This document shows positions 1 to 64,000 of a stretch of 64,000 nucleotides of DNA, piece by piece. The stretch is from Chiloscyllium plagiosum (taxonomy: Eukaryota). Below the pieces are notes generated by a model. It had not been told where the DNA came from. It worked only from the letters and a program-made list of their open reading frames with translations, and did not search any database. The translations under genes were made by a program, and so were the position numbers. Every line of letters begins with the position of its first letter. Positions within the stretch are counted from its first letter, which is position 1. The stretch lies in contig NC_057752.1 in NCBI RefSeq assembly GCF_004010195.1, positions 3,585,639 to 3,649,638 of the forward strand, written 5' to 3'.

Positions 1-1840
1 CCTTCTTCACTATCCTATCTACCTGCGACTCTACTTTCAAGGAGCTATGAACCTGCACTCCAAGGTCTCTTTGTTCAGCAACACTCCTTAGGACCTTACC
101 ATTAAGTGGATAAGTCCTGCTAAGATTTGCTTTCCCAAAATGCAGCACCTCGCATTTATCTGAATTAAACTCCATCTGCCACTTCTCAGCCCATTGGCCC
201 ATCTGATCAAGACCCTGTTGTAATCTGAGGTAACCTTTATCGCTGTCCACTACACCTCCAATTTTGGTTGCATCTGCAAACTTACCAACTGTACCTCTTG
301 TGGTCACATTCAAATCATTTATGTAAATGACAAAAAGTAGAGGACCCAGCATCGATCCTTGTGACACTCCACTGGTCACAGGCCTCCAGTCTGAAAAACA
401 ACCCTCCACCACCACCCTCTGTCTTCTCCCTTTGAGCCACTTCTGTATCCAAACGGCTCGTTCTCCCTGTATTCCATGAGATCTATCCTTGCTAATCAGT
501 CTCCCATGGGGAACCTTGTCGAGCACCTTACTGAAGTCCAAATAGATCACATCTACCGCTCTGCCTTCATCAATCCTCTTTGTTACTTCTTCAAAATACT
601 CAGTCAAGTTTGTGAGAACATGATTTCCCACGCACAAAGCCATGTTGACTTTCCCTAATCAGTCCTTGCCTTTCCAAATACCTGTACATCCTGTCCCTCA
701 GGATTCCCTCCAACAACTTGCCCAACACTGACGTCAGGCCCACCGGTCTATAGTTCCCTGGCTTGTCCATACCATCTTTCTGAAACAGTGGCACGACGTT
801 GGCCAACCTCCAGTCTTCTGGTACCTCACCTGTGAGTATCGATGATACAAATATCTCAGCAAGACGCCCAGCAATCACTTCTCTAGCTTCCCACACAGTT
901 CTCGGGTACTCCTGATCAGGTCCTGGGGATTTATCCACTTTTATGCGCTTCAAGACAACCAGCACTTCCTCCTCTGTAATATGGACATTTTGCAAGATGT
1001 CACCATCTATTTCCCTACAGTTTATATCTTCCATGTCCTTCTCCACAGTAAATACTGATGCAAAATAGTCGTTTAGTATTTTCCCCATCTCATGCGGCTC
1101 CACACAAAGGCCGCCTCGCTGATCTTTGAGGGGCCATATTCTCTCCCTAGTTACCCTTTTGTCCTTAATGTATTTGTAAAAACCCTTTGGATTCTCCTTA
1201 ATTCTATTTGCCAAAGCTATTTCATGTCCCCTTTTTGCCCTCCTGATTTCCCTCTTAAGTATACTCCTACTTTCTTTATACTCTAAGGATTCACTCGATC
1301 TATCCTGTCTATACCTGACATATGCTTCCTTCTTTTTCTTAACCAAACCCTCAATTTCTTTAGTCATCCAGCATTCCCTATACCTACCAGCCTTCCCTTT
1401 CACCCTGACAGGAATACACTTTCTCTGGATTCTTGTTATCTCATTACTGAAGGCTTCCCATTTTCCAGCCGTCCCTTTACCTGCGAACATCTGCCTCCAA
1501 TCAGCTTTCAAAAGTTCTTGCCAAATACCATCAAAATTGGCCTTTCTCCAGTTTAGGACTTCAACTTTTGGATCTGGTCTATCCTTTTCCATCACTATTT
1601 TAAAACGAATAGAATTATGGTCGCTGGCCCCAAAGTCTTCCCCCATTGACACTTCAGTCACCTGTCCTGCCTTACTTCCCAAGAGTAGGTCAAGTTTTGC
1701 ATCTTCTCTAGTAGGTACATCCACAAACTGAATCAGAAAATTTTCTTGTACACACTTAACAAATTCCTCTCCATCTAAACCCTTAACACTATGGCAGTCC
1801 CAGTCTATGTTTGAAAAGTTAAATCTCTTACCATAGCCAG
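1..1840 (-). mobile_element. CR1/HER1-like LINE, ORF2 fragment (end of APE endonuclease, tether, start of RT), frameshifted, runs off window start
   Basis: ORF 600-1724(-) has CR1 motifs PTREDAKLDLLL, SDHN, KSPGPD, VPEDWRLANVVPLF, PGNYRPVGLTS, QHGFVRGKSC. A degenerate DFNF.NIDW motif lies near 1800-1830 and RT-like sequence continues to position 1 in a shifted frame. Confidence 0.95.
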
Positions 1841-2030
1841 TAATTTCCCCTTCCTATGTTGTTGATTCCCATGTGTACAATGACCTCCTGCTGGCCCTTC
1901 TCCCCCTTGAGAACATTCTGCACTCTCTCTGAGACATCCTTGATCCTGGCACCAGGGAGGCAACACACCATTCCGATTTTTCGCTGCTGGCCACAGAAAC
2001 GTCTGTCTGTACCTCGGACTACATAAGCAA
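1841..2030 (-). mobile_element. CR1 ORF1 SGNH/GDSL esterase-like fragment
   Basis: Translation VRGTDRRFCG...VCCLPGARIKDVSERVQNVLKGE...VIVHMGINNIG matches the recalled CR1 ORF1 esterase blocks (CLPGA, VHVGTND). Confidence 0.85.
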
Positions 2031-2289
2031 AGTTCACTCACTCACAGGAACAGATTCCAGCTGCACAAGCATGGTTCACACACAGGAGATGGGCCTACCC
2101 GCAAGGGCACAGCCCACAACCCAACCAGACCAGACAAGGCCCGGTCACATCACTGAGTCATCCTGGAACTCACAGGTCTCCTGATCAGCACCACTGGCCA
2201 TTTATCCAGCCATTTCAGGAGCCAGTTCTGACAAACAACAGTGCATACTGGCTGCAACTCAGCCAGCACACAGAAATCAGTTCTCCTCA

Positions 2290-2433
2290 CTGGAGCACAG
2301 TGGCTGTGGGGCCAGTCAGCTCAGAGTCAGTCCCCTGGACTGCGGAGATTCCAAATTGGTCAGCCAGGGCTTTCCTGATTGGCCAATCAAGGACCTTGTA
2401 GTCAATAAGATCCACCTGGTTCCAATCACTACA
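2290..2433 (-). repeat. Short LTR-like dispersed repeat, copy 1
   Basis: Shares gtcagccagggct..cctgattgg and a terminal ccaatcactaca (reverse complement TGTAGTGATTGG) with 6726-6939 and 24763-24960. Confidence 0.55.
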
Positions 2434-3314
2434 CTGTCCCAAGGTCAGCCCACAATGTCTTCCTGAAGCAGGGAAAGAATTGGAGAGTGTGCTTTAAATT
2501 CTGGTTTCCTATTTCATCTGCTTTCAGAGCGTGTGCAGTGCGCAGCCTGCATTGGGCAAGTTTAAGTGCTGAGGTGATACCAACTTCAACAGTTAAACGC
2601 AAAGCCGATTTAACGGAGCTGGAAATTCAGTCAATGCCACAACGAATCCATTTGGCCGTGAACGAAATTCATGGAAAGCTTGCGACATCGGGCAAATTTT
2701 GGACTAAATGTGGGTCTCGAGCACTTCTGCCTGATTGACAGTGCCAATCACACTCAGAGCAGGCCAGATGTCAAGGTGCAGATGGTTGGATTCACTGAAC
2801 CTCTCTTGAAAGGATGAATGAAAATAAGGCAAAACCATTTGGTTAATTGTGTTCTCCTTTTAAGAGACCATACCAAATCTGCCCTGTGATGAACTCAAAC
2901 CTATTTAGTTCATGGAAAGTTACTATGTCTTTCTCATCCAAAAGGACTACACAGAGGCCCACGTCCACTATTGAACCTGCCTGGTTATGCCTCACTGATG
3001 AGTGTGTTTCTTAGTCCCAATCAAGTAGGGCCCATACTGTTTCATGGAGTCCTTGGTCACCTGACCTGTTCTGAGCGTGACTGGCACTGTCAATCATGCA
3101 GAAATACTTGAGACTCACCTTTGTAAAGAGTCAATCAACACATTTGCTGAAAATCATCTTCATCTCTACCATTCTTTGGAGGCTTACGTTGCTGCTGGTG
3201 TGGACAGGTTCGAGCAGCTCAATTGCCCCACACATCAACAACTCAAAGGCATGCTGTGCAGCATTTTCCACTCACTAATATTAATAGCAGCCTGCTCATG
3301 CCATTGGGCTGAAT

Positions 3315-3770
3315 GACATTGCCAGGTCTGGACGGTTTGAGTTATAAAGAGAGGCTGGATCTGCTGGGACTTTTTTCACTGCAGTGTCGGAGGTTGAGAG
3401 GTGACTTTATAGAGGTTTATAAAGTAATGAGGGGCATGGATAGGGTTAATGGGCAGTGCCTTTTCTCTAGGATGGGGGGGTTTCAAGACTTGGGGTTACA
3501 TTGTTAAGGTGAGAGGAGAAAAATTTAAATAAGACATGAGGGACAAATTCTTTACACAGAGAGTGGTTTGTGTGTGGAATGACCTTCCTGAGGAAGTGGT
3601 GGATGTGGGTACAGTTACAATGTTTAAAAGACACTTAGACAAGTACGTGAATAGGGAAGGTTTGGAGGGATATGGGCCAGGAGTAGGCAGGTGGGATGAG
3701 TTTAGTTTGGGATTATGGTCGGCATGGACTGATTGGACTGAAGGGTCTGTTTCCGTGCTGTATGACTCCA
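3315..3770 (+). mobile_element. CR1 LINE 3' fragment
   Basis: LGLFSL..RRLRGD.IEVYK and FFTQRVV..WN.LP, FKRHLD, followed by 3' tail tgtatgactc. Confidence 0.9.
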
Positions 3771-3872
3771 TGAGTCAGAGCCAAATTAAATCTAATATTG
3801 AGAAATATTTTGGAGATGAAAAGGTGGGACTGTGTGACGAAGAGTTTTAGGGACTAGCTATTCACATCTTGG

Positions 3873-3974
3873 TAAAAACGAGGTAAAAACAAGGGCTTTT
3901 GCCCGAAACGTCAATTTTGCCTGTCCTCGGATGCTGCCTGAATTGCTGTGCTCTTCCAGCACCACTGATCCAGA
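3873..3974. mobile_element. Penelope-derived mini-element, 13-bp TSD
   Basis: attcacatcttgg at 3860-3872 and 3975-3987. Contains the hammerhead 3' half gggcttttgcccgaaacgtc. Confidence 0.8.
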
Positions 3975-5169
3975 ATTCACATCTTGGACCTGCACTCATA
4001 CTTATCCCAGATGGACAGGATGAAAGGCACTTGGATCTTAAACATGAACTAGATTTAAGCAAAGGGCATGGCACAGTACAACAGAGGGCACTCAGACAAC
4101 AATATTTGGCAATCTCCTTCAGCGCTGAGCTCCCTTCTCATTCTCTCGCCTTCCCAAGAGAGAAACAACAGCGCACTGGGAGGGAAGACAATGTAAAGGT
4201 GTATGTGGAGATGTGAATGTGGATGTAAGATTAAGCAAGAGCAGCATTGGGACAAAGCAGTCCGACAGGTCAGAGAAACCTTGCAGTCCTTCTGGAAGTT
4301 CATTACTTGCTTCTTGCCTGCAGGCCTCCGTTTTGTCAAATTGTGATGAAATAACGTTACTTCTGTCCAATGAGTTCAACCATACAAAGCATGAATGCTC
4401 AAGGGACTTAATTCTCATCCGCTCACAAAAATATCTGCAACTTCTGATATAAAATGCCATTGTAAATGAGATTTGAAGTGCATTTTGATAGTTCATATTC
4501 ATGGAGAAGTAATTGGCTTCAATTTAACCTGAAGTGGGTAAGACAAGTTCACCTGCAGACTGAGATGGCTCTCTCCATACATTCGAGCATGACTGTGGCC
4601 AATTTGTTAAGAAACATTAGGCTTGTGCGTCTTACTGGAGGCTGATGGGAATTGACATGGCGGTCCAACCAGATTCTACTGCTATATAATTGGTGCGTGG
4701 GCTTTTTCTTTCCTCTTCTCTGCCCTCTGTCAAACCAACAGGTTGATTGGGGATTTGCAGGGGATGTAATCTTCGACAGACAGCACAAACCCAGCTTATT
4801 AACTGACCACACCCTCTTCACTAGTGACGGCAGCAGCCTTCGGTGGAGCGCAGTTCTGAAAGCAACAGTGCCCCATCCGTCATGTCCCAGGACAGCCTGT
4901 GCTAAAAGTACACCCCAGCTAGGAGCAAAACCACAGTCAAACATGCCTTGTCTTCATGCAAACCCGATAGACACGCACGTCGTGGTTGCTTCATCAGATC
5001 GTGGTCACAAATGCAACCTCTGGCTGACCTTTCCCACTTGCACTGTCCCAATTAACCGCTCTCTGAACTGTTCAAATTAGTTGACTCGATACAAACAGGA
5101 AGGCTAATCTGAGGCCTCCTCATCTTAGAGGTCCTAATCGTCTCATTGTCAAGCAGAGAGACCGAGGGG

Positions 5170-6105
5170 CTGCAGGTACACAGGTCCTTGATAGTGGTAT
5201 CATAGGTAGAAAGGGTGGTGAAGAAGGCGCTTGGCATGATTGCCTTCATAGAACTATAGAAACATAGAAGGTAGGAGCAGGAGGAGGCCATTCGGCCCTT
5301 TGAGCCTGCTCCACCATTCCTAACCATCATGGCTGATCGTCCAACTCAGTCACCAAATCCTGCGTTCTCCCCATAACCTTGGATCCCCAAGTGCTATATC
5401 CAGCCGCCTCTTGAACACATTCAATGGTTTGACATCAACTACTTCCTGTGATAAGGAATTCCACAGGCTCTTTGGGTGAAGAAATGTCTCCTCATCTCTG
5501 TTCTAAATGGTCCACCCTGTTGGATGGTTAGTGATGAAGGTGTTTGGTATGCTTTGCTTTATTGGTCAGAGCATTGAGTACAGGAGTTAGGACATCATGT
5601 TATGGCTGCACAAGACATGGGTGAGGCTACCTTTGGGGTACTGTGTACAGTTCTGATTGTCCTGCTGTAAAGAAGGACATTATTAAACTGGAAAAGGTAC
5701 AGAAAAGATTCATAAGGATGTGACTGAGACTGGAAGATTCGTGTTATAAGGAGAGTTTGGATAGTGTGGGACATTTTTCCCCTGGAGTGTAGGAGGCTGA
5801 GGGGTGACCTTATCGTGGTTTATAAAATCACAAGTGACACAGATAAGGTGAATTGCAAAGGTTTTCTTGCTAGAATAGGGGAGTTTCAAAATGAGTGGGC
5901 ATAGTTTTAAAGAGAGAGGGGAAAGATTCAAAAGGGATCTGGGTAGCAAATGTTTTACACAGAGGGTGGTACGTGTATGGAATGAACTGCCAGAGGAAGT
6001 GGTGGAGGCTGGTACAATGATAACATTTAAAAGACATTTGGACAGGTACATGAATAGGAAAGGGTTTGGAGGGATATGGGCCAAACACAGGCAAGTGGGA
6101 CGAGG
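5170..6105. mobile_element. Cluster of CR1 3' fragments (+ about 5170-5250, - about 5250-5520, + about 5530-6105)
   Basis: Recurrent CR1 3' motifs and a catagaa tail on the minus strand. Confidence 0.8.
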
Positions 6106-6725
6106 AAACCTGGCTAAACCCAGGTTTCTGTGCTGTCTTGGAGTCTACTGGACTGGTGAAAACATCACATGAGTGGTGTCATCTGATTGACTGTCACATG
6201 ATCACACATCATGTGATCAAATCTCCAGAGCTTGATCCGCCAGGAGAACTTGTCAGTAATGATTGTGTGAGCTGCACACAATTATCTACCCACTAAATTA
6301 ATATACGGGATAGAATGGGCAGCACATAGACAAAGTAGAAATGGGCACTGCAGATGGATAACAAAATTGACCTGCCGCACTTAGATCTTTAATCATTCTG
6401 TTATTCTGTCACTGTCACAGAGTCAATATGGCACATAGGTAGGCTATTCGGCTATTGAGTCACACTGGCCATCTCTGGAGCCTTCAAACGCTCTTCCAAT
6501 TCCCTTTGAAAATCATTGATGGTCTCCACTTCCACCATCCCCACAGGCACCAAGTTCTAGATCATTACCACCCAGGGCACAAAAACATCCTTCTACATAC
6601 TCACCCCCCTCCTCCCCCACCACAAACAGCCCTCCCCCACTACTGCAACTCTTGCACAACCCTTAAATATGTGTCCCCTAGACCTTTCACCATCAGGCAA
6701 ATGGGAACAGCTTTACTGCTCTAAG

Positions 6726-6939
6726 CGTTCATGAAACAACTCCCCAGGGGTCGGTATCCCGTCACCAAGTCCCCCCTTTATTTACGCGGAGAGTCTGATC
6801 CAGCTCCCTCAGAACCAGCTCTGACCCTCCTGTTTCTATCTGTCAGCCAGGGCTCCCTGATTGCACCAGATTAACAGCCCCAATCAGGGAACTCAGGTTC
6901 TATGAGGTCCACCTGGATGACATCATTCCAATCACTACA
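6726..6939 (-). repeat. Short LTR-like dispersed repeat, copy 2
   Basis: ctcctgtttctatctgtcagccagggctccctgattg is shared with 24763-24960. Ends ccaatcactaca. Confidence 0.6.
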
Positions 6940-8224
6940 CATTCCTTATCTAAACCTGTCATAATCCTGTACATTTAAAAAAAAAAATCAAATCTCACCG
7001 GAACCACTTTTGCTTCGAGGTCTCTCAAACCTAACACTGGGTGCTGGAATCCCTCAGCGCAGAACCATTCTGGTAAGTCTCCTCTGCACCTTTTCAGGGA
7101 CTCTCTTTCCTTCCTCAAGTGTGGTGACCTGAACTGGTGACAATTATTTCAGAAAGACTTTCAATTTTCTTTGTGGCCAGCTCCTCTGAGCTGTTGAATT
7201 ATTCGACCATATGCGAACTAAATGGGGGATTTCTGTGATACATTTTCAAGAGGTTATGCAATCGGAGTGTGGGTTTTGCAAAGCGTAGAACCTGTTTCTC
7301 TGTGCTGTAACATTGGGCAAAATGTGATATTTGTCAAATCAGCAGATGGCAGCGGAAAATTCCTTTGACTGCGCTTTTTAGCAATACCTGTACAGAAAGA
7401 GAAGAAAATCAAAAGGAGTGCCTTTTTTTGAAATGTTAATATATACAGATAAACAGACGATCGCAGAGACAAATGCAATTACTCTGAGTGGTGAACCATT
7501 AAAGTGAGATATCTGCAGGCAGATGCCAATACTAAACTCCCAGCAAACGCAGGAGCTGACTTCACAGGTATCATTAGAACACAGAGCATTTCCATTGCAC
7601 AAATCACAGGTTTGCAGCTTTACTTCAGACTTGAATCTGGGATTCCTGGGGCAACCTTTGTCACAGAACATCACAGTACGAAGGTCGATGAAATAGTGCT
7701 TTGTGCTTTCTTAAGCTGTGTAAAAAAGAATACATTCTCTTCAACAGCCTTTTAATGTTTTGTGAATTGACTGTCATTATTACTTGAAATGTGCAATTTC
7801 AGAAGCTCGTGTCTTAAGGAGATCAGTATCATCCAACATGCAATAAATTTGATAACTAGCTTTAGCCTGAAGGTAATGATCAGGCAGTATGTTATTTTCT
7901 TGCTCATCAAGGGGACCGCAGAAAGCATTTTGGCTCATCGGGGAACTGGACTGCTTACCGAAACTAACCACAAGCAGAGAAAACCTAACCTTGTATTGGG
8001 AGATGCTTTATCCAAGTGTTTAATCATTCAGGCTGGTGACAGCTGCCACTGTGGCAAAATGAGATTCACGTAAATCCATGACAGGGGTAACCGACTGCAT
8101 CACCCTGACATCAGCAAGAGAGACGAGAGCAGAGGAGAGTGAGGATGTGAACAGAGAGGTCTTAGACACTACTCTAGGGAGCTGCAATTGATAACCTACC
8201 CTGTATAAATGAAGGAGTTGAAAA

Positions 8225-8810
8225 GCCTGACTCAGAGAGGGTTCAGAAGAGGTTTGCCAGGATGTTGCCAGGTCGGGAAGGTTTGAGTTAGAAAGAAAAG
8301 CTGGGAACTTATTTTCCCTGGAGAGTCGGAGGTTGAGAGGTGACCTTATAGAGGTTTAATAAAATCATGAGGGGCATAGATAGGGTTAATGGACGGTGTC
8401 TTTTCCCCAGGATGGGGGATTTCAAGACGAGGGGGAGCACATTTTTAAGTGACTCAAAAGCTTGAGATTTCAAATGAACCTGTCGGACTATAACCTGGTG
8501 TTGTGTGACTTCTGACCTTGTCCACCCCTCGTCCAACACCGGCATCTCCACATCACATTTTTAAGGTGAGAGGTGGGAGCTTTAAAAAAGACTTTTTTTT
8601 TTACACAGAGGGTGGTTCGCGTGTGGAATGAACTTCCTGAGGAACAGTTACCACATTTAAAAGCCATTTGGATAAGGACATGAATAGGAAACGTTTGGAG
8701 GGATATGGGCCAGGAGCAGGCAGGTGGGACTAGGTTAGTTTGGGATTGTGTTCAACATGGACTGGTTGGACGAAAGGGTCTGTTTCCGTGCTGTATGTCT
8801 CTGTGACTCC
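8225..8810 (+). mobile_element. CR1 3' fragment interrupted by a PLE-end insertion
   Basis: CR1 3' motifs on both sides of 8450-8553. Confidence 0.85.
8450..8553 (+). mobile_element. Penelope-like terminal fragment, 12-bp TSD
   Basis: cacatttttaag at 8438-8449 and 8554-8565. Same family as 60430-60580 (gaccttgtccacccc...caacaccggca.ctccacatca). Confidence 0.7.
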
Positions 8811-9264
8811 AGAGAGAAAAAGCAAGCAGCCTCAGGAACAATAAACAGAGAGAGCGAGGAGGAAAAACACATCTGTGTTGCCCCGGCAACCATCTAAACA
8901 ATTTAATGTTCAGTTGGAGCAAACAAAGAATGTATATCCAGACCCAAAATGGCCTGTAATTTATCCAGAACAATAAAAGGAAAAATCCTTGCAAACAGAT
9001 ATGCTGCTGCATGTGGGGACTGTTCTGGTTTCAGTCTTTATTAAAGGCTCAACAATTGATTTTAAATATTTTTCAGAATTTACCTAAGGGGAGTGTCCAG
9101 GGGTAAAAGAATACCAGGCTGCGATGAAGGGAAAGGAAATGCAATGTGAAAGGTCAAAATGGACTCTGCACAGCACAGAAGCCATGTTGTGAAGGTTGGC
9201 AAAATAGACTGCTCTGACATTCACTTAAGCTCAAATTGAAAACGATAACATCTTTGGGAAAGTC

Positions 9265-9800
9265 ACAGTCATAGAGATACAGCACGGAAACAGACCCTTC
9301 AGTCCAACCTGTCCATTCCGACCAGACATCCCAACCCAATCTAGTCCCACCTGCCAGCACCCGGCCCATATCCCTCCAAACCCTTCCTATTCATATACCC
9401 ATCCAGATGCCTCTTAAATGTTGCTATTGTACCAGCCTCCACCACTTCCTCTAGCAGCTCATTCCATACATGCACCACCCTCTGTGTGAAAAAGTTGCCC
9501 CTTAGGTCCCTTTTATATCTTTCCCGTCTCACCCTAAACCTATGCCCTCTAGTTCTGGACTCCCCCACCCCAGGGAAAAGACTTTGTCTATTTATCCTAT
9601 CCATGCCCCTCATGATTTTATAAACCTCTAAAAGGACACCCCCTCAGCCTCCGATGCTCCAGGGAAAACAGCCCCAGCCTGTTCAGCCTCTCCCTGTAGC
9701 TCAAATCCTCCAACTCTGGCAACATCCTTGTAAATCTTTTCTGAACCCTTTCAAGTTTCACAACATCCTTCCAATAGGAAGGAGACCAGAACTGCACACA
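9265..9800 (-). mobile_element. CR1 3' fragment
   Basis: ORF 9341-9613(-) SRTRGHRFRVR...NFFTQRVV..WNEL. Confidence 0.92.
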
Positions 9801-10039
9801 ATGTCCACTGCCACAACCGTTGAAACTTGCTGGATGGCTTTACAGACGACTGACTGACCGATTTTGAAGTCAGTTGCTCGAAATCATGTCTTGCGAGGCC
9901 AAAGGCGAAACCTTTAACGCTGGAATGGAGATGTGGATGAAAGTATATGTAAACTGCTGCACTCATTTCAGTTTGGACCGTGATATCAACAAGGTGACAG
10001 GAAATTTAAAAAATTATTTTCTTTATATACGTTCCTGTG

Positions 10040-10945
10040 GGGAGGTGGTGGCGTAAAGTCACTGGATTGGCAATTGAGAGTCTCAGGTTCTGGAGATGGG
10101 TTTGAGTGCCACCATGGCCGATGGTGAAGTCTCAATAATAATTCTTTTAATAACCTGGCCTCATGCTGACCATGGAACGGTGGTCGTAAAAACTCATGTA
10201 GTTCAATAACCTATTTTTAGGAAAGGAAATATGCCTTCCTCACCTGGTCTGGCCTGTTGACTCTAAATCCTCAGCAATGGGGTTGATGCTGCAGCTTTAT
10301 AGAACTTTAGTCAGGCCACACTTGGAATATCGTGTACAGTTCTGGTCACCGCACTACCAGGAGGATGTGGATGCTTTGGGAGAGGGGACAGAAAAGGTTT
10401 ACCAGGATGTTGCCTGGTATGGGGGGGATTTTAGCGATGAAGAAAGGTTGGATAGACTGGGTTTGTTTTCACTGGAACGCAGGAGGTTGAGGGGCGACCT
10501 GATAGAAGTTTATAAGATTGTGAAAGGCGTGGATAGAGTGGGAAGTATGAGGCTTTGTCCCCAGGGTGGAGGGGTCCATTACTAGGGGACACAGGTTCAA
10601 GGTGCGGTGGGGGAATTTAAAAGAGATGTGTGAGGCAGGTTTTTCACACAAAGGGTGGTGTGTGCCTGGAACACGCTGCCAGAGGAGGGGGTGGAAGCAG
10701 ACACAATAGCAGCATTCATCCGAGCGAATACATGAATAGGAAGGGATCAGAGGGATACGGATCCTGTAAGTGAAGACAGTTTTAGTATGGAAGGGCAAAA
10801 TGTGTCAGTGCAGGCTTGGAGGGCTGAAGGGCCTGTTCCTGGGCTGGATTGCTCTTTGTTCTTTATCTTATCTGCTCTCTGGACAAATAAGGATGGGAAA
10901 TATATGCTGGTCTAGCCAGTGATGCCCTCATCTCATGAATGAAAT
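10040..10945 (+). mobile_element. DeuSINE/SacSINE-like SINE interrupted by a CR1 3' fragment (about 10278-10865)
   Basis: The SINE head gaggtggtggcgta..., body cacctggtctggcct and tail tctagccagtgatgcc flank a CR1 piece (LYRTLVRPHLEY.VQFWSP). Confidence 0.75.
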
Positions 10946-11174
10946 TTAGAGTCTTTCAGATCCTCAGAATTTTCAATGATGTTGCTGTTGTGATGTTGAG
11001 ACACAGGAAAGCCATCAGAACCAATCTGGGAACAATCTGAATACCGTTTTCATGGCAGTACTCATTTTCACCACATACCTGGACAGTGGCTCTGTGCCAA
11101 AGCCTTGATTTAACCCACTCGGCCAATACCAATATCTCAAAGGGTTATTACTGCCTATGCCACCCAGCTTACTT

Positions 11175-11395
11175 TCGGAAAGAAAGAAACATAAAGGAAA
11201 TGAAAGAAAAGGAGAGATTTTTGAAAAAAGGGAATGGATAAGAGGGAAGAGAGAGAGAGAGAGACAAAGAAGGTAGGAAGAGAAAAGGAAAGAAAGAAAG
11301 AGAGGAAAAAAGAGAAAGGGAAAGAGGGAGTGGAAGGGGAAAGTAGAAGAATGGAGAAGAGAGAGATAGAAAGAGGGACAGTGAGAAAGAAATGG
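11175..11395. repeat. Purine-rich (GA/GAAA) low-complexity tract
   Basis: About 220 bp consisting almost only of A and G. Confidence 0.9.
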
Positions 11396-11683
11396 AACAT
11401 TTAAAAATTCTAAAGAGTCATATGGTCTTTCTGACCCGAGATGTTCAAACAGCTGGTTATAAAGCATGAACCAACTTCGAGCTCAGACAGCCTGTTGCCC
11501 CCATCAAAGAGCATATTAGAGTGCCCCTTTTTGCTCTTGACAGCAATGTCACAGACAGTTATCACAAAGAAATGCCTGTGGATTCCCAACATAGGTACGT
11601 ACTAGAGCGGGTTGAGCCATGATGGAGTAAATGCTGGCTGCCAGCAGGATTGGACTGGGCAATGAGGCTCGCTGTAGTCAAAT

Positions 11684-11899
11684 GAGGAGAAAGTGAGGGC
11701 TGCAGATGCTGGAGATCAGAGCTGAAAATGTGTTGCTGGAAAAGCGCAGCAGGTCAGGCAGCATCCAGGGAACAGGAGAATCGACGTTTCGGGCATAAGC
11801 CCTTCTTCAGGAAGAAGGGCTTATGCCCGAAACGTCGATTCTCCTGTTCCCTGGAGGCTGCCTGACCTGCTGCGCTTTTCCAGCAACACATTTTCATCC
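11684..11899. mobile_element. Penelope-derived fold-back mini-element, 12-bp TSD
   Basis: ctgtagtcaaat at 11672-11683 and 11900-11911. Near-perfect inverted repeat centred near 11809. Confidence 0.9.
11778..11813 (-). ncRNA. Minimal hammerhead ribozyme motif
   Basis: Minus strand reads ttc CTGAAGA a gggc ttat gccc GAAA cg TC gattc. Helix I is short. Confidence 0.65.
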
Positions 11900-12659
11900 C
11901 TGTAGTCAAATAGCTCACTACGTCTGACGGTCAAGGCCACACTCAAAGAGTGGGCATCTTAACAAGAGGCCAGTGTCGACAGCGCTGGATTTCAGTAAGT
12001 AACATGTGTTGGAGACAGGCTTGCTCTGCCAGATGGGAGGTGAATATTAGACGGTAGGGAAATGCACTTGAGTGTTTCGGCTCTGTCTCCCTCGAAGCCG
12101 TTCGTTTCGTGCAAACCTGACGCTTTGAATCACTGGACACAGATCAAACAAACTGGCTCATATTGATTGTGCCCATGTTGCACACAGTAGTGTAGGTCTC
12201 CTTAATGTGCAGCGTGAAACTAGCTTTCAGAAGGTGTCAGGTAATTGCACCTTCAAACAGCAGCCTGTGGCCTGGGGAGCAGGGAACCAAATGTGGATTC
12301 CAATCAGCTTTACAAGATCAATGTCTAGCGCGCAGTTAAAGCTAATCCTTTCTCACATCCCTGAACAAAAGCTGCAGCAATCGGTCTTGACTGAAATGAG
12401 AGAGAGAGAGAAAAAAGCACATAAATCTCCAAACTCCGGCCATTAGCAACTGCACTGGACGGGGGCCTGTGGAATCAAAACACAATCTGAAAACAATAAA
12501 ATAATCAAAGGCCTTATCAGAGGAGCTTTCCCTGCCTTCGGTCGAACAAAATGGACACACTGCTGTCAAGGGTCTTGGGATTAATTTCCCCTCAGAGGAC
12601 CAAGAGAAAATTATGCCGGAAATGGAATAAACTGGACTTGCAGTGTAGGAGAAAGTAAG

Positions 12660-13292
12660 ACCTATCGGAAAGATGTTGTGAAACTTGAAAGGGTTCAGAA
12701 AAGATTGACAAAGGATGTTGCCAGGGCTGGAGGATTTGAGCTATAGGGAGAGGCTGAATAGACTAGGGCTGTTTTCCCTGGAGCGTTGAAGGCTGAGGGG
12801 TGACGTTATGGGAAAAGCCCATCAGGTTCACAAATGGAAGGAAACTGTCATCCTTACATAGTCTGGCCGAAATGTGACTCCAGACCCACAGCATGGTTGG
12901 AGGATTTGAGCTACAGGGAGAGGCTGAACAGGCTGGGGCTGTTTTCCCTGGAGCGTCAGAGGCTGAGGGGTGACCTTTTAGAGGTTTATAAAATTATGAG
13001 GGCCATGGATAGGGTAAATAGACAAAGTATTTTCCCTGGGGTCGGGGAGTCCAGAACTAGAGGGCATAGGTTTAGGGTGAGAGGGGAAAGATATAAAAGA
13101 GACCTACGGGCAACTTTTTCGCACAGAGTGTAGTACTTGTATGGAATAAGCTGCCAGGGGAAGAGGTGGAGGCTGGTACAATTGCAACATTGGGTGCTGG
13201 CAGGTGGGACTAGATTGGGTTGGGATATCTGGTCGGCATGGATGGGTTGGACCGAAGGGTCTGTTTCCGTGCTGTACAGCTCTATGACTCTA
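12660..13292 (+). mobile_element. CR1 3' fragments (with a short SINE piece near 12810-12892)
   Basis: LSYRERLNRLGLFSLERQRLRGDL.EVYK and a (ctatgact)n tail. Confidence 0.85.
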
Positions 13293-13293
13293 T

Positions 13294-13395
13294 GACTGCA
13301 GATGCTGGAGATCAGAGGCAAGAGTGTGGTGCTGGAAAAGCACAGCAGGTCAGGCAGCATCTGAGGAGCAGGAGAATCGACGTTTCATCAGGAAA
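13294..13395 (-). mobile_element. Penelope terminal fragment with hammerhead helix II deleted
   Basis: ctgcagatgctggagatcag...gaatcgacgtttcatcagg. Confidence 0.7.
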
Positions 13396-14264
13396 GACTT
13401 TCAATGTACCAACCTCATTCTCACAAAGCTCTCCGGCACAACTGACCCTCAAGCCAAGTGCTGTCCACAAACTCCATTTTATGCCTTCAGTTGCCCTTCC
13501 AACATTTTGAAACCATTCATTCTCAGGATGGGGGTGGGGAGTATCAGTGGCAAAGCATCATGAATTTCCCATCTCTAGTTGCCCTTCACAAGGTGACGGT
13601 GAGCCACGTTCTTGGACTATTGCGTCTGTGTGGTGTAGGTATATCTCCCATGGTTCGATAACAGAGTGGCTTGCTGGAACCATTTCAGAGTCAACCACAT
13701 TTCTGTTGAGATAGGTTTAGGGCACGATCAGGTAAGAAAAGCAGGTTTCCTTCCCCTGTACACCCAGTTGGATTTTGACAACAACCCAGTCGTTTCGTGG
13801 CCATTATGAACGGGATGAGCCTTTTATTCCAGATTTATTAATCAGTTGGGAAATGGACAATCAAGCTCAGATAACCCTGCAAGAGTGAGTAATCTCAAAA
13901 AAAAACTGAGTCCCGGGTGAAGCTACACGGCCTCTATGCACTGAAAAAAACACCAACAGTATTCCCCACAAGAGCGTGCAATCATGAAGGCAAAAGGAAT
14001 GGTGAAGGAAGTCTAATGTTGGTATGATGCCAGGCGATACATCCCGATGACTGGTGGCCTTAAACCCATCATGGGTTTGTGCGGTAGCTGTGTGCAAGCA
14101 ATCATCTGATCAGGCTCACCTTCATTATCATCATTGCTACACAGCAGTGCCAGAGTCCACATGCCAACCAATCAGCACTCTTCTCTTAAGCAGTATAAAA
14201 GTTGGTTTTCCCCTTACATTTGTATTTTTGTAAACTGCGAGACAAACAAAATACTCAAGTTATA

Positions 14265-14820
14265 GAGTCTTAGAGATGTACAGCACAGAGACAGACTCTG
14301 TTCCAACCCATCCATATATCCCTAAATTAAGGATTAGATTCCCTACAGTGTGGAAGCAGGCTCTTTTGCCCAACAAGTCCACACCGACCCTCTGAACAGC
14401 AGCCCACCCAGACCCATTCCCCCCTGACTAATGCACCTAACACTACAGGCAATTTAGCATGGCCAATTCACCTGACCTGCACATCATGGACTGTGGGAGG
14501 AAACCGGAGAACCCGGAGGAAACCCACGCAGACACGGGGAGGAGAATGTGCAAACTCCACACAGACAGTTGCCCAAGGCGGGAATTGAACTCAGGTTCCC
14601 AGCCCCGTGAGGCAGCAGTGCTAACCACTGAACTACCATGCCACCTTCTAGCCCCATTTGCCAGCACTTGGCCCATATCTCTATTTATATACCCGTCCAA
14701 ATGCCTTTTAAATGCTGTAACTGTACCAGCCTCCACCACTTCCTCTGGCAGCTCATTCCATACACGTACCACCCTCTGTGTGAAAAAGTTGCCCCTTAGG
14801 TCCCTTTTATACCTTTCTCA
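14265..14820 (-). mobile_element. HE1-like SINE (about 14332-14643) nested in a CR1 3' fragment
   Basis: Reverse-complement tRNA-like head (tggttagcactgctgcctcac...gttcaattccc), HE1 body and CR1 flanks. Confidence 0.85.
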
Positions 14821-16099
14821 AGTTCTCTGCCATCAAACTACTATCTTTCATTCTTTTCCTTTAATTGGTATGTGTGTGCAAGTTTCGAAGGGTATATATT
14901 TATTCTGTCATGTTTCAAACTGTTAATAAACTTTATTAAGTCTTGTGTTACAGTAAGTCAGTGGGTTCATTGTTTGGTGAAGAAATCTAGTTGGTGGATT
15001 CGCATTCTGAAACATTTAGATTGGTGTATGGCCATTATTTATAACCAGGTAAATCCCCTTTTTTTAAAACACGCTTTGTGGAATAATGGGACATTCCTCC
15101 TCTATCAGTTGTCACATGAGTATAAGAAGCACTTGTTCACTAAGTGCACACCTCTTCCCCCTAATGCTTTTGGATGGTGATAGAAACGCACAAAATATGA
15201 ACTGAATGAATTACTGACTTCATAGGAAAAGAACTGATAAAATGCTTTAATTTACAGTGAGGAGGTGGTGTAAAATGATTTGCAGTGTGCTACTGCTTGG
15301 CTGCTTCTTTTCTGCAATGTTTTTCTTCGTCGGAGTGTAAAGTGACTTACGTTTTCATCAACTGCGTGTGACAGCTGCTGGAATGATTCTGTCGCACACA
15401 GCCATACAGTTGTGGCTGGAGACAACATATCACTCTGACCCGTGAGTCAACAGCTCAATATTCATGGCCAAGTCTTCAGGACGGAAGGGCTCGTCCTGCT
15501 ACCTTGCCAAGTCTTCACTCCCACGGGACTGCAAGGATGGCATTCACGTATGCGTACATATTTCTCCAGACTCAATCTCAATCAGAGGAATCGCCCTTTT
15601 CAGGGGCGGGGTTCGGTTGGCTGGGTTGCAATGTCAAGGTCAACAGCGTCAAGGTTCCTGCCTTAGCTGAGGTCACCAAGCAGGTCCCCACCTCCTCAAC
15701 CCCTCCCTTCGCCTGAGGCATGTTGAGCCTCAGGTTAAACCACGAGCAATCGTTTCTATCTGGAATAGGAGAGCAGCCCGACGACGGCAACTTTACCTGT
15801 ACCTTACATTTCTTCGGAGTGAATAATGCTTGGAAGAAGTCAAACACCTCACCCTTATTCTCTCTCCTCCCCCACTGAGTCCTTTCCGGCGCATAGCTCC
15901 GTAGAAATCGAGCGTCCACCCACCCAATCATCTTTGTATAAAGAGCTTGAACAGCAAGCATAACCAATCCGTTCGGCCAGTCACTTATCACAGTAGACTC
16001 CATGACATTGACCCCAACCCTACCCTTCTATTTCTGGAACATTCTCAAGGTTAAAAGCAACCTTATGAGGACTAAGTGTTCCTTCAATTCCAGCCTCTT

Positions 16100-17220
16100 A
16101 GAACATGGATACATAGAGCAGTACAGCACAGGAACAGGTCCTTCAGCCCACCACGTCTGTGCTGACCGTGATTCCATTCGAGACTAATCCCACCTGCCTG
16201 CACATGGTCCATAGCCCCCTACTCCCTGCCCGCTCATGTGTCTGTCTGAATGCCATTTGAATGTGGCTATTGTATCTGCTTCTCCCACCTCCCCTGACAA
16301 TGCCCTCCAGGCACACATCACCCTCTCGGTGTCAAAACCTTGTCCCACACATCTCCTTTCAACTTTCCCTCTCACACCTTCAACCTATGGCCCTTGGTAT
16401 GTGGCATTTCCACCCTATCCACGCCTCTCCTAATTGTATAAACTTTTACCAGGTCGCCCCCTCAGCCTCTGAAGCTCTAGCAAAAACAATCCAAGTTTGT
16501 CCAACCCCTCCTGATGGCCAATACACTCCAATCCAGGCAACATCCTGGTAACCTCTTTCACACCCTCTCCAAAGCCACCATATCCTTCCGGCAGTGTGAC
16601 GACCAGAATTGCACACAATATTCCAAGTATGGCCTAACTCAAGTTTTATACAGCTGCAACATGACTTGCCAATTTTTATACTCTATGCCCCAATCAATGA
16701 TGGCAAGCATGCCATACACCTTCACTACCACCTTATCCACTTGAGTTGCCATTTTCAGGGAGCTCTGGACTTGCACTCAGAGATCCCATTGTATATCAAT
16801 GGGATTACAGTTGCCATGGACTGGCTGGAGCCAAGGGACTGTTTCTGTGCTGTATGACTCTATGACTCCTAAGGTTCTTGCCATTTACTGTATGCTTTCC
16901 TGTTGCATCTAAACTCCCAAAATGCGTCACCTTGTCCACATTAAACTCAATCTGCCATTTCTCTGCTCAGCTTTCCAACGGATCTGTATCCTGCTGTATC
17001 CTTTGACAACGTTCCTCACGACCCACAACTCCACGGATTTCCATGTCGTCTGCAAACTTTCCAGTCAGGCCACCTACATTTCCATCCAAATCATTTATAC
17101 ATATATTACGAACAGGTCCCAGCACTGACCCTGTGGAACACCACCAATCACAGAACAGGAGTCCAAAAAACAGCCCTCCATAACTACCCTCTGTCTTCTG
17201 TGAGCAAGCGAACTTACCAA
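16100..17220 (-). mobile_element. Older CR1 RT/3' fragment
   Basis: Degenerate CR1 3' motifs extending to the VPQGSVLGP region near 17115-17140. Confidence 0.8.
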
Positions 17221-18351
17221 CTTACTGTGGATCATATAGAACATAGAACAATACAGCACAGAACAGGCCTTTTAGCCCTCGATGTTGCGCCGGCCTGTGA
17301 ACTAATGTAAGCTCATCCCCCTATGCTATCTCATCATCATCCATGTGTTTATGTGATTTAATCTTCTGGACTAGCTCCCCCCCCCCCCCCCACCATGAGT
17401 GACCTTGTCAAATGCTTTTGTGCATTCTCCAAATATTATCATTCTCCAACTAGGAACGGTGTCTTCAGTTGTCTGAGCTCTCAGCTTCCCCACATGTCTT
17501 TCCCTCGCTCTCCTCTTTGAGTTTGGGGTGACCCATTCTCATATCTTTGGTTCAGTGCCAATTTTCATGCAGCTGCCTTACTTTACTAAAAAGTGTGTTA
17601 AAAATGGATATCGCAATACATAAGCACCAACGACCCCTCCCCCCAAAAATAATTCACTGCTCAAGGATCATGCGTGGGAACCACGGACAATTTTCACCCC
17701 CTTTATTTGACACCCAACCACATCACCTCGGTTGCCATTCTGATCGGACAGTTAGCTCTGCAACAGGAGAGCAGGGTCAGTGCCTCATTTGGATGACTCA
17801 ATTCCATTGTGCATTCTGCTTTACAAACTCGTCCATCAATTGCTTGTTGGAAAAACCTGGTTTAATAGGTAGGTTTCCCTCACTATATCTTTCGCTATCC
17901 ATCAGCAATCCCCTTGAAACAGTAGGAGACAACCAAACACTGTACTAGCTGAAGAGGTAACCCCTCATTTAACTCGATAGCTTTGACTGCATATCATACC
18001 ATTTGGCAACATTTTAAAATTGAAATTTCAAGTCAAGAACTAAAGTGCACTCATCCAAAAATTATCATCTGGTACAGGGTTTACTCTAAGGTGAAGAATT
18101 TAATTCAGAGAAATGTGAAAAAATATCAGCCTGGCTTGTTCTTATATTGTTGCTCATTTATCAGCTCAGCACTACAATGGCGTTCAGCTGCTTAACAGCT
18201 GGGTTCTAAACACATATCACGCTTGTCATTTCATACAGTCTTCCAACAGTTTACCACATCAGGGTCAATGCACCCAACATACCCATGGAACAGTCACAAT
18301 GATAGCCTCAGAGAAGTACAAGATATTGCTTAGAAGTTGAAGCTTATTGAT

Positions 18352-18640
18352 GAGATTCCCTACAGTGTGGAAACAGGCTCTGTGGCTCAACAGGTCCACA
18401 CCGACCCTCCAAAGAGTAACCCACCCAGACCCATTTCCCCCTGACTAATACACGTAACACTTATGGGCAACTTAACTTGGCCAATTCACCTAACCTGCAT
18501 GTCTTTGAACTATGGGAGGAAACCCACACAGACCCAGGGAGAACATGCAAACTCTACACAGACAGTCGCCCAAGGCTGGGATCAAACCCGGGTCCCCGGC
18601 ACTGTGAGGCAGCAGGGCTAACCACTGAGCCACCGTGCCA
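18352..18640 (-). mobile_element. HE1-like SINE
   Basis: Same head and body as 19896-20208. Confidence 0.85.
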
Positions 18641-18770
18641 CCCCTTGGCTTGTACTCATCAAAACGATGACATGGCAAACAGACTTGGGGGAAAAAAAAG
18701 AGATAACAGTCAAAAATTAAGGAAAAACAGAAATTGCTGGAGAAACTCAGTCGGCCAGCCATCATCTGTG

Positions 18771-18807
<37 letters not shown>

Positions 18808-18989
18808 TTAATGTTTCAAGTTTGACACAACTCTTTGTTTGAATTGAAAGGGGTGGCTTTTGTAGACAGAGGCAGAGGAGGACTGAGTGCAACAGATTAT
18901 GAGGGGGCCCAGAGCAAAAGGCAAGGTGTGAATGGCAGTGAAGGAGTGATTGAGATATAAACAGGGTGTTAATGAGACGTGCGAAAAGA

Positions 18990-19650
18990 AGAAGACTGTA
19001 GATTGTTCTGGAGGGTGGTAAAGAAGGCATATGGGCATGCTTGCCTTTATTGGTCGGGAAACTGGGTACATGAGCATGGATGCCATGTTGCAGCTTTATA
19101 AGACTTTGATTAGGCTGCTCTTGTGTTCAATTCTGATCACTACATGACAGGAAGGATGTGGAGGCTTTGGAGAGGGTACAGAAGAGGTTTACCAGGATGC
19201 TGCCTGGATTAGAGGGTATGGGCTACAAGGGGAGGCTAGAAAAACTCGGGTCGTTTTCTCTGGAGCGACGGAAGGTGAGGGGACACCTGATAGAAGGCTA
19301 TAAAATTATGGGATGCGTAGATAGCATTGACGGTCAGAATCTTTTCCCCAGAGTTGAAATGTCAAATTCTAGGGGCCACGCATTTAAGGTGGGACGGGGA
19401 AAGATCAAAGGAGATGTGAGGGGCAAGGATTTTGTACAGAGAGTGGTCAGAGTGTGGAACGTGCTGCCAGAGTGGTGCTGGGGGCAGATATGATTGGGGC
19501 GTTTAAGGGACTTTTAGATATGTGCATGAATATGCAAGGAATAGAGGGATATGGACCAAGGGCAGACAGAAGGGATCAGTTTAATTTGGTGTCAGGCTCG
19601 GTACAATATTGTGGGCTAAGAGCCTGCTCCTGTGCTGCGTTGTTCTATGT
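18990..19650 (+). mobile_element. CR1 3' fragment
   Basis: ORF 19158-19493 ALERVQKRFTRMLPGL. Confidence 0.9.
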
Positions 19651-19707
19651 TCTAAATTTATCTTGGTCCCCCCCTCATTCTTCTAAATTCCAATGAGTAT
19701 AATCCCA

Positions 19708-19859
19708 TTTTAGATTAGAGTGGTCCCAGTGAAGGGTTTTTGCCTGAAACGTTGATTCTCCTGCTCCTCGGATGCTGCCTGACCTGCTGTGCTTTTCCAG
19801 CACCGCTCTAATCTTGACTCTAAACTCCAGCATCTGCAGTCCCCACTTTCGCCCGGTTG
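19708..19859. mobile_element. Penelope-derived mini-element, 9-bp TSD, inside a CR1 fragment
   Basis: ataatccca at 19699-19707 and 19860-19868. Short inverted arm agattagagtggt/accgctctaatct. Confidence 0.7.
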
Positions 19860-19895
19860 ATAATCCCAGTCTACTCAATCTCTCCTCATAGAAGG

Positions 19896-20208
19896 TGGGC
19901 AGCACGGTGGCACAGTGGTTAGCACTGCTGCCTCACAGCGCCAGCAGACCCGGGTTCAATTCCCGCCTCAGGCGACTGACTGTGTGGAGTTTGCACGTTC
20001 TCCCCGTGTCTGCGTGGGTTTCCTCCGGGTGCTCCGGTTTCCTCCCACAGTCCAAAGATGTGCAGGTCAGGTGAATTGGCCATGCTAAATTGCCCGTAGT
20101 GTTAGGTAAGGGATACATGTAGGGGTATGGGTGGGTTGCGCTTCGGCGGGGCGGTGTGGACTTGTTGGGCCGAAGGGCCTGTTTCCACACTGTAAGTAAT
20201 CTAATCTA
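19896..20208 (+). mobile_element. HE1-like tRNA-derived SINE, near full length
   Basis: A-box tggcacagtgg, B-box ggttcaattcc, CR1-like 3' end gggccgaagggcctgtttcc and a (taatc)n tail. Confidence 0.92.
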
Positions 20209-22139
20209 ATTGAAAGAATCAACCGAGTGAACCTCCTGTGCAGCCCCCCCAGTGCCGGTACATCCTGTCCCAAGTCAGGGGATCAAAACTGCCCACGGTC
20301 CGGCAGGACACAATCCGCAATTAGATTGATGAGGCTGCTCAGAAATGAGGGATTGGGATGAATGTGTCTCGCCTTTAAAAGTGTTGGAAATGGGTCGTGC
20401 CCAGATGGATCCGTTTTCAAACTGAACAAGGAGTGTGCAGATTATTCGCAGCTACCTCCCCAGGCCAAGTTTTGCCTCAAGGAGTTGGCTTTCTGTTCCT
20501 CTGCGCCGTGGCTGGGTTCATTTTCATCAAGGGAGCGGAGGCAGACCCACCACAAGAAGTCGTGCGGTGAAAGCCGTCAGTTGGCACAGTGCTTTTTGAA
20601 AGGGTTTTAAATTCAGTCTGCATCGGGAGGACGAAACAGCGAGAAAGTAATTTAAAATGGAAGAATTGCGACAGTGTGGTGACTCACACAATCTCACGAG
20701 CCAAAAGAGAGATAAAGGATACAGTTGGGCTGTAAGCTGCTTATCAATGGGAGGTTGGTCTCACAGATACATTGGGAACAAAGGTTTTTCACTGTGATTC
20801 TCTGCAGCGCAAAAGTAGGGATACAAGCAATATGCTGGGAGCCTGACCATGAATGTGGCCCTCTCCAGCCAAGCACGATACAATTAGCAGCATCTGGCCA
20901 ATTCAGCCAAGTTTAGATAAGCCCCCAATATGAAATTGCCTAATTATTCAACAGAGTCACTTCAATTAACTCTTGGCTGCAAATGGAATGCTTGCTTCAA
21001 GACTCACATTCAGGCCGTCTCCTCATCATTTGGTGCTCCCAGCTTGTGATGTTTCCCACCAGAGGCACTGGCAAGGCGTCACGCCCCTGAAATAATCGAA
21101 CATCGGAATGGATCAGGGGAACGAGTCCTGGGATTGGAATTTGCTGAGGGTTCCCCCAAGTGTGCCATGGGAGCCGCAAACCCTCCCCTGTCCCGGAGGT
21201 CCAGCCCATCAGCAAACAGTGGAAGCAGTTCGGGGGACAGTTCCTTCTGGGAGATGGGTGTGACTGCCCCTGAAAGGCCCATGGGGAGTGACCCATCAAT
21301 CTCTCCGTTATGTGAGTTCCCTTGGTAACAGGCCTGCCCAGCCGGAACTCACCACCTGAGCCCTTGGCTGGGACCAGTGTTGCAATAGATAATGCATCAG
21401 ACTACGTGTCAGAAGATTGGAGGTTCAACTCCCGCCTGGCTCGAGGGCAGTTTACAACATGTACGGGTCCTTTTGTGGGAGTGTCCTGACCATTGGACCA
21501 GGAGGCCTGGGTTCAAGTCCCACCCGCTCCAGAGGTGTGTAATAACATTTCTGAACAGGTTGATTCGCAAAATAGATTAATAAAAAACCTCCCTTCCAAC
21601 TCCATTTTGATTTTGTCCCTTCCCTCTCTCCCTACACCTCCTCACCTCCAATGGCTTGCACAGCCTATAATGGCCTTGCTTATAAATATGCAGCTAGTGA
21701 CATGGGTGATCTACTGGAGGTGCTTCACAGTTTATAAAAACTGTCACGGTGATTTGCTTGTGGGAAAGCCATTCGGTTGTGTGTGAGATCACTTCCGGAT
21801 ATTAAAACAACAGGGAAGGAAAAAACAACGCAGGCCCAGGGATCCATCTGTAGAACTGTCTGTCCCAGGCAGGGCCTAACCTAACCGCGAGTTACGGCTG
21901 GATTTTGCTGTTCAGCAATAAATGATGCTCCTTCCTCGTCGGGTTTCCCAAGTTATCACACGCTCCCAAGATGTGGATCTCACTGGCCAGGCCAACATTC
22001 ATTGCCTATCTTTAATTGCCCTTGTGATGACACAATCTCAGTTTGGTCCACCTGAGTGACTTGTTTGGCCATTTCTGAGGGCAGCTAAGAGTTAGCCACA
22101 TTGTTGTGGGTCTGGGGTCACATGTATCATAGAAGAATC

Positions 22140-22905
22140 AGAGAATCCGTATAGTGTGGGAGCAGACCATTCAGCCCATCACATCCCACCCAGACCCACC
22201 CCACAACCCTATCCCTGTAACCCTGCATCTGTCATGGCTGACCCACCTAGTCTGGACATCCCTGGGCACGATGGGACAACTTCCCATGGCCAATCCACTC
22301 TAACCTGCACATAGAACATAAAACATGGAAAAGTACAGCACAGAACAGGCCCATGATGTTGTGCCGAGGTTTAATCCTAATGTAAAATATAATAACCTAC
22401 GCATCCCTCAACTCACTGCTATCCATGTGCATGTCCAGCAGTCGCTTAAATGTCCCCAATGACTCTGCTTCCACCACCACAGCTGGCAACGCATTCCATG
22501 CATTCACCACTCTCTGCGTAAAGAACCTTCCTCTGATGTCCCCTCTATACCTTCCTCCTAATATCTTCAAACTATGACTCCTCGTGCCAGTCAGTCCTGC
22601 CCTGGGGAAAAGTCTCTGGTTATTGACTCTATCCATGCCTCTCATTATTTTGTACACCTCGACCAGGTCTCCTCTCTTCCTCTTTCTCTGCAGAGAGAAA
22701 AGTCCGCGCTTATTCAACCTTTCTTCATAAGGTAAGCCCTCCAGTCCAGGCTGCATCTTTGGACTGTGGGAGGAAACTGGAGCACCTGGAGCAAATGCAC
22801 ACAGAGAGAACATGCAAACTCCACACAGACAGTCGCCTGAGACTGGAATCAAACCCAGGTCCCTGGCGCTCTGAGGTAGCAGAGCTAACCACTGAGTCAC
22901 CATTT
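22140..22905 (-). mobile_element. HE1-like SINE interrupted by a young CR1 3' fragment (about 22311-22757)
   Basis: SINE halves flank a CR1 piece nearly identical to 55588-56199. Confidence 0.85.
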
Positions 22906-23467
22906 GGCTTATCAGGCCCAAATTGGCTCTCTGCAAGAGAAATTCAACTCTCCTGACAAAACTGCCCTTTCCTTGGAACCCTGTACACGGGCTTCCCTTC
23001 AAGAAATGATCTAATTCCCTTTTTTGCAAATCACAACTGAATCTAGCTTCACCACTGTCTCAGACAGCACATTCCATATCCTAATCAGTCTAGACATAAA
23101 GATGGTTTCCATGTTGGCCAGACTGGGTAAGGATGGCAAATTGGTATTCTTAAAGGATATGAGAGAACCAAATGCATTCTGACAACAGTCTGGGAGCTTT
23201 GTGGTCACCATAGCTGATAGCTTAGGAATTCCAATTTCATTAAAATGTCACTGAACATAAATTTCTTCATCTGCTGTGGAGGGATTTGAACTTATGTATC
23301 CAAATCACAAGCACAGGCTTGTGAATTACTAGTCTAGTAACATAACTGCAACACTACCAACTCTGCACTCTATAGTGTTGCAAACTGTTTTTCCAGTATT
23401 CTCTGTGGAGACTTGCTCTCACCTGATTTCATTATCTTTCCAATCACTAACAATGGCTTCTCTTATA

Positions 23468-24190
23468 GAGTCACAGAGTCACAGAGTCACAGGGAAAACA
23501 GACCCTTCAGTCCAACCCGTCCATGCCAACCAGATATCCCAACCCAATCTAGTCCCACCTGCCAGCACCCAGCCCATATCCCTCCAAACCCTTCCTATTC
23601 ATATACCCATCCAAATGCCGCTTAAATGTTGCAATTGTACCAGCCTCCACCACTTCCTCTGGCAGCTCATTCCATACACGTACCACCCTCTATGTGAAAA
23701 AGTTGCCCCTTAGGTCCCTTTTATATCTTTCCTCTCTCACCTTAACTTTTGCCCTCTAGTTCTGGGCTCCCGCACCCAGGGAAAAGACTTTGTCTATTTA
23801 CCCTATCCATGCCCCTCATAATTTTGTAAACCTCTATAAGGTCACCCCTCAGCCTCCAACGCTCCAGGGAAAACAGCCCCAGCCTGTTCAGCCTCTCCGT
23901 ATAGCTCAAATCCTCCAACCCTGGCAACATCCTTAAAGTCTTTTCTGAACCTTTTCAGGTTTCACAACATCTTTCCAATAGGAAGGAGACCAGAATTGCA
24001 CGCAATATTCCAAAAGTGGCCCAACCAATGTCCTGTACAGCCGCAACATGACCTCCCAACTCCTGTACTCAATACTCTGACCAATAAAGGAAAGCATACC
24101 AAACGCCTTCTTCACTATCCTATCTACCTGCCACTCCACTTTCAAGGAGCTATGAACCTGCACTCCAAGGTCTCTTTGTTCAGCAACACT
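23468..24190 (-). mobile_element. CR1 3' fragment
   Basis: ORFs 23742-23930 and 23933-24211 (RDLGVQVH...LEYCVQFWSP). Confidence 0.92.
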
Positions 24191-24669
24191 CGCTCTCCAT
24201 GTTATATTCAATGCTCCATAAATCTGAAGTCATCCAAAACACTGCTGCCCACGTTGGAACGGACACTGAGTTCTGTTCACCCAGTACCACCAGCATGTTT
24301 GTCGACCTCCTGCTGCCAGTGCCTTGATTTTAAGATGCCCAATCGTGATTTCACATTCCTCTCCCTCTCTCTATAATCCTCGCCAACTTTGCAACTCTCC
24401 GAAATATCAGCGCTCTTCCAATCCCGGAATGTTGCTCATTGCTCCACAGTTGGGGCCTCTCGACATCACTTTTCTGCTTTAAAACATTCATTCGAAACCA
24501 AGCCGCTGCTCACCTACAGCAATATCTCCTGATACAGGATCAGCAACACCAAATGGACAGCTGCAGTTTAAGAACCACACTCTGTCAAGGGGCATTTAGA
24601 GATGGGGAATAAATGGGTCAGCCAGCGATGCAAACTTTGCATTAATGGATAAAAATGTGGCTTATTGTC

Positions 24670-25360
24670 ATAGAGTCATGCAGTGCATGACTCATCAGTC
24701 CCATCAGTCCGACTCGTCCATTCCAACCACGTCTCCTAAACTAAACTAATCCCATCTTCCTGCTTGAAATAACTGCACAGAGCCTGGTATCCTGTTGCCA
24801 ACTCACCCTTTGTATACACGTGGACAGTATATGGGCTCTGACCAGACAACTCCCTCGACTGAGGAGCCCCTTCTGAATCTCCTGTTTCTATCTGTCAGCC
24901 AGGGCTCCCTGATTGGCCCAGGTTCACAGCCCCAATCAGGGATCTCCGTCAATCACTGCACTGCATTTGGCCCATATCCCTCTCAACGTTTCCTATTCAT
25001 GTACCTGTCCAAATGTCTTTTAAGTGTTCTAAATGCATCCGCATCTACCACTTCCTTGGACAAATCATTCCACACACAAGCCACCCTCTATGTGAAAACA
25101 TTGCCCCTTGGGTCCCTTATAAATCTTTCCCCCTCATCTTAAAAATATGCCCTCTAGTTTTGAACTCCCCTACCCTTGGGATAAGGCCGTTGCTATACCC
25201 TTCATGATCTTATAAACCTCTCTAAGGTCACCGCTCAACTTCCTGTGCTCCAGTGAAAAATGTTCCGGCTTCTCCTTATAACGCAAACTCTCCAGTCTTG
25301 GTAATGTCCTTGCAAATCTTTTCTGCACCCCCATCCAATTTATCATATCCTTCCTATAGA
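24670..25360 (-). mobile_element. CR1 3' fragment carrying short LTR-like repeat copy 3 (about 24763-24960)
   Basis: The CR1 tail is interrupted between cctgc and atttggcccatatccc by a sequence shared with 6726-6939. Confidence 0.75.
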
Positions 25361-25749
25361 TAATGCCCCTATGAATCATCTGAGGATCTGTGTGGAACCA
25401 AAGCATGGCATCTAGGCTGATGTGTTACGGAAGGACAGAGAGAGTGCTGCACTGTTGGAGGTCCCTTGCAGATCGGACAAGAAATCAAGGGGCTATTTAC
25501 CAGTTCTGGTGCTTGTCCAGGATCTCACAGCAGGAACCAAGGCGGTTCACTACTTGTCCGAGCCAACATTGCTCACTCAACTGACATTGGATCAGAAATT
25601 AAGCAGTCACTTCTCCCTCGCGAATCTTGTGTACAAAACAGCAGGGTTTTTTTGTCTACAAAACAATCACTGCGTCTTCAAAGTAAATGAAACAATCCGA
25701 GATGCTTTGCGATAACTGGGCCGATTGGCCAGGGTTAGGTCATCATGTG

Positions 25750-26350
25750 ACATAGAGTCATACAGCACAGAAACAGACCCTTCGGCCCAACACCGTCCAT
25801 GTCGATCGACCATAATCGCAAACTAACCTATTCCCACCTGCCTGCTCCTGGCCCATATCCCACCAAAGCTTTCCTATTCATGTCCTTATCCAAGTACCGC
25901 TTAAACATTGTAACTATACCTGCATTCGCCACTTCCTCAGGACGATCATTCCACACTCTCTGTGTAAAACAGCTGCCTCTATGTCTTTTTAAAATCTTTC
26001 TCCTCTCACCTTAAAACTATGCCCCCGAGTCTTGAAATCCCCCATCCTAGGGAAAAGACACCTGCCAATCACCTTATCTATACCCCTCATGATTTTATAA
26101 ATTTCTATAATGTCACCCCTCAGTCTCCAACGCTCCAGGGAAAAAAGTCCCAGCCTATCCAGCCTCTCCTTCTAACTCAAGCCTCCCATACCTGGCAACA
26201 TCCTGGTAAATCTCTTCTGAACCCTTAATAATATCCTTCCTGTAACAGGGCGACCAGACCTGGACACAGTATTCCAGAAGAGGCCTCAACTCCGATACCC
26301 AGAGGTCTGAGCAATGAAGGCAAGGATGCTAAACATCTTCTGAGCCACCC
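25750..26350 (-). mobile_element. CR1 3' fragment
   Basis: catagagtcatacagcac tail plus CR1 3' motifs. Confidence 0.85.
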
Positions 26351-26871
26351 ATTTCACCATGACATTTGTTGTGAACAAATACACAATTCTATTTGCCATA
26401 ATGCCAACCTCGACTGAGATTTACATTGTCATTTCCCTCCTGTGGTGCATGGAACAAATAGCCCCTCAATCATAGAATCCCTACAGTGTGGAAGAAGGCC
26501 ATTTGCCATTCGAGTCAGTACCGACCCTCTGAAGAGCACCCCAACTCTCCCTCCAACTCTATTTTGATTTAATCCCTGCCCTCCCCTTCACGTTTTTGAT
26601 CATGCAGCACTGCCCTTTGTTGAGAAGGGCACTGCTTGTCACTGACCACTTGGGTGTTTCGTTACTTCCTGGTGGTGGAATATAAATAAAGATTTACGCA
26701 CTTGCTGTTTTTCACTGTGTCCGACACCTGCACACACACGACATGGGTGCCCGGGGAAAAAGAAGTGTGGGGAAAATGAAAGGAAAGAACATCCCAACCA
26801 GACCCACCCCAGTAGCCCAGCATTTCCCATGGTTAATCCACCTAGCCATCTTTGGAGTGTGGGAGAAAACA

Positions 26872-26916
26872 GGGTAAAAACAATGACTGCAGATGCTGGA
26901 AACCACTAATCCAGAA
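26872..26916. mobile_element. 45-bp Penelope-end insertion in an HE1-like SINE, 14-bp TSD
   Basis: tgtgggagaaaaca at 26858-26871 and 26917-26930 flank gggtaaaaacaatgactgcagatgctggaaaccactaatccagaa. Confidence 0.75.
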
Positions 26917-27021
26917 TGTGGGAGAAAACACCACACAGACAGTCGCCTGAGGGTAGGATTGAACCCAGGTGCTATGAGGCAGCAGTGCTAACCACTGAGC
27001 CACCGTGTCACATTTTCAATA

Positions 27022-27335
27022 ATTAGATTAGATTACTTACAGTGTGGAAACAGGCCCTTCGGCCCAACAAGTCCAGACCAACCCGCCGAAGCGTAACCCA
27101 CCCATTCCCGTACATTTACCCCTTTACCTAACACTACGGGCAATTTAGCGTGGCCAATTCACCTAACCTGCACATCTTTGGACTGTGGAAGGAAACCGGA
27201 GCACCCGGAAGAAACCCACGCAGACACAGGGAGAACGTGCAAACTCCACACAGTCAGTCGCCTGAGTCGGGAATTGAACCCGGGTCTCTGGCGCTGTGAG
27301 GCAGCAGTGCTAACCACTGTGCCACCGTGCCGCCC
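27022..27335 (-). mobile_element. HE1-like SINE, near full length
   Basis: Close reverse complement of 19896-20208. Confidence 0.92.
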
Positions 27336-28104
27336 ACTAATACTTCAAACCAGACTCCTTGGCTTCAATGTATTGCCGCTGGCTAACTCAACGGGGAAGG
27401 GAAGGGAGTAGGGGAGGAAACAGTAGCTCACAACCAGAGATACCCTGTGGCTACTTACGCAACATTTGGTGGACTGCCCTAAAAATGTTTACAGGGTGCT
27501 CGGAAAACCCAGACAGTAAACCCGGGGGAGTTAGGTCAACGTTCTTCACGAAGAATGGTACAGTTTGTTGGAAACTGTTTCATGTTACTCAGCATCCAAG
27601 AAAAATATGACTTGTACATTTACAGAAGTAACCTGAATTAATAAGAAAAGGAACTTTCTGACAAAACACGTACGCCAACATAATACATTTTCCGGATCAA
27701 AATATTTCACAGAGGCGGCCATTTCCTGCCAACAACAACCCACGCTAGGAGTCGAAGAGCCTCTTGATCCTTTTTTTTCTTGGGGAGGTGTCAGGATTTG
27801 TTGGAGAAAGGAACACTGGCCCCTTCTTGATCTTGACCAGATACCGGCACCACCAAACTTCAGGGGAGATTTCTTACTCGTTCAGGGGATGAGGATGTCG
27901 CTGGCTAGGCCATCCCACAGGGCAGTTAAGAGTCAACCCTATAGGTCTGGAGTCACATGTAGGCCAAGGCCAAGTCAGGATGGCAGTTCCCTTCCTTAAA
28001 GGGCATTAGAGAGCCAGGTGGGCTTTTCCCAACAGTCAGCAATGGATTCATGTTCATCATTAACCTTGCAATTCCAAGGTCTTAACTGAATTCAAATTCA
28101 ACGT

Positions 28105-28308
28105 TTGTGAGAAGATTTGTAGCTCGGGTGCTCGTTGTTGTGGTTCTGTTCGCCGAGCTGGGAATTTGTGTTACAGACGTTTCGTCCCCTGTCTAGGTGA
28201 CATCCTCAGTGCTTGGGAGCCTCCTGTGATCGTTCCTCCAGCATTTATAGTGGTTTGTCTCTGCCGCTTCCGGTTGTCAGTTCCAGCTGTCCACTGCAGT
28301 GGTCGGTA
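28105..28308 (-). mobile_element. Poseidon-type Penelope terminal fragment inserted in a DeuSINE-like SINE (about 27870-28400)
   Basis: agaagatttgtagctc...cgccgagctgg is shared with 58365-58420. Carries a hammerhead motif. Confidence 0.7.
28173..28212 (-). ncRNA. Minimal hammerhead ribozyme motif (second family)
   Basis: Minus strand reads gca CTGAGGA t gtcacct agac aggggac GAAA cg TC tgt. Confidence 0.65.
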
Positions 28309-29339
28309 TTCCACCATGGCCGGATTTGAACCCTGGATCCCAAAAACCACGATGTGGGCCGACTGGATTTAACAGCCCAGGGATAATACCACACGGCCAT
28401 TGCCTCCCTACATACATATGTTGAACTTGTAAGTGATGACTGAGAAAATGCTTCCTAAACCCACCTCCATTTTGGATTGTTCCTCAGATCTGATCCCTCA
28501 CTGACATTTCAGTGGCTTCAGACATTTAGAGGTCAGAACCTTTCGCAGGAAAGACTCATCATTATGGGTGAATTTTTCACCTTTTTTCTCGAAACAAACC
28601 CACCAGCATTTTATCACGATTTCTATGAATAACAGTGTAATTATCAAGTAATTACAACATATTAATAGATAATAATACCTTTTGTCATTGCATACATTAA
28701 CCAGAGTAATTGCACATTAATAACATCATTAGTCATGGGACTTAAAAGAATACGGATTTTTTTCTGAATAAACAAAACAATTAACACACAGAAATAACGT
28801 CCTACTCAAACTCAACCATAAGTTCTCAGTTTTCCCTTAGCCTCCCCACTTCACAAACAAATATTTCAAACCTAATCTTAAGGGGGAATTGGTCGAGAGG
28901 ACCAGGACAGGAAGTCTAGTGACTTTGGTAAGACTGAATGTGAAATTTCGATCTTCCCACAGCAGGTCATGATGCAGAGATGAGGTCAGCAGCGGTTTTG
29001 AGGCACGTTGCACATTGGGCAGCCTGTGATAAGTTCCTCCTTGTAATGTATGCCATAAATACCCATTAGCTCAAAACCAGTTTCCAACATAAGGCCTATC
29101 TTCAAAATGAAGGCAATGGTGCACAAGGATCTTGTGGGCACCTGGTTCCCCATTGTTTATAAAACTGGCTTTGCGCACTTATGTGTGAGAGGTCAGTGGT
29201 TTTCCGTGTTGAACTCAGCACCACAAGGAGACCAGCAGGAGAGAGGATTCCTGCATGGAAGCTTGGGACAGGCAAAGGTGAGTCAGTAGGTGGGGTTGTG
29301 GAGTGGGGTCAGGACAGGAAGACAGTCCCAGGAGAGGAC

Positions 29340-30000
29340 AGAGGGTTTGATTTGATTTGATATATTGTCTCATGTACCTAGGTACAGTGAAAGGTTTGGT
29401 TTTGTGTGCAGTACAGGGGCAGACCATACTACACAAAGTGCATTAGGATGATAGAACAGAGCGAGGAATATAGAAAGAATAATGCTAACATGATGAAATA
29501 AAATATGATTTGATTTGATTTGATTTATTTTTGTCACATGTACCTAGGCACAGTGAAGATGCACAATGAGTGAGATCGACATTCGATTTGAACTTGGAGA
29601 GGTGCGTTCAGAAGTCTGATAACAGCAGGGAAGAAGCTGTTCTTGAATCTGTTAGTCTGTGTGTTTAAGCTTTTGTATCCTCTGCCCGATGGAAGAGGTT
29701 GAAAGAGATTGTAACCAGAGTGGGGGGGGTGGGGGGGCTTTGATGATGTTGGCTGCCTTCCCGAGGCAGTGGGAAGTGTAGATGGAGCCAGTGGATGGAA
29801 GGTTGGTTTGGGTGATGGACTGGGCTGTGCTCACAACTCTCTGTAGTTTGTTACAGTCCTGGGCAGAGCAGTTGCCGTACCAAGCCGTGATCCATCTGGA
29901 TAGAATGCTTTCTGTGGTGCATCTGTAAAAGTTGGAGAGAGTCTTCATGGACATGCTGAATTTCCTTAGCCTCCTGAGGGAGTAGAGGTCTTGTGCTTCC
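29340..30000 (-). mobile_element. Rex1/Babar-like LINE 3' fragment with duplicated (tttga)n tail
   Basis: LYSLRRLRKF...NFYRCTTESILSRWITAWYGNCSAQDCNKLQRVV in ORF 29652-30074(-). Confidence 0.75.
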
Positions 30001-31849
30001 TGCAATGTAGCACCAACGTGGGTGGAACTTGACACTCTAGACCCCCCAGAGGGCAGGGCTGGGGGGTGGGGCAAAGAGGAGTGACAAGGTAAGGATCTGA
30101 TATCCTAGGTGTAGTGGGAGGAGCTGGTGGTGGGGAGATCATTAAGATAACCCAGAGGGAGAAAACCAGTAGTACTTGGAAATGAATGTACTGGTCTTAC
30201 TGGAGCTCCACATTGACGTATACAAGATGAGTCAGAATAACATGTCTCGTTCGCCAGTTTTCCTGAGTTTTCCCTCTCGGGAGCAAATAAGGGGCATAGA
30301 GGGTAGTGTCAGTCATGTTCCACCATGTGTCCATCTCAGAGAGTTGGCTGGCGGAGTCCTTACACAGCCATGTGTTCACCGACACAAACAACTGTTCTTG
30401 AACAATGTCCTTGACAATGTATTGAAGGAAGAGTCCCATTGCAAAATGGGACGAGATCAGATAGGGATAACTGGTCGGCATGGACAAGTTGGACCGAAGG
30501 GTCTGTTTCCCTGTTCTATGACTCTACGTTCAACCGTGTCAAAGGATGGTGAGTACAGTGCTGGGCAATAACCTCAACTCTCAAAAAAAGAGGATACAGA
30601 AAATAAACACTGTTGCTTCCCACTAAAAAGGAGGACATTCCTAACCCCAATGTAACCGTCAATGTATCCCAATCATAAGGTGTGCTCGTATTTAAGGTCT
30701 TTTCCCAAATTAGCCTCAACAAAGAATAATGATGCACACAGAAGAAAGTGAAACCAACATGAAGTGAAATATTTCCAAGTGAAATTTACATTTGGAAACC
30801 ACCATGCCTCAGTTGTACTCTGTTAACAGCAATGGGGCTGGTGGGGAAGTTGTGGCTGTGGTGTAGAGTCTCCCCTGTTTGACCAAGGGACTCTTTAACC
30901 ATTGTCAGTTGATGGTGGGTTTCACCAATGAAAATCTTCCCCCCCAGCTACTGGCTGGTACGGTGGCTGAGTGGCTCGTGCTGTTATCTCACAGTACCAG
31001 GGCTCTGGGGTTGATTCCAGCCTTGTGTCAATGTGCTTTCCTCCCATAGATGTGCAGGTTTGCAATGGACTGGCCATGGGAAATTCAAGTGTTACAGGGA
31101 GTGGATGGGATGCCCTTTGAAGGATCAGTGTGGGCTGAATGGCCTGCTTCAACACTGGGATTCTTTGAAATCAAATGTGTCTTGCAAGCCTGCTTCTGGT
31201 ATTTTGAATTTTAATTACAATTGTTGAGGCAGTGGAAGTGGATCACAGTTCCAGTTACAATGTCAAGCAAGGCACGCTGTTAAAGTCCTGGCCCTCAGGT
31301 CTGCTCTGTTTTCGATACTCTTGATTATTTTTCCCCAAGAAAAATTTTGAACAGTGAGCAAACCATTATTTTTCAATACAAACAACTGAATTATGAGCAA
31401 AATCAGGCCTTTCAGCCCTTCAAGCCTGTGTTAACCAGTCAATAAGATCACGGCTGATCTGGTTGTGTTTTGAGTTCTAAATTCATATCTAATCCCGATC
31501 CCCAAACCGAACAGAAGTCTATCTACTCCCAGCTTCAAAATATTCAGCAATCCTGTCCGCTCTGCCTTCTGAGTTCCAAAGTCACAAAAACCATCGGAGA
31601 GAAAATCTTTCACCTCGGGCAAAATACCTGATTTGAAAACAGAGTTTCCTCATTCTGAATTTCACCCACAAGAGGACATTTCTATTCTGGCTCCAGCTTG
31701 TCCATTCCATTCAGAATTTTATAACTTAATCAAATCATCTCTCACTCTTCGAAACTCCCATGGCAACAAGGCTGGCCTATCCAATCAGTCCTCGTAAAAC
31801 AGCCTGCTCACTCCAGCTATCAATCTTGAAAGCCTCCTTTGAACCACGA

Positions 31850-32450
31850 ATCATAGAATCATACAGCACCGAAACAGACCCTTCGGCCCAACCAGTCCAT
31901 GCCGACCATAATCCCCAAACTAAACTAGTCCCACCTGCCTGCTCCTGGCCCCCCTCCAAACCTTTCCTCTTTATGTACATATCTTAATGCCTTTTAAATG
32001 TTGTAACTGTCCCCACATCCATCACTTCCTCAGGAAGTTCACTCCACACACGAACCACTCTCTGTGTAAAAATGTTGCCCCTCATGTCTTTTTTAAATCT
32101 TTCTCCTCTCACCTTAAAAATGTGCCTCCTAGTCTTGAAATCCCACACCCTAAGGAAAAGGATTCATTTTATCTATAGCTCTCATGATTTTATAAGCCTC
32201 TATAAGGTCACCCCTCAACCTCCTACGCTCCAGTCTAAAAAGCCGAGCCAGCCTCTCCTCATAACTCAAACCCTCCATTCCCAGCAACATCTTGGTAAAT
32301 CTCTTCTGAACCCGCTCCAACTTCATAATACCCCTCCTGTAACAGGGTGACCAGAACTGGACACAGTACTCCTGAAGAGGCCTCACCAACCTCAATATGA
32401 CGTCCCAACTCCTATACTCACAAGGTCCGAGCAATGAAGGCAAGTGTGCA
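31850..32450 (-). mobile_element. CR1 3' fragment
   Basis: ORF 32150-32476(-) EYCVQFWSP...LERVQKRFTKML. Confidence 0.9.
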
Positions 32451-32883
32451 TTACATAAGGAGACTACAGTATTCATGATGTGGCCTCACCGATGCTGAGT
32501 ATAACTGAAGCACCACTCTTATATTTAGGTTTGTTTGAAAACACACATCATGAACGAAGGACACCAAAGTGATTGATGGTTGAGTTGTTTAACGGGCTCA
32601 GCTTTGATGTTGTTTGCCCACAGACTTGATAACGCGAAGCAATTTGAGAAGCTGTTTTGGCAATCGAAAGATCCCAACCCATTGTGTGAGTGAGGTGCTG
32701 ATTCTTTGCAGCTGTAGACAGAGGGAAATAAAAAGCAGAGGCGAAGACACAGGTGGGGAACAAACTCCTTTGCAAAAACACTTTGCAGGAGGTCCGACAA
32801 GAAGGTGCAAGACAAAGCCTTGTCTCAACATGAGAAGAGATTGCTTGGGGGAATTAGTTTGATCTAATTCGGCCTTGGACCAG

Positions 32884-33768
32884 TGTTATGGTCCAGACCT
32901 TCAAATCCTTAACGGCATCTTGTTTTAAAGGCCAATATAATGTGCTGTGTTCTAGACGCAGTTCGTTTGGTCATACTACTCAATGTTAAGCAAAACACAA
33001 CTTATTTAAACGTTATGTTAAAATACAACAAAAGAAAACATAACTTGATGGGAAAATGTAACAGAATAATACATCTAGTAACTGTTACCAATTAACTGTT
33101 CCAATACAGTAACATCCCATTAACACACCCCCTTGGCAAAAAGGCAAATTCAGAGAAATAGATTTTGTTTCACATGCAATCTGGCACCTAGGCAGAGCTG
33201 GCTAGTGTAGACCCACAAAGCAAACAGTTGAGAGTGTGTTGCTGGAAAAGCACAGCAGGTCAGGCAGCATCCGAGGAGCAGGAGAATCGACGTTTCAGGC
33301 ATTAGCCCTTCATCAGGAATGAAGGGCTTATCTGCCTGACCTGCTGCGCTTTTCCAGCACCGCACTCTCGACTCTGATCTCCAGCATCTGCAGTCCTCAC
33401 TTGCTCCACAAAGCAAACAGCTTGGGTTTTTTTCAAAAAGACTGGAACAATAGAAGCAGCTTGTCTGCACGCTTAGAAAGCTGAGGAAGAGGAACTCCAG
33501 CTTTTGGCTGTAATTGAGAGAGGGACAAATAGCTTCCACTTCTTCAAGCGCACAATAGCAACTGCTGAAACTAACAACTAGAAATCCTGGTCTGTGAGAG
33601 CTGGCTACACCCAGCCAGGCCGCTTCTACTGTTCAAACCTTACAAAACAAAACCCAAGACCTCCAAAGCTGTTTACTTTATGGGTCTACACTCACCAGCT
33701 CTACCTTAAAACCTCTCTTCCATACAAAAAAGGACAACACAACCTCTTAAAGTGACAGCATCATCACA
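32884..33768. mobile_element. Solo LTR (Gypsy-like), TG...CA
   Basis: Starts tgttatggtccagacc and ends catcatcaca. Flanks are ccag/ccat. Homologous to 56470-57217 (catcccat..ac.c.cccttggcaaa..gcaaattcag). Confidence 0.7.
33228..33405. mobile_element. Penelope-derived fold-back mini-element, 15-bp TSD, with hammerhead motif (33286-33320, -)
   Basis: ccacaaagcaaacag at 33213-33227 and 33406-33420. Minus strand reads attc CTGATGA a gggc taat gcct GAAA cg TC. Confidence 0.85.
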
Positions 33769-34614
33769 CCATCATGGACACTGGGTCACAATGTACATTG
33801 CCATGAGATTGGATCAGAATGCCAAAGTAATATGGACATTGTTCACTTGTTTAAAAAAATGTTTTGGAGTGAAAGGAAGATTGCTACAGAGGTAAATTCA
33901 GTCACTGTTAGGCAGAGTCCTGTCTTGGAACCATGGAACGTTGTATCATTGGAATGTTGGAGAAACATCAAACAGGAAGGTAAACATAATAGGAAAAGGG
34001 AATGATGATCTCCTCCCTCTCAGAGGGAAGCCAGCTCCTGTGCTTTGGCCTTCCGAGAATGTACAAAAATGGGGTTAAAAGCCAATGACAATGCAACTCT
34101 GTGTTTTGTGGCCTGCATTGCTAATGCGTGGAATAATGTGAAATGAGGGTCACAGCTCTAAGAACAGCTATGAAAACGTTTTGTGTCATAGGTAGTGCAA
34201 ACGACTCTCTCTCACACCGTGACTGCTACCAGTCAGCAGCAGCTGAAAGGATTCAGGACTGGAAAAGCCAAGAATCCTGAAATTGCCCGTTCCAACTTCC
34301 AGTGTCACCAGTAACCTCCACTACAATAGCCACAATGTTCAACTATCTGCTCTCCACAAACAGTTCACAGGCTGACCCACACACTGCTTGTTATTCTCAC
34401 GTTGACTAATGAACACACTCACCCTCTTAGTTAATTCCAGCGAGCCTGGTTAAATTGGCTCTGATTAAAACATGCGTTCCTTTGAGTCTGGGAGAAAGGT
34501 ATCCACTGGGGAAGGGATCCCTTGAAATGAATTTTGTTGTAACCAACCAAGGGATCCTGGTGAAAATCACAGAGAGTCAGTTTACCCCTCCTTGCCCGGG
34601 AGGTTAATAGTTTG

Positions 34615-34940
34615 AGGAGGTGATGGCCCAGTGGTATCATCACTGGGCTCTTCATCCAGAGATCTGGGTGATGTCCTGGGGACCTGGTCTCAAATCTTGC
34701 CAGGACCAAATTTGAATTCAATAAAAAATCTGGAATGAAGGCCATGAATCCGTGGTCCGAAAAGCCCATCTGATTCCGTAATGTCCCTTTGGGAAAGGAA
34801 ATCTACCATCCTCACCTGGTCTGGCCTTATCCAGACCCACAGCAATGTTGTTAACACATAACTGCCTTCTGGGCAATTAGGGATGGGCAAATAATGCCAG
34901 CCTAGCCAGTGATGCCCTTATCGGGTAAATGAATAAAACA
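34615..34940 (+). mobile_element. DeuSINE/SacSINE-like SINE
   Basis: Homologous to 61943-62300. Confidence 0.8.
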
Positions 34941-35029
34941 AAGGTGCCCATTTGGAAACTTAGCCAATTGGGAACTGTTGGCTACAGTTTGAGTCCAGAA
35001 GTAAACCATTAGAATTCAAATATAGAATC

Positions 35030-35300
35030 ACGTTAGCTCAGTTGCCTCACAGCGCCAGGGACCCAGGTTCAATCCCACCCTCGGGTGACTGTCTGCGTGG
35101 AGTTTGCACATTCTCCCTGTATGGATTTCCTCCCACAGTCCAACGATGTGCAAGTTAGGGTGGGTTGGTTGCGCTGTAATGCCCAGGGATGTGTAGGCTA
35201 GGTGGAGTCATTCAAGAGAATTGCAGGGTTTGGGTGGGATATTGTTTGGAGGGTCGGTGAGGGACTGAATGGCCTGCTCCCACACTGGAGGGATCCTATG
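35030..35300 (+). mobile_element. HE1-like SINE
   Basis: gcctcacagcgccagggacccaggttcaatccc head and HE1 body. Confidence 0.8.
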
Positions 35301-35396
35301 AATGGTGATAGTTTCACTTTGAGGCCAGTTTTTAAAAAGGAGGGGGAAAGAAAACTGCAAAAGGCCTTCCTGAGTTTGCAACAACACAGAATCGAA

Positions 35397-36420
35397 ATGT
35401 CTGCATTCGATGTCAGTGCGTTGCTCACAGAGTTAGGAGAAGTTGCTTTTGAGGATTTAAAAAAGCCCTATCCCTCAAACAGTTAAACAATTGGGTGAGG
35501 TCGTGAGGGAAGTATACAGCCAGGAACCCTGTCCCCTCATTAAATGGCCTGACCAGACAGCAGCTGAAATTTGTAAGTTTTAGACTTTTGATCAGTGTCT
35601 GTGGACACTTAAGAAAGAACTTAAGTTATTTATGGAAACCTCTGTGAAAGAATTCTGCTGGAGAAGTTGAACAAAGACCTCCCCTTCCCAATAGGAAGAC
35701 CCCTGGAGGAACATTGAGGAACTGGCTCAGGGCAAGCTGCCATACTGGTGGACAATGATGGGCTCATCACAAAACCCACATCCTGTCAGCTCCAACCAAC
35801 TGGAAAAGATCAAAGTGGGAGGAGGATAGGGAACTAAGCTTCCGTGGGAGAGAGGGAGCTCTCCTCACCACAGAGCGGCTGGTGTTTGGATGAAAATAGA
35901 GGGCAAGCAAGAGGCGTCTTTGAACTGCTGCAAGGGAGGGAAACTCTGGAGTGATGGGAGATAAACTAGTGGGATTTATCGGGGCACGTACACCCTGTGA
36001 GGATAATGGGAGTCAGTCCGAGAGTATAGCTGACGAGGCTATGACTCTGACTGTTGTTGCAGATCCCTGTGTAGCACTCCCGAGAGTGCGGGCGAGGTCA
36101 AACCGAAGTGTTATAACCATAGCAAAGGTAGTCACAATTTCCCGGGGGGAAGGGGAAGGGTAACATTGCAGTGACAGTGAGAGATACTAACGCCAAGGGA
36201 GCTCTAGCGCTGGGAAAGGGCACGAGAGCCAGTAGGTACCAAGGTCATAGGCAATCCCGCAGTACTGGTCCCAACACAAGGTGGCATTCCAGCCCCAGGG
36301 ATTGAAGGCCATCAAGTACATACCTGTTCCCCTTGGATCTGGACTGGCATTTTGTGATGGGACCAGGGTCTATGGGAATCGTCACTCTCTCCATCTGGGA
36401 TCAACCTGGTGACAGCACCC
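35397..36420 (+). pseudogene. Decayed Gmr1-like Gypsy gag-protease relic
   Basis: Ordered, frame-broken blocks: KWPDQTAAEI...FDQCLWTL (35542), YGNLCERILLEKLNKDLP...EEH*...AAILVD (35631), KPKCYNHSKGSH (36100, broken zinc knuckle), LDLDWHFVMGPGSMGIV (about 36333). Confidence 0.6.
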
Positions 36421-37664
36421 CCCTGTAGTGTCCAAGAAGCCAATGAAGGTCAGCGAGACCAGGCAGCTGTGGAGCTGGTGCCTGGCATTTTCCATGATTG
36501 TGGGCACGCAGTCTGCTGCCAGGCAAGCTCAGCCGAGGAGGGCTGCGTTGGCACTGCATTGGTGAACTGGGTGGAGGCCTGAATGCCAATCTACTCCGCA
36601 TGGAAAGGTGCATGCCTGCTCTTTGCAGCTGCAGGCTGCCATTAAGTAGCAGCCCTTCTAGAATTCCCACACGTTCCCAAGGGCACCAACACAAATGGTG
36701 TTTCATTGCTATTATCTCTCAAATTGAATGCTGCTTATTTAACATGAAGGAAAAAGTGGCTTCCCGTGTTAGCACACACAAAAACAAGTGGGCAACACGG
36801 GGTTAAAATTATTATCTTGTGTGCGCCTCATTGGTTTTCCACTTGAGACACAATCAAATTGAGGCCATCCATGCACACATTGGCCAAGTGCTCATTCAGG
36901 GCTGCTTCCCCATCTGTGCTCAGCGCTGACGACTGAGTGCAGTGTGAAATAAAGGCCTGAACAAAGATTTCGGATCCACAGCCAGAACAGATTAAACATT
37001 CTGGGTCAGGTTACAGAATCACTGGTCCAGATACTCATGTCGCGATCAAAACGTGGATTTCAGTGTGAGGTATCTTCTGTTATCTTACATCCTTGTAACA
37101 AAAGATGTGCTCTTTTCTCCATTTCCACCTCAACTTCTGTTCAAATTCCTCCTCCTCCCGAGCTTTCCTCCCCTGAAACTGTGTTACTTGTGTTGAGGTA
37201 CAACAGACTCTCCACACCATGTGACATTCATTCTCTCCTGGCCTTCATACACTTACGCATCCAACTGCAGGAAGCTTCACAGCTCAACTTGAGAATGGGT
37301 TCATCCATTGTTTCAGAGTGAATCATTGGCTGGCTACCACGATCAAGGACCTGGATGATTCCACCATTCTCTCCCTGACCCTGGGGCAGACAGGGCAAAC
37401 GGTGCCAGGATCTCTGTGTGCACGTCAGCCTTGGTCACGCATGCTGCATTGCAAATTACACGGACATGATCTTCAATGTGTGCACAATAACCTAGCAGTA
37501 TAACCTGCCTGATAATCATTCCAAGATGGCAGTGCAGTAGGACTTCTGAGCCAGAACTTGTACACTCCATCCATTTCCTTTTTGGTCACTTATTTTTTCC
37601 CTTTGTCGCCCCCATCCTCAGGCAGCATTGGTGATGTCTGGGGTGAAAGCCAGCGTTAATTCCC

Positions 37665-39205
37665 ATCTCAATGTAGACTCGAACTCCCGGCCTCAGTGTG
37701 GGAATGGAACTCCCGGCCCCAGTGTGGGACTGGAACTCCCCCCCTCAGTGTGGGACTGGAACTCCCGGCCCCAGTGTGGGACTGGAACCACCGGCCTCAA
37801 TGTGGGACTGGAACTCCCGGCCTCAGTGTGGGACTGGAACTCCCGGCCTCAGTGTGGGACTGGAACTCCCGGTCTCAGTGTGGGACTGGAACTCCCGGCC
37901 TCAGTGTGGGACTGGAATTCCCGGCCTCAGTGTGGGACTGGAACTCCCCCCCTCAGTGTGGAACTGGAACAACCGGTCTCAGTGTGGGACTGGAACTCCC
38001 GGCCTCAGTGTGGGACTGGAACTCCCCCCCTCACTGTGGGACTGGAACTCCCCCCCTCACTGTGGGACTGGAACTCCCGGCCTCAGTGAGGGACTGGAAC
38101 TCCCGGTCTCAGTGTGGACTGGAACTCCCCCCCTCAGTGTGGGACTGGAACTCCCGGCCTCAGTGTGGGACTGGAACTCCGGGCTTCAGTGTGGGACTGG
38201 AACTCCCCCCCTCAGTGTGGGACTGGAACTCCCCCCCTCAGTGTGGGACTGGAACTCCCGGGCTCAGTGTGGGACTGGAACCCCCGGCCTCAGTGTGGGG
38301 CTCGAACTTCCGGCCTCAGTGTGGGACTGGAACTCCCGCCCTCAGTGTGGGACTGGAACACCCCCCCTCAGTGTGGGACTGGAACTCCCGGCCTCAGTGT
38401 GGGACTGGAACTTCCCTCTCAGTGTGGGAGTGGAACTCCCCCCCTCACTGTGGGACTGGAACTTCCGGCCTCAGTGTGGGATTGGAACTCCCCCCCTCAG
38501 TGTGGGACTGGAACTCCTGGCCTCAGTGTGGGACTCGAACTCCCGGCATCAGTGTGGGACTGGAACTCCCGGCCTCAGTGTGTGATTGGAACTCCCCCCC
38601 TCAGTGTGGGACTGGAACTTCCCTCTCAGTGTGGGAGTGGAACTCCCCCCCTCACTGTGGGACTGGAACTTCCGGCCTCAGTGTGGGATTGGAACTCCCG
38701 GCCTCAGTGTGGGACTGGAACCCCCGGCCTCAGTGTGGGACTGGAACTCCTCCCCACAGTGTGGGACTGGAACTCCCGGCCTCAGTGTGGGACTGGAACT
38801 CCCCCCCACAGTGTGGGACTGGAACTCCCCCCCTCAGTGTGGGACTGGAACTCCCCCCCTCAGTGTGGGACTGGAATTCCCGGCCTCAGTGTGGGACTGG
38901 AACTCCCGGCCTCAGTGTGGGACTGGAACCCCCGGCCTCAGTGTGGGACTGGAACCCCCGGCCTCAGTGTGGGACTGGAACCCCCGGCCTCAGTGTGGGA
39001 CTGGAACCCCCGGCCTCAGTGTGGGACTGGAACCCCCGGCCTCAGTGTGGGACTGGAACCCCCGGCCTCAGTGTGGGACTGGAACCCCCGGCCTCAGTGT
39101 GGGACTGGAACCCCCGGCCTCAGTGTGGGACTGGAACCCCCGGCCTCAGTGTGGGACTGGAACTCCTCCCCACAGTGTGGGACTGGAACTCCCGGCCTCA
39201 GTGTG
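37665..39205. repeat. 26-bp minisatellite (cagtgtgggactggaactcccggcct)n, about 59 units, runs into the gap
   Basis: Directly visible tandem array. Confidence 0.98.
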
Positions 39206-39999
39206 NNNNNNNNNNNNNNNNNNNNNNNNNNNNNNNNNNNNNNNNNNNNNNNNNNNNNNNNNNNNNNNNNNNNNNNNNNNNNNNNNNNNNNNNNNNNNNN
39301 NNNNNNNNNNNNNNNNNNNNNNNNNNNNNNNNNNNNNNNNNNNNNNNNNNNNNNNNNNNNNNNNNNNNNNNNNNNNNNNNNNNNNNNNNNNNNNNNNNNN
39401 NNNNNNNNNNNNNNNNNNNNNNNNNNNNNNNNNNNNNNNNNNNNNNNNNNNNNNNNNNNNNNNNNNNNNNNNNNNNNNNNNNNNNNNNNNNNNNNNNNNN
39501 NNNNNNNNNNNNNNNNNNNNNNNNNNNNNNNNNNNNNNNNNNNNNNNNNNNNNNNNNNNNNNNNNNNNNNNNNNNNNNNNNNNNNNNNNNNNNNNNNNNN
39601 NNNNNNNNNNNNNNNNNNNNNNNNNNNNNNNNNNNNNNNNNNNNNNNNNNNNNNNNNNNNNNNNNNNNNNNNNNNNNNNNNNNNNNNNNNNNNNNNNNNN
39701 NNNNNNNNNNNNNNNNNNNNNNNNNNNNNNNNNNNNNNNNNNNNNNNNNNNNNNNNNNNNNNNNNNNNNNNNNNNNNNNNNNNNNNNNNNNNNNNNNNNN
39801 NNNNNNNNNNNNNNNNNNNNNNNNNNNNNNNNNNNNNNNNNNNNNNNNNNNNNNNNNNNNNNNNNNNNNNNNNNNNNNNNNNNNNNNNNNNNNNNNNNNN
39901 NNNNNNNNNNNNNNNNNNNNNNNNNNNNNNNNNNNNNNNNNNNNNNNNNNNNNNNNNNNNNNNNNNNNNNNNNNNNNNNNNNNNNNNNNNNNNNNNNNN
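39206..39999. other. Assembly gap (N run)
   Basis: Run of N. Confidence 1.
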
Positions 40000-40290
40000 C
40001 TTTTCCCTGGGGTGGGGGAGTCCAGAACTAGAGGGCATAGGTTTAGGGTGAGAGGGGAAAGATATAAAAGAGACCTAAGGGGCAACTTTTTCACACAGAG
40101 GGTGGTACGTGTATGGAATGAGCTGGCAGAGGAAGTGTTGGAGGCTGGTACAATTACAGCATTTAAGAGGCATCTGGATGTGTATATGAATAGGAAGGGT
40201 TTAGAGGGATATGGGCCAAGTGCTGGTAAATGGGATGAGGGATATCTGGTCGGCATGGACGAGTTGGACCGAAGGGTCTGCTTCTGTGCT
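40000..40290 (+). mobile_element. CR1 3' end
   Basis: LFPGVGESRTRGHRFRVRGERYKRDLRGNFFTQRVV. Confidence 0.92.
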
Positions 40291-40569
40291 GTACATCTCT
40301 AGGACTCTATCTAATGTTTATCTCTGTTAATAAGTAGAGTAAAGCACCAGTTCTACCCTTCACCAACTGGCATTTTTAGAATCTAATACAGTGGGTGTTG
40401 GGAATATCCAATCATGAGGCAGTCAGCCAGATTCTCACCCAGACAGGGATCTACTCGTATTTCTGTGCTGGCCAATTCAACTGCAAAAGAGATCACTTTG
40501 GGGCAGACCAGAAACAAGACGCTTAGGCTGCAGCAATCGTGATCCATCTCCATCAGAATGCAAACATGG

Positions 40570-40835
40570 ATGGCATGGTGGCACAGTGGTTAGCACTGCT
40601 ACCTCACAGCTCCAGAGACCCGGGTTCAATTCCCACCTCAGGCGACTTGTCTGTGTGGCGTTTGCACATTCTCCCCGTGTCTGTGTGGGTTTCCTCCCAC
40701 AATCCAAAGATGTGCAGGTTAGGTGAATTAGCCATGCTAAATTGCCCCATAGTGTTAGGTGTAGGGGAATGGGTGGTGGGTTGGTGCGGACTTGTTGGGC
40801 TGAAGGGCCTGTTTCTACACTGTAACTAATGTAAT
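40570..40835 (+). mobile_element. HE1-like SINE
   Basis: tggtggcacagtggttagcactgct head and B-box ggttcaattcc. Confidence 0.88.
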
Positions 40836-41108
40836 CCCAGGAGCAAGGACCACATTTTTATCTGATTCCCTGCCAGTGTAAATGAACTTCCAGCCATGCA
40901 GCCCAGTGCAGATTGATGTGGCTGTATGACTTCTTAATGAACCTTTTCTTTCCTGCACTGTTCCCAGAACCATCCGCTATCTTCACAGCTGTTCATTTCA
41001 ACCTGAAATGTGCCCTTTTTCTCCCAACTGCTTTCGACTGTATCTCCGTCACATTCTTTGTAAAAACAGAAGTTTACTCTCATCGTCCTTAACAATTAGT
41101 TCACAAGC

Positions 41109-41343
41109 TGAAACTTTATTGCTGGAACAGCACAGCAGGTCAGGCAGCATCCAGGGAACAGGAAATTCGACGTTTCGGGCACAGGCCCTTCTTCAGGATT
41201 CATTCCTGATTCATTCCTGAAGAAGGGCCTGTGCCCGAAACGTCGAATTTCCTGTTCCCTGGATGCTGCCTGACCTGCTGTGCTGTTCCAGCAATAAAGT
41301 TTCAACTTTGATCTCCAGCATCTGCAGACCTCACTTTCTCCTC
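41109..41343. mobile_element. Penelope-derived fold-back mini-element, 16-bp TSD, two divergent hammerhead motifs
   Basis: caattagttcacaagc at 41093-41108 and 41344-41359. Arms of about 90 bp are perfectly inverted. Confidence 0.92.
41213..41248 (+). ncRNA. Minimal type I hammerhead ribozyme motif
   Basis: attc CTGAAGA a gggc ctgt gccc GAAA cg TC gaat. Helix I attc/gaat, helix II gggc/gccc, GUC site ending at 41244. Confidence 0.75.
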
Positions 41344-41759
41344 CAATTAGTTCACAAGCCCCAATCTAAAATGTCAGTGTTCAATAGAAGGAACCAACTG
41401 CATAAGATTTAGTGAGAAAGAGGTACAGCACCAGGCCCATATCCCTCCAAACCCTTCCTATTCATACACCCATCCAGATGCCTTTTAAATGCTGTAATCC
41501 AAGCTGAACCAAACATTCAGAAAACGTGAGAATTTGAATTTACTTAAAAGAAAACACAACTGGTGTCACTGAATGTCAGCGAGATGCTCTTGGATTGTGA
41601 CCTAAAGAGGGGGAGTCAGAGTGAGGGGAACGTATGGTGAGGGTGCCCAGAGCCAAAGATATAGGTTGCTCACGGTGCTGAAGGAGCGATTGGCGTGTCA
41701 AATGGGTGTTAATGGAGCGAAAGGAAGAAAACGTCCACACTGCTCAGCGCAAAGTCGAC

Positions 41760-42535
41760 AAGACACAGCCGTGTGGGCAAATGGAAGAAAATTGGAGAAG
41801 GCAAAACAGGTCAGGACTTATACAGTTAATAGTAGGGCCCTGGGGAGTGTTGCTGAGCAAAGAAAGCAAGGGGTATGGGCGCATAGTTCCTTGAAAGTGG
41901 AGTCACAGAAGGCATTTGGTACGTTTGCTTTCACTGGTCAGTGCATTGAATATAGGAGTTGGGAGATCATGTTGTGGCTGTATAGGACATTGGTGAGGCC
42001 ACTTTAGGAATACTGGATTCAATTCTGGCCTCCCTTCTACACAAAAGATGTTGTGAAACTTGAGAGGGTGCAGAAAAGATTTGTAAGGTTGTTGCTGGGG
42101 TTGGAGGGTTTCAGCTACAGGGAGAGGCTGAATAGGCTGGGGCTGTTTTCCCTGGAGCGTCGGTGGCTGAGGGGTGACCTTATAAGTCATGAGGGGCATG
42201 GTTGGGTGAATTTCCCTAGGCTGGGGGTGGGGGGGGGTCCAGAACTAGAGGGCATAGATTTAAGGTGAGAGAGGAAAGATTTAAAAGGGAACTTTTTCAC
42301 GCAGAGGGTGGTACGTGTATGGAATGAGGAGCCAGAGGAAGTGGTGGAGGCTGGTACAATTACAGCATTTAAAAGGCATCTGGATGGGTATATGAATAGG
42401 AAGGGTTGAGAGGGATATGGGCTGGGTGCTGGCTGGTGGGACGAGATTGGGTTGGGATATCTGGTCAGCATGGACAGGTTGGACTGAAGGGTCTGTTTCC
42501 GTAATGTACATCTCTATGTCTCTATGACTCTATGA
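41760..42535 (+). mobile_element. CR1 3' fragment
   Basis: KLERVQKRFVRLLLGLEGFSYRERLNRLGLFSL and a ctatgactctat tail. Confidence 0.9.
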
Positions 42536-44112
42536 TTCGAGGGGTAGCTGTCAAGTTTGATCAGAATTGGATCTTCTATTTACAGTGGTATATGGATAGG
42601 TATAATGCCCAAATAAAGGGATTATATTGAAATTGTCTCCTGCATCTTGGAGAAAAATAGTGGATTCCTGTGACACATGTATCAGGACCCTATATTCTTT
42701 GAATAGAAGATAATCACATTCAGAATGAACCCAAGTAGACAATGCTGCATGACATTTTAAGTTGTTGGAATTTGATTTCCTTCTGCCTTTTCTCTGCTCT
42801 CAGTGAGTGAATGAAACATTGTCCAATTTGGACACCCAGTGACCCAACTAATCTTCCCAGGGGAAGGGTATCATAAGGTTAGATTCAGAGAAAAGCTCCC
42901 TCTACACTGTCCCCCATCAAACACTCCCAGCACAGGGACAGCACAGGGCTAGATACAGAGTAAAGCTCCCTCTACACTGTCCCCCGTCAAATAGTCCCAG
43001 GACAAAGACAGCACAGGGCTAGATCCAGAGTAAAGCTCCCTCTACACTGTCCCCCATCAAACACTCCCAGGACAGGGACAGCACGAGGTTAGATACAGAG
43101 TAAAACTCTTTCTACAATGTCCCCCGTCAAACACTCCCAGGACAGAGACAGCACAGGGCAAGATACAGAGTAAGGCTCCCTCTACAATGTCCGCCATCAA
43201 ACAGTCCCAGGGACAGGGACAACACAGGGTTAGATACAGAGTAAAGCTCGCTCTAAACTGTCCCCATCAAACACTCCCAGGACAGGGACAGCACAGGGCT
43301 AGATACAGAGTAAAGCTTCCTCTACACTGCCCCCATCAAACAGTCCCAGTGACAGGGATAGCACAGGGTTAGACACAGAGTAAAGCTCCCTCTCCACGGT
43401 CCCCCATCAAACACACCAAGGACAGGGACAGCACAGGGCTAGATACAGAGCAAAGCTCCCTCTACACTGTCCCCCATCAAACACTCCCAAGACAGGGACA
43501 GCACAGGATTAGACACAGAGTAAAGCTCCCTCTACACTTTTCCCCATCAAACACTCCCAGGACAGGGACAGCACACGGTTAGATACAGAGTAATGCTGCC
43601 TCTACATTGTCCCCATCAAACACTCCCAGGACAGGGACAGCACGCGGTTAGATACAGAGTAAAGCTCCTTCTACACTGTCCCAATCAAATACACCCAGGA
43701 CAGGGACAGCACGGGGTCAGATACAGAGTAAAACTCTTTCTACACTGTCCCCCATCAAACACTGCCAGGACAGGGACAGCACGGGGTTAGATACAGAGTA
43801 AAACTCTTTCTACACTGTCCCCCATCAAACACTCCCAGGACAGAGACAGTGCGGGGCAAGATACAGAGTAAAGCTCCCTCTACAGTGTCCCCATCAAACA
43901 CTCCCAGGACAGGGACAGCTCAGGGTTAGAGACAGAGTAAAGCTCCTTTTACACTGTCCGCATCAAACACTCCCAGGACAGGGACAGCACGGGGTTAGAT
44001 ACAGAGTAAAACTCCTTCTACACTGTCCCCCATCAAACACTGCCAGGACAGGGACAGCACGGGATTAGATACAGAGTAAAGCTCCCTCTACACTGTCCTC
44101 CATCAAACACTC

Positions 44113-45031
44113 GAGGAGAAAGTGAGGTCTGCAGATGCTGGAGATCAAAGTTGAAACTTTATTGCTGGAACAGCACAGCAGGTCAGGCAGCATCCAGGGA
44201 ACAGGAGATTCAACGTTTCGGGCACAGGCCCTTCTTCAGGAATGAGCAGAGAGTGTTCAGCAGGAGAAGATAAAAGGTAGGGAGGAGGGACTTGGAGGAG
44301 GGGAGTTGGAAATGTGATAGGTGGAAAGAGGTCAAGGTGAGGGTGATAGGTCGGAGTAGGGTGGAGGCGGAGAGGTCGAGGAGAAGACTGCAGGTCAGGA
44401 AGGCGGTGCTGGGCTGGAGGGATTCGGCTGAGACAAGGTGGGGGGAGGGGGGATGAAGAAACTGGTGAAGTCCAAGTTCATCCCCTGTGGTTGGAGGGTT
44501 CCCAGTCGGAAGATAAGACGCTCCTCCTCCGACCGTCGGGTTGTTGTGGTTTGGCGGTGGATGAGTCCAATGACCTGCATATCCTCGGTGGAGTGGGAGG
44601 GGGAGTTGAAATGCTGTGCTACAGGTTGGTTGGGTTGGTTCGTCCGGGTGGCCCAGAGGTGCTCTCTGAATCGCTCCGCAAGTAGGCGGCCTGTCTCCCC
44701 AATATAGTGGAGGCCACACCGGCTGCAGCGGATGCAGTAGGTGATGTGGGTGGAGGTGCAGGTGAATCTGTGGCGGATATGGAAGTTTCCTTTGGGGCCT
44801 TGGAGAGAAGTGAGGGGGGAGGTGTGGGCGCAAGTGTTGCACCTCCTGCGGTTGCAAGGGAAGGTGCCGGGAGTGGAGGTTGGGTCGGTGGGGGGTGTGG
44901 ATCTGACAAGGGAGTCGCGGAGGGAATGGTCTCTACGGAAAGCTGATAGGGGAGGGGAGGGAAATATATCCTTGGTGCTGGGGTCTGTTTGGAGGTGGCG
45001 GAAGTGACGGCGGATGATGCGCTGTACATGG
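44113..45031 (-). mobile_element. 5'-truncated Neptune-type Penelope element with open GIY-YIG endonuclease frame (44395-45031) and 3' pLTR
   Basis: FPCNRRRCNTC...ITYCIRCSRCGLHYIGETGR.LAERFREH...VAQHFN...EERLIFRLGTLQPQGMN. TSD aacactc at 44106-44112 and 45032-45038. Confidence 0.93.
44208..44243 (-). ncRNA. Minimal hammerhead ribozyme motif in Penelope 3' pLTR
   Basis: On the element sense strand: attc CTGAAGA a gggc ctgt gccc GAAA cg TT gaat. Confidence 0.72.
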
Positions 45032-46664
45032 AACACTCCCCAGGACAGGGACAGCACGGGGTTAGATACAGAGTAAAGCTCCCTCTACACTGTCCCCCCA
45101 TCAAACACTCCCAGGACAGGGACAGTGCGGGGCAAGATACAGAGTAAAGCTCTCTCTACACTGTCCCAATCAAATACACCCAGGACAGGGACAGCACGGG
45201 GTTAGATACAGAGTAAAGCTCTCTCTACACTGTCCCAATCAAATACACCCAGGACAGGAACAGCACGGGGTTAGATACAGAGTAAAACTCTTTCTACACT
45301 GTCCCCATCAAACGCTTCCAGGACAGGGACAGCACGGGGTCAGATACAGAGTAAACCTCTCCCTCCACTGTTCCCAACCTTGGAAATGTCCATTTTCCCT
45401 TTTCCATTTCCATCAATGAGTGGCTGCAAGCTGAATCGGTCATGGTTGTATTCCCCCCAGACTGCCTGAGCTCAGGATCGCAGCTGTCCCCTTCTCATTG
45501 GCAAAACTCTACTTTATAGAGTCAGCGAGAGACAATCAAATTTAAATTTGATCACATTCTATATTGCATTAAAGAGGCATGAATAATGCTTTGCATGGCT
45601 TTCCCCGATCCTCATGCAACAAATGCAGCCCATAAAAATCATATCACCCCAGAGAGGCCTTCCTCTATCTGCACAGCAGACAGGACACCATAAAAGTTGC
45701 CGTCACCTTGGCAGAGGAAGTGACATTTTGATGTACAGTGCTTGTTAAGCACAGCTTCCTTGTTCAAATGGGCTTGCAGTCTGTCTTTGTTGGACCATTG
45801 GAAGCACTGTCACATTTCAATAATTAAACGGTCCACCGACTGTGGGGATTATCTGCGGCAGCACAGTGAGACAAATCCTGCGTGGAAATAACAAGGAACT
45901 GTTTTCAGGATCAGCAGAAACAGGGGAGTGGGTTGCTGGCCCGAGGGGAGAACACTGCGTTGGCAGAGGGCTGAATTCAAGAGGTGTTTCCGCTTAATGA
46001 GGACAGGGGAGCCTGCAAAGGGATAGGTCGGGCATTATGGGAAACCAGAGGCTGACACTCACTGGGCTCTGTCTGAATGCACAATACATCAACAGAGACA
46101 GCTGCTCGGAATACATTCTACTTTTCCTCACAACTTTGAGGTCTGACTGTGCACTTCTGTGCAATGAGCAGCCGGCAAGAAATTGTCCCGGCGTTTAGAA
46201 GGAGCATGTTTCAAATGACACGACAGCAAGAAAAAGCCTTTTCGCTCACCCGTTCATAAAGGGCCCCATCTGGAGCCCTCGTGTGCTGATGACCACCCAC
46301 CCATGTTTTTTTTTCTCGTCAGCCTTTGCACATCTCCGTTCACCTTGTTGGTACACAGGCCACTGTCATCGGCTCAAGGCATCACTTAATCCAGGTGCAA
46401 ATGCTTGTCACACCAAACGGGATCAGGATTTGACAGCTTTCGGCAGGGAATTAGGGAAACACATCAAGGAAAATTGGTAAGCGGGATATGGGCAAAGAGC
46501 AGGAGAGTGGGACCAACTGGAAGAGCCAGATGGACTCCAGGGGCCAAACAGACATCTTCAGTGCTGTACAACAGTTTCCTATGATTCTACCACATATTTT
46601 GAGGCTTTTAAACCAGGTGGAAGTCAAGTTCGATGTCGGGTGATGTTTCTGAACGTGTTGAGAC

Positions 46665-47985
46665 CATAAGACATAGCAGCAGGAGTAGGCCTGTCCTGTC
46701 TGCTCTGTCATTCACTGAGATTGCGGCTGATCTGACAATCCTCAACCCCACTCGCCTGGCCTTTCCCCACACATTCCCTTCCCTGATGAAACATCTGTCT
46801 GTCTCAGCCTTGAATAATGCCCCGGCCTCAACAGCCCTCTGTGGGAAAGAATTCCGCAGATTCACTCCCCTCCGGGAGAAGACGTTCCCCTCCTCGTCTC
46901 TGTCTTAAATATGCGAGCCCTGATTGTGAGGCTCTGCACCCTGAGACAAGACGCTCCCAGAAAGGAAAGCCACATTTTGGCATCATCCCCAAGTCCCCTC
47001 AGAACGATTCTTCCAAATTCCAATGAGGACAGGCCCAACCTACTCACCCTCTCCTCATTAGACAGTCCCTCCATACCTGGGATCAGCCGAATGAACCTTC
47101 TCTGGATTGCCTCCCATGTCAGTCTATCTTTCCTTAGATAAGGGACACAAACCTGTTCACAGTATTTCAGCTGTGATCTGATTGGTGTCTTGTATAGTTT
47201 TAGCAAAACCTCCCTGTTTTTGTACTTCATTCCCTTTGAAATAAAGGCCAACATTCCATTTGCCTTCCCTATTATCTACTGAACTCGGATACCAGCTTTT
47301 TGTGATTCATGGACAAATCCCTCTGCTCTATAGCTTTCTTCAGTCTTTCGCCATTTAAATAATATTCAGCTCCTCTATTCTTCCTGTCAAAGTGCATAAC
47401 CTCACATTTTCCCACATTATATTCCATTTGCCAAGTTTTTTGCCCACTCACTTGTCTCTCTGCAGACTCTTTGTGTCATCCTCACCACTTGATTTCCCAC
47501 CTGTTCTTGTGTCATCCTCAAATTCGGTGATCGTACGTTTACTTTCCTCATCTTTAGGATATGTTGTGAGTGATTGTGACCCCAACACTGATCCCTGTGG
47601 TGCTCCACTCATTACATCCTGAAAACACACCCCTTATCCCAACTCTCTGTCTTCTATTCGCTAGCCAAACCTCTATTCATACAACAATACGACCTCCAAC
47701 ATAATGGGCTCTTATTAAATTGCCTAATGTGTGGAATTTTAGCAAACGCCTTGTAAAAATCCAAATATAATATATCCACAGTTTCCCTTTTATCTATCTT
47801 GCTTGTTACCTCCTCAAAGAATCCTCATAAATTTGTCAGACATGATTTTCCCTTCATGAAGCCACGCCAACTCTGCTTGATCATAATAGACGCTTCCAAA
47901 TGTTCTGCTGTAACATCCTTTACAAAAGACTCGAATATTTTCCCTATAATAGTTATTAAGCTAACTGGCCTATAGTTACCTGTTC
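46665..47985 (-). mobile_element. Older CR1 RT fragment
   Basis: SGAPQGSVLG, FEDDT (FADDT-like), LKYCEQVCVPY, IQRRFIRLIPG. Confidence 0.85.
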
Positions 47986-47989
47986 TTTT

Positions 47990-48570
47990 AGCTTAGTCAT
48001 ATAGCACGGATATAGACCTTCCAGTCCAACTAATCCATGCTAAACATAATCCCAAACTAACCTAGTCCCACCTGCCTGCTCCTGGCCCATATCTCTCCAA
48101 ACCTTTCATCAACATGTAATCATGTCCTTATCCAAATGTCTTTTAAACATTATAACCGCACCCACATCCACCACTTCCTCAGGAAGATCATTCCACACAT
48201 GAACCACCCTCTGTGTATAAAAAGTTGTCCCTCATGTCTTTTTTAAATCCATCTCCTCTCACCTTAACAATGTGCCTGTAGTCTTGAAATCCCCCATCCT
48301 AGGGAAAAGACAGCAACTATTAACTCATTCTATACCCTCATTATTTTACTAACCTCTATAAGGTCGCCTCTCAACCTCCTACGCTCCAGTGAAAAAACTC
48401 ACAGCCTATTGAGCCTCTCTTTATAACTCAAACCTTCCCGACCTGGCAATATCCTGGTAAATCTCTTCTGAACCCTCTCCAGCTGAATAATATCCTTCCT
48501 CTAACAGACTGACCAGAACTGGACATAGTATTCTGTACAACCTCAACATGACATCCCAACTCCTATACTC
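47990..48570 (-). mobile_element. CR1 3' fragment
   Basis: CR1 tail and 3' motifs. Confidence 0.85.
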
Positions 48571-49188
48571 ACATTGACAGCTTTCCAAACCTCTCAGTTA
48601 CCAGATAAAACAGCCCAAGAGAGCGCAGACAAAGACAATAGGTAGATTCATATCTAACACCTAACCACCAAGCTCTCAGGAAGATGTGCAAACATGCACG
48701 TTTGGGAATCAAATCTCCACAGATTTAAGTGCAGAGGTTCCTGGTTCAATCATCCCTAATGGCAAAATCACTGGGATAGTTTAAGCTTTAAATTGATCAA
48801 CTCTGGCTGTGTAAACATGCCAACTTTAATCTCATTCTGCAATGCTTCAATTCCACTTCCTCTGCCTATGAAGAGAGGATTGCACATTGGACCAGGAATT
48901 AAAGCAACAATCGCACTAACACCTCGAACGTTGCAACTCTGAAATATGAACTTATAACGACTTAACCGCACGCTGCTCCCATGGCCCAGTGGGTAAGTGC
49001 ACTGCCTGCTGGGATTGTGTCATGCAGGCCTGGATGGTCCCAAGTATGATGCTTTATCTGTGCTTCGATGGTCAATTGTAGAAATGATCCCCAGTGGATC
49101 ATGGATCTTGCTATGCTGGAGAGGACTGTGTGCTCCACCACCACACCCCCACCACCACCATTAAGCCATGCCATTGGGAGCTCCTGGT

Positions 49189-49305
49189 AAAAACAATGAC
49201 TGCAGATGCTGGAAACCAGATTCTGGATCAGTGGTGCTGGAAGAGCACAGCAATTCAGGCAGCATCCGAGGACAGGCAGCGCTCTTCCAGCACCACTGAT
49301 CCAGA
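49189..49305. mobile_element. Penelope-derived fold-back mini-element, 16-bp TSD
   Basis: attgggagctcctggt at 49173-49188 and 49306-49321. Confidence 0.85.
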
Positions 49306-49374
49306 ATTGGGAGCTCCTGGTTCATGGCAGCAAGGGACCGGGCAAAGTGTGAAAACAAGATGTTCTCACAGATG

Positions 49375-49568
49375 GCATGGTGCCACAGTGGTTAGCACTG
49401 CTGCCACACATGCCAGGGACCCGGGTTCGATTCCACTCTTGGGTGACTGCCTGTGCAGAGTTCATACATTCTCCCCGTGTCTGCGTGGGTTTCCTGCAGG
49501 TGCTCCGGTTTCCTCCCATAATCCAAAGACGTGCAGGTCAGGGCAGATTGGCCACGCTAAATTGCCCA
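49375..49568 (+). mobile_element. HE1-like SINE 5' part
   Basis: cagtggttagcactgctgcc...ggttcgattcc. Confidence 0.8.
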
Positions 49569-49570
49569 GA

Positions 49571-50432
49571 CGAAAGTGAGCACTGCAGATGCTGGAGACG
49601 AGAGTCGAGAGTGTGGTGTTGGAAAAGCACAGCAGGTCAGGCAGCATCCGAGGAGCAGGAGAATCGATGTTCCGGGCATAAGCCCTTCATCAGGAATGAG
49701 GCTGGCAGTCTCGGGGGTGGAGAGATAAACGGGAGGGTGGGAAGGAAGATGGACAGGTAGGACAGGTCTTGAGGACGGTGCTGAGCTAGAAGGTTGGAAC
49801 TGGGGTAAGGTGGGGGGAGGGGAAATGAGGAAACTGGTGAAGTCCACATTGATGCCCTGGGGTTGGAGGGTCCCAGGTGGAAGATGAGGCGTTCTTCCTC
49901 CAGGCGTCAGGTGATTAGGGAGTGGCGATGGAGGAGGCCCAGGACCTGCATGTCCTCAGCAGAGTGGGCAGGGGAGTTGAAGTGTTAGGCCACAGGGCAG
50001 TAGGGTTGGTTGGTTAGTGCGGGTGTCCCAGAGGTGTTCTCTGAAGCGCTCTGCGAGTAGGTGTCCTGTCTCGCCAATGTAGAGGAGACCGCATCAGGAG
50101 CAATGGATACAGTACATGACTTGTGGAAGTGCGGGTGAAATTTTGATGTGGACGTGGAAGCTTTCTTTGGGACCTTGGACGGAGGTGATGGGGGAGGTGT
50201 GGGTGCAGGTTTTGCAATTCCTGCGATGGCAGGGGAAGGTGCCAGAAGGGGAGGGTGGGTTGTTAGGGGGCATGGACCTGACCAGGTAGTCACGGAGAGA
50301 ACGGTCTTTACGGAAAGTGGATAGGGGTGGGGAGGAAAATATATCCCTGGTGGTGGAGTCCATTTGTAGGTGGTGGAAATGGTGGAGGATGATACGATGC
50401 ATACGGAGGTTGGCGGGGTGGAAGGTGAGGAC
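49571..50432 (-). mobile_element. Degenerate Neptune-type Penelope 3' fragment
   Basis: TFHPANLRMHRIILHHFHHLQ...GTFPCHRRNCKTC, frameshifted GIY-YIG and a mutated hammerhead (GGAA) near 49663-49697. Confidence 0.9.
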
Positions 50433-52004
50433 CATTTTGAAAAAAAGAGTAAGGAGGTTTTCCCCAGTGTTTTGGTCAATATTTATCCCTCCAGTAAAAA
50501 CAATCATTACCACATTACCATCTTTGGGAGCTTGCTCTGTACAAATTGGTTGCTGTGTTTCCTAACTACAACAGCGCCTCCTGTTCAAAAGTATTTCATT
50601 AGGTGTAAAGTGCTTTGAGCTATCTGGTGATCATGGAAAGAGTTATGGAAATGCTACCATTTGCCGACTGTGGCATTTTCCCACCTCATGTTTGTCTTCA
50701 TAACTCTGGCTATGTCTCAACAAATAATCCAGTCGCTTTTAAAGTATCCTTGGATATTTCAGCCAACGTACAAGGGCACCATCTGAACACAAGTTACTTT
50801 TGACCAATTTTCCACATTCTTCAAACAAACCTTGGAAGTTTTATTTTGTTAGATATTAGGGTGGGGGAAAGGTAATTAAAACTGGGAACAGATCTTCAGC
50901 CAAGTGCTTAGTATTCACCAGATACTTTGCCTGAAAGCAACTTTTTTTTTCATCAAATGGTCTGTGTTGTAAAGATTTATCACATCGACTTCCTCATTTT
51001 GTCACACAGAGACATTCTGATGAATATTTTGTGACAAGTAATGTCACATTTTAGAAGATTGTGGAACTTGGGAGATCAGAAGAGGCGAGAATCCAAAAAG
51101 AAATGGCTTCAAAAGCACTTATTCCATAATCAGACAATTCAATTTGAATGGCTCATTTCCCTTGAAATTGGCTATTTTTGATTTTTAATGTTATTTATGA
51201 ATCACAAGTTATCACTCACATTCTTGAAGTCATGTTCTGGTAATTTCTTTTTGCTGCAGATATCGAAGTTGAACTGGGAATTTTGATTAATGCTTGCAGC
51301 TCATACTTATTTTGTGGTCTGAGTCATGCCAGGCTGATACCAAGTCAACCTTTAGTGATTGCTGTGGGTAGCCAGTGTTCAAAGTAAGTGCCTTCCATCT
51401 CACCTCACCCCTTTCCCCATCTTCTGCAGGCTTCCCCCAAGAGAAACTGGTCAACTGACAAGGACGGAGAACGCCTTGAATAATCGCACGAGGCAGGGAA
51501 GGGTTCCATGGCTCTTTAAGCAGAGGGGTCACAGGGCAGAGCACTCGAAATGTGATTGGAATGTGGTTGCAGATTCCTCTAGCCAAAATGACAGGTATTA
51601 ATATCATACCGTCTGCGCTCCAGGAATTAAAAGCTGAACTTAGCAATTTTTCGGAGCCGCTTTTGTTGGTAACAATCATAAACGAGAAGTCATGGTAATG
51701 ATGATTAGATTTCAAATTGAAATCTATTTGTGGAGATCTGCTTCTGTGGCAATGCAGCCAAGTTATTATGTGGTAATCTGAGAAATGATATACTGCTTCT
51801 GTGGAGCTGGATAAGAACACTGGTCTATCGCAGCCATTCAGGATAAGCTGACCCTTCATTATTCACAATTCAAAATGGCCGACACTCCCTTTCGTACAGT
51901 GGAAAATGAGGCAACTCACCATTCAATTGTTTGACCCATCAATATCAACAGTTCAAAAACCCACTCGCGGTTAGACATCTTGTCCATGGATAGAGGATAG
52001 AAAG

Positions 52005-52086
52005 CTAGAAGTTCTTGGAAAAGCTCAGCCTCAGTGGAGAGAAATCAGAGTTAACGTTTCGGGTCCAGTGACCCGTGCTCAGAACT
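52005..52086 (-). mobile_element. Penelope-like terminal fragment (third family) with degenerate hammerhead
   Basis: Minus strand reads agtt CTGAGCA c gggtc actg gaccc GAAA cg TT aact (52049-52086). A related decayed copy lies near 18720-18840. Confidence 0.6.
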
Positions 52087-53090
52087 AGGAGGCAGTTCTT
52101 TGGGGCAGGCAACATAAATGGGATCTGGAGTGCTGAAAAGGTGAAATTCTGGCCAGCAGGTTAGTAGGGTTGATGCAAGGCGGGTGGGGGGAGGGAGAAA
52201 AGCTTCTCCAGCGGCCTAGAGATTTTAGCCTAACTAAGCTACTCGGTCATGTTCCATAGGAGTCGGTGGGCCTTGAACCCAGGCCTCCTGGATCAGAGGC
52301 AGAGATACTACCACTACCACTGCCAGATGCTGACACGTGCTTTGCAAGCCCATCCCATAACAATTATGGCTGAACCGTACACTTACTGTATCATTGGCTG
52401 AGCTCAGGGAGTGGGTACAGGGCAGCGACTGACCTATATTAGGTGCACCCCAACTGAAAACATGCCTAGCAATGAGGCACATGAAACCCAGTCCAAGGGG
52501 TTTGCTGTGAAGCCAGCAAATGTGCTGGGTTTCCAGGAGCAATGTCTTACAAAGTTAAGTTGGAGGGTCAGTGGCGCCGTTTAACACTGGGAAATCCTGA
52601 TTGCAATGCGTCAGTCGGGAACGTGCCGGATGGTACGGCTTGGCAGTAGCATTTCGGTGGGGCAACACCTTACAAAATCCACTCGGTCCACTTTAATCAC
52701 AGCACCGAAAAATGATTGCACAAAGATAATCAGCAGATGTGTGGGATACGGAACAAAGCTGCATCATATCTGAAGAGGGTTGAGAAATCAAAATGTCCTC
52801 CAGGAGATTTGAACCACAGTTGATAGATCGTTGTGAGGCAAGGAGACCAAGTGATATGGAGCCAGTGCAGACAGACGGAGCTGAGATACAAATCAGCCAC
52901 AATTTAGCTGAATAGTGAGGAATGATCACAGAGCTAAATAGCCTCTTCCCGTTCCCGAAGGAGCAAAATGACAAGTCTATCCACCAGTCCTTCCACTGAT
53001 CACGTTTCATTTGCTCCATTAGAAATCTACTGAGTCTGGCCAGGCCAGGTGAGAATGGCGAATTTCTTTCCCAAAAGGACATGACTGAAC

Positions 53091-53468
53091 TTAGAGTCCT
53101 AGAGCTGTACAGCACGGAAACAGACCCTTCGGTCCAACCCCTCTATGCCTGCCAGATATCCCAACCCAATCTAGTCCCACCTGCCAGCACCCGGCCCATA
53201 TCCCTCCAAACCCTTCCTATTCATATACCCACTCAGATGCCTTTTAAATGTTGTAATTGTACCAGCCTCCACCACTTCCTCTGGCAGCTCATTCCATACA
53301 CACACCACCCTCTGCGTGAAAAAGGTCCCTTTTATATCTTTCCCCTCTCACCCTAAACCCTATGCTCCTCTAGTTCTGGACTCCCTCACCCCAGGGTAAA
53401 GACCTTGTCTATTTATCCTCTCCATGCCCCTCATGATTTTATAAACCTCTGTAAGGTCACCCCTCAGC
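53091..53468 (-). mobile_element. CR1 3' end inside a DeuSINE-like SINE
   Basis: CR1 tail and 3' motifs between SINE halves. Confidence 0.85.
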
Positions 53469-54007
53469 AACAATCACGATTGGTTCATGGTCACCATTTT
53501 TGAGATTAGCTTCTAATTCTGTTATGGACCAGACCAACCCCTCTCAAAGCATATCAAGGAGATAGCCTCAACCCTGACATTTATAGCATTGAACACTCCA
53601 ACCACCTGCTAGCTTCAGGAGTTAGTCTTCAAAAGGTAGACGCACCAACATTCTCCTTCATTCTCCTCAGGTCCCTCTGCAGAACGAAACAAAATGCTCG
53701 AATATTATTGGGAAGATTTTCCTGTACCCACTCCGCTGCCTGGAATGTTTGATGAACATTACACGATCAGGCAGATAGCTGTGGTTTTGATGGGACTTGC
53801 TCCATTTCCCAATGGAGGACACTTATATAGAATCTTTTATAAGTGCCCCTATCGAATTGTCCAAAATGGCCATTACCAAGAAAATCTGGTGTATCTGGGC
53901 ACAAATCTGGGAAAATCACATTTAAGAATACATTCTCCCTCTGCCTTTGAAGGATATTCCTGTATGTGAAGCACATTCCCCACATTAAATGGAATCTTGC
54001 TGAGCAG

Positions 54008-54272
54008 ATAGAGTCATACAGACCCTTCTGTCCAACTTGTCCATGCCAACCAGGTATCCCAACCCTAATCTAGTCCCATTTGCCAACACTTGGCTCATAT
54101 CCCTCTAAACCCTTCCTATTTATGTACCCAGCCATTTAAGTGCTGTAATTGTACCAGCCTCCACCACTTCCTCTGGCAGCTCATTCTATACACGCACCAC
54201 TCTCTGCGTGAAAAAGTTACCCCTTAGGTCCTTTTTATATCTTTCCCCCTCTCACCTTAAACCTATGCCCTC
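54008..54272 (-). mobile_element. CR1 3' end
   Basis: CR1 3' motifs. Confidence 0.85.
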
Positions 54273-54461
54273 ATCCATTTTAAGAACAAATTTACCTGGA
54301 ATAATTTATGGCCTTACACTCAATGGTATTATCTCATTAGGAAACAATTAAATAGAGGGGTGCTTGGGTGGAAAAAAAGGGTTCAACTAATGGCAATTTG
54401 ATAATGAAGGAATAACAAGGATTGACCGAATTGCTTTTAAAGCTGGTCTAATTTTACAAAC

Positions 54462-54670
54462 AGAGTGTGGTGCTGGAAAAGCACAGCCAGTCAGGCGGCA
54501 TCCGAGGAGGAGAAGGGTCAATATTTCGGGCCTGAGCCCTTCATCAGGAGCCTGTCATCATTCGGGCTCCAGCCCGAAACGTCAATTCTCGGATGCTGCC
54601 CGACCTGCTGTGATTTTCCAGCAACACACTCTCGATTCTGATCTCCAGCATCTGCAGACCTCACTTTCTC
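54462..54670. mobile_element. Older Penelope-derived fold-back mini-element, 14-bp TSD (1 mismatch)
   Basis: ctaatttt(a/c)caaac at 54448-54461 and 54671-54684. Confidence 0.8.
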
Positions 54671-55587
54671 CTAATTTTCCAAACACTGGGTCAACGGTCT
54701 AACATCCAGATAGCCTCCAACCCCAACACACTTTTCTTGATGGATTGCACTTTGCAACATGCGGCATCTACTATCGAACAGGATATGACAAGAGCTCACA
54801 GCTAGTCATGACTGACATCTGAAATACCAGGCCGCCTGTCAACACAAATGCACAAATGCGAAGTCTGAGTTTGCTTTATCGAGAAGTCAGCTTTTCTACC
54901 TTAATCTGCTCTGCGCACGCGTAATGTGCCAGGAGTCAAAACGACAGGAGAATGAAGAGAAATTAAATAAGAATTGCAGACTGATAATGCCAGGCATCAG
55001 CCTCGCTACCATGGCAACAAATACAGCTCCTGTGGGTTATAATGGACATGGGTCTCTGAAGCATCTAACAATTGATTTGAATTTCAAACGTAGCACAAGA
55101 TTTTACAAGGTACTTCAAGAGAGGAAGAGGCGTGACCAAGCCTGCCGTAGCTTCTGTGGAAATAAGTCTTTAAAGGACGAAAATCATCGAAGAAATAAAA
55201 TAAAAAGCTCCGATAATTTCATGTCAGCACATGCTTCGGAAAATATTACAGCTGTGGCTCTCTTGGTATCTCCAGTGTCTCTTTGAAATCTGCCAAATGT
55301 TTGTCTTCATGTAACCGTCCACGAAAGCTCAGATGTCCACACATTTCTCATGCTAATTACCCTTGAGGTCAATGGATGTGCTTGTCCATTTCAAGGGGCA
55401 GTTAGATGTCGATCACATTGCTGTGGGTCTGGAGTCACATATCAGCCAGACCGGATAAGGATGGCAAATTTCCTTTCCAAAAGGACATTGCTGAACGTGG
55501 CCATTTTGTTGGGACTCGCTCCATTGCCCAATGGAGGACACTTCAATGGAATCCTTCAGAAGTGCCGCCATCAAATTGTCCAATATA

Positions 55588-56199
55588 GAACACAGAAAAG
55601 TACAGCACAGAACAGGCCCTTTGGCCCATGATGTTGTGCCAGTGATTAATCCTAATTTAAAATAAAATAACTTAACTTACGCACCCCTCAACTCACTGCT
55701 ATCCATGTGAATGTCCAGCAGTCACTTAAATGTCCCCAATGACTCTGCTTCCACCACCACAACTGACAACACATTCCATGCATTCACAACTCTCTGCATA
55801 AAGAACCTTCCTCTGACATCTCCTCTATACCTTCCTCCTAATATCTTCAAACTATGACCCCTCGTACCAATCAATCCTGTCCTGGCAAAAAGTCTCTGGC
55901 TAGTGACTCTATCCATGCCTCTCATTATTTTGTACACCTCAATTAGGTCTCCTCTCTTCCTCCTTCTCTCCAGAGAGAAAGGTCTGAGCTTAGTCAACCT
56001 TTCTTCATAAGGCAAGCCCTCCAGTCCAAGCAGCATCCTGGTAAACCTTCTCTGCACCCTCTCCAAAGCCTCTGTATCTTTCCTATAGTAGGGCGACCAG
56101 AACTGGACACAATATTCCAAGTGTGGTCTCACCTGGGACTTGTAGAGCTGCAGCAAAACCTCGCGACTCTTAAACTCGATTCCCCTGTTAATGAAAGCA
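55588..56199 (-). mobile_element. Young CR1 3' fragment, 6-bp TSD
   Basis: ORF 55722-56216(-). aatata at 55582-55587 and 56200-56205. Confidence 0.92.
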
Positions 56200-56469
56200 A
56201 ATATATCCATTACCAAGAAAATCTGGGCACAAATCTGGGAAAATCACATTTAAGAATCCATTCTATCTCTGCCTTTGAGGGATATTCCTGTATGTGAAGC
56301 ACATTCCCCATGTTAAATGGAATGTTGCTGAACAGATAGACTCATAGAGCACGGAAACAGACCCTTCTGTTCAACTCTTCCATGCTGACCGGGTATCCTA
56401 ACCGAATCTAGTTTTTAGGGACATCGTGATCAGTTCATGGTCACCATTAATGGGATTAGCTTTTAATTC

Positions 56470-56909
56470 TGTTATGGACCAGACCAACCTCTCTCAAAGC
56501 ATATCCAGAAGATAGTCTCACTTTTACCTTCTTTAACAGCAAGTACAAGAGGCTGCATTCCAGATGTGATTCGATTGACCACAGTACTAGGTTTTAACCA
56601 GAACACACTTAACTCTTCACCACAGTTAAAAACAAACCAAAAAAGAAGATTTGGCACAACTTTAACTCTGTTAAAATACTTAACAATTCCTTATTATTTA
56701 ACTATGAATCATCAAGTGTTCCAATGTAGCAGCATCCCATAAACGCACCCTTGGCAAAGGCAAATTCAGCAAAGCAGATTCTCACTTGTGATCTCCTCCA
56801 GTCCAGGAGAAGGAACATTGACAGAATAAATCCAGCAGCAGACAGAGAGTTCAAGCCTTCTGTAGTAGCAGAGAGAGAAAGAGAGAGAGAGACAGAGACA
56901 GAGAGGGAA

Positions 56910-56940
<31 letters not shown>

Positions 56941-57217
56941 CAGAGAGAGAAACAGAGAGAGAGAGAGAGCTGTAACTTGCAGTTCAACTCTAAAACCCCC
57001 CAACGTCAACAACTGAAAGCAACTCCGAACCCCCTGGGTCTCTGTGTGAGCCTGACTCCACCCATTCATGCTTGTCTTATCTAATGTTTTTTTAAAAACC
57101 CAAAAAGCTATTGACTCTGCCATCCATGGAGCAGACGCCTCGGCGCCAGGTTTACAACATTCCTCTGCAAGAGGAGCAGGAAAGAACAAATCCCTCTTCA
57201 AGGTACATCTCATCCCA
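56470..57217. mobile_element. Solo LTR (Gypsy-like), TG...CA, 4-bp TSD, with an internal (GA)n microsatellite at 56871-56969
   Basis: attc at 56466-56469 and 57218-57221. It interrupts a SINE at ttttaattc|caaat. Confidence 0.8.
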
Positions 57218-58364
57218 ATTCCAAATCTCATTGAATTTAAGTGCATCCCAGTGACTGTGGTGGGATTCGAACCCATGTGCCCATAGCTTGAGCCTGACTT
57301 GATGGAAGGATCATGAGCTCATGATACTACCGTACACCCCATATCGTAGCCTTGAGCCTGTGAGAATGGAGTGCCTTGCAGACAGCCTGAGGGTAGCATC
57401 CTTGTAGCACTGTCGTGAGGATGCCCAGAAGTCGAGATCTGCTTAGCCAGGAGGTGTCCATTAAGCATCAGGGCCAGGAGAGAAGTAGCTGCACAGCAAG
57501 GCAGAGGCAATGGAAAATTGGAATAGAGAGGTACAGCAACTTCCAATGCCTGGCTTACACAACATCTGCGAAGACTGTTTTTTTTTTGCAACACATGCAT
57601 GGCTTGGAATGCAGTCCACAGCCTACAAGAGCAGGACACAGCATTTGGGAATACATGCGCAACCAGCTCCCTTATGTACATCGACAGGATGAAATCAACA
57701 ACTCACCGAAAGAAGGTGTAACCAACAAAAGGCTACTTGAATGTTACATCCCAAGGATGAGGTGTCATGAGATAGCAAAGCTACTTTCCACTTGGGGACA
57801 TATTTTCTTTAAATACACAACACAGTGGCATCTGACGGACAAGTGAGATCGGACAAAAAGAAGGAGCTTTCCCTCGTTTGAGAGTGCTAATGCATTGTGC
57901 ATCACAGGACTACAGGCGCCACCAGAGATTCCTTACGCCAATGTAATGTTGTGGCGATGATGCAAAAGGTCGCAATGGTAGCCTCAGTTCAAGAGGCAAC
58001 TGTTACACTGATGAAGCAAACATATTGGTGTGGAGAATGAACTGTATGCTGCAACCTTCTCCAAATACATGCTGCACTTTAGGACTTAATTTCACCTTCT
58101 GTGGAAGCAACTACAGTCAATTATTCATTGTTACATGTTGCGAATCATTTGCAAGGAAATAGATACTGATAGACCTATCTACCTTTACCACTGCAAGTCC
58201 GGGAATGGAAAAATGGCCAACTAAAACATATAAATACACTGACTCATCCATCTCCTTAACTGTATCTGGTATCGAAACAGATTTTGGAAATGTTGCAGCT
58301 TAATTGATTGAAATTTCATACTTGCTCATCAAAGGCGTAGCAGAAATGCACGTGAGTGAGTTTT

Positions 58365-58860
58365 AAGAAGATTTGTAGCTCAGGTTGAGGTTCTGGATGT
58401 AGGTTTGCTCGCTGAGCTGGAAGGTTCAATTTCAGATGTTTCGTCACCGTACTAGGTAACATCTTCAGTGAGCGTCCGGACGAGGCACTGGTGGTATGGC
58501 CCGCTTTCTATTTATGTGTTTAGGTTTCCTTGGGTTGGTGATGTCATTTCCTGTGGTGAAATCATTTCCTGCGCTGTTGTCAATTCCGGTTCTTTCTCTC
58601 AGGGGGTGGTAAATGGGGCAGTTGGAATGAAAACGACATGACCCTCTCTCACTAGTATCCTTATGTACACATGAGGAAGGACACCACTTTAACTGGGACA
58701 ACACATCCACCCTAGGATAAGCCAAACAGAGACACGCACAAGAATTCCTAGAAACATGGCATTCCAACCGGAACTCTATCAACAAACACATCGACTTGGA
58801 TCCCATTCACCACCCCCTGAGAAGAAGAACAGGAAATGACATCACCATAGGAAATAATGT
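58365..58860. mobile_element. Poseidon-type Penelope fragment with inversion; hammerhead motif at 58432-58471 (-)
   Basis: The plus arm translates KRHDPLSLVS...GHHFNWDNT...EFLETWHSNRNSINKH. The minus arm reads tca CTGAAGA t gttacc tagtac ggtgac GAAA ca TC tga. Confidence 0.75.
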
Positions 58861-58989
58861 CATGCGACTAACATGAAAAAATATCATGGGTGATGGAAAG
58901 AAAAATACCATTCAGTTGTGTGTAAGAGCACTTCTTGGCAGAAAAGAAGAAAAATGTGAGAAACAAAACAGAAGTGTCCCACAGGAATA

Positions 58990-59595
58990 GCAGGTCAGAG
59001 GCTAGGAATACTGCAGTGAGTAACTCACCTTCTGACCCCTTGCAAAGCCTGTCCACCATCTCCAAGGCCCAAGTCAGGAGTGTGATGGAATACTCCCCAC
59101 TTGCCTGGATGGGGGCAGCTCCAACAGAAGCTTGACACCATCCAGGAGAATGCAGCCCCGCTTGATTGGCCCCACATCCACAAACATCCCCTCCCTCCAC
59201 CACCGACGCTCAGTAGCAGCAGTGTGTACTATCTACAAGATGCCCTGCAGAAATTCACCAAAGATCCTCAGACAGCACCTTCCAAACCCACAATCACTTC
59301 CATCTCGAAGGACAAGGGCAGCAGATACATGGGAACACCACCCCCTGCAAGTTCCCCTCCAAGCCACTCCCCAGCCTGACTTGGAAATATATCGCCGTTC
59401 CTTCAGTGTCATTGGGTCAAAATCCTGGAACTCCCTCCTTCCCTCCCTCAGGGCATTGTGGGTCAACCCACAGCACATGGACTTCAGCGGCTCAAGAAGG
59501 CAGCTCACCCCCACTTTCTCAAGAGGGGCAACTGGGGTTGGGGCAATAAAGACTGGGCCCAGCCAGTGACACCCACACCCCACATAATGAATTGA
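58990..59595 (+). mobile_element. L2/CR1-group LINE 3' end
   Basis: KAQVRSVMEYSPLAW...SLHHRRSVAAVCTIYK...GSKSWNSL. Confidence 0.8.
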
Positions 59596-60429
59596 AAACT
59601 ACAAACTGGTTACGGAGGTAGGTCTGTCAGAGCGGTATGGCTTTTACTCACTGCCTACACTTTGTGGTTACAGCAGAGTTATTCAAAAACAGAAGCCATG
59701 CGATAGAATGGTGTCTTTAACGGGACAGCATTTTGAAACTAGCCGAGATATTTTCGGCACGGGAGGGAAGTCGTTTCTCCGAAGTGTCAGTGTTCCACCA
59801 GTCTCAAAGCTGTTTAATCGAAACCTATTTCTCTGTACCTATGAAGGCTTTTCTGAGACGCAGAGGTTCATTCAGATTCAACAATCACTTGTGGCACTGC
59901 ATTCCCTAAGTGTAACAAGGGTTTGCATATAAATATCTCCTTTGATCCTGGATAGTAATACTAATGAGGAAATGTCTCCTGTGCTGGGTGAAATAAGACT
60001 CACAGCTGATTGAAACACACAAGTACAGGCGATTGTCAATCATTGCTTAAAGTGATGCACAAAACAAAATGGTGAAATGGATAGATTTGGGAGTTACAAA
60101 GGACGCAGACCCACAAAGTCAAATGGCTGGGTGAAAGGGTAAAAATTGAATTTAGCCGCAGAAAATGTGCACCTTGCTGAACAGGAGTAAGGGGCCTCAG
60201 TGCTCAGTGACAGAAGTTCTCCAAAGCAGGTTCGGGAACGCACACGAACTGGGCAGAGGGATTCGCAGCTGCAGACCGTGACATTGAAGTGAGGCATCCC
60301 CGGTGTTCCTACATTTAAAATGATCCCACGCACACGCCGGGGAACACAGGTTTGCTTCTGGAGACTGTTGTGAAATTGGCCAACTGACCGATGGGAACAA
60401 GGACATTTGGTGCCAGCCTTTTGTTCTGC

Positions 60430-60580
60430 CAGAGGTCAGCAGTCACACGCCACCAGATTCGCGTCCAAGAGGTTTATTTGAAGTCCCAAGCTTTCGGAGC
60501 GCCGCTCCTTCGCCGGGTGAAGGTGTTGTGTGTCTTCCGACCTTGTCCACCCCAGTTCAACACCGGCACCTCCACATCAT
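60430..60580. mobile_element. Penelope-like fold-back fragment (fourth family), decayed hammerhead at 60485-60519 (-)
   Basis: Minus strand reads cac CCGGCGA a ggagc ggc gctcc GAAA gc TT. Confidence 0.55.
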
Positions 60581-60962
60581 GAAATTTCTGAGCATTTCGG
60601 TTGCCAGCCACTTAACTTTGCCGTGCTGTTCAAATTGAGCTTGCACTATTTCTCCAATCAATCAATCCCCGGCTACGCCCAAGCCACTTACATTATCCCT
60701 CCTGACAATTTGCAAATGGTTGGCTTCTCCAAAAAAAAAAGACTGATCATTTGCAGAAAAGTGCAACATTGAAATCTTTGCCGAGTAATTCCACTGAAGC
60801 AGTGCTTGTACTCAGCTTGCCTGTTTGCAAGAACTGGCTCTTCTCTGAGTCGATATGCACCCATGGCAGGCTCCCATATTAAAGAAAGCAGGACTCTGTA
60901 TGAATGTTCCCATGATTTGTTAGCGTTTCAATTCTAATGTCCCACTTCATTTTATATCGCTA

Positions 60963-61498
60963 TGCATCCAATTCTGATCCCCCTCCTCGAGGAAGGATGT
61001 TGTGAAACCTGAAAGGGTTCAGAAAGGATTTACAAGGATGTTGCCAGGGTTGAAGAGTTTGAGCTATAGGGAGAGGCTGTATAGGCTGGGGCTGTTTTCC
61101 CTGGAGCGTCGGAGGCTGGGGGGTGACCTTATAGAAGTTTATAAAATCATGAGGGGCATGGATAGGGTGAATAGACAAGGGCTTTTCCCTGGGTTAGGGG
61201 AGCCCGGAACTAGAGGGCATAGGTTGAGGGTGAGAGGGGAAAGATATAAAAGGGACCTAAGGGGCAACGATTTTCACACAGAGGGTGGTGCGTGTATGGA
61301 ATGAGCTGCCAGAAGAAATGGTGGAGGCTGGTACATTTGCAACATTTAAAAGGCACCTGGATGGGGACATGAATAGGAAGGATTTAGAGGGATATGGGCC
61401 AAGTGCTGGCAAATGGGATGAGATTTAGGATATCTGGTTGGCATGGACGAGTTGGACTGAAGAGTGTGTTTCCGTGCTGTACATCTCGATGACTCTAT
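60963..61498 (+). mobile_element. CR1 3' fragment
   Basis: ORF 61002-61304. Confidence 0.92.
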
Positions 61499-61942
61499 GT
61501 CTGTTTCTGATTAACAAGCAATCACCTGAGTACATGCTCACTGCTGTTCCAAATTCTTTTGCCCAGACAGTACAACCAGATAAATCGTCAGCAAAATAAA
61601 CTGGATTGGCTGTACAATGTCACTTTCCCATAGAGCAGGCTATGGTTTTAATTCTCTCCAGTCGCCACACCACCACGAACCACACCCCCTTGTGAAAGAT
61701 CAGGCAGGTAAGGGGTGGGGGGGGGGAGGGGGGGTTCCTTTTTCCATTTTGTCCAGGCAGAGCACTCTGCCAGTCCATGTCTAAAAGCCCTTGGGCTTCC
61801 CCTGTCCTGGCTTCCCATGACAGAGTCTCATTCGTTAACACAGTTCTCATAAGTGGAGATGGTAGAAGGTGAACTATATGGCCCTTGACCTTCTGTCGAA
61901 CTAGCATCTCTTATTTCCTCATATTGATCATTCTCAACATGC

Positions 61943-62300
61943 GGGGAGGTGATGGCCTAGTGGCCTTGTATTATCACTTTTAATTCCGAGACCCCAGTAA
62001 TGTTCCGGGGACCTGGGTTCGAATCCCACCACGGCAGATGGTGGAATTTCAGTTCTATGTTTAAAAATCTGGGATTAAGAGTCTAATGATGACCGTGAAT
62101 CCATTGCAGATTGTTGGAAACCCCCATCTGGGTCACTAATGTCCTTTAGGGAAGGAAAAACTGCCATCCTTACCTGGTCTGGCCTACATGTCACTCCAGA
62201 TCCACAGCAATGTGGTTGACCCTTAACTGCCCTCTGGGCAATTAGGGATGGGCAATAAATACTGGCCTAGCCAGCGATGCCCACATCCCATGAATAAAGA
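61943..62300 (+). mobile_element. DeuSINE/SacSINE-like tRNA SINE, near full length
   Basis: A-box tggcctagtgg, B-box ggttcgaatcc, 3' tail gggcaataaat.ctggcctagccagcgatgcccacatcccatgaat. Confidence 0.85.
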
Positions 62301-62459
62301 AAACACTACACTACCCTGCCAGTGATGGTTTTTTTAAAGATCAGTCCAAACTGTGTCTTGTACTACTTTGAACCTGTGGCCCTTGTCCTCCTCTCATCAT
62401 TTAAAATTTTAAGTTTTAAATTCAAAATTCACCTTTCCTGTTCCGTTAACTACAATGGC

Positions 62460-62640
62460 ATTGGCTCAGTGACTCAGTGGTTAGCACTACAGCCTCACCA
62501 CGCCAGACACCCAGGTTCGATCCCACCCTCGGGTGACTGTCTGTGTGGACTTTGCACATACTCCCTGTGTCTGTGTGGGTTTCCTCCCACAGTCCAAAGA
62601 TGTGCAGGTTAGGGTGGATTGGCCATGCTAAATTGTCCCA
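62460..62640 (+). mobile_element. HE1-like SINE 5' part running into a satellite
   Basis: ctcagtggttagcact...ggttcgatccc...tttcctcccacagtccaaagatgtgcagg. Confidence 0.88.
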
Positions 62641-64000
62641 AAGTGCCCAGGGATGTACAGGTTAGGGTGGATTGGCCTTGCTAAATTGTACGAGGTAAAA
62701 ACAATGACTGCAGATGCTGGAAACCAGATTCTGGATCAGTGGTGCTGGAAGAGCACAGCAATTCAGGCAGCATTTTTGCTGCTCGTCGGATGCTGCCTGA
62801 ATTGCTGTGCTCTTCCAGCACCACTGATCCAGAACCTTGCTAAATTGTACCATAGTGCACAGGGATGTGCAGGTTAGGGTGGATTGGCCATGCTAACTTG
62901 TCCCATAGTGCCCAGGGATGTACAGGTTAGGGTGGAGTGGCCATGCTAAATTGCCCCATAGTGCACAGGGATGAGCAGGTTAGGGTGGATTGGCCATGCT
63001 AAATTACCCCATAGTGCCCAGGGATGTACAGGTTAGGGTGGAGTGGCCATGCTAAATTACCCCATAGTGCCCAGGGATGTGCAGGTTAGGGTGGATTGGC
63101 CATGCTAAATTGCTCCACGCTGCCCAGGGAAGTGCAGGTTAGGGTGGAGTGGCCATGCTAAATTGTCCCATAGTGCCCTGGGATGTACAGGTTAGGGTGG
63201 AGTAGCCATGCTAAATTGTCCCATAGTGCCCGGGGATGTGCAGGTTAGGGTGGATTGGCCATGCTAAATTGTCCCATAGTGCCCGGGGATGTGCATGTTA
63301 GGGTGGATTGGCCATGCTAAATTGTCCCATAGTGCCCAGAGATGTGCAGGTCAGGGTGGATTGGCCATGCTAAATCGTCCCATAGTGTCCAGGGATGTGC
63401 AGGTTAGGGTGGAGTGGCCATGCTAAATTGTCCCATAGTGCCCAGGGATGTGCAGGTTAGGGTGGAGTGGCCATGCTGAATTATCGATAGTGCCCAGGGA
63501 TGTGCAGGTTAGTGTGGAGTGGCCAAGCTAAATTACTCATAGTGCCCAGGGATGTGCAGGTTAGTGTGGAGTGGCCATGCTAAATTACTCATAGTGCCCA
63601 GGGATGTGCAGGTTAGGGTGGATTGGCCATGCTAAATTGCCCCACACTGCCCAGGGATGTACAGGTTAGGGTGGATTGGCCATGCTAAATTGTCCCATAG
63701 TGTCCAGGGATGTGCAGGTTAGGGTGGATTGGCCATGCTAAATTGTCCCATAGTGCCCAGAAATGTGCAGGTTAATGTGGAGTGGCCATGCTAAATTGTC
63801 CCACAGTGTCCAGGGATGTGCAGAACAGGGTGGATTGGCCATGCTAAATTGTCCCATAGTGTCCAGGGATGTGCAGGTTAGGGTGAAGTGGCCATGCTAA
63901 ATTATCGATAGTGCCCAGGGATGTGCAGGTTAGTGTGGATTGGCCATGCTAAATTGTCCCATAGTGCCGAGGGCTGTGCAGGTTAGGGTGGAGTGGCCAA
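62599..64000 (+). repeat. 53-bp SINE-derived satellite, over 20 units, runs off window end
   Basis: Unit gatgtgcaggttagggtggattggccatgctaaattgtcccatagtgcccagg. Confidence 0.97.
62692..62834. mobile_element. Penelope-derived fold-back mini-element, 16-bp TSD
   Basis: ccttgctaaattgtac at 62676-62691 and 62835-62850. Confidence 0.9.

Follow-up and report, generated by a model that had tools for sequence, protein, structure and literature searches.

Hammerhead motifs in the end repeats of four families of Penelope-like elements in the genome of Chiloscyllium plagiosum

Introduction

Minimal type I hammerhead motifs are known from the end repeats of Penelope-like elements (PLEs). Covariation across several families, an extra base, a palindrome and thousands of copies per genome have already been reported, together with the consensus NNN CUGANGAH G..C GAAAN palindrome NU H NNN (PMC4209133). 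Supplementary file 2 of that paper holds no entry for shark or Callorhinchus. EN+ PLEs carry a reverse transcriptase followed by a C-terminal GIY-YIG endonuclease and leave 5'-truncated copies with an inverted arm and a tail (PMC8557442), both of which we also find here. Activity has been demonstrated for Poseidon of Anolis carolinensis (PAc) alone (PMC11167929), while the Poseidon-type family described below is known from sequence. Moreover, non-LTR retrozymes contain type I hammerheads from PLE end repeats, as do the elements studied here (bioRxiv 10.64898/2026.07.22.740005). Our literature search found no paper that deals with shark PLE hammerheads or with helix I as a fixed 5' end; its coverage was mostly non-subscription, and file 1 of PMC4209133 and the supplements of the retrozyme preprint may bear on the question.

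In this study, we analysed a window of 64,000 nucleotides of Chiloscyllium plagiosum (NC_057752.1, positions 3,585,639 to 3,649,638), in which eight motifs had been proposed as ends of four Penelope families. Judged by their letters, these are the minimal type I hammerheads of PLE end repeats already described in PMC4209133. They very probably lie in end repeats (pLTRs) of four GIY-YIG PLE families, in short scattered insertions that mutate as neutral DNA does, while selection likely keeps the fold in the source elements only. The pattern as such is not new; new are the four families and the very large count, while motif and covariation were already known.

Results

All eight predicted sites carry the hammerhead motif, seven on the minus strand and that at 41213 on the plus strand (Table 1). 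The window holds seven perfect cores, compared to a mean of 0.04 and a maximum of 1 in 100 dinucleotide shuffles; a loose scan that allows two mismatches gives a mean of 1.91 chance matches per shuffle. A search of the window against Rfam with E up to 10 returned no hammerhead row among 16 matches. With remnants included, there are 23 family arms in the window, more than the prediction had seen. These are 23 of 29 rows, after removal of five that match flanking repeats carried by the references and of one sub-part. Two of the features in Table 1, at 49572..50402 and 54466..54672, had been absent from the predicted list.

Table 1. Features of the window (positions are those of the whole stretch)
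Feature	Position	Strand	Remarks
Family A stub, inverted pair	11683..11896		motif 11779-11814 (-), C3 at 11810; + arm begins two bases into core; flanked by 12-base direct repeat
Family B1 (Poseidon-type) 3' end	28096..28309	-	motif 28172-28213; stop codon of element frame inside helix II; ATG at A9
Family A stub with short inverted arm	33229..33414		motif 33285-33320 (-), core intact, helix I U-U
Family A inverted pair	41107..41345		intact cores 41213-41248 (+) and 41165-41200 (-); 16-base direct repeat on flanks
Family A 3' end repeat	44112..44394	-	motif 44208-44243, tail after it; C3 158 nt past last codon of family A frame
Family A PLE frame, 3' part	44395..45054	-	Cys-rich linker (C-x4-C-xx-C) and GIY-YIG endonuclease (PF01541 E 9e-4, below cut-off)
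Older second A-type PLE 3' end	49572..50402	-	broken GIY-YIG frame, decayed GAAA box
Family C stub	51981..52086	-	starts at first base of helix I; motif 52049-52086, G8 to C
Older A-type inverted pair	54466..54672		perfect core at 54547 (-), tetramer ATAT
Family B2 3' end	58357..58554	-	motif 58431-58472; tetramer decayed to ACAT
Family D stub	60441..60580		motif 60484-60520 (-), two core changes; short inverted arm 60522-60580 (+)

The published consensus (PMC4209133) fits the motifs found here, which share with it CUGANGA, the extra base between 9 and 10.1, G10.1-C11.1, GAAA, the palindromic 15.2-16.2 and a short helix I. The extra unpaired base before helix II is present in 86 of 89 perfect-core matches of an unselected sample, and G10.1-C11.1 is G-C in 11 of 12 motif types and G-U in one. 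A CUGANGA core, intact or decayed, had been proposed throughout. The family forms of C and D are indeed intact, even though the window copies at 52049 (CTGAGCA) and 60485 (CCGGCGA, with helix I down to one pair) are damaged. CUGANGA, GAAA, U16.1 and H17 are kept in all seven subfamily majorities (at least three copies each) and in the 12 types, both of which were gathered on intact cores; in copies chosen by protein, and thus independent of that collection, 53 of 70 retain all 11 core letters. The tetramer is ACGT in A, B and C and AGCT in D, pairs in 11 of 12 types and forms no real helix III; the remaining type has ACAT, the non-palindromic tetramer that makes 58432 an exception to the predicted palindrome. 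The predicted attc-gaat helix I of family A is found at two of four sites (41217, 44239); that at 33316 has ATTC/GATT with U-U at the third pair, and that at 11810 has CTTC/GATT and two pairs. Helix II of B1, given as fully paired, contains an A-G mismatch at the fourth pair.

The claim that stems change while pairing is kept was borne out. In a core-anchored count over 12 types, which take in 239 of the 348 distinct intact motifs, pairing holds in 91% of cells, compared to a mean of 57% and a maximum of 70% in shuffles (0/5000 reach the observed value); sliding the partner strand reduces pairing to 19-41%. An independent count on nine real copies of A, B and C gave 90% paired, with changes on both sides in 6 of 10 pairs and a covariation of 0.744 versus 0.272 (0/500 shuffles); two of its five measures, both-side changes and further pair types, did not exceed shuffles (129/500 and 122/500). 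Family D was left out of this second count because MAFFT misplaced it by one column, and it enters the core-anchored analysis only. The core letters are fixed across subfamilies and helices I and II change in pairs, a covariation that draws on four independent lineages only. In 5 of 12 types, U-U occupies the third position of pairing in helix I, and in the commonest A subfamilies helix I has no more than two pairs in addition to a U-U and an A-U. Single-copy folds were no stabler than shuffles (z -0.02 to -2.35; one of eight below -2), and the predicted probability of an intermolecular helix III was at most 0.04. PMC4209133 likewise describes genomes with several consensus families that show compensatory changes.

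The motif of each family lies downstream of its own GIY-YIG frame. Among loci chosen by protein, a family motif follows downstream on the same strand in 24 of 30 for A, 27 of 30 for B and 24 of 30 for D (counted by hand, each set including the locus of its query), as the assignment to Penelope ends had implied. For C, the link was seen at two loci, and all 40 scored matches to a query that contained the motif run from frame end to motif. At one A locus (L283), a single frame of 893 amino acids contains RVT_1 (E 6e-8) and GIY-YIG (E 3.5e-4), with the motif about 160 nt behind it. At a D locus (L352), RVT_1 (E 6e-6, below cut-off) runs into the endonuclease. For B and C, the recovered frame comprises its 3' part only; a Pfam search of two B frames gave no match, and the B endonuclease was identified through its similarity to A. 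The families had been called unrelated, but A and C share 56% identity in the endonuclease and a tail reading frame. The CX2-5CxxC linker known from PMC8557442 precedes the endonuclease in A, D and C (in C from a majority translation of old copies) and is absent in B. Families A, C and D are Neptune-type, with A and C as sisters and D further removed, and B is of Poseidon type; these clade assignments were decided by the linker alone and are compatible with Nematis for A, C and D. PMC4209133, too, found the motif in Neptune and Poseidon elements, for the most part in truncated copies that stand singly or on opposite strands.

The family B motif overlaps reading frames, with ATG in 28 of 28 copies and a stop in 26 of 28; the setting in family D is apparently non-coding. 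As in PAc, the frame begins where stem II begins, and C3 and G8 precede the start codon; the distance from the cut site to the A of ATG is 28 nt here and 26 bp in PAc (PMC11167929). In contrast to PAc, helix II of B also contains the end of the upstream frame. Continuation from the tail into the frame's 5' part was seen in two partial A copies (L183, L254), with none for B or D among the matches listed, so that on a full element the B start codon is only putative.

The predicted very large motif load was found. In the genome (3.556 Gb), 207,652 intact-core matches stand against 598 for a reversed-pattern control, and patterns of the four families gave 103,422, 30,697, 19,677 and 1,360 matches against none for their controls. 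Intact cores occur once per 17 kb genome-wide, less densely than the one motif per 6-7 kb suggested from the window; an unselected sample had 64 in 974,767 bases. The count of about 208,000 far exceeds the roughly 4,000 of coelacanth and 9,000 of Xenopus in PMC4209133, where the descriptor was a different one and stems were required.

In 73 of 90 protein-chosen copies, private substitutions strike the core (8/730 cells) as often as other positions (114/8200; p 0.62), contrary to the idea that scattered copies are selected. Shared variants number 0 in 30 core columns and 56 in 338 columns elsewhere (Poisson p 0.007), the latter possibly including recurrent mutations and alignment noise. Since only inherited variants spare the core, the load is a fossil one and not 200,000 selected ribozymes. 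Scattered copies decay like neutral DNA, with the motif likely kept by selection in source elements alone.

Most stubs of families A, C and D have their 5' end at helix I and few have it at the cut site; a fixed 5' end of this kind is not described in the accessible parts of PMC4209133. After 110 of 524 arms had been dropped, no enrichment of 5' ends was seen at 3 nt or less from the cut site (A 11/225, C 1/74, D 1/87, B 0/28). In A copies at least 95% identical to a reference, 42 of 75 ends fall in -12..+2 and one in -40..-13, and the cliff also holds in solo copies with flanking direct repeats. A second peak at +36/+37 was an artefact of one tandem reference. Helix I of A, C and D overlaps an initiator-like sequence, and the cliff moves with it (medians A -4, C -4, D -7; A vs D p 0.002). 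Some 30 nt upstream there is a TATA-like word: TATAAA at -40 or -38 in 21 of 23 D copies, a word at -32..-37 in 8 of 12 C copies, and in A only TTTAT at -35 in 36 of 50. G at the 5' junction is found in 2 of 10 C copies, unlike in A and D. Family B has the motif and no cliff. The 3' ends of A, B and D fall into two groups, in agreement with the pair of internal priming sites and the tail of 30-40 nt in PAc (PMC11167929).

Discussion

By analogy with described elements (PMC4209133, PMC11167929), the motif in element RNA would be a weak ribozyme that cuts after H17, given a partner copy paired through the palindromic tetramer or the protein of the element. Priming by reverse transcriptase would take place within the RNA, at either of two sites in the tail, and in families A, C and D the enzyme would run off the RNA 5' end at helix I, in which case uncleaved RNA would serve as template. 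The position of the motif within the most often copied 90-130 bases may account for its very high copy number.

Chance matches, or covariation created by choosing motifs that pair, can be practically dismissed as an explanation. The predicted sites were indeed chosen for pairing, and loose scans yield chance hits, but a chance origin is refuted by the genome-wide excess of intact cores and family patterns over their controls and by the recovery of motifs at loci picked by protein alone. It is also very improbable that many scattered copies act as functional ribozymes under selection for the host. Such selection would fit the number of intact cores, the 744 family-sequence reads in RNA run X20 (about 1% sampled) and, in each of three families tested (p 0.06-0.09), a total substitution rate lower in the core than in the flanks. 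Run X21 gave no such read, and the read ends in X20, which derive from many copies and so bear on neither start nor cleavage, show no pile-up. Against host selection, the core deficit resides in shared and not in private variants, intact cores drop with divergence (A 23/26, B 19/24, D 11/20), many stubs break within the core, and inverted arms would pair together and hide the motif.

A more serious alternative, though still a rather unlikely one, is that the fold is kept as a protein binding site, an initiator or a start-codon context, with little or no cutting in vivo. The B motif lies over frames and helix I of A, C and D over initiator-like sequence, and other causes may therefore lie behind some of the conservation. 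Cut-site 5' ends are enriched in no family, nearly all B motifs carry both ATG and stop, and in Anolis core mutants leave insertion unaffected and RNA ends were not found at the cut site (PMC11167929). However, the same 11 core letters are fixed in the coding setting of B and the apparently non-coding one of D, the Anolis motif cleaves with protein and is rescued by C3G/G8C (PMC11167929), and cut RNA might simply be unfit as template.

In families A, C and D, the 5' end of the stubs at helix I is probably where the RNA starts. That the cliff instead reflects stalling or snap-back of reverse transcriptase at the motif, or alignment ends, is quite possible. An inverted arm lies directly upstream in 108 of 184 short A arms, TCAT/ATGA and TTC/GAA seeds span C3, and the references miss some old subfamilies. 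The cliff nevertheless persists in near-identical copies and in solos with direct repeats, tracks the initiator-like site and is accompanied by the upstream TATA-like word. Neither reading simply explains the motif without cliff in B. With an RNA start at helix I, we lean slightly towards a picture in which the Neptune-type hammerhead would be the first 30-37 bases of capped RNA, its helix I 5' strand doubling as initiator. The more than 100,000 stubs would be run-off copies of the uncleaved leader, a fossil map of the RNA start in which cleaved RNA is not the template, and the genome would hold the largest hammerhead-motif load among the published counts found. The count is useful mainly as material, since one genome offers more than 100,000 young copies to probe the role of PLE hammerheads. 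In this sample, selection on source elements can already be told apart from the neutral decay of copies, and the data point to uncleaved RNA with its start at helix I as the template.

A few short tandem units in the loci examined resemble retrozymes, but the window copies are single or inverted stubs, unlike the tandem retrozyme arrays (bioRxiv 10.64898/2026.07.22.740005), and the motif is the repeat unit in none of the ten tandem-repeat rows of the window. The miRNA-like Rfam rows in the window correspond to inverted arms of PLE stubs.

The motif and its stems

At all eight sites for which a hammerhead-like motif had been predicted, seven of them on the minus strand, we find the CUGANGA-like box, a single additional base, a short hairpin, GAAA and a tetramer that ends in U-H. 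Perfect cores number seven in the window, where 100 shuffles gave 0.04 on average. Several details of the original prediction did not hold: the four-pair helix I of family A is present at 41217 and 44239 and absent from the remaining A sites, and the tetramer at 58432 (ACAT) is not palindromic. The core, described as kept or decayed, carries G8 to C at 52049 and two changes at 60485; according to PMC11167929, G8 to C abolishes cleavage of the Poseidon hammerhead of Anolis carolinensis. An Rfam search of the window recovered none of the eight motifs. Family arms number 23 in the window (kept out of 29 match rows) and are mainly remnants.

The claim that stems change while pairing is kept is borne out. 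Across 12 stem types, anchored on the core letters, 91% of cells are paired versus 57% with shuffled partners (maximum 70%, 0/5000) and 19-41% with slid partners; the types were gathered from intact cores, cover 239 of 348 distinct intact motifs and represent four independent lineages only. In helix I, pair 1 can be C-G, A-U or U-A and pair 2 U-A, C-G or A-U, and the tetramer is ACGT or AGCT; pair 3 is U-U in five types, including the most numerous A subfamilies. A pair counter applied to nine real copies of families A, B and C gave 90% paired and 25 cells changed on both sides (0/500 shuffles each) and a covariation score of 0.744 versus 0.272 (0/500 shuffles), while two of its five measures did not exceed the shuffles of these copies (129/500 and 122/500). 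Single motifs showed a fold stability no better than shuffles, and dimer pairing via the tetramer has a predicted probability of at most 0.04, both consistent with the weak activity that PMC4209133 describes for this class. Every sequence feature tested fits the minimal hammerheads found in Penelope-like elements (PLEs); the motifs are putative ribozymes.

The elements and their kinship

At loci picked on protein evidence alone, the family motif follows downstream on the same strand in 24/30 (A), 27/30 (B) and 24/30 (D) cases; for family C the link between frame and motif comes from two loci and from a DNA search whose query contained the motif. At locus L283, a frame of 893 aa holds both RT and GIY-YIG.

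Features of the window (window positions)
Feature	Position	Strand	Remark
LINE-type fragment	600-1853	minus	many shorter pieces besides; one with a weak RVT_1 match
Family B motif under two frames, B1	28172-28213		
26-base unit, 59 copies	37676-39999		runs into a 794-base N gap; yields long spurious open frames
Minisatellite, 69-70-base unit	42877-45377		encloses the PLE piece and extends to both sides
PLE piece	44112-45054		
PLE frame end, Cys-rich linker and GIY-YIG domain	44395-45054		family A motif 158 nt further on
Family B motif under two frames, B2	58431-58472		
Motif-less A-type inverted pair	62694-63999		adjoins a 53-base tandem array, 22 copies

The families had been called unrelated, which is contradicted by the majority endonuclease regions of A and C, 56% identical, and by their common tail reading MLPDLL. 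The other identities are 34% (A-D) and 33% (C-D), and B matches the other families at 30-35% over shorter stretches. A CX2-5CxxC linker is present in A, C and D and absent from B; PMC8557442 gives it as a mark of Neptune (or Nematis) that Penelope/Poseidon lack, so A, C and D are assigned to Neptune (or Nematis) and B to Penelope/Poseidon. Judged from sequence, A and C are two sister families, D is a distant Neptune type and B a Poseidon type, the clades being read from the linker.

In family B the element frame stops at C3+14, inside helix II, in 26/28 copies. A9-U-G10.1 reads ATG in 28/28; this putative start opens a frame free of stops over 24 codons in 24/28, and PMC11167929 places a start codon of the Anolis element at the same position. 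The B motif lies under two frames also at L252-L280, and the frame opened by the A9 ATG gives similar peptides for B1 and B2.

Copy ends and the start of the RNA

Most copies are stubs of 90-130 bases with 3' ends in two groups. Inverted pairs are frequent (108/184 short A arms) and direct repeats flank copies in three window cases, features already known for PLEs (PMC8557442, PMC11167929). Family B at L053, L183 and L288 often forms long inverted pairs with the junction in the coding region; A and D pairs are short.

The 5' ends were counted in 1.04 Mb of unselected sequence and a further 0.45 Mb of flanks, with 414 of the 524 arms retained. They lie within -12 to +2 of C3 in 94/225 A, 27/74 C and 36/87 D arms, and in the next 28 bases upstream in 3, 4 and 5. 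At most three bases from the cut site lie 11, 1 and 1 ends of these arms. No such cliff is seen at -12 to +2 in family B (4/28 arms, 0/17 young copies). The median 5' end is -4 in A and C and -7 in D, and an initiator-like sequence, judged by the initiator consensus, has its A at -4 (A, C) and -8 (D). Families C and D carry a TATA-like word some 30 bases upstream; A has TTTAT only.

An extra G before the junction is expected from copying of the RNA cap. G precedes the junction in 12/14 A copies starting at -4, several of them inverted junctions and two the arms of one insertion, in 3/3 D copies starting at -8 and in only 2/10 C copies. We lean slightly towards an RNA that starts at helix I and is copied from uncleaved templates: the enzyme would prime internally, as in PMC11167929, and run off the end of a leader that had not been cleaved. 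A rival reading is stalling or snap-back, which may have produced the cliff. In Drosophila Penelope a TATA-less start lies 46 bp ahead of an intron (PMC2377424) that ends at helix I (PMC4209133); therefore, the arrangement varies between clades.

Genome-wide load and decay

A generic intact-core pattern, which does not require pairing stems, has 207,652 matches in the 3.556 Gb genome, whose repeats seem shark-like, versus 598 for the reversed pattern, i.e. one per 17 kb; an unselected sample of 100 stretches (974,767 bases) holds 64. Family patterns match 103,422 (A), 30,697 (D), 19,677 (B) and 1,360 (C) times with 0 control matches each, which adds up to 75% of the matches to the generic pattern. 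PMC4209133 termed 4,000 motifs in coelacanth and 9,000 in Xenopus remarkable, a rough comparison only because of its different descriptor. The motif class is known and the family members are new; the load is very large, as had been proposed, but mostly fossil.

Among 73 of 90 protein-chosen copies, a small sample located by the tail, private substitutions affect 8/730 core and 114/8200 other non-CpG cells (p 0.62). Variants that several copies share, which may include recurrent changes, number 0 in 30 core columns and 56 in the 338 others (p 0.007). The simplest reading is neutral decay after insertion, the source elements being under purifying selection.

A quarter of the generic matches lie outside the four family patterns. 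Extra stem variants occur at L135, L350, L191 and L201 (gagtc-gactc, a 12-base helix II region, a cca-tgg helix I). Short units, each about 170-330 bases long and carrying a motif, lie head to tail at L183, L254, L282 and L305 and resemble non-LTR retrozymes or partial tandems. At L081, L011, L301 and L350 one family's stub lies in or beside another's end (A in C, A beside D). LINE-type fragments and dispersed short repeats make up a large share of the window.

What the first reader, a model, noticed from the sequence alone, without database searches (positions are those of the whole stretch)
41109..41343. 235-bp non-coding mobile hairpin carrying two back-to-back hammerhead ribozyme motifs
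Seen: a perfect 16-bp TSD and perfectly inverted arms of about 90 bp. A full hammerhead core lies on each strand: plus 41213-41248 (attc-CUGAAGA-a-gggc/gccc-GAAA-cg-UC-gaat) and minus 41165-41200. Helix III is just the palindrome ACGU with no loop. Known: Penelope pseudo-LTRs carry minimal type I hammerheads that are thought to cleave as dimers. Inference: any read-through transcript, sense or antisense, contains one ribozyme core plus its own antisense copy. It could act as a cleavage element or as a self-silenced dsRNA hairpin, in either orientation.
Basis: partly seen in the sequence, partly recalled or inferred. Interest (0 to 1): 0.72.

Follow-up and report, generated by a model that had tools for sequence, protein, structure and literature searches.

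The report
Back-to-back Penelope retroelement end stub
This 235-base hairpin is real but ordinary: it is two head-to-head copies of the ribozyme-bearing end repeat of a very abundant Penelope-type jumping gene, likely built on the spot when both cut DNA ends primed copying of the element's RNA leader, and its ribozyme motifs are predicted to be locked inactive inside the hairpin.

Summary
Observation confirmed: 16-bp TSD, perfect 90-bp arms, hammerhead core letters on both strands. The arms are the pseudo-LTR (pLTR) of a Penelope-like element (PLE): the same sequence ends a GIY-YIG-coding copy 3 kb away and RT+GIY-YIG copies elsewhere. A 22-mer of this young subfamily occurs 19,590 times. In an unbiased sample, 28 of 73 loci hold head-to-head pairs, all 28 with one tailed and one tail-less arm, the published 'inverted pLTR + tail + TSD' layout. 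The hairpin is not a mobile unit: its junction is unique in the genome. On either strand the antisense arm is transcribed first; helix II probability drops from 0.77 to under 1e-17, so a cleavage role is unlikely. No RNA read covered the unique flanks; other individuals likely carry the empty site. Best mechanism (inferred): two-ended priming on an uncut RNA leader starting at the hammerhead's first base (51 of 105 arms start at -7..0). This scan found the same kind before on other DNA (55 notes). New member of a known kind; interest 0.2.

The parts
41093..41108 (+). Left copy of the 16-bp target-site duplication
41109..41198 (-). Inverted, tail-less pLTR copy (positions -2 to +87 relative to hammerhead C3; 39 nt short of the element's usual 3' end)
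   Evidence: same tail-less end class (33-39 nt short) in 37 of 105 sampled arms
41165..41200 (-). Minimal hammerhead motif on the minus strand; core complete, helix I with an A-A mismatch at pair 3; predicted cut after 41169
41199..41209 (+). Junction filler: an extra 11-nt copy of the start of the direct arm; this junction is unique in the genome
   Evidence: sequence; 1 exact match
41210..41343 (+). Direct, tailed pLTR copy, starting 6-7 nt upstream of hammerhead C3
   Evidence: 98.5% identical over 133 nt to the end of the PLE copy at 44113-45030
41211..41216 (+). Initiator-like hexamer whose A is the first base of helix I; candidate 5' end of the template RNA (inferred; initiator consensus recalled, not from a call)
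   Evidence: 5' ends of 51 of 105 sampled arms fall at -7..0, peak at -4/-3
41213..41248 (+). Minimal type I hammerhead motif; predicted cut after 41244
   Evidence: description in PMC4209133
41305..41343 (+). 39-nt one-sided 'tail'
   Evidence: PLE tail of 30-40 bp in PMC8557442 and PMC11167929
41344..41359 (+). Right copy of the 16-bp target-site duplication
44113..45030 (-). Separate 5'-truncated copy of the parent PLE (Cys-rich linker, GIY-YIG endonuclease, 3' UTR, same pLTR); identifies the family

Best explanation
The hairpin is a single young insertion of two head-to-head end repeats (pLTRs) of an endonuclease-bearing Penelope-like retrotransposon, likely written in place when the element's enzyme cut both DNA strands 16 bp apart and each cut end primed its own short cDNA on the element's uncut RNA leader. 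SHOWN: the arms are the pLTR of an RT + GIY-YIG element; the pLTR also lies upstream of the element's N-terminal ORF (ATG 36 nt past the tail end), so both 3' end-points are internal to the RNA; one arm ends at the tail end and the other 39 nt short, the two end-points used family-wide; the junction is unique. INFERRED: one cDNA started at the tail end, the other at the tail-less site; both ran about 90-135 nt to the RNA's 5' end, probably a transcription start at the first base of the hammerhead; the two cDNA ends were joined in the middle, here with an 11-nt re-copy of the template end; both arms came from the same source RNA or source locus. PREDICTED: in any read-through transcript the ribozyme is trapped in a 90-bp duplex and does not cut; the hammerhead matters only in the parent element's RNA, where tandem copies or the protein could let it fold.
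For: Family identity: (RVT_1 E 2.5e-7 above cut-off and GIY-YIG E 3e-4 just under cut-off in one 674-aa frame, L050). Leader position: (ATG at +36 in 18 of 20 loci; 348-aa frame in L298/L316). Two end-points: 60 of 105 arms end 0-5 nt and 37 of 105 end 33-39 nt from the end; all 28 pairs have one tailed and one shorter arm, 22 of 28 with a 12-17-bp TSD; 14 of 49 unpaired arms use the tail-less end alone, so it is a start site in its own right. PMC11167929 (parts 1-2 of 4 read) shows in vitro that a PLE protein cuts and extends both strands, starts at two internal RNA sites that delimit the tail, and uses uncut RNA. 5' ends: 51 of 105 at -7..0, only 3 of 105 at +26..+30 around the ribozyme cut. 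Head-to-head 49 versus tail-to-tail 4 in 975 kb. Same source: both arms here carry a variant seen in 0 of 94 sampled arms; of 17 fetched pairs carrying it, 4 have it in both arms (p 2e-5 against a 1% null). Trapping.
Against: Fold-back copying of one cDNA gives the same end product and would also explain shared variants; one microhomology junction (-3/+2) recurs in 4 of 28 pairs, and PMC3846280 (passages) reads such junction palindromes as self-priming. 13 of 17 variant-bearing pairs are discordant (later mutation and two different RNAs cannot be told apart). No direct RNA evidence for a start at -4: no pile-up of read starts or ends (single-cell poly(A) library, about 2% read). A cap-derived G before -4 starts was not clear: 5 G, 5 A, 2 T of 12. 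No intact full-length element was recovered: the copies fetched are truncated or broken by assembly gaps, so leader ORF and RT-EN ORF were not seen in one frame.
Confidence: 0.72

Rival explanations
1. Same family and same origin at insertion, but the hairpin forms by fold-back: one cDNA reaches the template end, snaps back on a short palindrome and copies itself until the tail-less site, where it is joined to the other target end.
For: Both arms share a rare variant here and in 4 of 17 fetched pairs; a palindromic microhomology junction recurs in 4 of 28 pairs; self-priming is proposed in PMC3846280.
Against: The tail-less end is used by 14 of 49 unpaired arms, several with their own TSD; junctions carry fillers up to 135 nt and arms of very different length; the recurring junction occurs with either arm tailed; in vitro both strands are extended.
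Confidence: 0.18
2. The locus has been kept because a read-through transcript uses it, as a cleavage element or as a dsRNA substrate for editing or small-RNA production.
For: A perfect 90-bp stem would form on either strand. Family-level RNA reads exist on both strands (1,313 laid). 2 of 30 U6 loci are joined to sister-subfamily pLTRs exactly at the predicted cut, indirect evidence that these ribozymes can cut in some RNA.
Against: Helix II probability under 1e-17 in growing transcripts of both strands. 0 of 1,313 laid RNA reads on the unique flanks (weak test). Insertion apparently absent from haplotypes of other individuals. Arms are still perfect and the subfamily is 0.57% diverged: too young to show selection. 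Copies decay at the CpG sites of the core. A-to-G differences in RNA were mostly matched by DNA variants.
Confidence: 0.06
3. The 235-bp hairpin is a non-autonomous element (MITE-like or retrozyme-like) that moves as a unit.
For: TSD-bounded, non-coding, and about 150,000 similar hairpins by extrapolation. Non-autonomous derivatives of this family do exist (224-nt tandems and pLTR-to-pLTR deletions).
Against: The junction is unique; 24 junction types in 28 pairs; retrozymes are direct tandems, not inverted pairs.
Confidence: 0.04

Closest known systems
Endonuclease-positive Penelope-like element insertions with inverted pLTR, one-sided 30-40-bp tail and TSD (PMC8557442 passages; Pen2a_Av in PMC3846280 passages; Drosophila virilis Penelope in PMC2377424 passages)
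   Same: 5'-truncated direct pLTR plus adjacent inverted, shorter, tail-less pLTR, head-to-head, bounded by a TSD; parent encodes RT and C-terminal GIY-YIG with a Cys-rich linker as described for Neptune/Nematis clades.
   Different: No ORF between the repeats: this is the shortest form. TSD 16 bp (12-17 in the family sample) against 8-10 bp in the rotifer cases. Copy number is very high (19,590 exact hits of one 22-mer). Clade not settled by a tree here.
[quoted passage not shown]
   Same: Short helix I, extra base between A9 and G10.1, G10.1-C11.1 pair, palindromic loop-less helix III; that paper already notes dual motifs about 100-700 bp apart on opposite strands; monomers did not cut, dimers cut weakly.
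   Different: Helix II is 4 bp here (7-8 bp in Schistosoma); the two cores are only about 20 nt apart; the main text read does not name a cartilaginous fish (supplements not seen).
Poseidon element of Anolis (PAc) in vitro system (Frangieh et al. 2024, PMC11167929, parts 1-2 of 4 read)
   Same: Two internal reverse-transcription start sites that delimit the tail; both target strands cut and extended; uncut RNA is the template.
   Different: In PAc the start sites lie 111-118 nt inside the ORF and the ORF starts within the hammerhead; here they lie 36 and about 72 nt upstream of the ATG. The parts read do not explain head-to-head stubs or a fixed 5' stop.
Non-LTR retrozymes (bioRxiv 10.64898/2026.07.22.740005, parts 1-3 of 5 read)
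   Same: Non-coding, pLTR-derived, carry type I hammerheads, depend on PLEs.
   Different: Retrozymes are direct tandem repeats able to form dimeric ribozymes; this is an inverted pair that cannot.
LINE-1 twin priming
   Same: Both target ends prime cDNA, giving a 5' inversion inside a TSD.
   Different: In LINE-1 the two cDNAs copy different parts of one RNA; here both copy the same 90 nt.

Membership tests
EN+ Penelope-like element (pLTR-derived insertion) | Repeat is the terminal repeat of an element encoding RT plus C-terminal GIY-YIG endonuclease | tested here: met
   Same pLTR ends the GIY-YIG copy at 44113-45030; RVT_1 and GIY-YIG in one frame in L050 and L052 (RVT_1 above cut-off in L050 only, GIY-YIG just under cut-off in both); P0001 is 97% identical to L050's frame
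EN+ Penelope-like element (pLTR-derived insertion) | Repeat lies both upstream and downstream of the ORF (pseudo-LTR) | tested here: met
   379 exact hits where the tail end continues into a leader with ATG at +36; a full-length copy in one piece was not recovered
EN+ Penelope-like element (pLTR-derived insertion) | Optional 30-40-bp tail at one end only; inverted 5' copy; TSD | tested here: met
   39-nt tail, inverted arm and 16-bp TSD here; 28 of 28 pairs one-sided
Neptune clade | Zn-finger-like Cys motif in the RT-EN linker | tested here: met
   Cys-rich linker in P0001 and L050; feature shared with Nematis per PMC8557442
Neptune clade | RT phylogeny groups with Neptune elements | not tested
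   No reference PLE proteins were fetched; no tree built
Minimal PLE hammerhead (min-HHR) | Conserved core, extra base after A9, helix II, short helix I, palindromic helix III | tested here: met
   across 114 census copies non-CpG core positions are 90-98% constant while N7 and loop II vary
Minimal PLE hammerhead (min-HHR) | Self-cleavage as a dimer | not testable with these tools
   Needs an assay; indirect hint from 2 of 30 U6 loci fused at the predicted cut of sister subfamilies
Curated Rfam hammerhead families | Match to a covariance model at gathering score | tested here: not met
Non-LTR retrozyme | Direct tandem repeats, each with a hammerhead | tested here: not met
   Inverted pair; separate 224-nt direct tandems of the same family exist elsewhere
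MITE-like element moving as a unit | Many copies with the same internal junction and different TSDs | tested here: not met
   1 exact match of the junction in the genome; 24 junction types in 28 pairs

The most novel reading that the evidence does not exclude
These stubs are the genomic record of a PLE 'strong-stop' step: the element's RNA begins at the first base of its hammerhead, a dimeric RT-endonuclease primes both target strands at two fixed internal sites on RNA from one source, and most reactions end after 90-135 nt as a head-to-head hairpin. The loop-less ACGU palindrome could pair two RNAs so that each protein subunit has its own template. On the order of 150,000 perfect or near-perfect hairpins would then be a by-product load of dsRNA and cruciform-forming DNA in this genome, and a ready data set for the open question of how PLE inverted repeats form.
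Probability: 0.4. Interest if true: 0.5.

Novelty: new member of a known kind. Interest (0 to 1): 0.2.

Why it matters
The locus itself matters little: it is one young, probably polymorphic copy among thousands, of an architecture described for Penelope-like elements. The family statistics are of some use, because how PLEs make their inverted repeats and what their weak hammerheads do are stated as open in PMC8557442 and PMC11167929. Two fixed 3' end-points, a sharp 5' stop at the hammerhead's first base, no stop at the cut site, and arms that share rare variants give concrete predictions for the existing in vitro PLE system.

Tried and rejected
Rfam: no hammerhead or other family at gathering score in the window; at E up to 10 only generic hairpin models, rejected as non-specific. 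First genome search ranked hits by likeness to a query that included the 5' junction, so its 30 loci were not used for end-point counts; an unbiased set was drawn by a 3' pattern. A DNA search with the 3' 89 nt returned nothing because its words are too common; uninformative. Long 'open frames' were mostly assembly gaps; 20 more stretches gave no intact full-length element. No indexed RNA holder was listed (no evidence either way); run X22 laid 0 reads (no test); X21 showed no start or end pile-up. RNA editing: 13 A>G and 8 T>C places in X21 against 7 and 5 in DNA run X2, mostly subfamily variants; inconclusive. Cap-derived G: 5 of 12, inconclusive. Insertions starting at the ribozyme cut: 3 of 105 within +26..+30, no pile-up. 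Ribozyme-specific conservation: core is conserved, but so is the non-ribozyme stretch +45..+63 (82-99%), and compensatory changes in helix II are few; rows came from BLAST to one reference, which favours similar copies. Host gene: no evident exon among 45 long frames in the window; intronic or intergenic status not settled. Literature searches: 'Penelope-like + strong-stop + pseudo-LTR' 0 papers; 'Penelope-like + twin priming' 2 unrelated papers by listing; 'Penelope + shark + hammerhead ribozyme' 1 review by listing; 'Penelope + Chondrichthyes + Neptune' 1 preprint; editing of PLE inverted repeats 1 unrelated review by listing. The library lacks most subscription papers, and supplements were not read.

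Full report
Observation. A 16-bp duplication (41093-41108, 41344-41359) bounds a 235-bp insert with perfect 90-bp inverted arms (41109-41198, 41215-41304), a 16-nt spacer and an unpaired 39-nt 3' extension. It folds at -193.8 kcal/mol, z -27.6, with 0 of 200 shuffles as stable. The plus-strand hammerhead motif is as written, with the predicted cut after 41244. The minus-strand motif has all core letters, but helix I carries an A-A mismatch at its third pair; that pair is unpaired in 76 of 95 family copies that cover it. Rfam does not detect the motif; the assignment rests on the minimal-hammerhead description in PMC4209133 (parts 1-2 of 4 read).

What the arms are. The direct arm has 16 related segments in the window. 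One, at 44113-44245 on the minus strand (98.5% identical), is the end of a 5'-truncated element whose upstream 633 nt translate without a stop into a Cys-rich linker and a GIY-YIG domain (Pfam E 8e-4, under the cut-off). All 150 scored genomic matches to that protein are 94-100% identical, and two longer frames carry RT and GIY-YIG together (L050, L052). In 379 places the repeat's end continues into a leader with an ATG 36 nt later in 18 of 20 loci, opening a 348-aa frame in one locus before an assembly gap. The repeat thus lies before and after the ORF: it is the pLTR of an endonuclease-bearing Penelope-like element. The Cys linker points to the Neptune or Nematis type (PMC8557442 passages); no tree was built. 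No intact full-length copy was recovered. The genome is 3.56 Gb; earlier notes call it a shark, which I did not test.

How common it is. A 22-mer of the young subfamily has 19,590 exact matches, its reversed control 0. In 100 stretches of 10 kb taken at round positions of large contigs (975,429 bases without N) there were 197 pLTR segments of all ages, 49 head-to-head pairings and 4 tail-to-tail; 42 pairs are tight. Scaled up, that is roughly 700,000 segments and 150,000 hairpins, a rough extrapolation.

Anatomy of the family. I fetched the first 100 listed pattern hits as 80 loci and dropped 7 that duplicated a pair partner; the 73 left held 105 arms, 28 head-to-head pairs and 49 unpaired arms (L168 and L188 look like one insertion duplicated). 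All 28 pairs have one arm ending 0-2 nt from the element's end and one ending 23-38 nt short; 22 of 28 show a 12-17-bp TSD. Over all arms, 60 of 105 end within 5 nt of the end and 37 end 33-39 nt short; 14 of the 49 unpaired arms use the short end. This is the layout in print: an inverted 5'-truncated copy, a 30-40-bp tail at one end and a TSD (PMC8557442 and PMC3846280, passages). PMC4209133 already mentions dual minimal hammerheads close together on opposite strands. 5' ends are sharply placed: 51 of 105 at -7..0 relative to hammerhead C3 (peak -4/-3), 18 at +1..+10, 17 further upstream, 19 beyond +10, and only 3 within +26..+30 around the ribozyme cut. Position -4 is the first base of helix I and the A of an initiator-like hexamer (consensus recalled). 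Arms differ from the window's reference copy at 72 of 12,596 sites (0.57%).

Is the hairpin mobile? No sign of it. Its junction, which holds an extra 11-nt copy of the arm's start, occurs once in the genome, and the 28 pairs show 24 junction types, with one microhomology junction recurring four times with either arm tailed. Each hairpin looks built at its landing site.

One source for both arms. Both arms here carry a variant found in 0 of 94 sampled arms and in 45 exact pattern matches genome-wide. I fetched 30 of the 45 (27 insertions); 17 were pairs covering the site in both arms: 4 concordant, 13 discordant, p 2e-5 against a 1% chance. A second variant was shared by both arms in L288 and L295. 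So at least some pairs are copied from one RNA, one source locus or one cDNA, or were homogenised later; these cannot be separated here.

Can the ribozyme work here? The cores point away from each other, so on either strand the antisense arm is transcribed before the core. Helix II has probability 0.77 in the isolated arm and under 1e-17 at every transcript length tested on both strands (equilibrium folding, no kinetics or protein). Minimal hammerheads did not cut as monomers and cut weakly as dimers; the Anolis one needed the PLE protein, and its mutants still inserted; 1 of 9 Xenopus tandem dimers cut. Following a lead from earlier notes, I checked 30 of 48 U6 matches: 2 are joined to pLTRs of older sister subfamilies, both at the first base after the predicted cut (for L259 read against the window copy at 3888). 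That is indirect evidence that the parent RNAs are sometimes cut, and it says nothing for the hairpin. Across 114 census copies the non-CpG core positions are 90-98% constant while N7 and loop II vary, CpG sites decay, and 54 of 114 keep core and helix II intact; the non-ribozyme stretch downstream is as conserved. This fits selection on source elements and neutral decay of copies.

Is the locus used? In about 2% of one raw single-cell poly(A) run, 1,313 reads lay on the repeat, on both strands, and none on the unique flanks; a second run laid none; no start or end pile-up; A-to-G differences were mostly DNA variants. This is a weak test. DNA contigs suggest polymorphism: in run X2 a contig runs from the left flank into the insert with no difference, whereas in X3 and X4 contigs of another haplotype stop fitting at 41108 with 72 and 93 letters left over, and the right flank shows exactly their depths (8.69 and 19.3); X5 has the same haplotype with 32 letters unlaid. 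The joint itself was not among the rows shown, so the empty allele is inferred. No host exon was evident in the window.

Mechanism. Best reading (0.72): staggered double cut, two cDNAs primed from the two target ends at the two internal start sites of an uncut RNA leader, run-off at the RNA's 5' end near -4, and joining in the middle. The in vitro PLE work supplies both-strand extension, two internal start sites and uncut template; the run-off point and the joining are my inference. Fold-back self-priming (0.18) yields the same product and is the published suggestion. A host function (0.06) or a self-mobile hairpin (0.04) have little support.

Novelty. The kind is known; this family was not found in my literature searches, but supplements of PMC4209133 were not read and those of the bioRxiv preprint, which covers one cartilaginous fish, are closed, so it may be listed there. 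The scan has noted the same kind of hairpin many times (55 notes in at least 16 genomes); these are unchecked AI notes, not support. Verdict: new member of a known kind, interest 0.2; novel case probability 0.4, interest 0.5 if true.

Noticed in passing
window 11684-11896, 33226-33407, 54471-54672, 62708-62820: Four more head-to-head stubs of older pLTR subfamilies, each with one tailed and one shorter arm.
   Followed up: partly
L299-L302, L335; eight loci in the first 100 of 379 hits: Direct tandems with an exact 224-nt period (pLTR plus 79 nt of leader), each unit with a hammerhead; arrays start at -2 to -4. Candidate non-LTR retrozyme of this family and the natural construct in which a dimeric ribozyme could fold.
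   Followed up: partly
L297, L314, L315, L320, L325, L328 (similar L319, L326): Internally deleted pLTR-to-pLTR mini-elements sharing one breakpoint (+124 of the leader joined to -70 of the 3' UTR); looks like an amplifying non-autonomous subfamily and a possible source of stubs.
   Followed up: partly
L242 and L259, just after position 1607: U6 copies joined to sister-subfamily pLTRs at the first base after the predicted hammerhead cut (2 of 30 U6 loci).
   Followed up: partly
L254, L258 and about eight other loci among L236-L265: By eye, two U6 copies run into PLE endonuclease-like coding sequence and several run into the head of one abundant short repeat; other U6 chimeras.
   Followed up: no
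L316 (= L298), leader ORF: 348-aa N-terminal frame ending in five copies of a 12-residue Pro/Thr-rich repeat at an assembly gap.
   Followed up: no
L168 and L188: Two pairs 3.5 Mb apart on contig C1 with the same -149/-76 junction: one insertion later duplicated, or a hairpin copied as a unit.
   Followed up: no
window about 37550-39200: Long GC-rich tandem array next to an assembly gap, open in several frames.
   Followed up: no
window 600-1853 (-), 49557-50561 (-): A LINE-type ORF fragment, and a decayed copy of an older PLE subfamily with the same layout.
   Followed up: no
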